Shown here: positions 1-64,000 of the stretch, piece after piece
How positions within the stretch are numbered: the first letter of the stretch is position 1
Layout of the letters: each line of letters starts with the position of its first letter
NCBI GenBank assembly: GCA_965222155.1
Contig: CBDCTH010000012.1
Coordinates: 1,792,001 to 1,856,000, forward strand
DNA from: Gammaproteobacteria bacterium
GTDB taxonomy: Bacteria > Pseudomonadota > Gammaproteobacteria > Eutrophobiales > Eutrophobiaceae
Length of the DNA stretch: 64,000 bases
Direction: 5' to 3'
Notes under the pieces: generated by a model
What the model was told of the DNA's origin: nothing
Databases searched by the model: none
What the model saw: the letters and a program-made list of their open reading frames with translations, nothing else
Position numbers and translations under genes: made by a program

Positions 1-629
1 AAACGAAGCGCCACCTTGTCCTCGACAATCGGAATATTGACCATTGCATCAACCGTGTAACCCAGCCCGTCCGAGTAGCGGGTGGAACTGATGCCGGCGC
101 CCACGTCCATAGAGGCCTGACTCATGTCGGGAGAGGCGGGGATCCACCTGATTGCCCCGGAAAGCGAACTGGACCCGAAAGTCGTGCCCTGGGGCCCTTT
201 TAACACTTCAATACGGTCCATATCGAACAATTTGATATCAATCGAGCGCCCCCCATCCGTGGTCAGCATATTGCCTGTGACGACGATTTCATCGAAATAC
301 AAGCCCACGGTGCCGGCGCCGGCTGAGGTAATGCCGCGTATTATGTAGCGTTTATCACCGGGGCCCTGGTCGACGACGCTTAGTCCCGGTATCTGCCGGT
401 AATAATCGTTGAAATCAAGTGCGCCGGTTTCCCGCAGACTGTCCCCGCTGATAGCTTGAACAGACAGGGGAATATCCTGGATCAACGTATCGCCGCGTTT
501 GGTGGCGGTAACCACGATTTCTTCGATCTGGGACTGCGCCAATTGTGCATATCCGAACAGCCCAATGAGTAGACTGCAGGGTAGAAAATAACGTATTTTG
601 TTTATTGTGTACACAGCGATAGGTTTCAT
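1..629 (-). CDS. TonB-dependent receptor, N-terminal part (runs off the window's left edge)
   Basis: Not in the ORF track. Manual translation from ATG 629 (RBS AGGAGAG): MKPIAV...signal peptide...IEEIVVTATKR...QDIPLSVQAISG...RIEVLKGPQGTTFG, i.e. TonB box and plug motifs. Confidence 0.9.
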   Translation of the reverse strand, partial: MKPIAVYTINKIRYFLPCSLLIGLFGYAQLAQSQIEEIVVTATKRGDTLIQDIPLSVQAISGDSLRETGALDFNDYYRQIPGLSVVDQGPGDKRYIIRGITSAGAGTVGLYFDEIVVTGNMLTTDGGRSIDIKLFDMDRIEVLKGPQGTTFGSSSLSGAIRWIPASPDMSQASMDVGAGISSTRYSDGLGYTVDAMVNIPIVEDKVALR

Positions 630-642
630 TGTTCTCTCCTTA

Positions 643-2022
643 TCAGTTAGTTGCAGCCTGGTAGGCGAATTGTTCGCGCGGGTAGGCCTTGCCTTTGTAG
701 ATAATCGTCTCTATCTTGCGGATATTCTGAATGTCATCAAGCGGGTTGGCCGTCAGGATCAGGAGATCGGCCAGTTTGCCGGCTTCAACCGTACCCAACT
801 GATCTTCAACGCCGATCACCTTGGCGCCGTTGCGGGTCGCCGCCACCAGGGCCTCCATCGGGGTCAATCCGGCTTGCACGAAAAGCTTGACTTCCCAGGG
901 GAGATTGTAACCCTGGAAGTTAAAACCCACCGGTCCTCCTGCGTCGGTCCCCGTGGCGAGCACCACACCGGCCTGGTGCGCCTTCAGGATATTCTCGCGA
1001 AATATCGGGATCTTGTCCTCGGCCCATTGGTAAACCGGCATGCCGGCAACCGCCAGGAAGCGGCGGGTCTCCTCTGCCCGGTAGTCCGGATCCTGCATGT
1101 AATCCAGGAGAAAATGCGGAACGCTGTCACGCAAGATGGGATCGTCCAGGTCGGCAGCCGCCTCATCGTGGCGCAGGAATGCCTCCCACAGACTGTGGGT
1201 GGGAACAAACATCACGTTATTCTCAACCATGTCCTGCAGAATGGTATCGCCTGGCGGAATGGGGTCTTCAAGTCCGTGGACAATCGCGGTAGAGGACATT
1301 GCTACGGCCGAATGGAATTCGTCCAGGTTGATGGCGTGCGTATAGATGGGGACGTTATTCTGTTGAGCGATCTGCGAAATAGCCATCATCATCTCGTCGC
1401 TCATCCTGTTATAGGTCCCTGAAGCTCCCAACCCGTCTTCAATGATCACCTTGAATCCATCCGTACCCCGGCTGATGTAATCTCGGGCGCGCTCCAAGGC
1501 CGCGTCTGCATCGGCCAGAGCGCCGCCGTGCCGGCTGCCCCAACCGCCTTCCGGCGTGAAAGAACGCCCCATGGCATAGATCCTGGGTGACAGTAGCCGA
1601 CCCTCCCGCTCGGCCTGGCGCTGCTCGAATATCCAGTCCACTTTCGAGGATACGTTGAGGACAGTGGTGACGCCATTATAGAGAAAAGCCTTGGGAGTGT
1701 GCTCTATGACCTGGGCTTTCTCGTCGGGCGTGAGTTGAAAGACAATGGGGGCGTCCAGGTGAACGTGCGCGTCGATCAGGCCGGGGATCACGTATTTCCC
1801 GCTGCCGTCAATAGTCTCGGCATCCGGAGAAGCCGACAAGTCAGAACCAATTTTAACGATCCGGCCATCAGCTATGCGAATGTCGATTTCGGCTACCGGA
1901 TCGGCGCCGGTACCGTCGATCAGGGTGACACCCCTGATAAGCAGTTCGCTGCCTGATTCAGGCTCGCCGTCGGAGCAACCCGCCAGGCACAACAGCAGGA
2001 TAATGCATGTGAACTTCTTCAT
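643..2022 (-). CDS. Lipoprotein metal-dependent amidohydrolase
   Basis: MKKF...LAGC lipobox; PGLIDAHVH metal motif, GTDAG, G-x-ADL C-terminal motif. Likely start is ATG 2022. Confidence 0.85.
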   Translation of the reverse strand: MKKFTCIILLLCLAGCSDGEPESGSELLIRGVTLIDGTGADPVAEIDIRIADGRIVKIGSDLSASPDAETIDGSGKYVIPGLIDAHVHLDAPIVFQLTPDEKAQVIEHTPKAFLYNGVTTVLNVSSKVDWIFEQRQAEREGRLLSPRIYAMGRSFTPEGGWGSRHGGALADADAALERARDYISRGTDGFKVIIEDGLGASGTYNRMSDEMMMAISQIAQQNNVPIYTHAINLDEFHSAVAMSSTAIVHGLEDPIPPGDTILQDMVENNVMFVPTHSLWEAFLRHDEAAADLDDPILRDSVPHFLLDYMQDPDYRAEETRRFLAVAGMPVYQWAEDKIPIFRENILKAHQAGVVLATGTDAGGPVGFNFQGYNLPWEVKLFVQAGLTPMEALVAATRNGAKVIGVEDQLGTVEAGKLADLLILTANPLDDIQNIRKIETIIYKGKAYPREQFAYQAATN

Positions 2023-2164
2023 TGTTTCCCCCCGAGAAATGACAACACCCCACAAACAACTGTCTCAAAATAATAACAGTACTGTAGCAAAAATCCAACT
2101 TATTTCTGCGGAGTAAGTACAATTCCGCTCTCTTTTTCTCATTGCTCCGGTACGGAGAACAACT

Positions 2165-3457
2165 TTACATCTGTCCCTGTTCCCCAGACGCCGGCAGGGA
2201 TTGTCTGGACGCTATTGAACAGTAACAGAGTGCGGCGGCCAGCATGGAGTCAAAGGCGGAGACAGTCGTTAAGGTGATATATCCCTTCACGCTCAAAAAA
2301 CCTACCAGGAACCCTGTTCCCCATGCCAGGAATGCAGGCAAGTTATAGGCGGGGAGTACTGAGAGTTTTTCAGGCGAGTAATTCTGCCTGTTTACATAAA
2401 AGAAATCACAGATATAAATACCGCACAGGCTAGGAATACAAATCCCCAGTACACTGATATACGGAACAAAGTATGTAACGATATCAAATATGGAAAGCAG
2501 CGTAGCAAGAATGCCGAACAGGGCAACACTGCGCCAGAATTTTACCTGTTTAAATGATGCGGCAATTGATAGACCTACTGAATACAGCATACCCACGTTG
2601 CTTGACATCGTTGAAAAGATCAGGACAACCAGCGCGCCGACGCCGACACCGAGCGAGAGCATGATCCTGATTAAGTCCTGTTCGCCTGAGAGTACACTGG
2701 GTATGGCAGTGATCGTCAATACAATGGGAAATGAGATCCCCAGGGCGAAGTATACGGCTGCCAGTGCGCGCCCGGGATGGCGGGCATAACGCAGGTAATC
2801 GGGCAAGGTCACTATGCCGCCACTGTATGCCCCGATCACAACCGAAATGGCACCACCGATCCCTAACACCCCTGTTCCGGGATTGCCGAGCACTTCAATA
2901 TTGCCTGATACGGCCGATCTGTAAGCCCCATACAACAGGATGACTGCGAGTAACGGAACCATGAATAACGCCATCCTTTGTATTGCACGAAACCCGTAAA
3001 TGGTAACGCCCACCATGATCAATCCACCCAGAACGCCAAGCCATTGTCTGGAAACGTCCATCCTGGTAACGATTGATACGACTTCCTCAGCCGCGGCGCC
3101 GAACAGGTTACAAAGGATGGCAAACCAGAAGAACATGACCAGGGCAATCAGGAAATTTGCAAACCTGTAACCGGCCGTACCGAAGGAATAGCGCAGGATC
3201 AGATAGGTAGACAGCTTGGAACGGGCGCCCACCATGCCGGCAAAAACACCAGTAATCGCCAGCACCTGACAGCCAATGATGAAGCCAATCAATCCCGGAT
3301 AAAAGCCGGCGCCGTGGCTGATATTGGATGCCATTAAAAATCCCGGTACGGCGATTGTGCCGCCGATAATTATGACGGCAATGTGATAGGCGTGTGTTCT
3401 ATCGGTTTCCGGAACCGGTTGATGGGAATAATCGTCGCCTAATTGAAAATGGGCCAT
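2165..3457 (-). CDS. NCS1 / cytosine-purine permease family transporter
   Basis: About 12 hydrophobic segments, PDYLRYA motif, CodB-like N-terminus. Confidence 0.8.
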   Translation of the reverse strand: MAHFQLGDDYSHQPVPETDRTHAYHIAVIIIGGTIAVPGFLMASNISHGAGFYPGLIGFIIGCQVLAITGVFAGMVGARSKLSTYLILRYSFGTAGYRFANFLIALVMFFWFAILCNLFGAAAEEVVSIVTRMDVSRQWLGVLGGLIMVGVTIYGFRAIQRMALFMVPLLAVILLYGAYRSAVSGNIEVLGNPGTGVLGIGGAISVVIGAYSGGIVTLPDYLRYARHPGRALAAVYFALGISFPIVLTITAIPSVLSGEQDLIRIMLSLGVGVGALVVLIFSTMSSNVGMLYSVGLSIAASFKQVKFWRSVALFGILATLLSIFDIVTYFVPYISVLGICIPSLCGIYICDFFYVNRQNYSPEKLSVLPAYNLPAFLAWGTGFLVGFLSVKGYITLTTVSAFDSMLAAALCYCSIASRQSLPASGEQGQM

Positions 3458-3526
3458 CCCCGCTACCGATACAATCTATGCGTATCCCTGTCCATAATGA
3501 CGCATATTCTATTGACATGCATCCAT

Positions 3527-5239
3527 TCAGTCTCCGCTTATTCCTCGCAATTCAGCGGTTGCCTGTTCATCGATCAACCCGTCTTTTATCACAACCCTGT
3601 AGATATTCTGCGCGGCATCTACCGAAATGTAGCCATCCAGAACGTCATTGAAAACCAGGTCAGTGTCCCGTTGTTCCGGTTTTCCGTAACCTCCTCCTCC
3701 CGCGGAAACACTGAGAACATGCTCGCCTGCCGCAACAGCAGTCCTGTGTGTACCCACTATCCTGGCTTGCTCCGTATTCGGGAACATATGAAACGCATTC
3801 GGCTGCGGCCTGTGTCCGCCTTCCAGCGCCCAGGGAGGCGTTTTACTCTTTTTGGTTATTGACAGAAAATGTCCCGGCCAGACAAATCGTATGTCCCGGT
3901 AAATTCCCAGACCACCCCTGAATTTTCCTGCGCCGCCACTGTCACAGCGCATCTCAACGCATTCAAACTTCATTCCCGTCTTCGCTTCCATGACTTCAAT
4001 AGGTGTATTACGCACCATAGTCGTTGAGACATGGTTTTGCGCGTTGGCGCCGTCATGGCCGGCCGCGGCTCCCCACCCCACCGGCTCATTATTACTGATT
4101 GCATAGGATCGCCCGCTTGCCGGCTCTTTGCCGTACATCATAAATCCCGGAACATCCCCACCGGAACAGGCTGCGATTCTATCGGGCATCGCCCCGGCCA
4201 GCGCCTTTAAAATCAATTCCAGGGCAATCATTGCCGGCCATAACGTGTACGTCGCGGCCGGGTAAACTGCATGAAACAGGTTTCCCGGCGGGGCAATAAC
4301 CTCGAGAGGACGAAAACAACCGGCATTGCTGGGATGGGTTGGAGTTGTCAGTATTTTCAGCGCCACCTTACCTATTGTCTGGGACAGGCCGAAAGGGATG
4401 TTGACCGGGCCCGTCACGGCATCAGGAGAAGCACTGAAATCTACAATAAACTTATCGTCTTCCACGGTTACCCTGACGCGCAACGGGATAATTTCATCAT
4501 CGATACCATCATCATCCACGTAGTCTTCGGCAGTCCAACTGCCGTTGGGTATTTCCTTTAACGCTTTTCTCGTTATTCTCTCTCCATAATCAAGTATGCC
4601 GGTAATTGCCTGAGCCAGCGCCTCCCCGCCAAATTTCCTGCGTACCTGTTTCAGGCGGCTGATACCCGTCTGTGTCGCTGCCACCTGCGCTTCCAGATCG
4701 CCGAAAACATTCTCCGGCATACGGGAATTAAAACGGATGATATCCAGCAGTTCCTGGTCCGGCTTGCCGCGCTTGTAGACCTTGACTGCCGGAAGTATCA
4801 GTCCTTCCTGGTGAATATCCGTCGAGTCAAGCACATAGCCGGGGTCCTTGGCGCCCAAATCCAGCCAGTGCGCGCGGATACAGGTATAGGCGAAAGGTCT
4901 GTCCTCACCGTCGTCATATACAGGAGCAAACAGGGCCACGTCGGCGGCATGGGCCGAACTCCAATACGGATAATTCAGGACGATTATGTCGCCGGGTTCC
5001 AGGTTGTCGATGCCTACGTGCTCTATCCCTTTTTTCACGGCATAATCATTGGCCCCGAGAAAGAACGCAAGGCCCGGTGCATCGGCGATTAATTCAAGAT
5101 CACTGCTGTATATGGAAATTCCGAAGTCCAGAACCTCGTAAATGACCGGGCTGAATGCAGTGCGAATCAAGGTGCGTCGCATTTCCTCCGCCGCTGAACA
5201 CAAATAACTGTGGATGACTCCGATAGTTGCGCTATCCAT
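3527..5239 (-). CDS. Hydantoinase B / oxoprolinase subunit
   Basis: EEM...RTAFSPVIYE, H-x-x-D, RAHWLDLG, NTPIE, SGGAGKFRGG and GGGGYG motifs. Confidence 0.92.
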   Translation of the reverse strand: MDSATIGVIHSYLCSAAEEMRRTLIRTAFSPVIYEVLDFGISIYSSDLELIADAPGLAFFLGANDYAVKKGIEHVGIDNLEPGDIIVLNYPYWSSAHAADVALFAPVYDDGEDRPFAYTCIRAHWLDLGAKDPGYVLDSTDIHQEGLILPAVKVYKRGKPDQELLDIIRFNSRMPENVFGDLEAQVAATQTGISRLKQVRRKFGGEALAQAITGILDYGERITRKALKEIPNGSWTAEDYVDDDGIDDEIIPLRVRVTVEDDKFIVDFSASPDAVTGPVNIPFGLSQTIGKVALKILTTPTHPSNAGCFRPLEVIAPPGNLFHAVYPAATYTLWPAMIALELILKALAGAMPDRIAACSGGDVPGFMMYGKEPASGRSYAISNNEPVGWGAAAGHDGANAQNHVSTTMVRNTPIEVMEAKTGMKFECVEMRCDSGGAGKFRGGLGIYRDIRFVWPGHFLSITKKSKTPPWALEGGHRPQPNAFHMFPNTEQARIVGTHRTAVAAGEHVLSVSAGGGGYGKPEQRDTDLVFNDVLDGYISVDAAQNIYRVVIKDGLIDEQATAELRGISGD

Positions 5240-5255
5240 CTGAAAATCTCTAAGT

Positions 5256-7298
5256 CTAAATGCTTGTCTTTATAACCAGGTGCCCAAAATCATCAACCAG
5301 ACAGGTCTGACTCGAATATATAACCGTGGTCGAAGTTCCTTCATCTATGATAGCCGGGCCTTTAATACTAACGCCAGGGCTTATCAGTTTACGATCAATA
5401 AGCTGAAACTCTTTCAATGTCTTATCCCTGAAACAGTAGGCCATTCGGCTGGCGTCAACTTTTTCAACGCCGGCTGAAGCGCTTCTTCCAGGCTGCTTTT
5501 TCAATTCAGGTTTGGTCATACGTCCGAGACCGGTCACTCGCAGGTTAACCAGTTCCAGAGGTTGTTCTGTCCTGTGCCCATATCGAAGTTCATGCGCAGA
5601 ATCAAATAACGAGCGCAAAACTCCATATTCAGGCATACCCTCTACCTGTATTTTGAGCGTGTGTTCCTGGCCCAGGTAACGCATTTCCAGATTCCGGATC
5701 AAATCCTGTTCTTCTGCCTGCACCCCTTGTTCCGTCAGGTTAAGTGATGCCTTTTTTTCCAGAGAATGAAACAGTTCATTTACCTGGGGTAAAATTGATT
5801 CTTCAAGTTCGACAATAAACGTCCGCGAAACATCAGTTGCCATATCCGCCATCAACATTCCCCATGCCGAGAATACTGACGGTACGTTTGGGATAATCGT
5901 AGTAGGGATACCCATTTCAAGCGCCAGTAACGGCGCAACCAGGGGGCCGGCCCCTCCAAATGCAAGAATTGTGAATTCTTTAGGATCTTTACCCTGTTCC
6001 ACCGTAATCTCACGCACTGCGCCTTCTGTCTGGGCTATCAACACTGAAAAGATTCCTGCTGCGGTTTTCAGGACATCACTTTCCATGGGAGTGGCCAATT
6101 CGGTTTCCAGTCCTTTGCGCGCTCCCGCGATATCGAGCGGTATTTCCCCATTGAGAAAATTATCCGGATCAATAAAACCAAGTATCAAGGCGGCATCTGT
6201 CAGGGTCGGTTGTTCTCCACCACGGCCGTAAGCAATTGGGCCGGGTTCCGCTCCTGCGCTGTGCGGGCCAAGCCTGAGCATACCTTCTTCCATCCAGGCA
6301 ATCGACCCGCCGCCGGCGCCGATACAACGAATATCAAAGGTAGGGATTAAAACCGGCATGTGTTGCAACCGGGTTTCATGGATCACATCTGGTGCTGCAT
6401 TTTCAATGACACAGGTATCCAGGCTGGTACCGCCGAAATCCATAGTCAGCATATGTCCCAGTTGTAATTGTTGAGCCAGGTAGGAGGCGCCTATAATCCC
6501 GCCGGCAGGACCTGAAAAGACACTGTCCAACGGCCTTTGTTTTGCTGTCTGCGCCGTCATCGCGCCACCACTACTACGCATTACCAAAAATCTTCCGGTA
6601 AACCCTTTACCTTGTAACTCAAAGAAGAGATCGTCTATATATTTCTCGAAGATAGGCCGGATATAGGCGTCAAGAACAGTGGTACAGGTACGCTCGTATT
6701 CCCTATATTCACGAACAACCTGGTTGGAAATTGATAGCCATATATCGGGGAAAAGTTCGCTGGCAATGCCGGCAATTTGCTGTTCATGCTCCGGGTTTTT
6801 GTATGAGTGCAGACAGCAGATTGCAAGTGATGACACATCCTGATTATGAACCAGGAGATTAACTGCATTGATGACAGCATTATTATCCAGTGCGATATCA
6901 ACTTCACCTTTTACATTAATACGTTCAGGCACACCGACAATGCAACGCCTCTGTACTAACGGATCAGGGCGTTGGTAATGCATATCATACATATGGGTAG
7001 CAGGCAGGTCGCCTCGTCCCAGTTCCAGTATATCCCGAAAGCCCCGGGTGGTAATTACTCCAACCCTTGCGCCGCGACGCTCAAGAATGGCATTGAGCCC
7101 CAGGGTAGTACCATGAACAATTGTCTCGACTTCGCTGAGATTAATTCCCAGTTTATCTACGGCATGCAGCACGCCGGTAGACGGGTTGTGCGGAACAGTC
7201 GGCGCCTTTTCAAGCCTGGTTTCACCTGTTTCTCCGTTAAACAGGATTGCATCCACAAACGTTCCGCCGATATCAATGCCCAGGTTATATTGCCTCAT
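5256..7298 (-). CDS. Hydantoinase A / oxoprolinase subunit
   Basis: GIDIGGTFVD, HGTT, SGPAGG, GAGGGS, SAGAEPGP and FGGAG motifs. The ATG at 7298 overlaps the upstream gene's TGA. Confidence 0.92.
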   Translation of the reverse strand: MRQYNLGIDIGGTFVDAILFNGETGETRLEKAPTVPHNPSTGVLHAVDKLGINLSEVETIVHGTTLGLNAILERRGARVGVITTRGFRDILELGRGDLPATHMYDMHYQRPDPLVQRRCIVGVPERINVKGEVDIALDNNAVINAVNLLVHNQDVSSLAICCLHSYKNPEHEQQIAGIASELFPDIWLSISNQVVREYREYERTCTTVLDAYIRPIFEKYIDDLFFELQGKGFTGRFLVMRSSGGAMTAQTAKQRPLDSVFSGPAGGIIGASYLAQQLQLGHMLTMDFGGTSLDTCVIENAAPDVIHETRLQHMPVLIPTFDIRCIGAGGGSIAWMEEGMLRLGPHSAGAEPGPIAYGRGGEQPTLTDAALILGFIDPDNFLNGEIPLDIAGARKGLETELATPMESDVLKTAAGIFSVLIAQTEGAVREITVEQGKDPKEFTILAFGGAGPLVAPLLALEMGIPTTIIPNVPSVFSAWGMLMADMATDVSRTFIVELEESILPQVNELFHSLEKKASLNLTEQGVQAEEQDLIRNLEMRYLGQEHTLKIQVEGMPEYGVLRSLFDSAHELRYGHRTEQPLELVNLRVTGLGRMTKPELKKQPGRSASAGVEKVDASRMAYCFRDKTLKEFQLIDRKLISPGVSIKGPAIIDEGTSTTVIYSSQTCLVDDFGHLVIKTSI

Positions 7299-8420
7299 CA
7301 ACGGTCATCCCTGATTATCTTGCCGCCTTGCATGACAAAAAATATTTCCCTCAACAGACTGATCTCCTCTAACGGGTTGCCGAATATCGCAATAAAATCG
7401 GCTTTGGCTCCAGGCCTGATTACACCCAGTTAGTCATTATCGATTAACGCGGCAGCATTGAGAGTGGCTGTCTGTATGACTTGCAGCGGGATCAAACCCG
7501 CTTCCAGACAATGTTCCATTTCACGCACTACGATTGGAGCGCCATCATCAGTGTCACCGGGGGGGATATCTGTTCCATTTACCAGGGTAACGCCTGCCTT
7601 GACGGCCGTCCTGATACTCTCAAGATGATCTGCTGCAGCAGAAACGGCTTTGCAGATTGTCCATTCTTCGAACCCATGCCTTCGCATCCAATCCTTGGAG
7701 CGGGTTACGCCAAGCGTAGGCACAATATAACCATCGGCTTCCTTGATGGCGGAGGCCGCCGTCAAATCCAGGTTATAGGTGTGTTCAAATGAACGTACCC
7801 CTGCCTTGACTCCTTTCATAATGGGATCGGAATCACCCACGTGAGCACAAACGTAGGTTCCCTTGCTGTTGGCAACCTCAACAGTAGCCCGAATTTCTTC
7901 GCCCGACATTTGTGATTCGGCAAACGTTTCATCTTTATGTGCGATACCCCCGGTCATAAAGATTTTTATATGGTTTGCTCCGGCCAGCAAATCCTCCCGG
8001 CACTTTTTCCTGAAATCGTCCGCGCCATCCGCCTCAGCCGTAAACCCGTGGCCGTGGCCACCGGTAACGGAAACGCCCAGTCCCGCAGAATATATGCGCG
8101 GGCCGCTTACCCACCCCGCGGCGATCGATTTACGCAACGCGATGTCAGCGCGATTCAATTCGCCCACTGTGCGTACGGTGGTTACCCCGGCCCGTAATGC
8201 TTCCTGTCCCCTGCTGTAAGCACGATAAGCCGATATGGCCGCGTCTTCCCCCGGGTCACTCAAGTGGAATGGAAATACGATAGTCAGGTGAGTATGACAA
8301 CTGATCAGCCCCGGCAATACATAGGCTCCCTGCATATCGATTACCTGCACACTTCCGTCCTGTTCAGCCACCCTGTCAATGGAGTGAATGTTACCGTCAC
8401 TGACAATGATTGCAGAGACA
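7298..8420 (-). pseudogene. Amidohydrolase pseudogene (5'-truncated, internal nonsense codon)
   Basis: PGLISCHTH...GTD motifs. After the TAA at 7430-7432 the frame continues LGVIRPGAKADFIAIFGNPLEEI...MQGGKII to TGA 7298-7300. The native N-terminus is missing upstream of ~8420. Confidence 0.85.
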
Positions 8421-8882
8421 ACCAACATCGGCGCCGAAGTGGAATTAGCGATTCGCCCCGCAGAGGGCCTGGATCTGAACTTCGGCTTTGGTATAACCGA
8501 CACGGAAATTGATGACTTTGATGGTTCCGGAATATTTGAAGGCCACAATACGCCGCAGGTAAACGACTATTCGATTAACGCTTCGGCCCAGTACACGATA
8601 CCGATTAGCGGTGCGTGGTCTGTCACCGGACGGTTGGATTATGAGCACCGGGGTAAAGTGGATTGGGATTTGAACAATCTCGTCACTACGCCAGGCAAGG
8701 ACCACCTCAATTTATACGCCGGTATCGGGAATGGTCATTGGACTTTGTTCTTCTACGGAAAGAACGTGCTGGACGAGCAACAACCGACCGCGATGGGAAC
8801 CGATGTATTTGGTCCCGGGATTCATCTCAGGACACCAAGTAGACCCGCTTCCTACGGCGTTGGCATCAAGGCTGACTTCTGA
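8420..8882 (+). pseudogene. Orphan 3' fragment of a TonB-dependent receptor
   Basis: GAEVEL...KNVLDE...PASYGVGIKADF C-terminal barrel strands with no start, plug or signal peptide. Confidence 0.85.
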
Positions 8883-8910
8883 ACAGGACAGGCCAACCGC
8901 ATACCGAACA

Positions 8911-8966
8911 GTCCGGGGACGAATTTCAAACATGCCCCCGCATGTTGTAAGCGGGGGGCCGTCCCC
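8911..8966. repeat. REP-like palindrome GGGGACG(G/A)ATTTCAAA..CCGTCCCC interrupted by a second hairpin
   Basis: Matches the intact copy at 56594-56618. Contains an inserted cccccgc-atgttgtaa-gcggggg hairpin (8931-8958). Confidence 0.65.
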
Positions 8967-9007
8967 CTCCCCCTTTGGCCTGCGCCGTCATGACATGCAG
9001 TTGCTCA

Positions 9008-9064
9008 TCATTCCAGCATATTACGGTAAACCTTACCGCCTTTCATCACCAGCAGGATATTGCG
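9008..9064 (-). pseudogene. 3' remnant of an amidohydrolase paralogous to 55221-56513
   Basis: Translates RNILLVMKGGKVYRNMLE*; DNA at ~8982-9064 aligns with ~55198-55280. Confidence 0.8.
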
Positions 9065-9246
9065 AGCGATATTTGGGCGCAACCCTACGGGCGACTGTCG
9101 CCATGCACAAATTTGCCTGGAGCTGTTGAACAGTCGAACCGCGCGAGACTGGCCCCGAAGGGGCAAAGTACAGGACGTACTTTGTAAATCGGCTATCCTG
9201 CCGATTTGTCACCGCATCGCCTGGAAATCCGGGCTAAAAGGTTAAG

Positions 9247-9885
9247 TCAGGACTTGACCCCATTTTGACGGTATGCGGATATAACGGCGCCGGCGTCCTG
9301 CCGGATATCGGATAATGATTTTCCTTTCCGGTATATGGCAGAGCCTATTCCAAATCCGTTAATCCCCTTTTGTATATATTCGGGCATGTTTTCAATGTTA
9401 ATACCGCCTACTGCAAGCAAGCAGAACCGTGGGGGAATAACGGCTCTGATTGCTTTGACTGCAGCAGGCGAGACAACTTCAGCAGGGAACATTTTTATCG
9501 CATCGGCTCCTGCTCGCATGGCAGTCAATACTTCCGTGGGCGTGCATGCGCCGGGAATGGACGTCATGTTTAATTTTTTTGTTTCATGGATAACGTCAAC
9601 ATCTGTATTGGGTGAAACAATCAGCATCCCGCCCGCTTCCCGCACTGCCGATATGTCACTGACGTCCAAGACCGTGCCGGCGCCAATCAGTACGTCGTTC
9701 CGATAATGCTGCGCCAGGAGTTCGATTGATTCACACGGCCGCGGAGAATTCAAGGGAACCTCGATAATGCCTATCCCCTCTCCTGTAAGAACATCCGCCA
9801 CAGCGATGACTTCAGCGGGTGTAATACCACGTAATATGGCAATCAGGGGAAGCTCTTTCAGATAGTTATCCAGCATGATTCTCAT
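9247..9885 (-). CDS. dgoA: 2-dehydro-3-deoxy-6-phosphogalactonate aldolase
   Basis: PLIAILRG, IEVPLNSP, IGAGTV, VSPN, KMFPA and AVGG motifs; adjacent to dgoK. Confidence 0.88.
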   Translation of the reverse strand: MRIMLDNYLKELPLIAILRGITPAEVIAVADVLTGEGIGIIEVPLNSPRPCESIELLAQHYRNDVLIGAGTVLDVSDISAVREAGGMLIVSPNTDVDVIHETKKLNMTSIPGACTPTEVLTAMRAGADAIKMFPAEVVSPAAVKAIRAVIPPRFCLLAVGGINIENMPEYIQKGINGFGIGSAIYRKGKSLSDIRQDAGAVISAYRQNGVKS

Positions 9886-10825
9886 CGATAATCCGTCTGA
9901 TCCGGGCCGATGTAATCGCTATCTTCCACAAACCATTAACCGAAGCGCCATCCGACGAGATGGGTTCAACGCCGATATCGAATTCAGCAAAGGCCAGACC
10001 ATACTGGTGCAGCAGGACGCGGTTGCCAATTAACGTAATCTTGTCAATCTCCGGATAAAACGTTAATCCGGCGCTGATTTCAGCCCCGATCAATATGCCG
10101 GAAAGATAACTGGAAAAAGCGCCCTGGTCGGACTCACCCGATACCAGGCGGGACCTGACCGAAAAGATATGATGAGAGAGACCACCTGGTTGACGACTCA
10201 TCCTGATTCCTTCCTCAAATGCCGCTTTATTAAACTCGTCAATCCTGATAACCGACTGAATGGAACCGGTAGTCTTGAGCGCCGTATATAATTCACCCGT
10301 TAAAAACGTCGTAAAACCGTTAATCTGATCCCCACTGACCGAGACCCATTTACTGTGTGTGCCCGGTAGGCATATCACCGTATCAGCAAGCTGATATTTT
10401 GACTGCAAGCCGATTATCTGAGTCTCCTCGCCGCGGATGACATCCGAAAATGCAGATATACTGTTGGAGGTGATACCCGGTACGATAAAAACGGGATTGG
10501 CATGGACCTCGGGGATTTTCACCAGGCATTGACTCAGCTGCCTGACAGCCATCGGACATTTCAGGTATGTCGTCTCGACCCATCCTTGTCGGCTACCGAT
10601 CATACCGCACATGATGACCGGCAAACCTGAAGCAGAGTTAAGCCATTGGTCACATGATGCATACAGAAAGTTTGCAAAGCCGCCATCCTGTTGCCGGAAA
10701 ACGCCCCCGTTATTTTCTGTTTTTTCGATCACCGTGCCGCCTCTGTCAAGCAAATAGGCACGGAACTGACTTGAGCCCCAGTCCACTGCAATTAAACATC
10801 CCGCCTTCATCATTGCCTCTTCCAA
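9866..10825 (-). CDS. dgoK: 2-dehydro-3-deoxygalactonokinase
   Basis: IAVDWGSS, GMIGSRQGW, DVIRGEETQ, LPGTHSKW, TFLTGE and YLSGILIG motifs. Confidence 0.92.
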   Translation of the reverse strand: MEEAMMKAGCLIAVDWGSSQFRAYLLDRGGTVIEKTENNGGVFRQQDGGFANFLYASCDQWLNSASGLPVIMCGMIGSRQGWVETTYLKCPMAVRQLSQCLVKIPEVHANPVFIVPGITSNSISAFSDVIRGEETQIIGLQSKYQLADTVICLPGTHSKWVSVSGDQINGFTTFLTGELYTALKTTGSIQSVIRIDEFNKAAFEEGIRMSRQPGGLSHHIFSVRSRLVSGESDQGAFSSYLSGILIGAEISAGLTFYPEIDKITLIGNRVLLHQYGLAFAEFDIGVEPISSDGASVNGLWKIAITSARIRRIIDENHAG

Positions 10826-12579
10826 TACATCAATAGCTGCCGACCTGAAAATGCCGTAATGCCGAACAGCGCCGCTGCCGTGAGGTAATTACCGTAGATG
10901 AGCGAACCAATGAAAAACAAGGCGCCATACCCGCACAGACAGGCCATGAAAAACGCTAACAAGGCATCGGTCATATTATACCCGGCGCTTGTCAGCACTA
11001 TTTCCTCACCGGCGGCGCGGGCCTCCTCGATGACCCGGCGCCAGCCGGGGCCCCGGGGTTGTACCAGGCGGAAGAAACGGCGCAGTACCGCCGGATCGGT
11101 TTGCGGTGTCATCAACGTGACCAGCAGCCATCCGACCGTGGTGATGGCAACACCGACAACCAGTTTCTCCCAATGAGTCCAGCCGGGTAAATCCACCAGG
11201 TGAAAGCTGAAGGCCACGATGAAAGAAATAATCATGGCAGCGATCTCGCTGTAGGCATTGATGCGCCACCAGAACCAGCGCAACAAAAACAACAGACCAG
11301 TGCCGGCGCCGATAGACAATAGGATATGAAACGCCTGCATGGCGGTTTCCAGGAATAATGCCAGGACACAGGCAATGAGCATCAACACCGGGGTTACCAT
11401 ACGCCCGACCAGCACCAGTTGCCCCTCCGTCGCTTCGGGCCTGATGAAGCGCCGGTAAAAATCGTTGACAAAATAGGACGCCCCCCAGTTCAACTGGGTC
11501 GACATGGTGGACATATAAGCACAAATCAATGAGGCCATGACCAGTCCCAATAACCCGTGAGGCAGGTATGTCAACATCGCCGGATAGGCAAGATCATGCC
11601 CGATAACCTGCTCATCGACGTGGGGGAACCTTGATTGGATCGCGGCCAGGTCGGGAAACACGACCAATGAGGCCAAGGCAACCAGAATCCAGGGCCAGGG
11701 ACGCAAAGCATAGTGCACGAATTGAAATAACAGCACCGCGCCCATGGCATGATGTTCGTTTTTTGCCGCTAACATGCGCTGCGCGATGTAGCCACCGCCA
11801 CCGGGTTCCGAGCCTGGATACCATACGCTCCACCATTGCACGGCAACCGGAATGATAAAGACCGCGATGGCTGTTTCGGGCTCGGAAAAATCCGGAAAAA
11901 AAGACAATTTGTCCACTACGTTCGGGTGGCTGAGCAGGTTGTTCAACCCCCCCACTTCCGGTAAATTCACGGTGACCCAGGCCGCACATATGGAGCCGAC
12001 CATGGAGATCGTGAACAACACCAAATCTGTCAGTACCACGCCCAGAAATCCTCCCATGGCGCTGAAAACAGTCACCACGACAGCGGCGATGGCGAGAGTT
12101 TGTATCGGGGTCAAATCCAGTATCACCGCACCGATCTTGATTGCCGCCAATGTCACCAGGGCCATCACCATCACGTTGAAGAAAACACCCAGGTAAAGGG
12201 CGCGAAACGCCCGCACCGCGCTCGCGGCCTTACCGCTGTAACGAATTTCATAAAACTCGAGGTCCGTAAAAACACCGGACTGCCGCCACATCCTGGCATA
12301 AACAAAACACGTCAACATACCCGTAAGCAAAAACGCCCACCACACCCAGTTTCCCGACACGCCATCGTTCCTGACAATATCGGTAACGAGGTTGGGTGTA
12401 TCGGTGGAAAAAGTGGTAGCGACCATGGAAGTACCCAATAACCACCACGGCATATTTCGACCGGAGAGAAAAAACGAACTGCTGTCTTTACCTGCCCGCT
12501 TACTGACGCAGGCGCCAATGACGATTGCGGTAACGAAAAAGAAACCTATCAAACACCAGTCTATGAAGCTGAGTATCAT
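10810..12579 (-). CDS. Sodium:solute symporter (SSS)
   Basis: FFLSGRNMPWW, SMVATTF, YIAQRMLAAK; about 13-14 TM segments. Confidence 0.9.
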   Translation of the reverse strand: MILSFIDWCLIGFFFVTAIVIGACVSKRAGKDSSSFFLSGRNMPWWLLGTSMVATTFSTDTPNLVTDIVRNDGVSGNWVWWAFLLTGMLTCFVYARMWRQSGVFTDLEFYEIRYSGKAASAVRAFRALYLGVFFNVMVMALVTLAAIKIGAVILDLTPIQTLAIAAVVVTVFSAMGGFLGVVLTDLVLFTISMVGSICAAWVTVNLPEVGGLNNLLSHPNVVDKLSFFPDFSEPETAIAVFIIPVAVQWWSVWYPGSEPGGGGYIAQRMLAAKNEHHAMGAVLLFQFVHYALRPWPWILVALASLVVFPDLAAIQSRFPHVDEQVIGHDLAYPAMLTYLPHGLLGLVMASLICAYMSTMSTQLNWGASYFVNDFYRRFIRPEATEGQLVLVGRMVTPVLMLIACVLALFLETAMQAFHILLSIGAGTGLLFLLRWFWWRINAYSEIAAMIISFIVAFSFHLVDLPGWTHWEKLVVGVAITTVGWLLVTLMTPQTDPAVLRRFFRLVQPRGPGWRRVIEEARAAGEEIVLTSAGYNMTDALLAFFMACLCGYGALFFIGSLIYGNYLTAAALFGITAFSGRQLLMYWKRQ

Positions 12580-12594
12580 TTTCCTATTCTGTAT

Positions 12595-14037
12595 TTATGC
12601 AATAAACCGGCCGGGGCGTCTGCCGGTTTCTTCTCCGTTCTGCCAGGTACACTGGCCATTGACAAACACGTAATCTATCCCGGTTGCCGGTTCGCATGGA
12701 TTTTCATAGGTTGCATTATCACGAATTTTATCCGGGTCTATCACTACCAGGTCGGCAAACAGGTGGGGACGTATCGCGCCGCGGCTCGCTATCCTGAATT
12801 GTGATGCCGCCAAGCCCGTCATCTTATGAACAGCCGTCTCCAACGAGAACAGTTGCTCATCACGGGCATAATGCCCCAGCACCCGTGGAAACGTTCCCCA
12901 CAGTCGTGGATGGGGTTGGGGGTCGTTGGGCAAACCATCCGAACCGATCATGGTTGACGGATGCTTTAACACCCGGCGGACGTCATCTTCATGCATCTGA
13001 AAATAGCAGGCGCCCCCGGGCAATAAACGCTCCGCTGCCTCCTTCTGGCTACATTGCCAATCTTTGGCAACATCATGCAGGTAGCGCCCGCCCATTTCAG
13101 GGCGAGATTCAGACCAGGTGATGAGTATTTTTATCTTGCCATCCACCAGGGCGGGTTCCAACACACTCGAACCGGCAGTGTAGGGATAACAATCGATATT
13201 GACCGTCCGGGTCTGCCTGACTTCATCCAGCAATTTCAGCGTTTCTTTTGTTCCCCCCCAGTTTTGCAGACCGGCGCATTTATGGTGCGATATGATTAAG
13301 GGGGTCTGTCCCCGCTCAGCCGTGGTAAAGGCTTCCTGCATGGCCTCGATAACGTGATCATATTCATCGCGCAAATGCGCTGCATAGACTCCCTGTCGCT
13401 CGCCCGCGAGCCTGACCAGCGGCACTAATTCATCCACGTCTGCCGCCCTTCCCGGTGGATAATACACACCACTGCTGAGACCGGCAGCGCCGGCGTTGAA
13501 AGCCTCTTCCAGCAGTTTCAACATGGCATCAAGTTCAGCCGTGGAGGCTTTTTTGTTGACATCACTCATGGTGGCGAGCCGCAAGGTTGAATGCCCCACC
13601 AAAGCAACGATATTGACCGCGGGTTCTGCTTGTTCGACAGCCTCGACGTAACTTTGAAAATCAGCAAACTCGAATTCGATATGGCCGCCTAACAGATTCA
13701 GCGGCTCGACCAGCGCCGAAGCACGAAATAACGGGGCCAGGCTGATGCCACAGTTACCGACAATCACCGTCGTCACCCCCTGGCTGATTTTGGGCCGCAT
13801 GGCCGGTCTATCGATACACACGCGATCATCATGCGTATGCACGTCGATAAATCCCGGACAGATGATCTTGCCGCGGATATCCACCACCTGCTCCGCTTCG
13901 GCCTGACCGAGTCGACCCACACTCATGATCCGGTCCCCGCTGACGGCGACATCGGCGGCAAATCTCCCGGCGCCGGTACCGTCTATGACTTCACCACGGC
14001 GAAAAACCAGATCATATGTGGGTGCGCCATGCAGCAT
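12595..14037 (-). CDS. N-acyl-D-amino-acid deacylase family (D-aminoacylase)
   Basis: PGFIDVHTHDD, QGVTTVIVGNCG, HLRDE, SHHK, GSDG and PHPRLWGTFPRVLG motifs. Confidence 0.9.
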   Translation of the reverse strand: MLHGAPTYDLVFRRGEVIDGTGAGRFAADVAVSGDRIMSVGRLGQAEAEQVVDIRGKIICPGFIDVHTHDDRVCIDRPAMRPKISQGVTTVIVGNCGISLAPLFRASALVEPLNLLGGHIEFEFADFQSYVEAVEQAEPAVNIVALVGHSTLRLATMSDVNKKASTAELDAMLKLLEEAFNAGAAGLSSGVYYPPGRAADVDELVPLVRLAGERQGVYAAHLRDEYDHVIEAMQEAFTTAERGQTPLIISHHKCAGLQNWGGTKETLKLLDEVRQTRTVNIDCYPYTAGSSVLEPALVDGKIKILITWSESRPEMGGRYLHDVAKDWQCSQKEAAERLLPGGACYFQMHEDDVRRVLKHPSTMIGSDGLPNDPQPHPRLWGTFPRVLGHYARDEQLFSLETAVHKMTGLAASQFRIASRGAIRPHLFADLVVIDPDKIRDNATYENPCEPATGIDYVFVNGQCTWQNGEETGRRPGRFIA

Positions 14038-14052
14038 GGATACCCGAATTAA

Positions 14053-15348
14053 TCAGAAAAACGTCCGTATACCGTCGATGACGTTATAGTCGTCATCCAC
14101 CAGCCACAATAATTGCCATTTATCAAAAGTCGTACACGGATGGGAAATACCGAGGGCAACCATATCCCCGACGGCCAGGTCCGGCTCACCGGAAAAGCGC
14201 AGGTAGGCATGTTGATCATTCAGCGCAAATATTGCCATTTCGCTGTGTGCCACTTCAGGCATTTTCATCTGCCCCGGTCGGAACCATTTTTCCACCACCG
14301 GGAGATCAACGTCATAAGAAACATCCCGTTTACCGGCTGTAAGAATAGCTAAGCCGGGTTCAGGAACGGATTGAACGTAGGCCCATACTTCGAGCGCGGG
14401 CCGAAGCCGGTCGCTGACTTTATCCGCGCATCTGGCCCGGATATTTTGAAAATGGCGTTCGTAGAAAACCGAGTCATGGGTAAGATAACAACCACTGCGG
14501 ATAATCGCTTGTACGAATCCCTGTTTTACCTGGTTGAGTACCGGTACGACAATATCAAAATACGCCGAGCCGCCGGCGCTTAACAACACACGTCGGGGAT
14601 TGGCAAACAAGTCCAGGGATTGACAACGCCGGTACGTAGCCACAACTTGTGCGAGCAGGTCGCCGATACGACGCTCATCTTCCTGTGGTTCGCTGCCGTC
14701 GATGATACCCTCATAGCACGCCACGCCATGAAGCTCGATTGATGGTTGTGCTGCGATCGCGCCGGCTACTCCGAGTGCATCGACCAGGCTGCGGCAGCCC
14801 GTGCGTCCCCCCTGGATACCGATTTCCAACAGAACTCTTATATGGACCGCTGCGCCCATCTCCGGCAGCAGGTCTTGTAAGCGCTCGGCGCCAGCAATTG
14901 AATCGACGAGACAGTAGAATTCGAACGCGTCATCCCGGGCTAATTCTGTGGCAACGTATCGGATATCATCCAGGCCCACCAGCTGGTTGGCCATGAGTAC
15001 CCGTTGTACGCCGAAACGCCGGCAGACTTGCAACTGCTGAACCGTCGCAACCGTCATTCCCCAAGCGCCGTATGTCAGTTGCAAATCAAACAACTGCGGC
15101 GCCATGGTCGTCTTTCCATGGGGCGCTATCAGGGCATTTTCTGCACTCAGAAAATCCCGCATCCAAGCGGCATTATGTTCAAGTGCACTCTGTTTTATAA
15201 CGGCGCCGGGTAGCGGGATTTGCTCTTCCAACAGGTTCCAACGTTGCCTGGCAACGTCCGCCAACAATATATTTGCGCCGTCATCGGGCAGGCCTTTCGT
15301 GCCCGCTTGCAGCGGCGTCGCCAGTAACGCGTCCAATACCAGCGCCAC
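14053..15348 (-). CDS. Fold-type III PLP amino-acid deaminase/dehydratase (DSD1 / D-serine deaminase-like)
   Basis: APHGKTTMAPQL PLP-lysine motif, GGRTG, RSGCY, GKRD, NDQH and SHPCTTFDKW motifs. Confidence 0.88.
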   Translation of the reverse strand: MALVLDALLATPLQAGTKGLPDDGANILLADVARQRWNLLEEQIPLPGAVIKQSALEHNAAWMRDFLSAENALIAPHGKTTMAPQLFDLQLTYGAWGMTVATVQQLQVCRRFGVQRVLMANQLVGLDDIRYVATELARDDAFEFYCLVDSIAGAERLQDLLPEMGAAVHIRVLLEIGIQGGRTGCRSLVDALGVAGAIAAQPSIELHGVACYEGIIDGSEPQEDERRIGDLLAQVVATYRRCQSLDLFANPRRVLLSAGGSAYFDIVVPVLNQVKQGFVQAIIRSGCYLTHDSVFYERHFQNIRARCADKVSDRLRPALEVWAYVQSVPEPGLAILTAGKRDVSYDVDLPVVEKWFRPGQMKMPEVAHSEMAIFALNDQHAYLRFSGEPDLAVGDMVALGISHPCTTFDKWQLLWLVDDDYNVIDGIRTFF

Positions 15349-16136
15349 TAAAACGCCTCAAGCGTCAGTTCACCGGCCATGACGGCATTGCCGGCGGTTA
15401 AACCGGCGTCCACCGGTATCACCGCGCCGGTTATGCAACGGGCATCACTGGAAGCCAGGAAGCCACAAAGCGCGGCCACGTCCTGCGGTTCGGCAAAATA
15501 ACCTAAGGGATACCATTTTCTCAGCTGTTCAAAAACTTCCGGGTTTTTTGCAGTGCGTGCATCCCAGGCTGGTGTCTTAATCGTAGCCAGGTTCAACAGG
15601 TTGGCCCGGATCCCTTTGCGCCCATATTCAACTGCAAGCGATTTGGTATAGCTGATCAAACCGGCCTTGGCCGCGCTATAGGCAGGATGTCCCAGGGTAG
15701 AGAGTGAGTTGACTGAACCGATGTTGATGATCACCCCCCCAGCATGAGTCAACATCGCTTCCTTGACGATCTCCACACAGTGATACGCACCGGTTAAATT
15801 GAGATCGATGTCCTGCCGCCAGGATTGCGGAGTGACCTTGGCTAAAGCCGTCGCCGCGGCTCCGCCGGCATTGTTTACCAGGATCCCGACATGACCGGTT
15901 TTATCGACCACGGGTTGCACCGCAGCCCGCAGGGCGGACAAATCCGTCACGTCAGCTGCAACGGGCAAACAGTTCTCGCCCAATGAAACAGTCAGTCTTT
16001 GTAACTTTTCCCGATTTCTTCCAACGGCCAGTACGGTGGCGCCGCGCTCACAAAAATACCGGCACAGACCTTCACCAACGCCGCCAGCGGCGCCGGTGAC
16101 CAGGACAATTTTTTTTTCAAAGTGATACCCGTTCAT
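15348..16136 (-). CDS. Short-chain dehydrogenase/reductase
   Basis: TGAAGGVG, NNAG and YSAAK motifs. Confidence 0.9.
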   Translation of the reverse strand: MNGYHFEKKIVLVTGAAGGVGEGLCRYFCERGATVLAVGRNREKLQRLTVSLGENCLPVAADVTDLSALRAAVQPVVDKTGHVGILVNNAGGAAATALAKVTPQSWRQDIDLNLTGAYHCVEIVKEAMLTHAGGVIINIGSVNSLSTLGHPAYSAAKAGLISYTKSLAVEYGRKGIRANLLNLATIKTPAWDARTAKNPEVFEQLRKWYPLGYFAEPQDVAALCGFLASSDARCITGAVIPVDAGLTAGNAVMAGELTLEAF

Positions 16137-16193
16137 CGATAAACCTTACCTTGATAACAGTCGTTCACGCTAGAAGACAACCCCCAAACCTCT

Positions 16194-16214
16194 GTTAACC
16201 CGGATATTGCACCA
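16194..16214. repeat. 21-bp repeat GTTAACCCGGATATTGCACCA (inverted copy at 18503-18523)
   Basis: Exact reverse-complement match read directly from the sequence. Confidence 0.8.
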
Positions 16215-17403
16215 GTTCGTTTGGCGGGACCCCATTGCCTTGATGACTAATCGCTTGCCCCAGCCACTGCAAATTGACGGATGGCAGCATGTCATAGTGA
16301 TAAAAGGCAATATCCCGGATACCCAGTGTCTGAACACCGGCAACGGTATCCACCACCTGCTCCCGACTTTGCATATCAGGCCAACCCGGTCGCAGAATGG
16401 CGCCAAGCCGGTCAGTCCCGCCGGTTTTCCGGACGACGTATTTGCCCTCCGATATTGCCGCCTCTACCGACGGCTGATAGAGAGGCAACTCCAGTCCCTC
16501 CGCCGTATCGTACAATGCCGGCAGATCATGCCCCTCCAGGACACTGGTGGTATGCGACCGTTGGGTCGTCGAAATGATTTTCATCTTTACGGAGGAACGA
16601 ATCGCTGCCCGTATCTCCTTGACGAGCAAGGTGACGGTAGCGCAGCGCCAGCGCAGAAAGGCATTAAGCTCATCGTCTCCGAATATACCGTTTTCCGGCC
16701 AACCCGTGACTGTTTCACTGTGGGGTAAGTCGCTGTTCAGATAACCATCAATTGCCTCTCTCACACGGCGCTGTAAGGACGCGCCGTCTATACCGGTCTT
16801 AGCGGCGCCGGCAATACAGTGATCACAGAAGCATAATCCCAACCAGGCATCCAGCCGGGGGTCAGGCCGAACCTGGGCAAATTCATGATGATAGCCATGG
16901 CTGTAAGCCAGATAACCCGGGGTTTCGAGCAATAACGTATCAATGGGATAATGCCCGGCAAGGTCCTGACATAGGGTCAACGCATACTGACGGACCTCAG
17001 GATGGGCAGGGCATAAACTATAAACATAGCCATCGCCAAAGGCATTTCTAACGGTAATCTCGGGATATAGCATCCCCAGCCGGGTGTTATGCAGCAACAC
17101 GGTCCAGGCATTGACGACCAGGTCTTCGCGTTCCGCCAACAGTGCCAGAACGTCATCTTGTTCAAGCAGCCTGCTGGTCAACGGCTTGACCTTGCCGTAG
17201 CTTAAACGCGGTTTAAAGTAGACAACCCCATCCTCCGGGAAATAGACCCGATGACGATTGCTGCGCGGATGAATGAACTTGCCGGTGTGATAACTCGCCG
17301 CAAGGTTGATGCCCTGCAGTCCGGAAGAGAGAATTTCATCGACCCTTTCATCTGATTTCTCTGCTGATAAATTCCAAGGATAGGCATAGATGGAATAACT
17401 CAT
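16195..17403 (-). CDS. Conserved hypothetical protein, probable TIM-barrel (glycoside-hydrolase-like) with Cys motifs
   Basis: YAYPW, LAASYH, LCPAHPEVRQY and LCFCDHC motifs; sits within the catabolic operon. Confidence 0.6.
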   Translation of the reverse strand: MSYSIYAYPWNLSAEKSDERVDEILSSGLQGINLAASYHTGKFIHPRSNRHRVYFPEDGVVYFKPRLSYGKVKPLTSRLLEQDDVLALLAEREDLVVNAWTVLLHNTRLGMLYPEITVRNAFGDGYVYSLCPAHPEVRQYALTLCQDLAGHYPIDTLLLETPGYLAYSHGYHHEFAQVRPDPRLDAWLGLCFCDHCIAGAAKTGIDGASLQRRVREAIDGYLNSDLPHSETVTGWPENGIFGDDELNAFLRWRCATVTLLVKEIRAAIRSSVKMKIISTTQRSHTTSVLEGHDLPALYDTAEGLELPLYQPSVEAAISEGKYVVRKTGGTDRLGAILRPGWPDMQSREQVVDTVAGVQTLGIRDIAFYHYDMLPSVNLQWLGQAISHQGNGVPPNELVQYPG

Positions 17404-17427
17404 GATAACCGGCCCTGGTATGTCAGA

Positions 17428-17814
17428 TCATTCGGGCTTGTAGGCTATGACGTCAATCTCGACCTTGGCATCGACCATAATCTGCGATCGAACACAGGAC
17501 CGGGCCGGCGGCGCCTCCCCAAAGTATTCCGCATAGACGCGATTAAACGCCTGGAAGTCCCGCGTATCATCCAGCCACACATTGACCTTGACGACATCGG
17601 CCAACGTGCAGCCGGCTTTGTTGAGTATTGCAATGATATTTTCCATGGTTTTATGAGCCTGCGGAACAATACCACCGGCAATGATCTCACCCTGGTCATC
17701 CATCGCGACCTGCCCGGAGACAAAGATAAACCCCCCTGCCTGCGTAGCCTGGCAGAATGGTAAACTCTGCCCGCCGCTGCCTGTTTTCATCCCACCCGTT
17801 CGCTTAATGCTCAC
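17428..17814 (-). CDS. RidA/YjgF family protein
   Basis: VSGQV, DVVKVNVWL, FNRVY and PPARS...VEID motifs; AGGAGG RBS. Confidence 0.92.
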   Translation of the reverse strand: MSIKRTGGMKTGSGGQSLPFCQATQAGGFIFVSGQVAMDDQGEIIAGGIVPQAHKTMENIIAILNKAGCTLADVVKVNVWLDDTRDFQAFNRVYAEYFGEAPPARSCVRSQIMVDAKVEIDVIAYKPE

Positions 17815-17931
17815 TTGATCACACCTCCTACAAACCTGATTTGAATTTAACCCCGCGATAGCTGTTGGGCTGTTGAACCCCCCAGGGCACTTTTCACTGA
17901 CGAGAGAATCGAGCGGGTAAATATAATAAAG

Positions 17932-17985
17932 AGTAATTATACTACATAAAAATAAAATACACGAGTATTTTGCAATTTTATTACA
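17932..17985 (-). promoter_or_regulatory. Two HexR-like operators upstream of the catabolic operon
   Basis: Minus strand TGTAGTATAATTACT (17932-17946, contains TATAAT) and TGTAATAAAATTGCA (17971-17985). Confidence 0.7.
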
Positions 17986-18009
17986 TTAGTAATGGTCAAT
18001 ACCGACTGC

Positions 18010-18320
18010 CCCCCAAGTGTCGAAGTCAAATTCCCCACCTGTGGATAAAATAAGTCGTGCATCATGCGGCGCTCCCGCGTGGTGGTTGTCACTGAAGATA
18101 GTCCTCCAGTCCTGAAAGCCGCGATTGGACGTGGGGAGAGCGACCTGGCTTGCAGCGCCACCCGCTGTCCTCCCCCAACGGCTGGTAGTGGCTGTCATCC
18201 AAAATCCGGGCCTGCTCTGTCTGGGGCAATTGCCTGAGTTTGGCGCCGACAATGTAATGGAAGCCAGCCTCTTCCAGGGCGGTCAGATTGGCCTCATTGA
18301 GCAAGCCCCCGATCAGCCAC
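18010..18320 (-). mobile_element. IS1634-like transposase remnant
   Basis: GLLNEANLTALEEAGFHYIVGAKLRQL fragment; GTGTCGAAGTCA end-like motif at ~18017. Confidence 0.55.
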
Positions 18321-18502
18321 GCACCCTCTGCCGCACATCGTACTTCGCCTGCAGTGATTTGACCACCGGGATGAGGCTGTGACCTTACGACGTCAAGTGT
18401 AGAGAGTAAAATTCTTAAAGTATACGGTTGCCCTGGCTTTGGGTTGACAAAACCTTCGTAACCCATTGACAGCATTTTACTTTTCACTTAGGATAAGCGA
18501 TT

Positions 18503-18523
18503 TGGTGCAATATCCGGGTTAAC
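18503..18523. repeat. Inverted copy of the 21-bp repeat at 16194-16214
   Basis: TGGTGCAATATCCGGGTTAAC. Confidence 0.8.
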
Positions 18524-18544
18524 CCCATACAGCGAGGAAACACC

Positions 18545-18724
18545 ATGCAAGCAGCTAAACAAGAAGCACTCAACACCATTGGTCAACTGCCGGAGGATAC
18601 CGACCTGGATGAGATCATGTACCGGCTCTATGTGCTGGATAAGATCAGGAAAGGGCAGAAAGCCGTAAAACAGGGCAAGACTATTACCAGCGGTGAACTC
18701 GAGCGGGAAATCGATTCATGGTGA
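18545..18724 (+). CDS. Putative antitoxin (59 aa)
   Basis: Below the ORF-track cutoff: MQAAKQEALNTIGQLPEDTDLDEIMYRLYVLDKIRKG...EIDSW; GAGGA RBS; overlaps the toxin start. Confidence 0.8.
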   Translation: MQAAKQEALNTIGQLPEDTDLDEIMYRLYVLDKIRKGQKAVKQGKTITSGELEREIDSW

Positions 18725-19011
18725 CTTGGTCAGAACCGGCCAAGGCTGATTTGCGCTCCATCCACGATTTCATTGCCCACGATTCTCGCCACTACGCCAA
18801 GAAGGTAGCCCAAGACATCAGGGAGAAAACAGATATCTTAGACGGCTTGCCGAAGATCGGTAAGAAAGTGCCACAATTGAATGATGAGAATATCAGGGAG
18901 CTATCGCTGTATTCCTACCGGATCATCTATGAGATCAAAGATCAGGGCATCTTTGTACTGGCTGTAGTGCATAAACGGCAGAATCTAAACGTTGAGGAGA
19001 TTGAGCAGTAG
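18718..19011 (+). CDS. RelE/ParE family toxin
   Basis: WS..AKADL..I.DFIA.DS...GKKVP...IREL...YRIIYEI motif. Confidence 0.9.
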   Translation: MVTWSEPAKADLRSIHDFIAHDSRHYAKKVAQDIREKTDILDGLPKIGKKVPQLNDENIRELSLYSYRIIYEIKDQGIFVLAVVHKRQNLNVEEIEQ

Positions 19012-19193
19012 CATTTTTCAGCATTGAATTTATCGAAGCCTCTGCATAACAGCGAATATCCTTAATAGCACCTCGCTGGTCTATACACTCAGTTACAGGG
19101 GGAGTCGAGAGTGAGCAATGAAGCTGCTTCCATCGAAACAGGCGGAAGGTGCTTTATACACACTTGCACGAGAAATTAATTCGGCGGGAAATA

Positions 19194-19389
19194 TTGCTGA
19201 TAAATGCACGTCAACTGAATAAATAACATATTACAAAAAAATTAAAAAGTCATCGGAGTTTTGACTTTAAATTACATTTTAATCTGTTTTGTAATGTTTG
19301 CACATAATAAAAGGGGATCATCAGACAAGACTTGAATGGAAGAATTTAAAGCTTATTTCGATGCTTAATGTAGATTATTGACTGGATAT
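19194..19389. promoter_or_regulatory. AT-rich regulatory block, diverged direct copy at 44463-44650
   Basis: Shared blocks ttgctgataaatgcac, tgactttaaattacattttaa and gaagaatttaaagcttattt.gatgcttaatgtagatt.ttgactggatat. Confidence 0.8.
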
Positions 19390-19711
19390 ACCCTGAATTT
19401 CTATGAATTTGACATATTCAACCTTTTATGAAAAATTATTTTATATGAATTTTACCACCAGCCTAGAGTAGAAAAATTTTCTTCTTGGGGTTATTGGGGT
19501 TATTATCTATCGGGAAAGAGGTAAAGGAAGATGATGCGACTGGATTTCCGCTTGCACGGGAATAGCTTCGGAAGCGCTGAAGCGACGGGGAAATGTCTGC
19601 TTCAAGTTGCCATCGAGCAGAGGAACCATTACTGCTCAGTAGAAAATCGTAGTGACTTTACAATCAGAGAATGATTATTTTCATATTTTATCATCTCAAA
19701 TCAGTATTGCT

Positions 19712-20632
19712 ATGGCGAAAAACTCTATAAAGTTTTCAACAAAGGATGTAAACCACGCTACGGATTTCCTTTCTGTTGTAAGGCAGGCTTACCCTACCTT
19801 AAGCAAGTCTGATAAAAAGATTGCACAATTCTTATTGGAAACACCTGAGCGCTTTGCCAATGCCAGCGTCAAGGACGTTTCCAATATAGCTGGTGTCAGT
19901 GACGCAACCGTTGTCCGGTTTGGCAGAAATCTGGGCTGTGGCGGCTTTAAAGATCTGAAAATCCTGCTGGTTAAGCACTTGGCCACAAAGCAAGCACTGG
20001 CCGATGCCGGGAATGCACCGGTGGACTTGTCAACAGGGTCGTTTGTCGACCGAATCCACCGCTCTGCTTTAACCGTGCTGGAACAAGCCGCCCGTCACAT
20101 CAAACCGGATAAACTCGATGAGGCCGCACAGATTATCCATCAGGCACGGCGGGTGTTTATCTATGGCACCGGTGGCAGCTCCGGTATTTTAGCCGCCGAG
20201 TTACACAATAGATTATTTCGCCTGAATATCATGGCCACCCCGTTCACTGATAATTATTTGCAACGCATGTCAGCATCAACACTCACTGCGGCGGATGCGA
20301 TCATCATCCTCTCTTCCACCGGCCGGCCTCGTTCCTTACAGGATAGTATGGAACTGGCACAACACTACGGCGCCAAATGCGTGGCCATCACCGACGAAAG
20401 CAGTGTCTTGTCGGTGCAAGCCGATGTCTGTATTCACGTAGAACTAAGCCAGTTCGGTGTCGCACATAATCAACCCAATCCCATGCGCTTCGCACAACTC
20501 TTTGCCATTGATTGTCTTTGTTACCAGGTCGCATCATTACTTGGTGATGAGGCCGAGAAATCCCTCCAGCGAGTGCGCGCCAGCGTCGCTTCCCTGCATG
20601 GCATCGTCCCACAACAGCCTATCGGCGATTAG
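19712..20632 (+). CDS. RpiR/MurR (HexR-like) transcriptional regulator
   Basis: HTH (LSKSDKKIA...VSDATVVRF...GFKDLK) plus SIS domain (YGTGGSSG, SSTG). Confidence 0.92.
   Translation: MAKNSIKFSTKDVNHATDFLSVVRQAYPTLSKSDKKIAQFLLETPERFANASVKDVSNIAGVSDATVVRFGRNLGCGGFKDLKILLVKHLATKQALADAGNAPVDLSTGSFVDRIHRSALTVLEQAARHIKPDKLDEAAQIIHQARRVFIYGTGGSSGILAAELHNRLFRLNIMATPFTDNYLQRMSASTLTAADAIIILSSTGRPRSLQDSMELAQHYGAKCVAITDESSVLSVQADVCIHVELSQFGVAHNQPNPMRFAQLFAIDCLCYQVASLLGDEAEKSLQRVRASVASLHGIVPQQPIGD
20517..20630 (+). repeat. 114-bp direct repeat, left copy (3' end of the regulator gene)
   Basis: Matches 54954-55067 with 2 mismatches by eye. Confidence 0.92.
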
Positions 20633-20676
20633 CGCAAAGGGGTCAAGCTTAATGTAAAGACGATAACCTCTTAATC

Positions 20677-22368
20677 ATGGCGACACAGTTGGATAATATC
20701 GGCGAGTTACTGGTCAAGGACAGTAAGTTGCAGCAGGCTGACCTGGAACGGGCTCTGATAGTCAACAACAATAACGGTGTGGGCATCGGTTCTTTATTGG
20801 TGCGTCTGGGCTTGGTTTCAGATAAAGACTTGCTATCCACCTATGCCAAGCGATATGTGCTTCCTGTCTTGCAGGATGATGAATTTCCCGATGCGCCCGT
20901 GGATAACAGCGCCCTTTCAGTCAAGTTCTTAAAAGCAGTGAACGTGGTGCCCATCAGCGAGGAGGACGACCAGATTACTATTGCCATCACGGATCCAGAA
21001 GATCATTTTGCTATTCAGGCGGTAGAAATGGCCTGTGGCAAATCCGTGGTCATAAAACTGGCTACCATCACCCAAGTGGAACGTGCCTTGGACCAACTTT
21101 ATGGTGGGGGTAAATCCATGATGGAGGACATCGTCGAAGAAATTCAAACGGAAGACAACCGGGCGCAGGTCGATTCCATAGAACGCTTACGCGATCTGGC
21201 CGCGGAGGCGCCTATTATCCGCCTGGTGAACTTAATTATCAACCGTGCAGTGGCATTACGCGCATCCGATATTCATATCGAACCGTTTGAGAACCAGTTG
21301 AAGGTGCGTTATCGCATTGACGGCGTCCTGCAGGAGGGCGAGGCACCACCGGCACGCTCCACCGCGGCGGTCATCTCCCGCGTCAAGATCATGGCGAAAC
21401 TGAATATCGCCGAACGGCGTTTGCCCCAGGACGGCCGCATCCAGATACGGGCACAAGGCAAATTGATTGATCTGCGGGTCTCGACCGTGCCGACGTTATA
21501 CGGTGAGAGCCTGGTCTTGCGCATTTTAGACAAGGGACAGGTTGAATTAGCCCTGAGCGCGCTGGGTTTCGACAAAGCCGCGGCGCAACGTTTCCAGGAC
21601 ATTCTGGCGCTGCCGCACGGTATTATCCTGGTCACCGGGCCGACCGGCAGTGGCAAGACCACCACCTTGTATGCCGCCTTGCAGACGTTGAACACCTCCG
21701 AGAAGAAAATTCTCACGGTGGAAGACCCGGTGGAATATCAACTGGAAGGGATTAACCAGATCCAGGTAAAACCCCGGATCGGGTTGAATTTCGCCGGCGC
21801 GCTACGCGCCATTGTCCGACAAGATCCTGACATTATCATGATCGGTGAGATGCGTGATTTTGAAACAGCGCGCATTGCCGTGCAATCGGCCCTCACTGGT
21901 CACTTGGTTTTTTCTACATTACATACGAATGACGCCAGCAGCTCGATTACCCGTTTACTGGACATGGGCATGGAAGACTACCTGCTTACCTCCACCTTGA
22001 ACGGGATTCTGGCGCAACGCCTGGTGCGCACATTGTGTCATACCTGCCGGGAACCCTATGTACCACTTCCCGCGTTGCTCGATGAATTGCAACTGAAGTG
22101 CTACGGCGGTGGCGAAGTGACATTATATAAGGCGATCGGCTGCGAGACCTGCGCCAACACCGGTTATCACGGTCGTACCGTGATCAGCGAATTACTTATC
22201 CTGTCCGACTCCATACGTCAATTGATCCTCTCTCACGCGGACGGTAATAAAATCCAGGATGCAGCGATTAATGCAGGTATGGACAGCATGAAAATTGACG
22301 GGTTGAAAAAAGCGCTGCAAGGGGTTACCACGATTGAAGAGGTCTCCCGGGTGACACAAGTACAGTAA
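20677..22368 (+). CDS. gspE: T2SS ATPase
   Basis: ASDIHIEP, GPTGSGKTT, EDPVEY, RQDPDIIMIGE, LHTND and Cys4 motifs. Confidence 0.95.
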   Translation: MATQLDNIGELLVKDSKLQQADLERALIVNNNNGVGIGSLLVRLGLVSDKDLLSTYAKRYVLPVLQDDEFPDAPVDNSALSVKFLKAVNVVPISEEDDQITIAITDPEDHFAIQAVEMACGKSVVIKLATITQVERALDQLYGGGKSMMEDIVEEIQTEDNRAQVDSIERLRDLAAEAPIIRLVNLIINRAVALRASDIHIEPFENQLKVRYRIDGVLQEGEAPPARSTAAVISRVKIMAKLNIAERRLPQDGRIQIRAQGKLIDLRVSTVPTLYGESLVLRILDKGQVELALSALGFDKAAAQRFQDILALPHGIILVTGPTGSGKTTTLYAALQTLNTSEKKILTVEDPVEYQLEGINQIQVKPRIGLNFAGALRAIVRQDPDIIMIGEMRDFETARIAVQSALTGHLVFSTLHTNDASSSITRLLDMGMEDYLLTSTLNGILAQRLVRTLCHTCREPYVPLPALLDELQLKCYGGGEVTLYKAIGCETCANTGYHGRTVISELLILSDSIRQLILSHADGNKIQDAAINAGMDSMKIDGLKKALQGVTTIEEVSRVTQVQ

Positions 22369-22372
22369 TAAG

Positions 22373-23599
22373 ATGCCCACATTCAGGTACAAAGCGGTGT
22401 CAGCCAAGGGAGGGGACATCCGGCAGGGGGTGATTGAGGCTCCTTCCAGGGACGTGGCTATTGCCAATTTGCAAAGTGCGGGGCACCTGCCCATCAGCGC
22501 CGATGAGATTGGCGCCGGGCGTTCGTTTGACTTCATTCGCTTCCCGGTATGGCGGCAACGGGATAAGGTAACCCAAAAAGACGTGGTGCTCATTACCCGG
22601 GAACTGGCTACGCTGGTACAGGCCGGGCTGTCTCTGGAGCAGGCGCTACGGACTATAAGTCAGCTCAACCTGGCTGCGCCCGTACGACGGTTATTACATA
22701 ATTTATTGGAAAACATACAGGGCGGCATCAGCTTATCCGCTGCCATGGCAGAGCAGGCTGGCGTATTCAGCAATTTGTATATCAACATGGTCAGGGCCGG
22801 TGAGGCCAGCGGTGCCTTGGATGTCGTGATCAGTCGCTTGGCTGACTACCTGGAACGCATGTCGGAACTACGTGCCCACGTGATTACTGCCATGATCTAT
22901 CCCGCCATCCTGCTCGGGTTCTCTATTTTATCGTTACTTGTCTTGATGATGTTTGTGGTACCTGAATTTGTGCCCCTGTTTGAAGACGCAGGGCAAACCT
23001 TACCCTGGTTAACACAAGTGGTGTTTACGCTCTCCTCGCTGTTTCAGCAGTACTGGTGGGGCCTGTTGGTCCTGTTGACTGCTGCGGTGTGGTTTATGAA
23101 CAAACACCTGTCAGAGCCTGCTTATCGTCTGCGCTTTGACTCCTGGTGTTTACGTCTGCCCTATATCGGTGATGTCATTAAACAAATGGAAATGGCTCGA
23201 TTTTCACGTACCTTGAGTACGGCGCTGGGTAACGGTGTACCCTTGCTGACCGGTATCAGACTAGTTAAGGAGGTAATCGCTAATCAGCGGATTGCCAACG
23301 TCATGGAAACCGTGTTGATCAACCTTGAGCAAGGTCAATCCATGGCAAAGCCTATGAAAGATTCCCGTGTTTGTCCTGAGCTGGCGACTCAATTAATTGG
23401 GATTGGTGAGGCGAGCGGCCAGCTGGAAGCCATGCTGACGAAAATCGCGGATATCTATGATAAAGAGGTACAAGCCAGCATAAAGCGCCTGCTGACCATC
23501 CTGGAACCGGTAATGATTCTGGGTTTGGGTGCACTGATAGCGTTTATCATTGTTTCGGTCCTGCTGGCTGTTTTCAGTTTGAATGTACTTGTGGTTTAA
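22373..23599 (+). CDS. gspF: T2SS inner-membrane platform protein
   Basis: RELATL..AG, GEASGAL, AMIYP and GEASGQL motifs. Confidence 0.95.
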   Translation: MPTFRYKAVSAKGGDIRQGVIEAPSRDVAIANLQSAGHLPISADEIGAGRSFDFIRFPVWRQRDKVTQKDVVLITRELATLVQAGLSLEQALRTISQLNLAAPVRRLLHNLLENIQGGISLSAAMAEQAGVFSNLYINMVRAGEASGALDVVISRLADYLERMSELRAHVITAMIYPAILLGFSILSLLVLMMFVVPEFVPLFEDAGQTLPWLTQVVFTLSSLFQQYWWGLLVLLTAAVWFMNKHLSEPAYRLRFDSWCLRLPYIGDVIKQMEMARFSRTLSTALGNGVPLLTGIRLVKEVIANQRIANVMETVLINLEQGQSMAKPMKDSRVCPELATQLIGIGEASGQLEAMLTKIADIYDKEVQASIKRLLTILEPVMILGLGALIAFIIVSVLLAVFSLNVLVV

Positions 23600-23629
23600 T
23601 ACGTATCCGTCCTCAGTGGTTAAAAAACA

Positions 23630-24124
23630 ATGGGCAAGAGATGGCGTAAGACGAATGACTGCCTGATGAAAGACAACGTAAATTTTGGGCAATCAAGGCA
23701 TTTGCATACGCTTATTAAGCAAACAGGTTTCAGTCTCATTGAGTTGTTGGTTGTGTTAACCATTATTGCCTTACTCGGCGCCGTGGTGGGGCCGCAGGTA
23801 ATGAAACACCTGGGCAAAGCCAAAGCGGACACCACCAGGATGCAGGTTGAAGACCTCGGAGCGGCCCTGGATTTGTATTACCTGGACAATGGTCGCTACC
23901 CTGATTCCCGGGACGGGCTGGTCGCCTTGATTAATGCGCCTGCCGATGCGAGCCACTGGAACGGACCTTACCTGAAGAAGAAAAAAATCCCGCCCGACGC
24001 CTGGGGTAATGATTATCACTATGCCTCACCCGGGCAAAATGGGCCTTATGATTTGTATTCCTACGGGGCTGATAACGTTGCCGATGGCGAAGGCGAGGAT
24101 AGGGATATCGTCAGTTGGGAGTAA
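23630..24124 (+). CDS. gspG: T2SS major pseudopilin
   Basis: GFSLIELLVV prepilin site, LDLYYLDNGRYP, WNGPYL and DAWG. Start may be ATG 23666. Confidence 0.95.
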   Translation: MGKRWRKTNDCLMKDNVNFGQSRHLHTLIKQTGFSLIELLVVLTIIALLGAVVGPQVMKHLGKAKADTTRMQVEDLGAALDLYYLDNGRYPDSRDGLVALINAPADASHWNGPYLKKKKIPPDAWGNDYHYASPGQNGPYDLYSYGADNVADGEGEDRDIVSWE

Positions 24125-24135
24125 GTTAATCGGCA

Positions 24136-24615
24136 ATGAAATACCGTGCCAGACATCATTCCTCTGTGTCCTTCGTAGTTGAAAACGGTGTTACCTTGAT
24201 TGAGCTGCTGGTTGTATTGGGTATTTTGGCGCTGTTATTGGTCGTCGTCCCACCTTTACTGCCTCACGTGATTGAAAATACTCAGGTAAGAAGTGCAAAA
24301 CGTGAGCTGATTTCCGTACTGCGTTTTGCCCGGAGCCGGGCCGTCAGTTCACAACAGGCTGTGACACTTACTATCAACGTGCAGGAGGGAACGGTGGCGG
24401 TTGCCGGCAAACAGCGTGATTTATCGCTACCGGACGAGGTCAAACTCACCCTGGTCACGGCACAGCAGGAACAATTGTCAGCACATGAAGGGATGATTCG
24501 GTTTTACCCGGACGGCAGTTCAACCGGGGGGCAAGTGCGCTTCAGCCGGGGTGGGCAGATTTCTTCTATCGATGTGAACTGGTTGACCGGGCGGGTCAGC
24601 AGTACCGGGCAGTAA
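24136..24615 (+). CDS. gspH: T2SS minor pseudopilin
   Basis: GVTLIELLVV; IRFYPDGSSTGG. Confidence 0.9.
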   Translation: MKYRARHHSSVSFVVENGVTLIELLVVLGILALLLVVVPPLLPHVIENTQVRSAKRELISVLRFARSRAVSSQQAVTLTINVQEGTVAVAGKQRDLSLPDEVKLTLVTAQQEQLSAHEGMIRFYPDGSSTGGQVRFSRGGQISSIDVNWLTGRVSSTGQ

Positions 24616-24616
24616 C

Positions 24617-25009
24617 ATGGTTCGTTCCTTGCGCGGTTTTTCCTTAATTGAAGTGCTGGTGGCGTTCTCTGTCACCGCCGTATCGTTAGGGATTGTCTTT
24701 CAAATCTATGCCAAAGGCGCTACCGCAACCGTCCTTGCCGGGGAGTATGCCCAGGCCCTGGCCATAGCTGAATCGAAGCTGGCCGGTGTTGCTGTCTTTC
24801 GAGCGATTGACGGTCTTGAGATACAAGGTAGAGAACTTAAAAAATATGACTGGGAAATCCGGGTTCAGGACTACACGAATGATGAGCAAGATGAAGATTT
24901 GTCGCCATTGTATACTCTGATGTCCGTTGAAGTAAACGTGAGTTGGCGAAGTAGGGGCAAATTACACCGGGTGGAGTTGCAAACGTTGAAACCGGTCATC
25001 AGTCGATGA
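24617..25009 (+). CDS. gspI: T2SS minor pseudopilin
   Basis: RGFSLIEVLVAF; operon position. Confidence 0.88.
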   Translation: MVRSLRGFSLIEVLVAFSVTAVSLGIVFQIYAKGATATVLAGEYAQALAIAESKLAGVAVFRAIDGLEIQGRELKKYDWEIRVQDYTNDEQDEDLSPLYTLMSVEVNVSWRSRGKLHRVELQTLKPVISR

Positions 25010-25665
25010 TGCACAAACAAACAGGTTTTACTTTACTGGAACTACTGGTTGGGACCGTATTATTCGGTTTCATATTAATTATGCTTTACAGCAGCCTGTT
25101 CTCAACCGGCCACCATTGGCGAGTGAGTGCAATTCATGCGCGTCAAAATGATGATAAACGTTTAATCCTGTCATTAATACGCCGGCTGATTAAGCAGACT
25201 TCACCGATGATTCAGCGAGACTCGGAAGGAAGCCGTCTGCTGTTCCAGGGAGATGATTCCTCTTTGATATTTGTGACGCATCTACCGGCGCACCATGCCG
25301 GGAGCGGGATATACTTCCTGAAATTTGAGGTACAGGATGATGAACTGTTACTCAAATACACGGCGTTGACAAGAGACAAGGCCATGTTCGAAGAGGACAT
25401 CTTTGTTGAGGCAGAAACTATCAACCTGTTAACGCATATTGAAGGGATTAACCTGTATTATTTCGGCCAGGATGCCGCGGACACTGAACCGACCTGGCAT
25501 GATGAGTGGAACAATAAAGTACAGTTACCTGAATTGGTACGCTTTCAGGTGATCACGGATCCTGGTAATCCATGGCCGGAATTATTGATTGCACTACGGT
25601 CTCAGGCAGTCCGGGGGCAACCGCAATTGACCCTGCCAAGAGAAGAAAGAGATGTCGAGAGTTAA
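25006..25665 (+). CDS. gspJ: T2SS minor pseudopilin
   Basis: GFTLLELL; W..EW....LPELVR. Confidence 0.88.
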   Translation: MMHKQTGFTLLELLVGTVLFGFILIMLYSSLFSTGHHWRVSAIHARQNDDKRLILSLIRRLIKQTSPMIQRDSEGSRLLFQGDDSSLIFVTHLPAHHAGSGIYFLKFEVQDDELLLKYTALTRDKAMFEEDIFVEAETINLLTHIEGINLYYFGQDAADTEPTWHDEWNNKVQLPELVRFQVITDPGNPWPELLIALRSQAVRGQPQLTLPREERDVES

Positions 25666-26566
25666 GTCCGAACAGACCGGCATGGCGTTGGTGCTGGTGC
25701 TCTGGCTGCTGACGTTACTGACTATCCTGGCCGCTGGCTACAGTCATTCCATGCGCACCGAGACACAACTGACCATCCATGGGGTTGAATTGGCCAAGGC
25801 TCGTGCCATTGCCGAAGCCGGATTATGGCTGGCCGTGGCTGATTTGTTTAAACCGCAGTTACAGAGACAGTGGTTGACCGACGGTACGCTTTATCAACTT
25901 GACTTTAGTGAAAGCCAAATCCACCTGCGCATACAGGATGAAGCCGGAAGAATTGACCTGAATACGGCTGGTCATGCGCTCCTGCTCGGCCTGCTGGAGA
26001 AAGCCACACAGCCTGGTGATGACGTGGCCTTTATATTTAACGCTATCCTGGATTGGCGCGACCCGGATAAGCTACGGCGCGACCCGGGCGCCGAGGACAG
26101 TGACTATGAACACGTCGGTTATGGCGCCAAAGATGCGCTGTTCAACAGTATTGAGGAGTTAAGGCTGGTCGCCGGCATGACTAATGAGGTATATACAAAC
26201 ATCTACCCTGCTTTGACGATTCATTCATTGCAACCGGGAATCCATGCCATGGTGGCGCCCCGGGAAGTCTTGCTGGCCCTGCCCGGCAGTGACGTTGAAC
26301 TGGTTGATGCCTTTGTGCTTGCGCGCCGGAATACAGATGAAGTTGCGGCCCCGCCAGCGGGCATGGATAGACGTTATTTCAGTGGAGTCGGAGGGGTCAC
26401 TTTTACCATCACCAGTGAAGGGATGGCAGGCCGCAGCAAATTGAAACTGGACATGGTCATTACACTGAATAAGAACGCGAGGCCGCCCTATTCGGTGCTG
26501 TCATGGCGGGAGTCCAAACCGGCATACAACCCCCGGCAATCACAATCCGTCCGCGTCAACCGTTGA
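25652..26566 (+). CDS. gspK: T2SS minor pseudopilin
   Basis: GMALVLVLW, DEAGRIDLN, ILDWRD and F.SIEELRLV.G motifs. Confidence 0.92.
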   Translation: MSRVKSEQTGMALVLVLWLLTLLTILAAGYSHSMRTETQLTIHGVELAKARAIAEAGLWLAVADLFKPQLQRQWLTDGTLYQLDFSESQIHLRIQDEAGRIDLNTAGHALLLGLLEKATQPGDDVAFIFNAILDWRDPDKLRRDPGAEDSDYEHVGYGAKDALFNSIEELRLVAGMTNEVYTNIYPALTIHSLQPGIHAMVAPREVLLALPGSDVELVDAFVLARRNTDEVAAPPAGMDRRYFSGVGGVTFTITSEGMAGRSKLKLDMVITLNKNARPPYSVLSWRESKPAYNPRQSQSVRVNR

Positions 26567-26577
26567 GTCCTTATCCA

Positions 26578-27651
26578 ATGACCGTCAAACAGCAGATCAA
26601 AGAGTTTTCAGCGTGGTGGTTGCAAGGCTTGTTGCTGCTGTTGCCCGAACGCTGGTTGGCCCGGTTGCATCATCATCCCGATACTGTGACAGTTGAACAA
26701 TGGGATAATACGTTTATCTTCAAGCACTACGACGGCCATGCCCGACAGTTGCGTGAAGAACGTACGATTTCCCTGGATGACGAACCGGAGCAGGCAGCCA
26801 TCAACCGTTGGCTTAACCAACAGGAAAACCCGCTCCATCTCATCCTGTTGTTGCCGCCGGATAAATGTTTGCAAAAACCACTCATTTATCCCTTGTCCTC
26901 CGAAAAGGAGTTGCGCGCTATTCTAGAATTTGAGATGGACAAACAAACGCCGTTTACCAATGAAAAAGTCTGTTTTGATTATACCATCACTCAAAGAGAT
27001 ACTACCAACAACCGACTCCGCATCATCCTGTACGTGGTCTTAACAGAAGTGTTACAAAAACTCTTGGGCGCATTGAATTTCCTGGATTTCAAACCGGCAA
27101 GAGCGACTGTTGGCCAGGACGGGATGGTGACGTGCATCAATTTCATGCCGGCGCCTGACAGCAGGGTGAACGGTGCACCCGACCGACGGCGATTGACGCG
27201 CCTGGCGTGGATCATGTTTATCCTGTTTATGGTGTCGCTTTATGTGCCGTTACTCCGGCATGCTGATATAATCGAACAATTTGAGGAACAGGTGGAACAA
27301 AGCAAAGCGCAGGTTATGCAGGCCCGGATACTCAGCAACAAAAAGCAAACCATCCTGGCGCGGGTAGACTTCTTATCCTATCAAAGTCAACGCCATACTC
27401 CCACTATCCGGCTGCTCCAAGAGATTACTAAGCGCCTTCCGGACAACACCTGGATTCACCGGCTGGTCATCCGTGACGGTGAACTGCAGGTGCATGGTGA
27501 ATCGGATGTGGCCGCGTCAGTCATTCAACTTATGGAAGAATCGAACCACTTTGAACAGGTACAGTTTCGCTCACCGGTCACAAAAAATAATGCGACTGGT
27601 AAAGATCAGTTTCACCTTGCCACCAAGCTTAGCCTTGAGGAAAAGAAATGA
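26578..27651 (+). CDS. gspL: T2SS protein L (XpsL/PilN-domain type)
   Basis: WWLQGL...LP, FEMDKQTPF, one TM segment, LPDNTW; start taken as ATG 26578. Confidence 0.82.
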   Translation: MTVKQQIKEFSAWWLQGLLLLLPERWLARLHHHPDTVTVEQWDNTFIFKHYDGHARQLREERTISLDDEPEQAAINRWLNQQENPLHLILLLPPDKCLQKPLIYPLSSEKELRAILEFEMDKQTPFTNEKVCFDYTITQRDTTNNRLRIILYVVLTEVLQKLLGALNFLDFKPARATVGQDGMVTCINFMPAPDSRVNGAPDRRRLTRLAWIMFILFMVSLYVPLLRHADIIEQFEEQVEQSKAQVMQARILSNKKQTILARVDFLSYQSQRHTPTIRLLQEITKRLPDNTWIHRLVIRDGELQVHGESDVAASVIQLMEESNHFEQVQFRSPVTKNNATGKDQFHLATKLSLEEKK

Positions 27652-28226
27652 CCCTGACCCCATGGCAACACGCAACGCTTTCCGTCGGTCTCACGCTGGT
27701 AGTAACAGGACTGCTCTTTTTTATCCTGGTATCGCCGGCATTATCGGGGCGGGCAGCATATCAGGAACGCCTGGAAGCATTGCAGTTTCAACTGCAAAAC
27801 TTCAGTATGGCCGTCGAACAAACGTCCATCCTGGAAACAGAACTGGCCGCGCTGGCCAGTCGTGAAATCAACCAAGCCAACTTCTTGGAGCAAAAATCCC
27901 GCGCTCTTGCCGCGGCGGATTTACAACGCTTGTTGGACTTATTAATAGAAGAAACCGGGGGTATCTTAATCAGCACACAAGTGCTGCCAGACACCGGCAA
28001 TAACAGTATTTTTCCGGAAATAACCGTGAGCGTACACCTGCGGGGCGCCACCACATCATTACAAAAATTACTGTACAGGCTCGATTCAGGGCAGCCCCTG
28101 TTATTCATGGACAACCTGCTCATCCAGAAACGACGGCGGGAGGATGAGCGTGGCCGGCGCGCTGCCCACCAACTGAACATCCGTTTTGACGTGACCGCGT
28201 TCATCTATCGACCCGAAGCCTCATGA
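27648..28226 (+). CDS. gspM: T2SS protein M
   Basis: N-terminal TM, coiled coil, AAADLQ, LYRLDSGQPLLF. Confidence 0.82.
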   Translation: MTLTPWQHATLSVGLTLVVTGLLFFILVSPALSGRAAYQERLEALQFQLQNFSMAVEQTSILETELAALASREINQANFLEQKSRALAAADLQRLLDLLIEETGGILISTQVLPDTGNNSIFPEITVSVHLRGATTSLQKLLYRLDSGQPLLFMDNLLIQKRRREDERGRRAAHQLNIRFDVTAFIYRPEAS

Positions 28227-28849
28227 GCAACCTTAACCCATGGGCATTACGTTTCTTCCAAGGCATCCTGATTGCCTTGTGCGGGATATTTTCCGGTTAT
28301 ACTCTCTATGAGCTGGTCCGCCCCTATCCACTGTCTTCTTCGGCGCTGTCGATTGAACCGGATAAACAAACCGTGGTCAAAACACAAACTGTGACCAACA
28401 GCCCCGTCGCACCACTGGAGACATTTTCAGAGATTATTGAACGGCCGTTGTTCATGGAAAACCGGCGTCCCTTTGTGCCGCCTGTCTCGACAGGGTCAAA
28501 AGAATCGAAAAGACCACGCCAGGCTGAGCCGGATATCTCAACGCAGATTTCATTGTCCGCGATTGTGATCGCGGACGAAAAAGGCATAGCATTAATAGAG
28601 AACAAGAGGGACAGGAAGCTACAAAAACTCCAGCTGGGAGAGACCTACAACGGCTGGACCTTGTCCGACATTCAAGCCAACCATATTGCCATGCAAAAAG
28701 GACCGGAAACCAGACAGATAAAGCTTGTCGTGAAACCATCCCGGCCCGGCTCGCGGGCACAGCAGGAGACGAAGCCTGCGGATGCCGAAAAGCAATTCAG
28801 GATAGCCTCGCCGGAAAATGTAGCGGAAAATGGTGATGATGACGAGTAA
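28223..28849 (+). CDS. T2SS protein N/C-like (XpsN type)
   Basis: N-terminal TM, ERPLF...RRP, G....GWTL; located between M and D. Confidence 0.7.
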   Translation: MSNLNPWALRFFQGILIALCGIFSGYTLYELVRPYPLSSSALSIEPDKQTVVKTQTVTNSPVAPLETFSEIIERPLFMENRRPFVPPVSTGSKESKRPRQAEPDISTQISLSAIVIADEKGIALIENKRDRKLQKLQLGETYNGWTLSDIQANHIAMQKGPETRQIKLVVKPSRPGSRAQQETKPADAEKQFRIASPENVAENGDDDE

Positions 28850-28949
28850 TCCAGACATATTCAGTGTTGTTAGTAATTTTCTTTGTTTATACCCGAATGC
28901 TTATATATACTGAATTGACGAAGACAATCAGAATGACGATGGACTTTGT

Positions 28950-43300: not shown

Positions 43301-44174
43301 CGCCGTCCACGCCAGACTGATGCTGCTGTCACCCTCTGCCGTCACCGTCAACCCGGTCGGCGCCCCCACTGTCACCGCGGTCACTACTGTACTCCCGGAC
43401 TTCATCCCCTCTCCCGCACTGTTACTGGCGCTCACCTGATAACAGTAGGTCGTCCCGCCCGTCACACTGCTGTCCGTGTACGTCGTGCCGGTCGTCGACA
43501 GACCGCTTCGCAAGACGCTCAACCCCGTGCAGGCGTTGCCGGTCCCCCGGTACAGTGTGTACGCCGTCAGGGCACTGCCACCGTCACTCCCCGGTACCTG
43601 CCCAAGTCAATACCACCTTGGCCGCCGTCGCCTGGCCCTCCAGAGTACCCGGCGCTCCCGGCGCAGTCGGCGTGCGCGCCGTCGCCGTCACTTCGTTTGA
43701 CCAATCACTGTCTCCACCCCGATACGCCGCCACCGCATAGCGGTAGGTTGTCCCGGCGGCCACAGTCGTATCGGTATACTCGGTGTTACCGGGGACTGCT
43801 ACCCAGGCCAACCATGGGAAAACACTGCAATCGCTGGAACTGCTCTCGTCACAACGATATACATTATACCCTTCAATGGCACCGCCGTCATCGTCAGCCG
43901 GCGCCGTCCACGCCAGACTGATGCTGCTGTCACCCTCTGCCGTCACCGTCAACCCGGTCGGCGCTCCCAGCGCTTGCACATTCACTGGTAATGAAACGAG
44001 GAACAGCAGACTCACTGATGAAAGGATCGGGGTTACACCAAACAAACCGGTGACAGCAGGTGGCAACCTGCGACATTGGACGTCTGAAGTGGTCCCCCTT
44101 ATGGCCATTTTCTGAAAAAAATGGGGGGGGGGGGGGGGGGGGGGGGGGAACAACCAGCTAATCATTCTTAACAT
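31330..44174 (-). CDS. Giant surface protein: ~26 FN3 domains + autotransporter-like barrel + TonB-dependent receptor (frameshifted in this assembly)
   Basis: ORFs 43584-44198, 43214-43522, 37130-43159 and 31330-36915 join across indels located in repeat copies. AGGAG RBS before ATG 44174; signal peptide ends VQA; C-terminal F. Confidence 0.8.
35881..38295 (-). repeat. Seven tandem 345-bp (115-aa FN3) repeats
   Basis: Anchor ccggtcggcgccgg recurs at ~35881, 36226, 36571, 36916, 37256, 37601, 37946 and 38291; one copy carries indels. Confidence 0.92.
39690..43970 (-). repeat. 600-bp (200-aa, FN3 pair) repeats: three tandem copies plus two to three further copies
   Basis: Sequence lines recur at exact 600-nt offsets (e.g. 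40081/40681/41281). Confidence 0.9.
44123..44148 (-). repeat. 26-nt poly-C tract (G on + strand) at the start of the giant gene
   Basis: Counted directly; encodes a poly-Pro run about 9 codons after ATG 44174. Confidence 0.9.
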
Positions 44175-44462
44175 GATTAAGTCTCCTGAAATATTCACAG
44201 GTTACGCGCAGCGTAGTAATTGGGAGAGGGGAGTAATTAGCCATTTGCAGTCGAAGCTGTTACATGGGCCGGGAGTCCTTACTCTTAGCATTGCCCTGTC
44301 CGATACAGACTGTTGGAAACAGGCAGACAAAAGCGGCTGTTATCAGCGACGGTAGCAACTGTAATTGGGACTTCATATCAACAATACTACCCTCGTGGCT
44401 ATCAAGCGCTAAAGAAAACAGAACTATCCATTTGCTTTTGCAAGGCTTAAACAGACTATGCG

Positions 44463-44650
44463 TTGCTGATAAATGCACTTCGACTGAATAAATAATATTA
44501 CAAAAAATTAAAAAATCATCATATATATGACTTTAAATTACATTTTAACCTATTTTGTAATTTATGTGCATAAAAAGATGCCTGAACAAGACCTGAATAG
44601 AAGAATTTAAAGCTTATTTTGATGCTTAATGTAGATTGTTGACTGGATAT
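44463..44650 (-). promoter_or_regulatory. Promoter block of the giant gene, paralog of 19194-19389
   Basis: Minus strand TGCACA-N17-TAAAAT overlapping an operator-like TGTAATTTAAAGTCA (44528-44542). Confidence 0.7.
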
Positions 44651-44734
44651 CTATGATCTTGCCTTGGACCGCAGGTAGCAATCAGCCAAAATCAACCAAA
44701 ATTCGGGGGGTTGGTATTAAACTTGGGTTAACTA

Positions 44735-47700
44735 TTATTGGCACATATTCGGAGTCAGCTGTAGAGAGATTTCAGCAAGTTGGGCTTGCGCCCGATTGAT
44801 GAGGTCGCCGGCCCGACCGGCCATCAATGGGCCACTGGAAAAAGTATCCACTGTTCTTTCTAATCGACTCAGCCACCTGCCGGGGAGATTGTTCCGACCG
44901 CATCCTGACAGACTGTTACGTAATACCTTTACTTTCTCAAAGTCTTCTATCCCTTCGCGCAGCAACTCCGAGCGAATGCTGGGCACGACTGTCATGTCCC
45001 TGTCGTTACTGCTCCGGTATACCAGTGAGAAATCACCCGCGCTATAGGCGCCCTCACGCAAGTCCAGCGGATCAGATGACCTCCAGTTATCAAAGGCCCA
45101 GCGCAAATAACCATCCTGGCGTCTTTGCAGGGCATGCCAGGGTAGTGCTGCCATGTCCAGTGGATCTGCATTGGCGGCAACGAAGCTGTTGGGGCGGGGT
45201 TGCACACAGCTTGTGTAGAAAGTGCTTATCTGGTCCGGGTAGTTAGTCCGGTTATCTGCATAGGTCCAGCCCAGGTACGCTGTGGGAGTACAGGTTTCTG
45301 ACCCCATACAGCGATATATGTCATAGCCTGTAGTAGCATTCCCAGTCCAACTCAGCTGGATTGCCGTGGCGCTTGCTGCCAGTGTTGTCAACTCAGTGGG
45401 TATTGTGCCGGTATTGCCTGGTTGCGCTGTGTCTGCTGCAATACGGTCATCTCGTTGGACTGGCTGTCGCAGACGGTCCCATTACACGCCTGCAACGCAG
45501 AGGGATAGGCCGATGCCACAGAGTAGTTGAAATCCCACCCTGACCACGAATCCCACACTTGGTGATTAACCATATCAGCAGCCATCGCCGTTATCTGGTG
45601 AGATCGGTTCCCGCAGCCGCTCCTGTTACATGCTTGCACCGTATAACGATAGGTCATATTCGCAGCCACATCAGAGTCGCTATAGGTGATACCGGATGCC
45701 ACCCAGTCCAACCAGGCAGGGATACAGGGACCATTCTCGTCCACACAGCGGTAGATGTTATAACCAGTCAGAGCGCTGCTGCCGGTTGCCGACGGCGCCG
45801 TCCAGTTCAACGTAATCCCCGTAGCGTTCATCGCAGTTAAGCCAGTCGGTTCCCCCGGAACGGTCGGTGTCTGTGCCATCACCGTCACGGGGGGTGACGG
45901 AGCACTGCAGACATCATTGCACGCGTCCACTGCATAGCGGTAGGTCTCGCCCGTTATCAACCCGCTGTCAACATAAGTGGCGCCGACCAGCACCATCGAA
46001 CCGGAGCTATCATAAAGCTTGCTGAGAACATGGTCATCAGGACCGTCATGCCCGTAACCAATATAAGCCAATCCGATTTTCCAGTTTTCATCAATGGCTC
46101 GAACCAGATTGATCACTGCCTCCGTATCGTCCTCAGAAGATTCGTCCATGTAGAGAACCGTTTTATCGAGCCATTCTTTTTCCAGCAGGTGAGCTCTGAA
46201 GTCAATTAAAAAATGTCTCCAGCGTGTATTCCAGGCAGATGACCCTACATCTGCTCGAAATGTTTTCTTGCTTTGAGTGGTCTCGTCCCAATAGGGGATG
46301 TCACCCCAGTTCCAGCCCACCGGAGAGAAAGCGCTGATCTGTTGATCAAGACCCCAGGCCGCAAGACGACTCACGTAGGTATCAAAAACAGAATAGTCGT
46401 ATTCCCGACTGCCGTTTCTTTTCAGCGTCCAACGGATCATGGACGGTGCGCCCAAGGCACCCTCTTTAATGTAAGTAGTCACGGTTCGCTGACCCAGTTC
46501 GGCCAGATAACGGTAGGTGGGTTCCAGCAGCGCATAATGTTCTTCCGACCAGAGTTCTATCCGACCTCCCGGATTAGCATCGTTGTATCGGTCCAGCACG
46601 GAGACGGGAAACTGCCACAAATCCAGGTGGAACTGCCGCTCTGCTGTTCCGGGCATAGTCCAGGTAGTAACCTGAAGCGAAACTTGAAGCGTTGTCCGGG
46701 CAACTGGTGTTGCCCCTGATACTGCATTGATAGTCACTGTAGCTGAGTATTCTCCAGCGGGAGTATCAGATGGGATATCCACTGACATCCACACCAATTC
46801 AGGCCAGGATAGCGGCAATGTCTGGTCCGGTCCGGAAAACAGCGCATCGGACAGGTATACAGTTGTATTCTCTTGCTCATAATTCTTATTGCAGCTACGT
46901 ACCTCGGTATGCCCGGCGACAAAACGGGGATAGCGGAACGATACCGCACTGGCTGGAATGACGTCATTCGTCACGCTTGTAAGATCAGTGGAAACCAGAG
47001 ATATTCGACTATTTGACGGGACGTGTTTGACCAGGATATGTTGCTGGATACGTTCGCCTTTCCAGGCGATGCTGTTCCATGTGGTTATACCAGATAGTTC
47101 AGGTAAAACATCTCTTCGGAACCATTGAGACCCGGATTCAAATGAAGCCTCAAGTTCGCCCAGGCAGGAACATATAGTCCCAGGTACAGCCGAAAGGTCA
47201 CTACATCCGGCAGATGCGCCCTTGAGTGCCTCATTCACCGCGCGCACCGAAAGCGAATACTGAACACCATCAATCAAACCGGTAACCGTATACGACTTTG
47301 TTGTCGTACCGGTGGGTATAATACTGATCCAGCTTCCATTGTCAGTCCCAGTCCTGATTAGAAGCTCCCATCCCGTGACAGGGCCTGATGGGGGCGTCCA
47401 ACTCAACGTGATTTGCCCATCAGCCGGTGTGGCTATCAGATTCGTCGGTGCATCTGGCGCGGACGCAATGGGCGGAGGTATCTCCCGTGCCACCGCCGTC
47501 ACTGCTTCAGACCGCTCTCCATTTGCATAATCCGGTGGATACGACGCTGCCACTGCATACAGATAGGTGGCGCCTTCAGTCACCCCGCCGGTCTCTCCAC
47601 CGGTGTCGGTGTAACTGGTTGGCGCAGGGGGGGCATCACCTTTATTCGCAACCCAGGCATGCCATTCCAACTCACAGGCCACCGCACCGGACTGCACACT

Positions 47701-48237
47701 GCAACGATACACGTTGTAACCCAATATGCCGTTTGCCGGCACCGTCCAAGTCAGACTAATCGAGGTCGTACTGGTGGCCACGATCGTCAGACCGGTCGGC
47801 GCCGCCGATAACGGCTTCTCCGGCTGCAGGGGCGACTCACCCTGCGCCACCGCCTCCACCTCATTCGACCAGTTACCTTCTTCAGCGCGGTAAGCCGCCA
47901 CCACATAACGGTGAGTCGTGCCTGAAATGAAGGGCTTGTCTGCCGTGCCGCTGTCCGTGTAGGTCGTGCCGCTCGTTACCCAGGCCAGCCAGTCGCTGTC
48001 GGCGTCGATGACACAACCCACCCCCTCACAGCGATACACGTTATAGGCTTCTATCGCACCGTACCCATCATCCGGCGGCGCCCTCCAACTCAGTACAATC
48101 CGGCCATCAGCGGATGCGGCAGTCAAATTCGTCGGCGTACCGGGAGCTACAGCCAGCGCCAAGGGAGAAACAACAAAAAACAATACACCATACAGTAACA
48201 GAGCAAAGCGGTTTGTTGCCAAGTTAGACTCTTCCAT
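44735..48237 (-). CDS. FN3-GH123-like protein, catalytic domain interrupted by FN3 modules; frameshift near 45390 (possible pseudogene)
   Basis: Signal peptide, 3 FN3, FHLDLWQ...LYMDE. The C-terminal TFYTSC...GYLRWAFDNW...SIRSELLREGIEDFEK lies in ORF 44735-45391. Confidence 0.75.
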
Positions 48238-48416
48238 ACCAAATCATCTTTAATCTGTAATTTAAGTTACACTCCCCCTTCGGTCCCGCAAATCAGGGGA
48301 ACACGGAAAGACAAATCCTACCGTTAAGGAGATTAAAGGGTTGAATATTATTGGCATATATATAGACACCAACTTACTATTGAACAGCAATATTTATTCA
48401 CAGATATCGCTTTTAA

Positions 48417-48458
48417 TGTAATAAGATTACATTTTAGGCCATAATCAAAGCAAGTCAA
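48417..48458 (-). promoter_or_regulatory. Sigma70 promoter with an abutting HexR-like operator
   Basis: Minus strand TTGACT-N16-TAAAAT running directly into TGTAATCTTATTACA (48417-48431). Confidence 0.75.
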
Positions 48459-48474
48459 TTGTTATCGGCAACTG

Positions 48475-50649
48475 CTATCGACACATATCGGGGGTTACTG
48501 ATTGCGACATTTCATGGAGTAACGCACGAGCTTGGGAAATAAGTTCAACTGACTGCCCGGCCATCAACTGCCCGGTTGAAAAAGTGTTGACTGTCTCTTG
48601 CAACCTGGTCAGCAAATCTTCTTTTTCACACCGTAACATCACATTACGTAGTACTTGAACTTTTTCATAATCCTCAATCCCATCACGCAGCAATTCCGAC
48701 CTGGCGCTGGGGATTACCGTCATGTCTTTGTCGTTGCTATTTCGATAAACGAATGAGAAATCACCCGCGGTAAATGAACCATCACGCAAGTCCAAGGGAT
48801 TGTGGGATTTCCAGTTGTCGAAGGCCCAGCGTAAATAGCCGTCATGTTCCCTGACCATGGCATACCAGGGCATTGCTGCCATATCCGCCGGATTGGCGTC
48901 AGCGGCAACGTAATTGTTCGGGCGCCTGAGCGAACAACTCGTGTAAAAAGTAGTTACCTGGTTTGCGTAAGTCTGTACATCTGTTTCACTTTCGTAATAC
49001 CCGGACACGTCGTAAAGACTGGCGATGACGCTCTCACCTGGGGCATGGCCGTAGGCCAGGCCGATTTTCCAATCCTTGTCATTGAAGCGAATCAGGCCGA
49101 TAACCGCTTCCATTTCTTCCTTGGGCACCTCGTCCATGTACAGGACGGTTTTCTCAAACCAGCCCTTTTCAAGCAAATGTTCCTTGAAACCGGTGAGAAA
49201 GTGATTCCATAACGCGTTATATTCTTTAGATCCTATGCTAGTCTTGAATATTTTCATTTTTCCACTGGCCTCATCCCAGAAGGGGAGTTCGTCCTTATTC
49301 CATCCAACCGGGGAAAAGGCGCTGATCTGATCATCAATGCCCCACTCGGCAAGACGCTCGACATGTGCATCAAAAACCGAATAGTCGTATTGCCAACGTT
49401 TTCCGTTATCCAGTGCAATCCAACGGATCATTGACGGTGCGGCGAAGGCTCCCTCCTTGATATAAGTAGTAACGGTTCGCTGGCCCAATTCAGCCAGGTA
49501 GCGATAGGTGGGTTCCAAAAGAGCGTAATGTTCAGCTGACCAGGTCTTTATCCGTCTTCCCGGGTTGGCGTCGTTGTATCGGTCCAGTACGGATACCGGA
49601 AATTGCCATAAATCCAGGTGAAACTGCCGTTCGGAGGCTGGTGGTATGCGCCAGGGGGTCACCTCAAATTCAACATGGAGGGATACCTGCTCGCCTGAAG
49701 TCGAACTGACGGTAACACTGCCAACGTAGTCGCCGGGTTGGGCGTCACCAGGGATATCTATCGACATCCAAATTATCGCGGGATAAGAACGCGGCCGGTT
49801 TCGAGGCTGTTGCGGAAACAACGCATCTGACAAGTAGACAGCTTCGTCCCGCTCCGGGTAACCGTCGCAATCACGCGCCTCGATATCGCCGATAACGAAT
49901 TGCGGGTATCGAAACGATACCGCGCTGGCCGGGATAATATTTGCTCGACTTTTGAAATCACCGACAACCACGGAAACTTTTTTGCGTGACAGGACACCCG
50001 TCACCAGTATTTGTTTCTGTATGCGTTCACCTCTCCAGACAACACTTTTCCACGCTGATACCCCTGAGAGCTTCGGTATATTGCTTTTTTGAAACCATTG
50101 GAATTCGGATTCAAAAGATGCCGCAAATGTATCGGCAGTGACCTTAGCGCCTTTGTTGTCAGCCTGTTCGGTAGTGTCTGTCTCATTAGCGGAACTTTGC
50201 GCCTCTTCATCTACGACTTCAATGGTGAAACGCAGGGAATCCGCATCGCCCGTGGTCCAATTCTCATCATCGTCATGGACCCATAAATGGAAGGTTCTCT
50301 TCTTTAAAGCGTATTTTGGCGTACCGCTCAATACGCGTGTGAATCGATCGAGGCTCAACCCTGGCGGTAATTTAGCCGGATCAAAGCTGTAATCGCTGAG
50401 TTCGTTATTGTTGATATCAGGATCAATGTTCCCACCTGTGGCTGCGGGAAGGGTTATCACGTCGATGGGTATCCCCTTAATAAAGACAAGGTTGCCGATT
50501 TTGGCGGTGCCAGGAAAGGTCGGTGCAGTGTCAGTTTGTGCGCCGGCTTGTCCCATCCACAAGCTTGCTATAAGCGTCAACATGATCAGACTCCCCACAA
50601 TTCGACGACTTTGCAGTGGGGCAGCTGCTTTACATATTGATATCCACAT
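48475..50649 (-). CDS. Secreted Ig-like domain + GH123-like (DUF4091) beta-N-acetylgalactosaminidase
   Basis: Signal peptide (AGA-Q); putative Ig domain (LPAATGG, LPPGLSLD..TRVLSGTP); FHLDLWQ, YMDE, GYLRWA and RSELLRDGIEDYEK motifs. Start uncertain. Confidence 0.8.
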   Translation of the reverse strand: MWISICKAAAPLQSRRIVGSLIMLTLIASLWMGQAGAQTDTAPTFPGTAKIGNLVFIKGIPIDVITLPAATGGNIDPDINNNELSDYSFDPAKLPPGLSLDRFTRVLSGTPKYALKKRTFHLWVHDDDENWTTGDADSLRFTIEVVDEEAQSSANETDTTEQADNKGAKVTADTFAASFESEFQWFQKSNIPKLSGVSAWKSVVWRGERIQKQILVTGVLSRKKVSVVVGDFKSRANIIPASAVSFRYPQFVIGDIEARDCDGYPERDEAVYLSDALFPQQPRNRPRSYPAIIWMSIDIPGDAQPGDYVGSVTVSSTSGEQVSLHVEFEVTPWRIPPASERQFHLDLWQFPVSVLDRYNDANPGRRIKTWSAEHYALLEPTYRYLAELGQRTVTTYIKEGAFAAPSMIRWIALDNGKRWQYDYSVFDAHVERLAEWGIDDQISAFSPVGWNKDELPFWDEASGKMKIFKTSIGSKEYNALWNHFLTGFKEHLLEKGWFEKTVLYMDEVPKEEMEAVIGLIRFNDKDWKIGLAYGHAPGESVIASLYDVSGYYESETDVQTYANQVTTFYTSCSLRRPNNYVAADANPADMAAMPWYAMVREHDGYLRWAFDNWKSHNPLDLRDGSFTAGDFSFVYRNSNDKDMTVIPSARSELLRDGIEDYEKVQVLRNVMLRCEKEDLLTRLQETVNTFSTGQLMAGQSVELISQARALLHEMSQSVTPDMCR

Positions 50650-50693
50650 CGCTTGTCGGAAAGACAGAATGATCAACAAACTGCTGAGAGCGT

Positions 50694-52322
50694 TCAATTT
50701 GCCATATACGTGAAATCGCTGGGCCACTCTCCGTATACGCGGTAGTTAATTCCCATCGCTGCATAGCGCTGACATTGAATTTCAATGCGTTTTCTGAAAT
50801 CGTCCAGGTCTTTTTCCCCCTTGGGACTCCAGGCAATCTCGGCCAGGGCAGACAGTCTTGGAAAGATCATGTATTCATAATAATCATTTGTCTTGATAAA
50901 CTCCGTCCATAGGTTGGCTTGCAGCCCGAGGACCTGTGCCTCTTGTTGCGGCGTGTACGTATCGGGGATCGGCTCCCACTGGTAAATAAGCTCAACCGAA
51001 TTGGGGCCGTTATCATTCCCTTCCCAGGGAGCGCCCGGCTCTCCCACGTAATTGGGGTAGTCGAAATAGAGGTAATTGGTGGGCGAGATAATGACACGAT
51101 GACCCTTTTTGATGGCAAGGTCGAGCGCCTCAGGCCGTAGGTGCAGCCACCACTGCACAACTGCCGCAGGGTTCACGTCAAAGTTAACTATTTCATCCCA
51201 GCCGATGGGTGTATAACCTTGGCCCACAATGAAGTCAGCCACGAACCGGTCGAAGTGCCCCTCCACCTCGTGCAGGTCGGTGTAGCCGTGTTCCTGCATG
51301 AAGGAATCTATTTCCGGTAATTTGGCCCAGTGATGGTTTCGAACTTCGTCACCGCCGAAATGAAGGTAGCCGGAGGGGAACAACTCCATGACTTCGGTCA
51401 GTATGTTCCTGACAAATTCATAGGTCTGCTTATTCCCGGGATTGAAGGTTTTGTCACCATCGAAGAATTCCGGATAGGCCCTGGCAGCCGCCTTGGAATG
51501 GCCCGGCATGTCAATTTCAGGTACAACCATGATGTGGCGCTGCCCGGCATACTCGATAATTTCACGGATTTCCTCTTTCGAGAAATACAGACGAGCAGGA
51601 CCTTCCGGGTTGGACATATCCCCGACAGCACCCACGTTGATGAGTTTTGGATACTGTTCTATCTCAAGGCGCCAACCCGGATCGTCCGTCAGGTGGAGGT
51701 GGAGTACGTTGAGTTTATGGATGGACATCGCATCAATGGTCTTTTTTAACTGCTCTTTGGAGAAGAAATGACGAGAGACATCAATCATCAGGCCTCTCCA
51801 TGAAAACCTCGGACGGTCGGTTATGTCAACGCGTGGGATTGACAGTTCATCAGGTCTGAGGAGATCGGGTTCCTGCGCGTAAATGCTTGGAGGGAACATC
51901 TGCAGTAGCGTTTGAACTCCATAGAACAGCCCTGCCGGGTCGGACGCCGAAATGTCGATTTGTTTACCGGTCACGCGTAGATGATAACCCTCCTTGTCTT
52001 GATCAGACATTTGCGGCGATGAAGCAAACAGACGCAAATTAATTGTGACCGAATCACTATCAGCCTTGCGTTGACGTATGGGCAACTCGAAACCGGCGGC
52101 TTTTCGCAGCCGCTCGGCAAGGTAGGATGCCGACGTGTGTGCGCGGTCATCAGCAACGATTGATGTTCGAGCATCTATCGAAAACGATCCCGAGGATTTT
52201 TTCAGTGAGAATGGCTTTGGAATAATCGTGAATTCAGGGTCTTCACCCTGTGCTAATAACGGTGTGCTGGAAAGGATGAACACGAAGGTAACTTTAATAA
52301 TAGGCAGAAGATAGCTTTTCAT
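50694..52322 (-). CDS. GH20 beta-N-acetylhexosaminidase, secreted
   Basis: D.PRFSWRGLMIDVSRHF, HLHLTDD.GWR, PEIDMPGH, HFGGDE, YLYFDY, LWTE and FPR motifs. Confidence 0.95.
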   Translation of the reverse strand: MKSYLLPIIKVTFVFILSSTPLLAQGEDPEFTIIPKPFSLKKSSGSFSIDARTSIVADDRAHTSASYLAERLRKAAGFELPIRQRKADSDSVTINLRLFASSPQMSDQDKEGYHLRVTGKQIDISASDPAGLFYGVQTLLQMFPPSIYAQEPDLLRPDELSIPRVDITDRPRFSWRGLMIDVSRHFFSKEQLKKTIDAMSIHKLNVLHLHLTDDPGWRLEIEQYPKLINVGAVGDMSNPEGPARLYFSKEEIREIIEYAGQRHIMVVPEIDMPGHSKAAARAYPEFFDGDKTFNPGNKQTYEFVRNILTEVMELFPSGYLHFGGDEVRNHHWAKLPEIDSFMQEHGYTDLHEVEGHFDRFVADFIVGQGYTPIGWDEIVNFDVNPAAVVQWWLHLRPEALDLAIKKGHRVIISPTNYLYFDYPNYVGEPGAPWEGNDNGPNSVELIYQWEPIPDTYTPQQEAQVLGLQANLWTEFIKTNDYYEYMIFPRLSALAEIAWSPKGEKDLDDFRKRIEIQCQRYAAMGINYRVYGEWPSDFTYMAN

Positions 52323-52326
52323 AATT

Positions 52327-52800
52327 GGCGGCTTCAAGTCATAATCGCTACAATGTGGTATCGTTCAGCTTCAGTCAGCTGTGTGTATCTCTTGGCTCTC
52401 AGAAATCACTCTTGAGTTGGTTTCAGTCAACCTGTGACATAGTCCAGCTGACTGTCTTCTTCGGGTGTTGCACTTATTATCTGAATTTGCGAAGTAATAT
52501 TTATTCATAAAATAAACGTAATAAGATTACATTCTAGGACATCTTCAACAGGTGTCAAGTATCCTGTAGGGTTTCCAACACGGCGATTGCCCAGGGCATG
52601 GGACGGTACCGCACGACCATCTGGCGCGAGTTACAACGCAATACCGATCGTTGACGGCAGGCTGCCGTCAACGAGATGAACCATCGGCCACGCAAAAGCT
52701 TGGGGTTTAAGACCCCGTGGGAAGTATTTTCTGAACCGGTTCAGAAAAATACCAGTACCAAACCACCACTTGTGTGTTGCACTTATGACTTGAAGCTGCC
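52327..52800 (+). mobile_element. IS30-family internally deleted remnant / MITE-like element
   Basis: 26-bp imperfect inverted repeats at 52327-52352 and 52775-52800; a third end-like copy at ~52465-52490; transposase bits AIAQGMGRYRTTIWRELQRN and NHRPRKSLGFKTPWEVF. Confidence 0.8.
52517..52558 (-). promoter_or_regulatory. Sigma70 promoter with an abutting HexR-like operator (GH20 operon)
   Basis: Minus strand TTGACA-N16-TAGAAT running directly into TGTAATCTTATTACG. Confidence 0.75.
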
Positions 52801-52926
52801 AAAGATGGCCCCAAGGCTACTAGTCCTTATCCTAACAGATGGGCTAAATTTAACGATTATGCATCAGAGTATGGCTGGAAAGAGAGAGAGAATGATCAAT
52901 ATGTTTCAATTTCTCAACCTCCCGAA

Positions 52927-53466
52927 GTGATTAACTTTGTAAATCACTATGATTTCACCACATGGTTCTGGGACAACTGGGCTTTGCATTACTCAAGTAA
53001 TTGGCGCGACAAAAACCCTGATGGACTGCCCAATTATGTGCCGAATAACGCGGTGACCCGAGTGAACGACCTGGAGCTTGATATATTTTCCGACTACATC
53101 AAGGCCCATCTGTTTACCCCAACACCTGTGGCCAACTGGCAGTCTGTGGTTCCGCTGGTTTCCTACACGGACTATCAGGGTAATAGATTGCGCACGAATC
53201 CGAGTTGCATCTATGACATTCACGCTGTATGGGATAATCAGACAGGCGCTTTTTCAGGCAAGCCTAAAATTCCCAGCGACCCGGCAGCAATCCAGGCGCC
53301 TGATATTTCGGATGATGATAAAGACAGGCAAGAGCTGTATCATGACTTGAAATCCAACCGTAAGTTTCTCCTGACAAAAGCCACACAAACAAGCTACTTG
53401 GCTGTCTATAATGTAGCTCCAAAAGGTGGAGAGACATTTATTGCCGTCAAAAATCCCAGTGAGTAA
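52927..53466 (+). CDS. Hypothetical protein (possibly a fragment)
   Basis: 179-aa open frame, Trp/Asn-rich, no motif recognised. Confidence 0.4.
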   Translation: MINFVNHYDFTTWFWDNWALHYSSNWRDKNPDGLPNYVPNNAVTRVNDLELDIFSDYIKAHLFTPTPVANWQSVVPLVSYTDYQGNRLRTNPSCIYDIHAVWDNQTGAFSGKPKIPSDPAAIQAPDISDDDKDRQELYHDLKSNRKFLLTKATQTSYLAVYNVAPKGGETFIAVKNPSE

Positions 53467-53612
53467 TGTCGCCAGAACCCCCCCCCTGTCCTGTCCTGTG
53501 CTGGCTAAGTTAATTCGTACGCGCACTATCCGACACTGCAGGCATCTTTTTCGATGTTGCCTCCACGTGTTTACGCCAAAGAACCCCGCCTTTTGGGGCC
53601 GGGTGAGCGGTC

Positions 53613-53720
53613 GATTTCAAAAAACGTCTCCACACCCAATGCCAACGTTACAAGGCGATGGGCATCAACTATCGCGTCTTCGGCAATTGGCCCAGCGACG
53701 TCTCATATCCGACACACTGA
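53613..53720 (+). pseudogene. 3' remnant of a second GH20 paralog
   Basis: DFKKRLHTQCQRYKAMGINYRVFGNWPSDVSYPTH* versus the GH20 C-terminus DFRKRIEIQCQRYAAMGINYRVYGEWPSDFTYMAN*. Confidence 0.85.
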
Positions 53721-53832
53721 ATGTGATAATACACTACTCTAATCTTGAGTTCCGTCTACCCCAAGTTGATCTTAACCCGCATATATGATCAGCCCCGGTT
53801 TTACAAGGGTTGAATGGGTCTGTGGGAAGCAG

Positions 53833-54873
53833 TCAGTTGCTGCCATATATCCGGCCTCTGTGTGGGGGTGGTTGACCTCCCCCGGGCACCGGGATTGGCA
53901 CTTCCCTATAGGTTTCTACAAGAAAAGCATCGATCCCATTGTTGCGTTGGACCGGAACGTGGGGAATTCCATTCAAGAGTGACAGGGCGTTGCTATCCGC
54001 GGTCCTGTAGGAATCAACACCGTTTTTCAGAAGATTGGACTCGGTCTTCCCGGGCTCAGCCAGCCGGCGACGTGTCAGCTTCACAGCCTCAGCAGACGCG
54101 TCAATACCAATGGCTGATCTGCCAAGCAGTTTCGCAGCCACAAGGGTAGTTCCACTACCGCAGAATGGATCAAGTACGATATCACCCTCGTCAGTCGCGA
54201 GGCAGATGATCTGCTCAAGAAGCAATACAGGCTTTTGAGTTGGATAGCCCGTCCTTTCTTTCGCCTTTGGATTCAAAAACGGGATCTCCCAAACGTCGCT
54301 CAGTGGGACTCCGCGTTTGCTGCCGGAAATAATAACGTCTCCGTTCTGGTCCCGCGCGTATACCGACTTGTTTGCCGCGTCACGACTGCGGCGTTGAAGA
54401 ATCTGGTCGACGTTGGTGGTCGAGGAGTAGTCCTTAAAGATCGGGTTGAACTTATAGCCGCGGATCTTCGCGTAGAAGATAATGGTCTGATGTGCCGGCA
54501 GGAGTTTTCGCGCGGAGTTTGACCATCTCTTGTAACTCCAGATAATCTCGGACTGGAAACGCTCCGCCCCAAATACCTCATCAAGGATGATTCTGGCAAC
54601 ATGAGAGGCCGTTTTATCGCAGTGAAAGAAAATAGAACCGGTTGATTTAAGGACTCGATGCAGCTCCGCGATGCGGTCACACAAGAAAGACGCATAATGC
54701 GAAATCGAGTTCCAATGGTCGTCAAATGAGAATTCCTGGCTTCGGTCCCGGGTTTTCAGACGTTGTTTGCGTTGCGTGAAAAAGGGAGGATCAAGGTACA
54801 CCAGGTCGATACCGGCCCCGGCCCGAGAGCGAAGTATGTCGATGCAATCGCCTTGATGGACTTCTGTTTCCAT
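53833..54873 (-). CDS. Beta-class N6A/N4C DNA methyltransferase (C-terminus may be truncated)
   Basis: YLDPPF motif IV precedes YPTQKP and DPFCGSGTT motif I. Confidence 0.88.
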   Translation of the reverse strand: METEVHQGDCIDILRSRAGAGIDLVYLDPPFFTQRKQRLKTRDRSQEFSFDDHWNSISHYASFLCDRIAELHRVLKSTGSIFFHCDKTASHVARIILDEVFGAERFQSEIIWSYKRWSNSARKLLPAHQTIIFYAKIRGYKFNPIFKDYSSTTNVDQILQRRSRDAANKSVYARDQNGDVIISGSKRGVPLSDVWEIPFLNPKAKERTGYPTQKPVLLLEQIICLATDEGDIVLDPFCGSGTTLVAAKLLGRSAIGIDASAEAVKLTRRRLAEPGKTESNLLKNGVDSYRTADSNALSLLNGIPHVPVQRNNGIDAFLVETYREVPIPVPGGGQPPPHRGRIYGSN

Positions 54874-54874
54874 T

Positions 54875-54952
54875 TTATCTGGTATTCTCCTGAGCCAGCT
54901 CTCTAAGAATGGCCAGCAGGTCCACCTCAGTTCGGTCTTTCACGAATTGCCA
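54875..54952 (-). pseudogene. 3' remnant of the upstream gene, possibly the cognate restriction endonuclease
   Basis: WQFVKDRTEVDLLAILRELAQENTR* ends 1 nt before the MTase ATG and is cut at the direct repeat. Confidence 0.5.
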
Positions 54953-54953
54953 A

Positions 54954-55067
54954 TTTGTTACCAGGTCGCATCATTACTTGGTGATGAGGCCGAGAAATCC
55001 CTCCAGCGAGTGCGCGCCAGCGTCGTTTCCCTGCATGGCATCGTCCCACAACAACCTATCGGCGATT
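54954..55067 (+). repeat. 114-bp direct repeat, right copy (rpiR 3' end, followed by TGA)
   Basis: Matches 20517-20630. Confidence 0.92.
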
Positions 55068-55220
55068 GACCCTGGAAGGTATCCAGGTGGCCCGGCAGGG
55101 GGGGCAGGCACCAGGCATTGCGGATAACCTCGGCAGAGCCGGTGGTTTCGGGCATTAAATGACAGACAAGGTTGGTTTGTTCACTGGATTCCGGCAGGCG
55201 CCGTCATGACATGTAGTCAC

Positions 55221-56513
55221 TCATTGCTCCAGCCTATTACGGTAAACCTTGCCGCCTTTCATCACCAGCAGGATATTGCGTAATGCCTTGATGTCTTTGG
55301 TCGGGTCCTTGTCCACGGCAACGAGATCGGCGTATTTGCCCGACTCCAGTGAACCGATCTCACCCTCCGCCTCCAGCAGTCTGGCAGTTTCTATGGTTGC
55401 CGAGCGCAGTGCCTGTAGCGGCGTCATGCCGGCTTCGACATAGTATTGCGCCTCGCGGGCGGTTGCCGTGGTCCCGTCATTGGGTTCGGAAGGCAACTGG
55501 TCGGTACCCAGGGCAATGTTGACCCCTTCTTCAATAGCCATCTCCAGTGCCTTCCAGTGTGACTTACCGGCGGAATTACGCCGTTCCAGGTACCACGGAG
55601 GAGAACCGATCCGCTCAAAAAACGGCTGTGTTGCGGGCGCGGTGACAACGATGGTAGGCACCAGCCAGGTGCCGTGTTCTTTCATTTTCTTCAGGGTCTT
55701 TCGATCCAGGAAATAACCGTGTTCGACACAATCAAGCCCGGCGTCTACGGCAATGTCCGTCGCTGCCGGGGACCCGGAGTGGGCCGTCACCTTCACACCG
55801 AAGCGATGGGCCGCATCGATCACTGCATGGATTTCCTCGGGCGTCATCAACGCCGCGGCAAGACCGCCGCCGTCGGTCGCTATCCCGCCCGATATCAGTA
55901 TCTTGAGCCACTTAGCCCCGGCGCTGATCTGTGTGCGCGCCGCTTTTACCAGTTCGTCCGGGCCGTCATAACTCTTCTTTCCCGGCTTTTTCGAACCGTG
56001 TCCCGCGGTAATGGTGAGCGTTTCGCCAGCGCTGAAGATACGCGGACCGTCGGCCTGACCCTTGTTTATCGCTCTCATCAAGGCCAGGTCGGCATGGGCC
56101 CGGCTACCCGTCAGGCGAATAGTGGTGACGCCGGCCTGCAGGCTTTCACGCGCGTTCGCAGCCATGCGCAGTGCCAGTGCCGCCTCGCTTTCATTGTACA
56201 GTTCAGCCGTCATCTTGCCGGGCATAACGAGGCCTAGGTGGACGTGCATATTCATCAGGCCGGGGATCAGCCAAGTACCCCTGGCGTCTATCTGTTCGGC
56301 CCCATCCGGGACGTTCACGCTGCCTGCTTCGCCGATTGCTGCGATCCTGTCCCCTTCAACGAGAATAACGGCATTCTCAATCGGCGCTTTACCCTCCAGG
56401 TCTACCACCGTGCCACCGACAATGGCAGTGGCTACAGCCGTATCTGCGGCCTGGGCTGATATCGCAAGAAAAATCAGAAATATAATGCTGAATTGTGACT
56501 GGGTTAAATTCAT
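55221..56513 (-). CDS. Secreted amidohydrolase (Xaa-Pro dipeptidase-like), paralog 1
   Basis: Signal peptide AQA; PGLMNMHVH, TAH, VEHG, GTD and GKYAD motifs. Confidence 0.88.
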   Translation of the reverse strand: MNLTQSQFSIIFLIFLAISAQAADTAVATAIVGGTVVDLEGKAPIENAVILVEGDRIAAIGEAGSVNVPDGAEQIDARGTWLIPGLMNMHVHLGLVMPGKMTAELYNESEAALALRMAANARESLQAGVTTIRLTGSRAHADLALMRAINKGQADGPRIFSAGETLTITAGHGSKKPGKKSYDGPDELVKAARTQISAGAKWLKILISGGIATDGGGLAAALMTPEEIHAVIDAAHRFGVKVTAHSGSPAATDIAVDAGLDCVEHGYFLDRKTLKKMKEHGTWLVPTIVVTAPATQPFFERIGSPPWYLERRNSAGKSHWKALEMAIEEGVNIALGTDQLPSEPNDGTTATAREAQYYVEAGMTPLQALRSATIETARLLEAEGEIGSLESGKYADLVAVDKDPTKDIKALRNILLVMKGGKVYRNRLEQ

Positions 56514-56593
56514 TTCACTTGCCTCCAGTTCGGGTATGGCACCCTCTCCGTGCCATCCGGTATGTCGCAAACCGGGGGGCAGGCTTAGTGTCC

Positions 56594-56618
56594 GGGGACG
56601 GATTTCAAATCCGTCCCC
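56594..56618. repeat. Perfect palindrome GGGGACGGATTT-C-AAATCCGTCCCC (REP/terminator-like)
   Basis: 12-bp arms between the tandem amidohydrolases; T-tract on the + side. Confidence 0.7.
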
Positions 56619-56633
56619 TTTTTTTATTTATTA

Positions 56634-57920
56634 CTACAGCTTATTACGGTAGACCTTGCCGCCTTTCATCACCAACAGGATATTGCGCAGTGCCTTGATG
56701 TCTTCCGTGGGATCCTTGTCTACTGCTACGATATCGGCATATTTGCCCTCTACCAGCGAACCGATCTCATCGTCCGCCTCCAGCAACCTGGCAGTCTCTA
56801 TGGTTGCGGAGCGCAAGGCCTGCAGCGGCGTCATGCCTGCTTCCACGTAGTATTGCGCTTCGCGCACGGTTGCCGTGGTCCCGTCATTGGGTTCGGAAGG
56901 TAACTGATCCGTACCCAGAGCAATATTGACCCCTTCTTCAATGGCCATCTGAAGTGCCTGCCAGTGCGCCTTGCCGGCAGAGTTACGCCTTTCCAGGTAC
57001 CATGGAGGGGAACCAATCCGTTCAAAAAACGGTTGTGTTGCGGGTTGGCTAACGACGATAGTCGGCACCAGCCAGGTGCCGTGCTCTTTCATTTTCTTGA
57101 GGGTCTTTCTATCAAGAAAATAGCCGTGTTCAACACAATCAAGCCCGGCGTCTATGGCGATATCCGTCGCCACCGGAGAACCGGAATGGGCCGTCACCTT
57201 CGCCCCGAAGCGATGAGCCGCGTCAATTACTGCGTGTATTTCCTCGGGCGTCATCAGGGCATTGGCAAGACCTCCACCATCGGTGGCTATACCGCCCGAT
57301 ATGAGTATCTTGATCCATTTTGCCCCGGCGCTGATCTGCGTACGCGCCGCCTTTACCAGTTCGTAGGGGCCATCATAATTTTTCTTCCCATCCTTTTTCG
57401 AACCGTGCCCTGCAGTAATAGACAGCGATTCGCCGGAGCTGAATATTCGGGGGCCATCGGCCTGACCTTTATTTATTGCCCTCATCAGGGCCAGGTCGGC
57501 ATGAGCCCGATCGCCCGGCAAACGAATGGTAGTCACACCGGCCTGCAGGCTCTCCCGCGCCGCTGCAGCCATGCGCAGAGCCAGTGCCGCTTCGGATTCG
57601 TTGGCCAATTCCGCTTTCATCTTACCGGGTAGAACAAGACCGAGATGAACGTGCATATTCATAAGACCGGGGATCAGCCAGGTACCCTTGGCGTCTATCT
57701 GCTCGGCCCCGTCAGGGATTTCCACACTGCCGGCTGCGCCGATTGCCGCGATCCTGTCCCCCTCAACGACAATAACAGCATTTTCAATCGGTGCTTTACC
57801 GTCCAGGTCTACCACCGTGCCGCCGACAATGGCTATAGTCCCGGCAGCGTTTGCAACCTGGACAAATGCTGTGAGAAAAACTATAAAAACAACGCTGATG
57901 TGTGTGCGGGACATATTCAT
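56634..57920 (-). CDS. Secreted amidohydrolase, paralog 2
   Basis: Near-identical mature sequence to paralog 1; GGAGG RBS. Confidence 0.9.
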   Translation of the reverse strand: MNMSRTHISVVFIVFLTAFVQVANAAGTIAIVGGTVVDLDGKAPIENAVIVVEGDRIAAIGAAGSVEIPDGAEQIDAKGTWLIPGLMNMHVHLGLVLPGKMKAELANESEAALALRMAAAARESLQAGVTTIRLPGDRAHADLALMRAINKGQADGPRIFSSGESLSITAGHGSKKDGKKNYDGPYELVKAARTQISAGAKWIKILISGGIATDGGGLANALMTPEEIHAVIDAAHRFGAKVTAHSGSPVATDIAIDAGLDCVEHGYFLDRKTLKKMKEHGTWLVPTIVVSQPATQPFFERIGSPPWYLERRNSAGKAHWQALQMAIEEGVNIALGTDQLPSEPNDGTTATVREAQYYVEAGMTPLQALRSATIETARLLEADDEIGSLVEGKYADIVAVDKDPTEDIKALRNILLVMKGGKVYRNKL

Positions 57921-57962
57921 TTCAAGTTACCTCCCCCTATATGGTATGACACGGTTCCCTCT

Positions 57963-58001
57963 GTCATTCCGGCTTCCGCGTTATGGCGAAAGCCGGAATC
58001 T
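57963..58001. repeat. REP-like GTCATTCCGGC..GAAAGCCGGAATC; related copies at ~19550-19563 and ~55185-55210
   Basis: Palindromic arms read directly. Confidence 0.55.
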
Positions 58002-58024
58002 CCTCCATGTACAAGAAAAACAGA

Positions 58025-60325
58025 CTACTCGCCGTATGTATATCTCATGCGAATGCCGTAAGTCCGGAAGGACGGTTCAACTGACATACCGCTGGCCCAG
58101 GCCTTGACGTAGGCGTTCGGGTAATAATTACTATCAAACAGGTTCTCTGCATACCCGGTTATGGTAAAGTTCTTGTGGCGAATGCCGGCACGCAGGTTGA
58201 AGAAATCGTAGCTGGGCACATCATAGGGAAAGCCCTCGTGTATCAGCCCGGCAACATTGGTTTTAGTCCCGTCTCTATAAGTCCACTCAAGTTGGGCGAA
58301 ACCATCGTAATTCGGACTGATATTAAACATATATTCGGCGTCCGCAGCCAGGGTCCACTCGGGGGCTAGAGGCGTCCTCTGGCCATCCAATACATTATTC
58401 TGCCCTTCAATAAAGATAACGGCTTCGTCAAACTTTGCGCTCAGATAACCGATGTCTAAATTCACTCTGAGGTTATCGATGGGTAAGGCAGTAAGTGAAA
58501 ACTCAACGCCTTTGGAAATCGCGGATTCTGCGTTACTGACGATATCAAATCCCGCCAACGCGCCATCTATCACTACGAATTGCAGAAAATCCGCCTGCAT
58601 ATCAGTCCATTTCATGTAAAACACGGAAGCGTTGAGTCTCAGTCTGTTATCAAAAAGGTCCGCCTTTACACCGAGTTCATAGTTCCACATAGTCTCCGGT
58701 TTAAAGAACCGCGTCAGTTCCTCGGAACCGGTCTCAAGCGAAATTATTGCAGCATCGGTATTTATGCCGGCAGACTTGAAACCCTTTGAGATCGTTCCAT
58801 AGAGGTTAATGTCATCGGTGACACCATAGTTAACCGAGAACCGTGGAGAGAAATTAGTAAATTTTTGCTTGACCGTAGCGATTTGCCTGAAAGTTGCTGC
58901 AAGATAATTAACATCCGCATCCATAGTTTCTTCACTGTACCGTCCACCCAGGGAAATAGTCAGATTTTCCGTGAACTCCGCGTCAAACTGTCCGAATACG
59001 CCCCAAGTTTCAATCCCTTCAAAGTCATTTCCGTCACTGACAGCTATACCTGCAGGCGCTCCAAACCCATTATCCACGCCGGTAAAGGTTTTACTCCTGA
59101 TATGTCCGTTGTCATCGGCATACAAGGCCCCTATATTCCACTGAAAGCGACCTTCATTGGTGTTCTGTATACGTACTTCCTGGCTGAAGCTGTCGCGTTC
59201 AATATTCCGAAATTCATTCCATGCATCAATACTGGCGCCATCCACGTCGCCATTCAGGTAAAAGTCGGAGTTGATATAGCCGGAGATGCTCGTGAACAAC
59301 ACGTCCCCCAGTTCATAATCCACTCGCCCGGTTATCATCCGGTAATTGGTACCCACGTTCTGGGGATGGTCAAAATTCACCCTGTTTCTGTTTTCAGGAT
59401 AAAACCCGACTCCATCATGAAGCGGCTCCCGGATACCATCATTATTGGCATCCGGAAATCTTATGCTGTCTCTCTGAAAAAGAAAATTACCAAAATTCGA
59501 GAATACACCCGACGGGACGCCTTCGCGCATACCCGCTTTCTCAGAGACAAGCGTTCCCGTGATATCTACCGTCAGGTTTTCGGTAGGGGTGAAACGAATT
59601 ATCGATCTGGCGTATTTATACTCCGAGTCATTACCACCGCCGATAGGATTGATATTTTTGATATTCCCGTCAGATTCGGTATATTTGATGTTACCGCGCA
59701 CAGCCAGAACGTCTTTCACGATTGGGAGGTTCACAATAGCTTCAACGTCCTTGGTGTCAAAGCGGGAATAATCCACCATGACAGACCCCGCCAGGTCGTT
59801 ATGGGGTTTTTTTGAGGTAATACTTATGCCGCCTGCCAGGGCATTCCTGCCGAAGTAAGTCGCCTGGGGGCCGCGCAACACCTCTATGCGCTCGACGTCC
59901 AAGATAGGCGGGTTGCCTGAACTGCCAATGATACTGAAATCATCCAGGTAAAAAGCAAACGTGGAAGGTCGCATCGTGCGATTGACATTCAACAGGTTCG
60001 TCGCTCCCCGAATGGCCAGTTCCCGCCGTGACTTGGAACCGACAGAGGTCCAAGCAGCGTTGGGAGTGCGGACAAGATAATCCGTTACATCCTGAAACAT
60101 AAAAGACTCGACGGCATCGGCGCTGAACGCGGAGATACTGATCGGCACATCCTGCAGGTTCTGCTCGCGTCGTTGCGCGGTGACCACCACCTCTTCAATC
60201 CCGACGCTGTCCTGGGCAACGATAGCGCTCGAAAACCCCAGCAGCAGGATTCCGAAACTCGTGATCAACAGTCGCACAACGCTACCTGAATTATTATTAA
60301 TATTATTAACATTTTTTCTGCTCAT
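58025..60325 (-). CDS. TonB-dependent receptor
   Basis: IEEVVVTAQRREQNLQDVP, ERIEVLRGPQ, KGFKSAG, NYELG and ENLFD motifs; GGAGG RBS before ATG 60325. Confidence 0.93.
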   Translation of the reverse strand: MSRKNVNNINNNSGSVVRLLITSFGILLLGFSSAIVAQDSVGIEEVVVTAQRREQNLQDVPISISAFSADAVESFMFQDVTDYLVRTPNAAWTSVGSKSRRELAIRGATNLLNVNRTMRPSTFAFYLDDFSIIGSSGNPPILDVERIEVLRGPQATYFGRNALAGGISITSKKPHNDLAGSVMVDYSRFDTKDVEAIVNLPIVKDVLAVRGNIKYTESDGNIKNINPIGGGNDSEYKYARSIIRFTPTENLTVDITGTLVSEKAGMREGVPSGVFSNFGNFLFQRDSIRFPDANNDGIREPLHDGVGFYPENRNRVNFDHPQNVGTNYRMITGRVDYELGDVLFTSISGYINSDFYLNGDVDGASIDAWNEFRNIERDSFSQEVRIQNTNEGRFQWNIGALYADDNGHIRSKTFTGVDNGFGAPAGIAVSDGNDFEGIETWGVFGQFDAEFTENLTISLGGRYSEETMDADVNYLAATFRQIATVKQKFTNFSPRFSVNYGVTDDINLYGTISKGFKSAGINTDAAIISLETGSEELTRFFKPETMWNYELGVKADLFDNRLRLNASVFYMKWTDMQADFLQFVVIDGALAGFDIVSNAESAISKGVEFSLTALPIDNLRVNLDIGYLSAKFDEAVIFIEGQNNVLDGQRTPLAPEWTLAADAEYMFNISPNYDGFAQLEWTYRDGTKTNVAGLIHEGFPYDVPSYDFFNLRAGIRHKNFTITGYAENLFDSNYYPNAYVKAWASGMSVEPSFRTYGIRMRYTYGE

Positions 60326-60353
60326 ATTCCTCCCCTCTCTGACGTGGCATTTG

Positions 60354-60899
60354 CTATTGAGTATCTGTGGACATGGCCACCGCATCAGCGGCAGCCGGTT
60401 GGTTGTATCTCACAAAATTGATCAATGAGATCCTGCCGTCTTCTACAGCGGCATAACCCATTAAGTGAGAAAGCCGGTCTGCACCGTTAGCACGTGCGCG
60501 GACCAGGTGATAAGTAAAGATTCGGTCGCCGGACGCAGTTTCAAACTCCTCTTCGAACGGCAATACAATTTCTATCGATTCGGAACGCGCCTGGACGCCC
60601 CTGAAATGTTCGACCATGGGTTTGATGCCTCGCATCAGTTCATTGCCATTGATGATAATGGCCGCATCCTCGGTGTAATACTCACGAAAAGCCTCTTCCG
60701 TCAAGCCGTCGGGAGTATTCATGGCAGCGTTCCACCAGTCAAACATCCGTACCAGTACGTTGGCATCACTCTGTTCTGCGAAAACAGGAGTTCCCAACTG
60801 GCACAGCAACGTTATGAATATTATTTTTATAAAATAAATTATCAGCAGGCATCCCCTTACCAATGAGGCACGGAACTCGTCTACCCGTTCCGTTGACAC
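60354..60899 (-). CDS. Exported SnoaL/NTF2-like protein
   Basis: Signal-like segment; YYTEDA.IIING...RG pattern. Start uncertain. Confidence 0.6.
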   Translation of the reverse strand: MSTERVDEFRASLVRGCLLIIYFIKIIFITLLCQLGTPVFAEQSDANVLVRMFDWWNAAMNTPDGLTEEAFREYYTEDAAIIINGNELMRGIKPMVEHFRGVQARSESIEIVLPFEEEFETASGDRIFTYHLVRARANGADRLSHLMGYAAVEDGRISLINFVRYNQPAAADAVAMSTDTQ

Positions 60900-61255
60900 G
60901 GGAGTCCCTGTCCCCTACCCAATATTTAGATTACGTGTAAGTTTAACCCACACATATTGTTGTTTCAATACATAACACAATAAAATATTGTTGGTTGTTC
61001 ACAACAATACAGGAAAATCTTTCATTGAGCCTCACCTGCGAACCAGACACCTGTAAATTGATGGATATTTTGGGTCAGAGTAAAAATACAGTCAGTTTGG
61101 CAAGTGGTAGTGGCTTGTTGTTGAGTATTTTTACTCTGACCCCATGCATTAGGTTATTGAGAAGTTACCTTTTCGCTGTTACCTTTTCGCTTGACAAGTC
61201 ACAGCCAATCCTTATATTAACCATCATCAGCTTAAGAAATTTCAGGAATTACGAC

Positions 61256-61486
61256 ATGGATAAGCAAACAGTCACTACAGTAGTATCCGTTGCACTTGGC
61301 GTTTTTACTATCATCGGTACAATCCTGCCCTCTGTATTCTGGTCCCACGGCAGGTTATCCGACCAGATTACAACCATAGAAACCCGTTTGGACGATATTG
61401 ACAACCGTCTTGTTGCGGTGGAAACCACCCTGGAAGTGCGTCAATACGGTCAATTCGTTGAACCTGAAGTTCCGGGTGGTTCCTGA
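61256..61486 (+). CDS. Small TM + coiled-coil protein
   Basis: AGGA RBS; upstream TTGACA-N16-TATATT (61191-61218); MDKQ-TM-IETRLDDIDNRLVAVE. Confidence 0.6.
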   Translation: MDKQTVTTVVSVALGVFTIIGTILPSVFWSHGRLSDQITTIETRLDDIDNRLVAVETTLEVRQYGQFVEPEVPGGS

Positions 61487-61536
61487 TCACTTCATCCCGT
61501 CATCAACATTAACCTGATTGAGGTTGGCTGGCCCGG

Positions 61537-63018
61537 TTAACGGGCTTTGTCTCCAATAAGCTTTTTGATGGGCTTTGCTGCCGCCAACAGCAACAGTCCC
61601 GACCCCATCGCTACGGCAATGATTTGCAGGAACAGACCCGGCATATCACTCAGTGATTCCGGGTCGAACCGCCCTGCCAGCAGGCCTGCAATCAGGTTAC
61701 CCAGTGCCGAACCGAGAAACCAGATGCCCATCATCTGACTCAGGAACCGCTTTGGTGAAAGTTTACTGATGGCGCTCAAACCTACGGGACTCAGGCATAA
61801 TTCACCGGTAGTGTGTAACAGGTAGGTGAAAAACAGCCATGTGGGTAGAACACTTTCTCCACCGGCCACGAAGCGGGACGCCAGGAATATGACAATAAAG
61901 CCAAGACCAAGCTGTATCAGTCCCAGCGCAAATTTTGTCGGCATGGACGGATCAAGATTTTGTTTCCCGAGATTTACCCACAGGGCCGCCATAAACGGAG
62001 CAAGGATCAGGATAAACATGGGATTCAGACTCTGGAACCAGCCTGCCGGTATGCTGAAACCCAGTATTTCCTTTTCCGTATAGCGTTGGGCGAACAGGTT
62101 CAGGGACGAGCCTGCCTGTTCGAAACCTGACCAGAATATGGCAGCAGCGATCACCAGGATAACAATGACGGCCACACAATTTCTTTCATCCCTGGTTAAT
62201 TCGCCGAACACAAAGATCCAGGTGAAATACAATGCCACAAGGGCAGTGATCAGGTAGGTGGAGTTTTGCGCCAGGCGCACCGGGTCGAAGCTGATAACTC
62301 CGGCTAAGCCCAGCAATACGGTAAAAATCACCAGACCCAGACCAGTGCCGATAATTAACCAGCCAAAACGCGGCGCGCTTCCGGTCCCGGTACCGTCGCG
62401 CAAATGGGCAGGATATACACCGGCGTCACGTAGGCGATAGCGAGTAAAACGGTACTGGATTAACCCCAGTAACATTCCGATTCCGGCAGCAGCAAACCCG
62501 TAGTGCCAACCGAACCTGTCATTTTCACCCAGAGTACTGCATACCAGCGGGCCAAGCATCGCTCCCAGGTTGATACCCATATAAAAAATGGTATATCCGG
62601 CATCCCTGTTGGACCCGCCCTGTGGATACAACTCACCGACGATGGCGCTGATATTCGGTTTCAACAAGCCGGTACCCAGGACTACCAGCATCAGACCGAT
62701 ATAGAAGGTCGGTTGCGCCGGGATGGCCAGGGTAAAATGCCCGAACATAATGACAATTCCCCCGTACCAGACGGCAGTCTGGGCGCCGATCATCCGGTCA
62801 GCTATCCAGCCACCCGGCAGTGCCGCCACGTAGACGGCTGCCGTGTACAAGCCGTAAATTGCAGTAGCCGTCACGTCATCCAGGCCGAGCCCGCCTTCAG
62901 CGATAGTGGTGGTCATGAACAGCACCAGCAAAGCGCGCATACCGTAATAACTGAAGCGCTCCCACATCTCCGTGAAGAACAGGGTACGCAGCCCCGGTGG
63001 ATGAACCTGCACCATCAA
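61537..63018 (-). CDS. POT/PTR di-tripeptide transporter
   Basis: EMWERFSYYGM, FYMGINLG, WFQSLNP and ELCLSPVGLS motifs. Confidence 0.95.
   Translation of the reverse strand: MMVQVHPPGLRTLFFTEMWERFSYYGMRALLVLFMTTTIAEGGLGLDDVTATAIYGLYTAAVYVAALPGGWIADRMIGAQTAVWYGGIVIMFGHFTLAIPAQPTFYIGLMLVVLGTGLLKPNISAIVGELYPQGGSNRDAGYTIFYMGINLGAMLGPLVCSTLGENDRFGWHYGFAAAGIGMLLGLIQYRFTRYRLRDAGVYPAHLRDGTGTGSAPRFGWLIIGTGLGLVIFTVLLGLAGVISFDPVRLAQNSTYLITALVALYFTWIFVFGELTRDERNCVAVIVILVIAAAIFWSGFEQAGSSLNLFAQRYTEKEILGFSIPAGWFQSLNPMFILILAPFMAALWVNLGKQNLDPSMPTKFALGLIQLGLGFIVIFLASRFVAGGESVLPTWLFFTYLLHTTGELCLSPVGLSAISKLSPKRFLSQMMGIWFLGSALGNLIAGLLAGRFDPESLSDMPGLFLQIIAVAMGSGLLLLAAAKPIKKLIGDKAR

Positions 63019-64000: not shown

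Follow-up and report, generated by a model that had tools for sequence, protein, structure and literature searches.

A proposed glycan utilisation locus for beta-linked GalNAc with a probable oxidative amino-sugar route in an uncultured gammaproteobacterium

Related systems and content of the locus

In Bacteroidota, polysaccharide utilisation loci (PULs) combine SusC/SusD with surface glycan-binding proteins. The CUT loci of Xanthomonas, reportedly described by Blanvillain et al. in 2007 and in later work, are said to consist of a TonB-dependent receptor (TBDR), an inner-membrane transporter, glycosidases and a regulator, with enzymes secreted by the Xps type II secretion system (T2SS). For amino sugars, the excerpted text of PMC9537276 describes the ong (oxidized N-acetylglucosamine) cluster of Pseudoalteromonas prydzensis ACAM 620, which comprises the GH20 enzyme OngA, the D-aminoacylase-fold deacetylase OngB (structure paper, PMC12017989), the D-amino-acid-deaminase-like OngC, the RidA protein OngD, the SSS transporter OngIT, the RpiR repressor OngR and TBDRs, and which employs a KDG kinase for GlcNAc1A.

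The window analysed here is a stretch of 64,000 nucleotides from an uncultured marine-type gammaproteobacterium, in which a neighbourhood of ~43 kb carries genes for GalNAc release from glycans, import and probable oxidative breakdown (Table 1). Pfam and NCBIfam profile scans of the window ORFs confirm the gene content: eight leftward genes in one operon, an RpiR regulator, the full gene set of a T2SS, a single GH20 gene, two GH123 genes and a giant fn3-barrel-TonB-receptor gene. This content is real, while the observations of the first-pass annotation as a whole are borne out in part and its interpretation is partly supported. Gene identities and arrangement are observed, and from them we infer every step of the proposed chain. 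With moderate confidence, we read it as a CUT-like, in function PUL-like, glycan utilisation locus that is built around a TonB-dependent receptor, targets beta-linked GalNAc and is coupled to amino-sugar catabolism of an oxidative, non-phosphorylative kind.

Like the Bacteroidota PULs, the locus combines a TonB-dependent importer with surface binding modules, glycosidases and a regulator, but the importer and the presumed surface module are covalently linked in one chain and no SusD-family match was found in any ORF scanned. As in the Xanthomonas CUT loci, a proteobacterial TBDR, of the "Xanth-Caul" subfamily (TIGR01782), is accompanied by glycosidases, a transporter and a repressor, and Xps-type components occur in the T2SS (XpsM equivalog), whereas here the T2SS genes are part of the locus, catabolism would be oxidative and the receptor has two barrels. 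The logic of the ong cluster, as given in the same excerpts (PMC9537276), is to deacetylate, to deaminate to a 2-keto-3-deoxy acid and to phosphorylate, and the locus would follow it. The best reading is that the locus feeds a galacto version of this oxidised-chitin pathway, in which a dehydrogenase and protein X form the entry and DgoK/DgoA the last steps. It probably encodes an oxidative GalNAc route as yet undescribed; literature searches turned up neither a description of the cassette discussed below nor any paper on how GalNAc1A or galactosaminate is catabolised.

Table 1. Features of the locus, in window coordinates
Feature	Position	Strand	Basis or remark
DgoA, 2-dehydro-3-deoxy-6-phosphogalactonate aldolase	9247..9885	-	NF006600, 261 bits (cut-off 207); PF01081
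DgoK, 2-keto-3-deoxy-galactonokinase	9866..10825	-	PF05035, E 2.8e-86, full length
Sodium:solute symporter (SSS), OngIT family	10810..12579	-	PF00474
D-aminoacylase-fold amidohydrolase, OngB-like	12595..14037	-	PDB 9kb1 "PpOngB", E 9.6e-133
PLP enzyme, D-Ser-dehydratase/D-Thr-aldolase fold, OngC annotation class	14053..15348	-	PF14031, PF01168
SDR oxidoreductase	15348..16136	-	PF13561
Protein X, cytoplasmic (beta/alpha)8 TIM barrel, unnamed family	16195..17403	-	weak sub-cut-off GHL10 match
RidA enamine/imine deaminase, OngD family	17428..17814	-	TIGR00004, 108.9 bits (cut-off 106.25)
HexR-type palindrome TGCAATTTTATTACA	17971..17985		upstream of RidA operon; 1 mismatch
RpiR/HexR-like regulator (HTH_6 + SIS)	19652..20632	+	PF01418, PF01380; probable start ATG 19713
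gspE, F, G, H, I, J, K, L, M, GspC/XpsN-like gene, gspD	20677..31106	+	Pfam, NCBIfam
TonB-dependent receptor part	31330..33915	-	residues 1001-1861 of P0001; Plug domain
Helix and autotransporter-like outer-membrane barrel	34036..35508	-	PF03797, 43.6 bits (cut-off 26)
Signal peptide and ~26 fn3-like modules	35509..44174	-	at least 4 reading frames
C26 run (G26 on + strand)	44123..44148	-	between the giant gene's two candidate start codons
Promoter-like TGCACA-17-TAAAAT, then half-site AATGTAAT	44528..44570	-	giant gene promoter
GH123b	44735..48237	-	two frames in window, 45388-48237 and 44735-45391
Promoter TTGACT-16-TAAAAT abutting perfect palindrome TGTAATAAGATTACA	48417..48458	-	palindrome at 48417
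GH123a	48475..50727	-	PF13320, 189 bits; PDB 5l7r, E 6.5e-62; 5fqe, 2.7e-38
GH20 beta-N-acetylhexosaminidase	50694..52337	-	PF00728, 363 bits; PDB 7cbn, E 1.4e-92
Promoter TTGACA-16-TAGAAT abutting palindrome CGTAATAAGATTACA	52517..52558	-	palindrome at 52517

Hydrolases, secretion system and regulator

The GH123 assignment holds, with PF13320 scores well above the cut-off and PDB matches to chains deposited as beta-N-acetylgalactosaminidase. In GH123a (probable start near 50649) the D-E pair aligns, while GH123b has fn3 modules at its N-terminus and fn3-like modules inserted within the catalytic domain. Three hexosaminidases with signal peptides had been proposed: all three genes are present and their N-termini, judged by eye, are signal-peptide-like, but the frame of GH123b is not intact in the window. 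The three enzymes would be exported by Sec, perhaps released via the cell's single T2SS, and would trim terminal beta-GalNAc or HexNAc off glycans.

The T2SS genes match T2SSE, T2SSF, T2SSG, GspH, T2SSK, the XpsM equivalog and TIGR02517 (GspD), and they are the genome's only set, not an additional one, so that the idea of a T2SS dedicated to this locus is not supported. The chance is slightly short of even that the T2SS is a general secretion machine, placed among these genes without functional significance, and that the apparent system is a mosaic left by rearrangement. Besides the uniqueness of the T2SS, relative G010 points this way, since it keeps the whole cluster with gspK and gspJ relics only and no secretin ortholog was found in it, although these relics flank the cluster, which speaks against a chance position. 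Likewise, no palindrome was found at the rpiR-gspE promoter, but the end of rpiR lies 44 nt from gspE with no terminator-like site between them. Signs of rearrangement are a direct repeat (19194-19389 and 44463-44650, 167/187 identical), GH20 and RpiR relics at 53.6 and 55.0 kb, a ParE module and a contig of run X3 that joins 44650 to 19390. Against a chance position, the T2SS of G003 adjoins another fused-TBDR glycan locus, of a different (galactan) type, and gspD of G019 lies ~2.7 kb from dgoA/dgoK; together with the relics in G010, these cases indicate that such adjacency recurs.

The best NCBIfam match of the RpiR regulator is HexR, below the cut-off (154.8 vs 296). Its gene is the sole copy in the genome besides a 38-aa relic, was found among the genomes examined only alongside GH123 genes (G000, G010 and G006) and not in G002, G018, G019 or G003, and was not found in four of the five relatives searched with it; the regulator appears to be local to this cluster. 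A search for the HexR-type palindrome TGTAAT-N3-ATTACA (at most one mismatch) gave sites ahead of three of the four leftward units, each of which had been said to follow the same operator motif; the fourth, the giant gene, has only the half-site AATGTAAT, with 3 mismatches to the palindrome. The window holds 7 copies of this half-site where 1.85 would be expected, a count reached in 1 of 100 shuffles. Both TGTAATAAGATTACA and CGTAATAAGATTACA adjoin the two best sigma-70-like promoters of their stretch, and the locus palindromes are three of only 10 genome sites with at most one mismatch (4.55 Mb), a genome-wide count not above that of shuffles (mean 6.65). In G006, TGTAATTAAACTACA lies between rpiR and ridA. 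The HexR motif TGTAATTAAATTACA, as quoted in PMC11906056, has the half-sites and spacing of the locus palindrome, even though the regulator here scores below the HexR cut-off and is seemingly cluster-local. The repressor would occupy the sites abutting the -10 boxes and would probably be released once its SIS domain binds a phosphosugar, KDPGal being the only one of the route.

The two-barrel receptor and its reading frames

Multi-barrel outer-membrane proteins, including lineage-specific barrel fusions possibly acting in one process, have been described (Solan et al., 2021; PMC8346858), and the giant gene likewise encodes two predicted outer-membrane barrels per chain. Here, the first barrel is autotransporter-like and the second belongs to a complete TBDR whose own signal peptide has been lost, whereas the main text of PMC8346858 does not contain "TonB" and uses "autotransporter" solely for trimeric autotransporters. 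The TBDR part scores 507 bits with TIGR01782 (cut-off 310; profile positions 2-868 of 868) and is preceded only by a vestigial signal peptide (RRTARILAQA). The autotransporter-like barrel is modelled as a 25-residue helix followed by ~19 strands (mean pLDDT 63), with PDB fold matches to TBDRs, LptD and the BrkA and EspP beta domains; its unfused relatives terminate in ...GELRF. Fusions of a long surface stalk with a sugar-uptake channel in one outer-membrane protein are rare, and this two-barrel receptor recurs in relatives. Products of the hydrolases would cross the outer membrane via the TonB-dependent barrel, which in this lineage is fused to, and follows, an fn3 stalk that has a separate autotransporter-like barrel.

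The stalk, barrel and TBDR of the proposed giant adhesin-TBDR were all found, but not in a single open frame: the assembly has at least four frames, with stop-to-stop frames in succession at 43584-44201, 43214-43606, 37130-43213, 36972-37232 and 31330-36954, with small indels and a single in-frame stop between them. Two in-frame ATGs, at 44174 and 44108, are candidate start codons, and the C26 run that separates them is one of the genome's 23 G/C runs of length 10 or more. It is rather unlikely that the locus is decaying in this organism, with the giant receptor gene and GH123b as pseudogenes. The at least four breaks within 31330-44201 and the one in GH123b would suit such decay, but contigs of runs X1 and X2 have 7 extra bases after 45405, by arithmetic joining the two frames of GH123b. 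At 43595-43597, one window base is missing from contigs of all three contig-kept runs and from 6 of 10 raw reads of X4, these pieces being short and repeat-collapsed. This is the only break of the giant gene that the runs contradict, and no indel difference is listed among them at the 43.2-kb break. Intact fused orthologues (1698-3212 aa) are known elsewhere, and the remaining ~20 genes of the locus are intact.

Catabolic operon, proposed pathway and distribution

All eight operon genes lie on the minus strand with intergenic gaps of -20 to +58 nt, and the operon ends in dgoK/dgoA as first annotated, mirroring the published oxidative amino-sugar route. The sugar would enter the cytoplasm via the SSS symporter, whose orthologue in Alteromonadaceae bacterium XY-R5 (67% identical) has the equivalent operon position. 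GalNAc would then be oxidised at C1 by the SDR, a putative GalNAc 1-dehydrogenase whose best solved relative is the uncharacterised SDR 5tt0. The lactone would most likely be opened by protein X, proposed to be a lactonase or, alternatively, a cytoplasmic glycosidase: this protein has 824 relatives at E<=1e-10 and no PDB match by sequence search, and comparison of its model (pLDDT 85; nearest folds PgaB C-terminal domain and Cwp19, TMq ~0.6) indicates a glycosidase-type fold, unlike known lactonases. Acetate would be removed by the OngB-like amidohydrolase, a proposed N-acetyl-galactosaminate deacetylase which is no nearer to PpOngB than to D-acylases, as the latter (9g5m, 1.6e-155; 1m7j, 1.5e-146) outscore it with 522 and 492 against 447 bits. 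The OngC-like PLP enzyme, which matches PDB 3gwq, "D-serine deaminase" (E 3e-104), is proposed to be a galactosaminate deaminating dehydratase and, with the help of RidA, would yield 2-keto-3-deoxy-galactonate, to be converted by DgoK and DgoA to pyruvate and glyceraldehyde-3-phosphate.

An ordinary ong cluster, acting on C1-oxidised chitin oligosaccharides (GlcNAc1A) and not on GalNAc, would explain the shared families (GH20, OngB-like, OngC-like, RidA, SSS, RpiR and TBDR) but is improbable, as the locus departs from the cluster excerpted in PMC9537276 in having DgoK/DgoA, i.e., the galacto series, in place of the KDG kinase KdgK, two GH123 genes, and an SDR and the unknown barrel X as additions which suggest uptake of unoxidised sugar. 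Moreover, a profile search of the genome (completeness 100) found no LPMO_10. A further difference from that cluster is the fusion of the TBDR to an fn3-autotransporter module. In line with the GalNAc reading, profile searches of the genome also found no PF01182 and no NagA above cut-off. It is likewise improbable that N-acetyl-D-amino acids or D-serine are broken down by the amidohydrolase, the PLP enzyme and RidA, with sugar genes as incidental neighbours, as their best solved relatives and the suitability of RidA for amino-acid deamination might suggest, since they share a single tight operon with the SDR, the glycosidase-fold barrel, DgoK and DgoA, the combination with DgoK recurs across three proteobacterial classes, and enzymes of these families are active on an amino-sugar acid according to the excerpts of PMC9537276.

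Further copies of the cassette were found in Alpha-, Beta- and Gammaproteobacteria. Conservation was counted over 80 loci kept out of 492 relatives: the SDR follows X in 73, RidA and the amidohydrolase are each present in 30, the PLP enzyme in 21, and a DgoK-like match in 12. DgoK accompanies the cassette in the window, in XY-R5, where a GH88 gene lies immediately upstream of it, and also in Undibacterium baiyunense and a Sphingomonadaceae MAG; other Undibacterium-type loci have weaker DgoK-like matches (24-30% identity) beside the cassette. In G002, G018 and G019 the cassette is present without GH123 or this RpiR, so it is not tied to GH123. The co-occurrence elsewhere that the first-pass annotation had proposed to look for by synteny was found: G010 has the cassette, GH20, DgoKA, two GH123 (GH123a itself broken), the fused TBDR and RpiR in a compact block within 20 kb, and the Sphingomonadaceae MAG has GH20, TBDR, RpiR, cassette and DgoK/DgoA all together.

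Gene content, hydrolases and secretion system

Scans of the long ORFs against Pfam and NCBIfam confirmed the gene list of the first-pass annotation, which had proposed a complete GalNAc/HexNAc foraging system with secretion through its own type II secretion system (T2SS), hydrolysis, uptake, oxidative catabolism and one regulator; most of what was observed there holds, as does part of how it was interpreted. By its sequence, the locus is a predicted CUT/PUL-like beta-GalNAc locus with a putative pathway resembling, in galacto form, that of the published oxidised-GlcNAc (ong) cluster of Pseudoalteromonas prydzensis. A SusC/SusD pair of the type that defines the PUL of Bacteroidota was not found, no SusD family being present among the Pfam matches of the 45 ORFs scanned. 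The genes at the left end of the window (hydantoinase/oxoprolinase) and at its right end (amidohydrolases, a TonB-dependent receptor, TBDR, and a POT transporter) are unrelated to the locus. Co-occurrence of the genes elsewhere, whose absence the first-pass annotation would have counted as a refutation, is provided by a Sphingomonadaceae MAG that groups GH20, TBDR, RpiR, DgoK/DgoA and the cassette formed by RidA, protein X (an unnamed TIM-barrel protein), SDR, PLP enzyme and amidohydrolase. The most novel pieces appear to be the SDR and X front end combined with the DgoK/DgoA exit, and the fusion of fn3 modules, autotransporter-like barrel and TBDR, the functions assigned here being predictions from sequence, structural models and genomic context.

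Features of the locus and of its surroundings (positions in the window)
Feature	Position	Orientation	Remarks
Catabolic operon	17814 to 9247	leftward	RidA, X, SDR, PLP enzyme, amidohydrolase, SSS, DgoK, DgoA; gaps of -20 to +58 nt
Protein X	16195-17403	leftward	within the operon
Antitoxin-like ORF and ParE-family toxin	18545-19011		between operon and rpiR
RpiR regulator	19652-20632	rightward	
gspE, F, G, H, I, J, K, L, M, weak GspC/XpsN-like gene, gspD	to 31106	rightward	begins 44 nt past rpiR
Giant fn3/TBDR gene	44.2 to 31.3 kb	leftward	
GH123b, GH123a, GH20		leftward	
Direct repeat	19194-19389 / 44463-44650		
High-depth stretch	~44680-44730		
GH20 C-terminus relic	53613-53708		inverted
N6/N4 DNA methylase	53833-54873		
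RpiR C-terminus relic	54953-55066		

GH123a matches PF13320 with 189 bits and GH123b with 113 and 69 bits, split over two frames, while PF22680 is found in both. Over about 530 residues, GH123a can be aligned with a Bacteroides GH123 (PDB 5l7r, E 6.5e-62); it also matches 5fqe, whose chains are named beta-N-acetylgalactosaminidase (E 2.7e-38). Its motif ymDEvp is aligned to amDErp of 5l7r, with conservation of the adjacent Asp-Glu, which we take to be the catalytic pair of GH123, and GH123b carries YMDESS. The PF13320 scores, the PDB matches and the retained pair bear out the GH123 assignment, and both proteins are predicted beta-N-acetylgalactosaminidases; GH20 is, by its sequence, an ordinary beta-N-acetylhexosaminidase, and all three hydrolases have signal-peptide-like starts, as judged by eye. 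GH123b begins with fn3 modules, and its catalytic domain is interrupted by further fn3-like modules (between Pfam profile positions 190 and 223, window 45391-46059), an insertion also found in the GH123 proteins of G010 and of the same-genus genome G006, each within single frames. In the window GH123b occupies two frames; the contigs of two sequencing runs, X1 and X2, contain 7 additional bases after 45405, with which all mapped depth at that point agrees, and by our arithmetic these bases join the two frames. In G010, the GH123 catalytic domain is matched 10 times in one open frame of 18,507 aa (G010:C3:1336148-1365274) and twice in another of 4,156 aa (1685927-1690309).

The T2SS core components E, F, G, H, I, J, K, L, M, C and D are present according to Pfam and NCBIfam, the assignment of GspC being weak (GspC_delta, 39.6 bits vs a cut-off of 150) and that of GspL depending on its PilN domain only, and no prepilin peptidase (GspO/PilD) is found within the cluster. 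The suggestion that this is a second T2SS, dedicated to the locus, was rejected, as a tblastn search of the genome with all gsp proteins recovered a single set, that of the window; weaker matches at 325-330 kb, with 29-40% identity to GspD, E and F, are presumably type IV pilus genes. Among the five relatives in which secretin orthologues were searched for (G019, G018, G003, G002 and G010), identities of 81% in G019, 63% in G018 and 66% and 61% for the two copies of G003 were obtained, with only partial matches, of about 31-32%, in G002 and G010. The last genome has the full GalNAc cluster, beside which only gspK and gspJ fragments are found. Since the gsp set is the only one in the genome and G010 has no secretin orthologue, the T2SS is not a private extra system. 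A notable feature is that its adjacency to glycan loci recurs: in the genome of the window, in G003, as relics in G010, and near dgoKA in G019.

The catabolic operon and a candidate oxidative route for GalNAc

The amidohydrolase matches PpOngB, the deacetylase of the ong cluster (PDB 9kb1, E 9.6e-133), with slightly higher scores against D-acylases, and the PLP enzyme, with a D-Ser-dehydratase / D-Thr-aldolase fold, matches PDB 3gwq, deposited as "D-serine deaminase" (E 3e-104). DgoK is recognised by PF05035 (E 2.8e-86) and DgoA by NF006600, over cut-off. In the available part of the account of P. prydzensis, the route proceeds from GlcNAc1A to GlcN1A, KDG and, by KDG kinase, KDG-6-P (PMC9537276). 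With families equated by the annotation in that part (PMC9537276), the locus of the window likewise clusters an OngC-type PLP deaminase, RidA, SSS, RpiR, GH20 and TBDR, but it differs from ong in that the exit consists of DgoK/DgoA rather than a KDG kinase, and in the SDR and X, which have no ong counterpart.

The source and fate of the sugar could in principle be those of known systems, namely C1-oxidised chitin supplied by LPMO, as in ong, or the usual phosphorylative route. Against both speaks the content of the genome, in which there is no match to LPMO_10 (PF03067), no NagA above cut-off and no PF01182 protein (SIS-type AgaS/NagB-II being outside this search). As the exit enzymes are DgoK and DgoA, the keto-deoxy acid should be the galacto epimer. 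We infer that the operon encodes an oxidative route for free GalNAc, in which the SDR would oxidise the free sugar at C1, X would most likely open the lactone, and the steps downstream of lactone opening would follow the logic of ong. Aldonolactones fit the active sites of glycosidases; SDR and X are both without signal peptide. No account of such a pathway was found in a literature search that covered GalNAc1A, galactosaminate, N-acetylhexosamine dehydrogenase and glucosaminate ammonia-lyase. An inverted repeat of 29 nt, 90% complementary (16194-16222 / 18495-18523), encloses X, RidA and the promoter region of the operon.

Protein X has GHL10 as its sole Pfam match (26.4 bits, under cut-off), and none of its 824 relatives at E<=1e-10 is functionally named; the PDB sequence search was empty and the Atlas search returned unnamed clusters only. 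The structural model (pLDDT 85) is a (beta/alpha)8 barrel, closest in fold (TMq about 0.6) to Cwp19 and to the hexosamine-binding C-terminal domain of PgaB. The family occurs at 492 loci in species-representative genomes, 80 of which were kept for a neighbourhood survey by tblastn with the other genes of the window (E<=1e-10, at least half of the query), reaching 9 kb at most, on contigs some of which are short; three of the 80 belong to same-genus relatives (G019, G002, G006). Within this reach, the SDR directly follows X at 73 of the 80 loci, RidA and the amidohydrolase are each found at 30, the PLP enzyme at 21, RpiR at 17, a DgoK-like match at 12, DgoA at three, and SSS and GH20 at one each. 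The entire 8-gene operon is present in Alteromonadaceae bacterium XY-R5, immediately behind GH88, and in Undibacterium baiyunense the order is LysR-DgoK-RidA-X-SDR-MFS-PLP enzyme-amidohydrolase. Counterparts in cultured organisms are known for the catabolic part, the carriers being XY-R5, Undibacterium spp., Niveispirillum fermenti and Asticcacaulis. Single-protein searches of genome contigs gave two loci in one and one unrelated locus in another.

GalNAc is a major sugar in animal glycans (mucins, chondroitin, glycolipids) and, to our knowledge, the bacterial routes for its use known so far are phosphorylative. If a conserved oxidative route exists, it would supply a step now missing when pathways are predicted in many Alpha-, Beta- and Gammaproteobacteria, and it would give a function to the unnamed family of X.

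The fused two-barrel receptor

The giant gene starts with a signal-peptide-like sequence followed by about 26 fn3-like modules, among them seven repeats of 345 nt with identities of up to 100%. These lead to a helix of 25 residues and then to a barrel resembling that of autotransporters (PF03797, 43.6 bits, above cut-off), after which the frame continues without a stop into the TBDR part (TIGR01782, 507 bits vs a cut-off of 310, matched over positions 2-868 of 868, with a Plug domain). By eye, the latter has a TonB-box-like start, EIEEIRVIG, and, in place of its own signal peptide, a remnant, RRTARILAQA, conserved in all seven fused proteins inspected. The signal-peptide-like start, fn3 passenger, helix and PF03797 beta-domain are reminiscent of a type Va autotransporter, from which the protein differs in that the barrel does not close the chain with an aromatic residue but reads on into the TBDR. 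In the model (mean pLDDT 63), some 390 residues form about 19 strands, where a type Va barrel has 12, and TMt with the beta domains of BrkA and EspP is 0.56-0.60. At the junction, unfused relatives stop at ...W L x G E L R F, while the seven fused proteins read on to the TonB-box region by way of a brief linker and the remains of a signal peptide, RRxxRI[LIM]AQA. Intact fused proteins of 1411-3212 aa occur elsewhere (P0002, P0004-P0008), fn3 and Plug are found in single frames of 2186 aa in G003 and 3613 aa in G005, and the TBDR part is 81% identical between the window and G010; the fn3-barrel-TBDR architecture is real.

In the window as assembled, the array is broken by one extra base near 43597, by multiple shifts and an in-frame stop near 43214 and, at 36.9-37.2 kb, by differences of -14, +1, +3 and +5 nt inside otherwise identical repeats. 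One base at 43595-43597 is absent in the contigs of all three runs with contigs kept and in six of ten raw reads of run X4, pieces that are short and repeat-collapsed; the run comparison listed no difference at 43.2 kb, and the stretch compared excluded the 36.9-kb breaks. The head of the gene carries 26 consecutive C (gene strand, 44123-44148), flanked by in-frame ATGs at 44174 and 44108, and all public-run contigs end at 44108-44159. The genome has 23 G/C runs of at least 10, this one included; many are at starts of long frames, and seven have a conserved flanking sequence in common. Throughout the genus, the family of the autotransporter-like barrel is much enlarged, with open frames reaching 21,139 aa (G009).

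The fusions of G003 (L113/L114, G003:C1:520000-553999) and G005 (L115/L116, G005:C1:684000-721999) are located amid GH53, GH2, GH16+GH53, SSS and IlvD/Edd-type dehydratase genes, that of G003 a few kb from gspK, gspF and gspD. Two-barrel outer-membrane proteins have been predicted as a class, in a study whose main text, in its available part, does not contain the word "TonB" (Solan et al., 2021; PMC8346858), and no relevant account of autotransporter-TonB fusions was among the literature matches listed. Being a natural outer-membrane protein with two barrels, set in a defined functional context, the fused receptor opens to test how BAM inserts two barrels per chain and whether a surface array tethered to an importer improves glycan capture.

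A joint reading, which we offer tentatively and hold to be rather improbable as a whole, combines an undescribed and widespread oxidative pathway for free GalNAc with single-chain "capture-and-import" receptors. The pathway would be made of RidA, X, SDR, PLP enzyme and deacetylase with DgoK/DgoA, X being a glycosidase fold turned lactonase. The glycan loci of the genus would centre on chains of fn3 stalk, autotransporter barrel and TonB receptor, which in covalent form would correspond to SusC together with surface glycan-binding proteins, with an adjacent T2SS, swappable enzymes (for GalNAc here, for galactan in G003/G005) and an on/off C-tract in the leader.

Regulation and traces of rearrangement

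The best two sigma-70-like sites between 43.9 and 53 kb, TTGACA-16-TAGAAT (52558-52531) and TTGACT-16-TAAAAT (48458-48431), each abut a TGTAAT-N3-ATTACA palindrome, and a third palindrome, with one mismatch (TGCAATTTTATTACA), is found at 17971 upstream of RidA. The operator proposed to precede every leftward unit is thus present in these three promoter regions, but the promoter-like site of the giant gene, TGCACA-17-TAAAAT, has a half-site only. ATTAC-N4-GTAAT at 17980, also considered as RidA operator, was dropped in favour of the site at 17971. Genome-wide there are 10 sites with at most one mismatch, which is not above shuffles (mean 6.65), but three of them fall in promoter regions of the window. 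The palindrome is the HexR motif given in the available part of PMC11906056, and HexR is the top NCBIfam match of the RpiR regulator, below cut-off. TGTAATTAAACTACA lies between rpiR and ridA in G006, and TGTAATTTTGCTACA just upstream of rpiR in three Asticcacaulis loci, which are kin and therefore counted as one event. G010 and G006 have the regulator, but the search did not find it in G002, G018, G019 and G003 (four of the five relatives searched), so that it was rejected as the global HexR of the cell and travels with the GH123 cluster; its SIS domain suggests KDPGal as a possible effector. Similar palindromes (TGTAAT-N3-ATTAC-like) are grouped within 25 kb at G000:C12:438635 and neighbours 431577, 444882 and 456429, elsewhere on the chromosome that holds the window.

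Evidence for past rearrangement (REARRANGEMENT) comes from a direct repeat, a contig join in run X3, gene relics and a ParE module. The direct repeat (167 of 187 positions identical) includes the promoter-like site of the giant gene, and in one low-depth X3 contig position 44650 runs on into the sequence of 19390-19419, an arrangement that could place the giant gene and rpiR side by side, in divergent orientation, in that strain. Relics of the C-termini of GH20 (72% over 32 aa) and RpiR (95% identical over 38 aa) bracket the DNA methylase gene, and the toxin of the module, which follows a small antitoxin-like ORF, belongs to PF05016 (E 4.9e-17). In the high-depth stretch upstream of the giant gene, depth is 774 vs 111-162 alongside, with reads and contigs diverging into other sequence on both sides; the pattern resembles that of a short repeat present in many copies, possibly a MITE.

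Follow-up and report, generated by a model that had tools for sequence, protein, structure and literature searches.

An operon proposed to encode an oxidative route for N-acetyl-D-galactosamine in a gammaproteobacterium

How might a bacterium use N-acetyl-D-galactosamine (GalNAc) without phosphorylating it first? In the Aga/Nag routes (the E. coli aga regulon; AgaK/AgaAII/AgaS of Shewanella), phosphorylation comes first and degradation runs via tagatose-6-phosphate. An operon in the window analyzed here, a stretch of 64,000 nt, raises this question, since a sequence-only reading had proposed that its products oxidize the sugar instead. We consider it on balance probable that the operon encodes an oxidative GalNAc route in which phosphate is added only at the last intermediate. 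As in the Aga/Nag routes, GalNAc would serve as a nutrient, with acetate and ammonia being released. No published description of this GalNAc route was found in the literature; however, given the precedent of the ong cluster discussed below, it would be a variant and not a wholly new idea.

Gene content and proposed route

Positions 9247-17814 of the minus strand form a single tightly packed operon of eight co-directional genes (Table 1), in the order RidA, unk402, SDR, fold-III PLP deaminase, D-aminoacylase homolog, SSS transporter, DgoK and DgoA; neighboring genes are separated by 24, 58, 15 and 15 nt or overlap by 1, 16 and 20 nt. The seven genes named in the sequence-only reading were all located on this strand with families matched by profiles, but the count was one short: a 402-aa ORF, here called unk402, had been overlooked. 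Four further congeneric genomes with fetched neighborhoods share the order from RidA to the deacylase (protein identity 60-87%); in a fifth (G006), the PLP ortholog sits on a contig of 2.8 kb. This gene order also recurs in Alteromonadaceae, Sphingomonas, Asticcacaulis, Rhodanobacter and Burkholderiales, and the operon is present in 6 of 41 related genomes. An arrangement kept in this way across genomes is not due to chance.

Table 1. Operon genes and associated features, in window coordinates
Feature	Coordinates	Strand	Profile evidence	Remark
DgoA, 2-keto-3-deoxy-6-phosphogalactonate aldolase	9247-9885	-	NF006600 261.4 bits (cut-off 207)	
DgoK, 2-keto-3-deoxygalactonate kinase	9866-10825	-	PF05035 2.8e-86	
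SSS sodium:solute symporter	10810-12579	-	PF00474 3.2e-31; TIGR00813	Proposed importer
D-aminoacylase-fold amidohydrolase	12595-14037	-	Amidohydro_3 4.9e-31	Proposed N-acetyl-D-galactosaminate deacetylase
Fold-type III PLP D-serine-dehydratase-like enzyme	14053-15348	-	D-ser_dehydrat (PF14031) 3.8e-20; Ala_racemase_N (PF01168)	Proposed D-galactosaminate ammonia-lyase
Classical SDR oxidoreductase	15348-16136	-	adh_short_C2 5.2e-53	Proposed GalNAc (HexNAc) 1-dehydrogenase
unk402, uncharacterized (beta/alpha)8 glycoside-hydrolase-like protein, 402 aa	16195-17403	-		Between RidA and SDR; proposed N-acetylhexosaminono-lactonase
RidA-family imine/enamine deaminase	17428-17814	-	PF01042 1.1e-30; TIGR00004 108.9 bits (cut-off 106.25)	First gene of the operon
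RpiR/MurR-family regulator (HTH_6 + SIS)	19652-20632	+	PF01418 3.5e-19; PF01380 6.4e-13	Candidate operon regulator
FN3-TonB-dependent receptor fusion	31330-36915	-	Plug, OMP_b-brl_3, fn3 domains	Possible outer-membrane glycan importer
Second GH123 gene, two ORFs splitting the catalytic domain	44735-48237 (45388-48237, 44735-45391)	-		
GH123 family protein (beta-N-acetylgalactosaminidase family)	48475-50727	-	GH123_cat 1.4e-55	
GH20 beta-N-acetylhexosaminidase, signal-peptide-like N-terminus	50694-52337	-	PF00728 2.2e-108	Proposed supplier of free HexNAc

In the proposed route, GH123 and GH20 enzymes, secreted or periplasmic, would release GalNAc from a beta-GalNAc glycan, and the SSS transporter would import it. 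The SDR would then oxidize C1 to give a lactone, to be opened by unk402, and the amidohydrolase would remove acetate from the N-acetyl-D-galactosaminate. Elimination of the C3 hydroxyl and the amine by the PLP enzyme would yield 2-keto-3-deoxygalactonate (KDGal), with RidA speeding imine hydrolysis, and DgoK would phosphorylate KDGal for cleavage by DgoA into pyruvate plus glyceraldehyde-3-phosphate. The step sequence put forward in the earlier reading finds independent computational support at each point.

The De Ley-Doudoroff pathway for D-galactose comprises galactose dehydrogenase, a lactonase, DgoD, DgoK and DgoA. C1 oxidation, lactone opening, KDGal, DgoK and DgoA would be common to both, whereas DgoD would be replaced by the deacetylase, the PLP ammonia-lyase and RidA, and the candidate lactonase is unrelated in fold. 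By analogy, the operon would in effect encode a De Ley-Doudoroff pathway for an amino sugar, with a core like that of ong.

That core is known from Pseudoalteromonas prydzensis ACAM 620, where, according to the sections of Jiang et al. 2022 (PMC9537276) used here, the ong cluster serves the oxidized chitin product GlcNAc1A. It includes the D-aminoacylase-like OngB, the fold-III PLP enzyme OngC, the RidA protein OngD, an SSS transporter, an RpiR regulator and a beta-hexosaminidase, and strains with ong genes deleted no longer grow on GlcNAc1A (PMC9537276). Both systems have a deacetylase, then a PLP deaminase with RidA leading to a 2-keto-3-deoxy-hexonate that is later phosphorylated, along with an SSS transporter, RpiR, an associated beta-hexosaminidase and a TonB receptor. 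The chemistry assigned here to the OngB, OngC and OngD counterparts thus has a precedent proven on the gluco isomer (PMC9537276). Our PLP enzyme aligns with 3gwq, annotated ‘D-serine deaminase’ (3.1e-104), including the HGKT lysine motif and the SHPC motif, and is 45% identical to the PLP gene at an ong-like locus (L014).

Sugar supply and the end of the route

The genome's three GH123 matches and its single GH20 match all lie within the window, 27-35 kb away from the operon and outside it. In the second GH123 gene, GH123_cat positions 12-190 fall in a 949-aa ORF and 223-324 in a 218-aa ORF; the two halves share one open frame in G006 and G010. Members of the GH123 family act, according to the parts of the source used here, strictly on terminal beta-GalNAc (PMC11087588). 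In the congener G010, these genes stand beside the operon, in the order RidA-unk402-SDR-PLP-deacylase-GH20, DgoA/DgoK, GH123 genes, FN3-TonB receptor, RpiR, GH53 and GH2, with GH20 starting 10 nt downstream of the deacylase and sharing its strand. GH123 occurs in 3 of the 41 related genomes, all three with the operon; the other three genomes that carry the operon, of six in the genus, yielded no GH123. These associations support GalNAc as the substrate, as had been proposed. Farther afield, GH88 and DUF4861 lie directly beside the cluster in Alteromonadaceae XY-R5, and in a Rhodanobacter MAG its flanks carry GH88-DUF4861, GH35 and a PL8-like lyase; GH20 and such GAG-type neighbors (GH88, PL8) fit GlcNAc equally well.

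The claimed difference from the phosphorylative Aga pathway is supported: in this genome, estimated to be 100% complete, NagA/AgaA and AgaS were not found (best scores 26.6 bits against a NagA cut-off of 225.65, and 24.8 bits against an AgaS cut-off of 529.2). The end of the route appears from its genes to be of the galacto type, and the DgoK and DgoA steps read into the locus earlier agree with their family-level matches. This DgoK is the only one in the genome, and nothing there scored above the cut-off for galactonate dehydratase (DgoD). DgoK lies within 10 kb at 10 loci of the 18-row deacylase clade, and all five tested genomes that lack it beside the cluster carry a DgoK elsewhere. It recurs with the cluster in at least three lineages, whereas PfkB-like ORFs are found at only 2 of 85 loci. 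Of the 52 unk402 loci that are well flanked, however, no more than 7 have DgoK nearby.

It is also conceivable, though we judge it unlikely, that the first four enzymes form a general N-acetylhexosamine route, with GlcNAc passing through KDG to PfkB and Eda, and GalNAc through KDGal to DgoK and DgoA. Both sugars are products of GH20 enzymes; GlcNAc would need a route as well, given that none of the genus's 23 genomes yielded a NagA, and two PfkB and Eda-like pairs lie elsewhere in the genome. An N-acetylhexosamine 1-dehydrogenase activity of broad range has been recorded (EC 1.1.1.240), and we know of no gene for it. OngC, moreover, reportedly accepts a broad range of substrates (PMC9537276). 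However, the co-located kinase, where present, is DgoK and not PfkB, and the deacylase lacks Ser290 and Gln298, the residues with which PpOngB binds GlcNAc1A at its C5 and C6 hydroxyls (Wang et al. 2025, PMC12017989, as described in the sections used here).

unk402 and its SDR partner

For the GalNAc route, lactone opening by unk402 is the weakest step. The earlier statement that no lactonase was visible passed over unk402, which we infer to be the best candidate for the missing enzyme. It represents an enzyme family without prior characterization, with a weak PF02638 GHL10 match (26.4 bits, below the 27.9 cut-off) and no match in a PDB sequence search. Its AF2 model (pLDDT 86.8) resembles Cwp19 (Z 26.9), BpsB/PgaB of GH153 (Z 24.6) and GH42 (Z 21.6), with Foldseek giving PgaB at 1.1e-13 and sequence identities of 13-16%. 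The fold is thus common (Z 21-27) to the GHL10/GH153/GH42 glycosidases (Cwp19, the PgaB C-terminal domain, Thermus A4 beta-galactosidase), and it points to a glycosidase, not a lactonase; we know of no lactonase with such a fold. Unlike these relatives, unk402 is paired with an SDR and, having no visible N-terminal signal peptide, is predicted to be a cytoplasmic, single-domain protein. Invariant residues include E160, an H169/H172/H173/E174 motif and a C131/C191/C193/C196 cluster, which we take to be reminiscent of the GH42 zinc site.

Among 52 well-flanked unk402 loci, the SDR adjoins unk402 in 50 and RidA does so in 21; 16 show no amidohydrolase, and in 30 there is an additional Gfo/Idh/MocA oxidoreductase that the proposed route does not account for. 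Such close pairing of unk402 and SDR across phyla, next to very different transporters, fits consecutive steps on one small molecule. Neither gene is present in the ong-like loci L014 and L126, which carry a GntP acid-sugar permease found at none of 80 unk402 loci. The pair behaves as a sugar-to-acid module, and the input of the operon is probably a free sugar and not an acid, unlike in ong; the transporter here is of a sugar type, in contrast to the acid type of ong. The closest structure to the SDR, 5tt0 (1e-75), is an uncharacterized structural-genomics entry without annotation, and no close relative of characterized function was found among the PDB matches. The protein carries NNAG and Y153-x3-K157, with Gly at position 39, where at least 90% of 20 orthologs have Asp. 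The SSS gene is single-copy in the genome and has orthologs within the clusters of G018 (77%), Alteromonadaceae XY-R5 (67%) and L023 (61%); its cargo may be GalNAc, or alternatively the acid.

The fold of unk402 could be taken at face value: a small GalNAc glycoside or disaccharide would be imported, unk402 would act as a cytoplasmic glycosidase freeing GalNAc for the SDR, and the lactone would open spontaneously. Every strong structural match is indeed a glycoside hydrolase, and invariant Glu160 lies where a weak Cwp19 sequence match stops, presumably near the acid position. Aldono-1,5-lactones also self-hydrolyze at neutral pH, an equilibrium noted in the sections of PMC12017989 used here. 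We nevertheless find this scheme quite improbable: no second invariant carboxylate could be placed at the nucleophile position (judged from sequence alone), SSS and MFS carriers mostly transport monosaccharides, monomer would already come from the GH20 and GH123 enzymes, whose N-termini are signal-like, and the constancy of the unk402-SDR pair despite differing transporters fits consecutive steps better.

The deacetylase and the comparison with ong

Could the locus simply be an ordinary ong-type cluster for GlcNAc1A, with DgoK and DgoA as mere neighbors or accepting KDG? The core gene set is identical and a GH20 enzyme is associated, like OngA, but several differences make this very unlikely. 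A search of the genome turned up no AA10 LPMO; SDR and unk402 are extra; DgoK and DgoA stand in place of a PfkB-type KdgK; and DgoK, almost never PfkB, recurs with the cluster.

The deacetylase differs as well. Besides the two residues above, it lacks PpOngB Ala193 and Gly348, while the published OngB residues are present in all three ong-like deacetylase sequences, which come from the same bacterial class. An aromatic residue at 192 and G289 are found in all 35 full-length unk402-linked deacetylases and in the window's own protein; at position 297, 34 of the 35 have a hydrophobic or aromatic residue (L025 has His), and at 347 there is Gln in 31 (Leu in L032, L058, L069 and L070). A truncated 36th sequence (L073) covers position 192 alone and has Trp there. 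These residues suggest that the unk402-linked deacetylases form a specificity class distinct from the OngB type.

By overall score, the protein is nearer to true D-acylases (KleDacyl 9g5m, 1.6e-155; AfDam 1m7j, 1.5e-146; about 490-520 bits) than to PpOngB (9kb1, 9.6e-133), and it holds the metal and catalytic residues common to them (H67/H69/C96/H221/H251/D367); the aromatic residue at 192 and Leu297 are shared with AfDam, a hydrophobic-substrate enzyme. Degradation of N-acyl-D-amino acids such as N-acetyl-D-serine or N-acetyl-D-threonine, with the sugar-acid genes there by coincidence, is nonetheless scarcely credible: although the score-closest relatives have proven D-acylase activity (PMC12149444) and OngC-type enzymes deaminate D-Ser and D-Thr (PMC9537276), as far as the cited sections go, it would leave the conserved SDR, unk402, DgoK/DgoA, sugar transporters and glycosidase neighbors of this sugar-catabolism context unexplained, and Ala255 and Gln347 stand where the AfDam hydrophobic pocket has Met (PMC12017989).

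Finally, the candidate regulator of the GalNAc operon would be the counterpart of OngR. A toxin-antitoxin-like pair lies between its gene and the operon; RpiR is found in 19 of the 52 unk402 loci and also among the G010 glycosidases, where a 1411-aa FN3-TonB protein similar to the one in the window lies between GH123 and RpiR.

Gene content and recurrence of the operon

Window positions 9247-17814 hold eight genes, all read in one direction from the minus strand, with intergenic gaps of 24, 58, 15 and 15 nt and overlaps of 1, 16 and 20 nt. The seven that the sequence-only reading had assembled into a non-phosphorylative route for N-acetylgalactosamine (GalNAc) are all present by coordinates and family matches. 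That reading had also seen no lactonase, which holds for each of the seven genes it named, but it overlooked the eighth, unk402, an uncharacterised glycosidase-like barrel protein that is now a candidate for this role.

Features of the window discussed in the text
Feature	Position	Strand	Match or remark
Hydantoinase/oxoprolinase cluster	643-8548	-	directly downstream of operon
DgoA (aldolase)	9247-9885	-	NF006600, 261.4 bits (cut-off 207); transcribed last
DgoK (kinase)	9866-10825	-	PF05035, 2.8e-86
SSS (sodium:solute symporter)	10810-12579	-	
Deacylase	12595-14037	-	D-aminoacylase-fold amidohydrolase
PLP enzyme	14053-15348	-	fold-type III, D-serine-dehydratase-like; PF14031 and PF01168
SDR	15348-16136	-	classical SDR
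unk402	16195-17403	-	402 aa; GHL10 (PF02638) match below gathering score (26.4 vs 27.9 bits)
RidA	17428-17814	-	PF01042, 1.1e-30; transcribed first
RpiR/SIS regulator	19652-20632	opposite to operon	upstream of operon
Type II secretion genes	20677-31106	+	GspE-like ATPase, GspF, secretin, others
Tandem-repeat region of FN3-TonB receptor fusion and FN3 protein	35573-43977		proteins of 1861 aa and 2009 aa
GH123	44735-50727		all three genome matches; catalytic domain over cut-off (1.4e-55 and 2.6e-32)
Split GH123 gene	44735-48237	-	ORFs of 949 aa and 218 aa, 4-nt overlap
GH20	50694-52337		only GH20 match in genome

Of 40 relatives searched, five congeners have a close ortholog of the PLP enzyme, with 63-72% identity. 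The order RidA-unk402-SDR-PLP-deacylase is preserved in all four congener neighbourhoods fetched, with DgoK/DgoA adjoining the cluster in three of them and SSS in one. The window's full gene order was found again in Alteromonadaceae XY-R5, Sphingomonas, Asticcacaulis, Rhodanobacter and Burkholderiales, and the deacylases of the full-order loci group with good support (100/99) in a single 16-row clade whose members come from more than one class. Because the order recurs both in congeners and across lineages, the arrangement is not due to chance.

Based on this genomic evidence and on predicted activities, we consider that the operon probably encodes an oxidative GalNAc route. A dehydrogenase and an uncharacterised partner enzyme, the SDR and unk402, would turn the imported neutral sugar into a sugar acid and so feed a core of deacetylase, PLP enzyme and RidA, like that of the ong system but re-tuned to the galacto isomer, and the De Ley-Doudoroff kinase DgoK and aldolase DgoA would finish the route. 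The proposal is best described as joining a known part, the ong core chemistry on the gluco isomer, to new ones, namely the galacto tuning, the SDR and unk402 feed and the DgoK/DgoA end.

The proposed acid-processing core and end of the route

The precedent is the N-acetylglucosaminic acid (GlcNAc1A) cluster, ong, of Pseudoalteromonas prydzensis. According to its published description, it comprises a TonB receptor, SSS, RpiR, beta-hexosaminidase, KdgK, RidA, the D-aminoacylase-like OngB and the D-amino-acid-deaminase-like OngC; it is induced by GlcNAc1A and required for growth on it (PMC9537276). The same text has OngB releasing glucosaminate and acetate, and OngC releasing 2-keto-3-deoxygluconate and ammonia, after which KdgK phosphorylates the keto acid (PMC9537276). 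The idea in the sequence-only reading that a 2-acetamido sugar acid can be handled as an N-acetyl-D-amino acid is therefore sound, having already been proven in this sister system. Counterparts of OngC and OngD, the PLP enzyme and RidA, lie here within one operon, and the PLP enzyme keeps its HGKT lysine motif and SHPC motif. The two systems differ at both ends: the ong route ends in the PfkB-type KdgK and this operon in a DGOK-family kinase, and the acid that an AA10 LPMO supplies from chitin for ong has no such source here, with no PF03067 match in the genome.

The window deacylase matches PpOngB (9kb1, 9.6e-133) and is slightly closer to true D-acylases (9g5m, 1.6e-155; 1m7j, 1.5e-146), and its metal and catalytic residues are in place (HxH at 67-69 with H67/H69, C96, H221, H251 and D367). 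The OngB structure study names Ala193, Ser290, Ser292, Gln298 and Gly348 as the residues of substrate specificity (PMC12017989). Positions were mapped by an offset from PpOngB numbering that six strictly conserved residues confirm. At these sites the window protein has Tyr192, Gly289, Ser291, Leu297 and Gln347, so that the Ser292 equivalent alone is retained, whereas the published pattern is seen in the aligned ong-like control loci L014, L125 and L126 (Ala, Ser-Ser-Ser, Gln, then Gly or Cys). Of the 36 deacylases linked to unk402, L073 is truncated and reaches position 192 only; the other 35 span the whole signature. Like the window protein, each of these 35 is aromatic at 192 and has Gly289 and Ser or Thr at 291; residue 297 is His in L025 and hydrophobic or aromatic in the remaining 34, and position 347 is Gln in 31 and Leu in four. 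In PpOngB the changed positions belong to the distal pocket or contact the substrate's hydroxyls at C5 and C6 (PMC12017989). In the deacylase tree the three ong-like rows form a clade (100/100), and the 35 unk402-linked rows all fall to the same side of a branch with weak support (74/82). The same source describes for AfDam a hydrophobic pocket of Phe191, Met254, Leu298 and Met346, with Thr at the Ser292 position (PMC12017989); compared through the PpOngB offset rather than by a direct AfDam alignment, Tyr192 and Leu297 of the window protein fit this pocket, while Ala255, Gln347 and Ser291 do not. As judged from these residues, the deacetylase of this operon is of a specificity class different from OngB.

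The operon's DgoK is the only one in the genome. Two PfkB-kinase/Eda-like pairs exist elsewhere, with the PfkB genes at a distance of at least about 365 kb or on a different contig. DgoK and DgoA are shared with the De Ley-Doudoroff pathway, whose DgoD galactonate dehydratase is not: a genome search with NF010624 gave at best 123 and 117 bits against a cut-off of 311, both distant from the operon, and the genome thus has no other visible feed for DgoK. In an 18-row deacylase clade, DgoK lies within 10 kb in ten loci; all five tested genomes without a cluster-adjacent copy have DgoK elsewhere. The DgoK family occurs in only two of 14 control genomes, and PfkB-like ORFs are present at only 2 of 85 loci. 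On chemical grounds, a product of 2-keto-3-deoxygalactonate would imply a galacto (or the rarer talo, gulo or ido) amino-sugar acid, because the elimination leaves C4 and C5 of the hexonate intact. The main rival to the GalNAc route is a broader N-acetylhexosamine role for the operon.

The operon had also been said to differ from the phosphorylative Aga pathway, and profile searches of the genome agree. NagA (TIGR00221) reached at best 26.6 bits against a cut-off of 225.65 and AgaS (TIGR02815) 24.8 against 529.2, in a genome estimated to be 100% complete with 7% contamination, and NagA was found in none of the genus's 23 genomes. With NagA and AgaS not found, no other route is visible for any hexosamine that GH20 and GH123 release. 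In the literature searched, with most subscription journals and supplements outside its scope, we found no galactosaminate or N-acetylgalactosaminate route, and for GalNAc use in bacteria only routes that phosphorylate first; what the searches brought up concerned abbreviations, chemistry or UDP-GlcNAc dehydrogenase. The accessible parts of two fitness-data papers do not mention the route (10.1101/072470; PMC9007349).

The SDR and unk402 pair

A profile scan of one genome per species found 487 loci encoding an unk402 relative. Culturable carriers of the cluster include Sphingomonas flavalba, Undibacterium baiyunense, Alteromonadaceae XY-R5 and Asticcacaulis, and Sphingomonas koreensis DSMZ 15582 encodes an unk402 homolog. 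We fetched the best 80 of the 487, and counted neighbours at the 52 of these with at least 6 kb on either side. An SDR adjoins unk402 at 50 of the 52, and its vicinity holds an amidohydrolase of any kind at 36, a Gfo/Idh/MocA oxidoreductase at 30, a PLP enzyme at 22, RidA at 21, RpiR at 19 and DgoK at seven. None of the 80 has GntP, the transporters there being SSS, MFS or ABC, whereas two complete ong-like loci of the same class, L014 and L126, combine PLP enzyme, RpiR, deacylase and RidA with a GntP acid-sugar permease and have neither SDR nor unk402. It is because of this distribution that we would place the SDR and unk402 at the step from sugar to acid. The model leaves unexplained both the Gfo/Idh/MocA gene and the 16 of 52 loci without an amidohydrolase, and in Silvimonas and Massilia unk402 stands without pathway genes, amid housekeeping genes. 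The Rhodanobacter MAG locus L020 encodes a second unk402-like paralog of 384 aa (1320-2474), which matches no Pfam family; its neighbours are a DHDPS-family aldolase on one side and an MFS transporter on the other, and it lies upstream of GH35 and GH88-DUF4861.

The SDR has its NNAG and Y153-x3-K157 motifs in place and matches glucose and sulfoquinovose 1-dehydrogenases at about 1e-32, no better than FabG-type reductases; by family and catalytic motif it is a classical SDR, which we place in the route as a putative GalNAc 1-dehydrogenase. An Asp at position 39 is the usual marker of NAD preference. Of 20 orthologs at least 90% carry this Asp, but the window SDR has Gly39-Arg40 there and may thus prefer a different cofactor from its relatives.

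Across 20 diverse members, the unk402 family has a mean column identity of 60%, with invariant polar residues (H39, K42, D58, H105, N106, R108, E160, the H169/H172/H173/E174 motif, E290, D293, R338 and D343) and cysteines (C131, C191, C193 and C196). It counts 824 database proteins (E<=0.001, among 8000 scored candidates). Members in the databases are annotated 'hypothetical' without exception, and the ESM Atlas gave unnamed clusters only, GHL10 being the nearest named family. The AF2 model (pLDDT 86.8, pTM 0.88) is a (beta/alpha)8 barrel whose best structural matches are all glycosidases: Cwp19 (Z 26.9, rmsd 2.8, 288 residues), BpsB/PgaB GH153 (Z 24.6; PgaB by Foldseek 1.1e-13, TM 0.58) and GH42 (Z 21.6). 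In a profile search of the PDB, Cwp19 matched weakly (E 0.51). The protein has no signal peptide, and a predicted complex with the SDR scored 0.00, which gives no verdict either way.

Dehydrogenase-lactonase pairs are usual in oxidative sugar routes, and N-acetylhexosaminono-1,5-lactones are classical tight-binding hexosaminidase inhibitors. Because such pairs are usual, because unk402 is so tightly paired with the SDR and because both are missing from the acid-importing ong-like loci, we tentatively propose, at something short of an even chance, that unk402 is a lactonase acting after the SDR. The main alternative is a true glycosidase, as its closest structural neighbours are. We rejected a KduI/KduD-like role for the pair in unsaturated uronate processing, since a dehydrogenase would still be required to make the deacylase substrate; the genome has no GH88, and the pair mostly occurs without it. 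In its widest form, the lactonase reading would make unk402 a new enzyme family, a glycosidase-fold N-acetylhexosaminono-1,5-lactonase that forms with the SDR a mobile pair of genes for turning amino sugars into amino-sugar acids, added to ong-like cores in many phyla as a widespread undescribed GalNAc route, which we regard as possible but rather doubtful.

Mucins, glycolipids, chondroitin sulfate and numerous exopolysaccharides of microbes contain GalNAc as a major component. If true, the proposal would explain how bacteria without NagA and AgaS, this genus as a whole for example, use the GalNAc released by GH123 and GH20, would extend the ong chemistry of 2022 beyond chitin oxidation products to a free, abundant sugar, and would assign a role to a conserved family so far labelled 'hypothetical protein'. 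It would also improve the prediction of carbon sources from genomes and provide enzymes to make or sense amino-sugar acids.

The putative GalNAc supply and the flanking DNA

The window's GH20 and GH123 proteins have signal-like N-termini, and beside their genes lie a type II secretion cluster and the genes of two FN3 proteins, one an FN3-rich surface protein and the other an FN3-TonB receptor fusion. The catalytic motif of the GH123 family is a consecutive Asp-Glu. One study describes GH123 enzymes as strictly specific for terminal beta-GalNAc (PMC11087588). In the congener G010 the link between operon and glycosidases is physical: GH20 follows the deacylase on the same strand, and then come DgoA/DgoK, GH123 genes, an FN3-TonB receptor, RpiR, GH53 and GH2. 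GH123 occurs in three of 41 related genomes, all among the six operon carriers, although the genomes are kin and the count carries no statistical test. Farther afield, GH88 and DUF4861 genes immediately precede the cluster in Alteromonadaceae XY-R5, and in the Rhodanobacter MAG its flanks carry GH35, a fusion of GH88 with DUF4861 and a gene resembling PL8 chondroitin lyases. The amino sugar of chondroitin-type glycans is GalNAc and that of hyaluronan GlcNAc; these flanks fit chondroitin-type glycans, and hyaluronan also fits.

One GH123 gene of the window is split into two ORFs, which divide the catalytic domain. This looks like a frameshift or assembly error, since both halves lie in one open frame in the congeners G006 and G010. 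At G010:C3:1336148-1365274, an open frame of 18,507 aa has at least 10 separate GH123_cat-like matches and a second, of 4,156 aa, has two; these are repeat proteins built from the glycosidase domain. Upstream of GH20, 52338-52926 partly translates, by eye, to a transposase-like helix-turn-helix fragment, which hints at mobile-element remnants around the glycosidase genes. The type II secretion set, between rpiR and the receptor and glycosidase genes, may export GH123 and GH20. In the FN3 genes, units of 345 nt and 600 nt are repeated in tandem with identities of up to 100%, and the GC content of this region is 60-64%, compared with about 50% in the rest of the window.

The last 114 nt of rpiR (20517-20630) are duplicated 34 kb away at 54954-55067 with 98% identity, and about 190 nt upstream of rpiR (19194-19389) recur upstream of the FN3 operon (44463-44650, 77-94%); these repeats could be the scar of a rearrangement or a control region held in common. 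A scan of 8600-19700 for promoter and terminator consensus found fewer sites than in shuffles, and a 9-mer comparison of the regions upstream of the operon, rpiR, the FN3 operon and GH20 gave ATTAC/GTAAT-type half-sites only, seen by eye in AT-rich DNA. A toxin-antitoxin-like pair separates rpiR from the operon's promoter region, the ORFs at 18546-19011 (+) and 17986-18487 (-) including a small antitoxin-like ORF and a 97-aa RelE/ParE-like ORF, both read by eye, and others without a family match. The genes directly downstream of the operon encode both the A and the B subunit of a hydantoinase/oxoprolinase, a permease of cytosine/purine type and two amidohydrolases, and look like a separate cluster for cyclic-amide utilisation.
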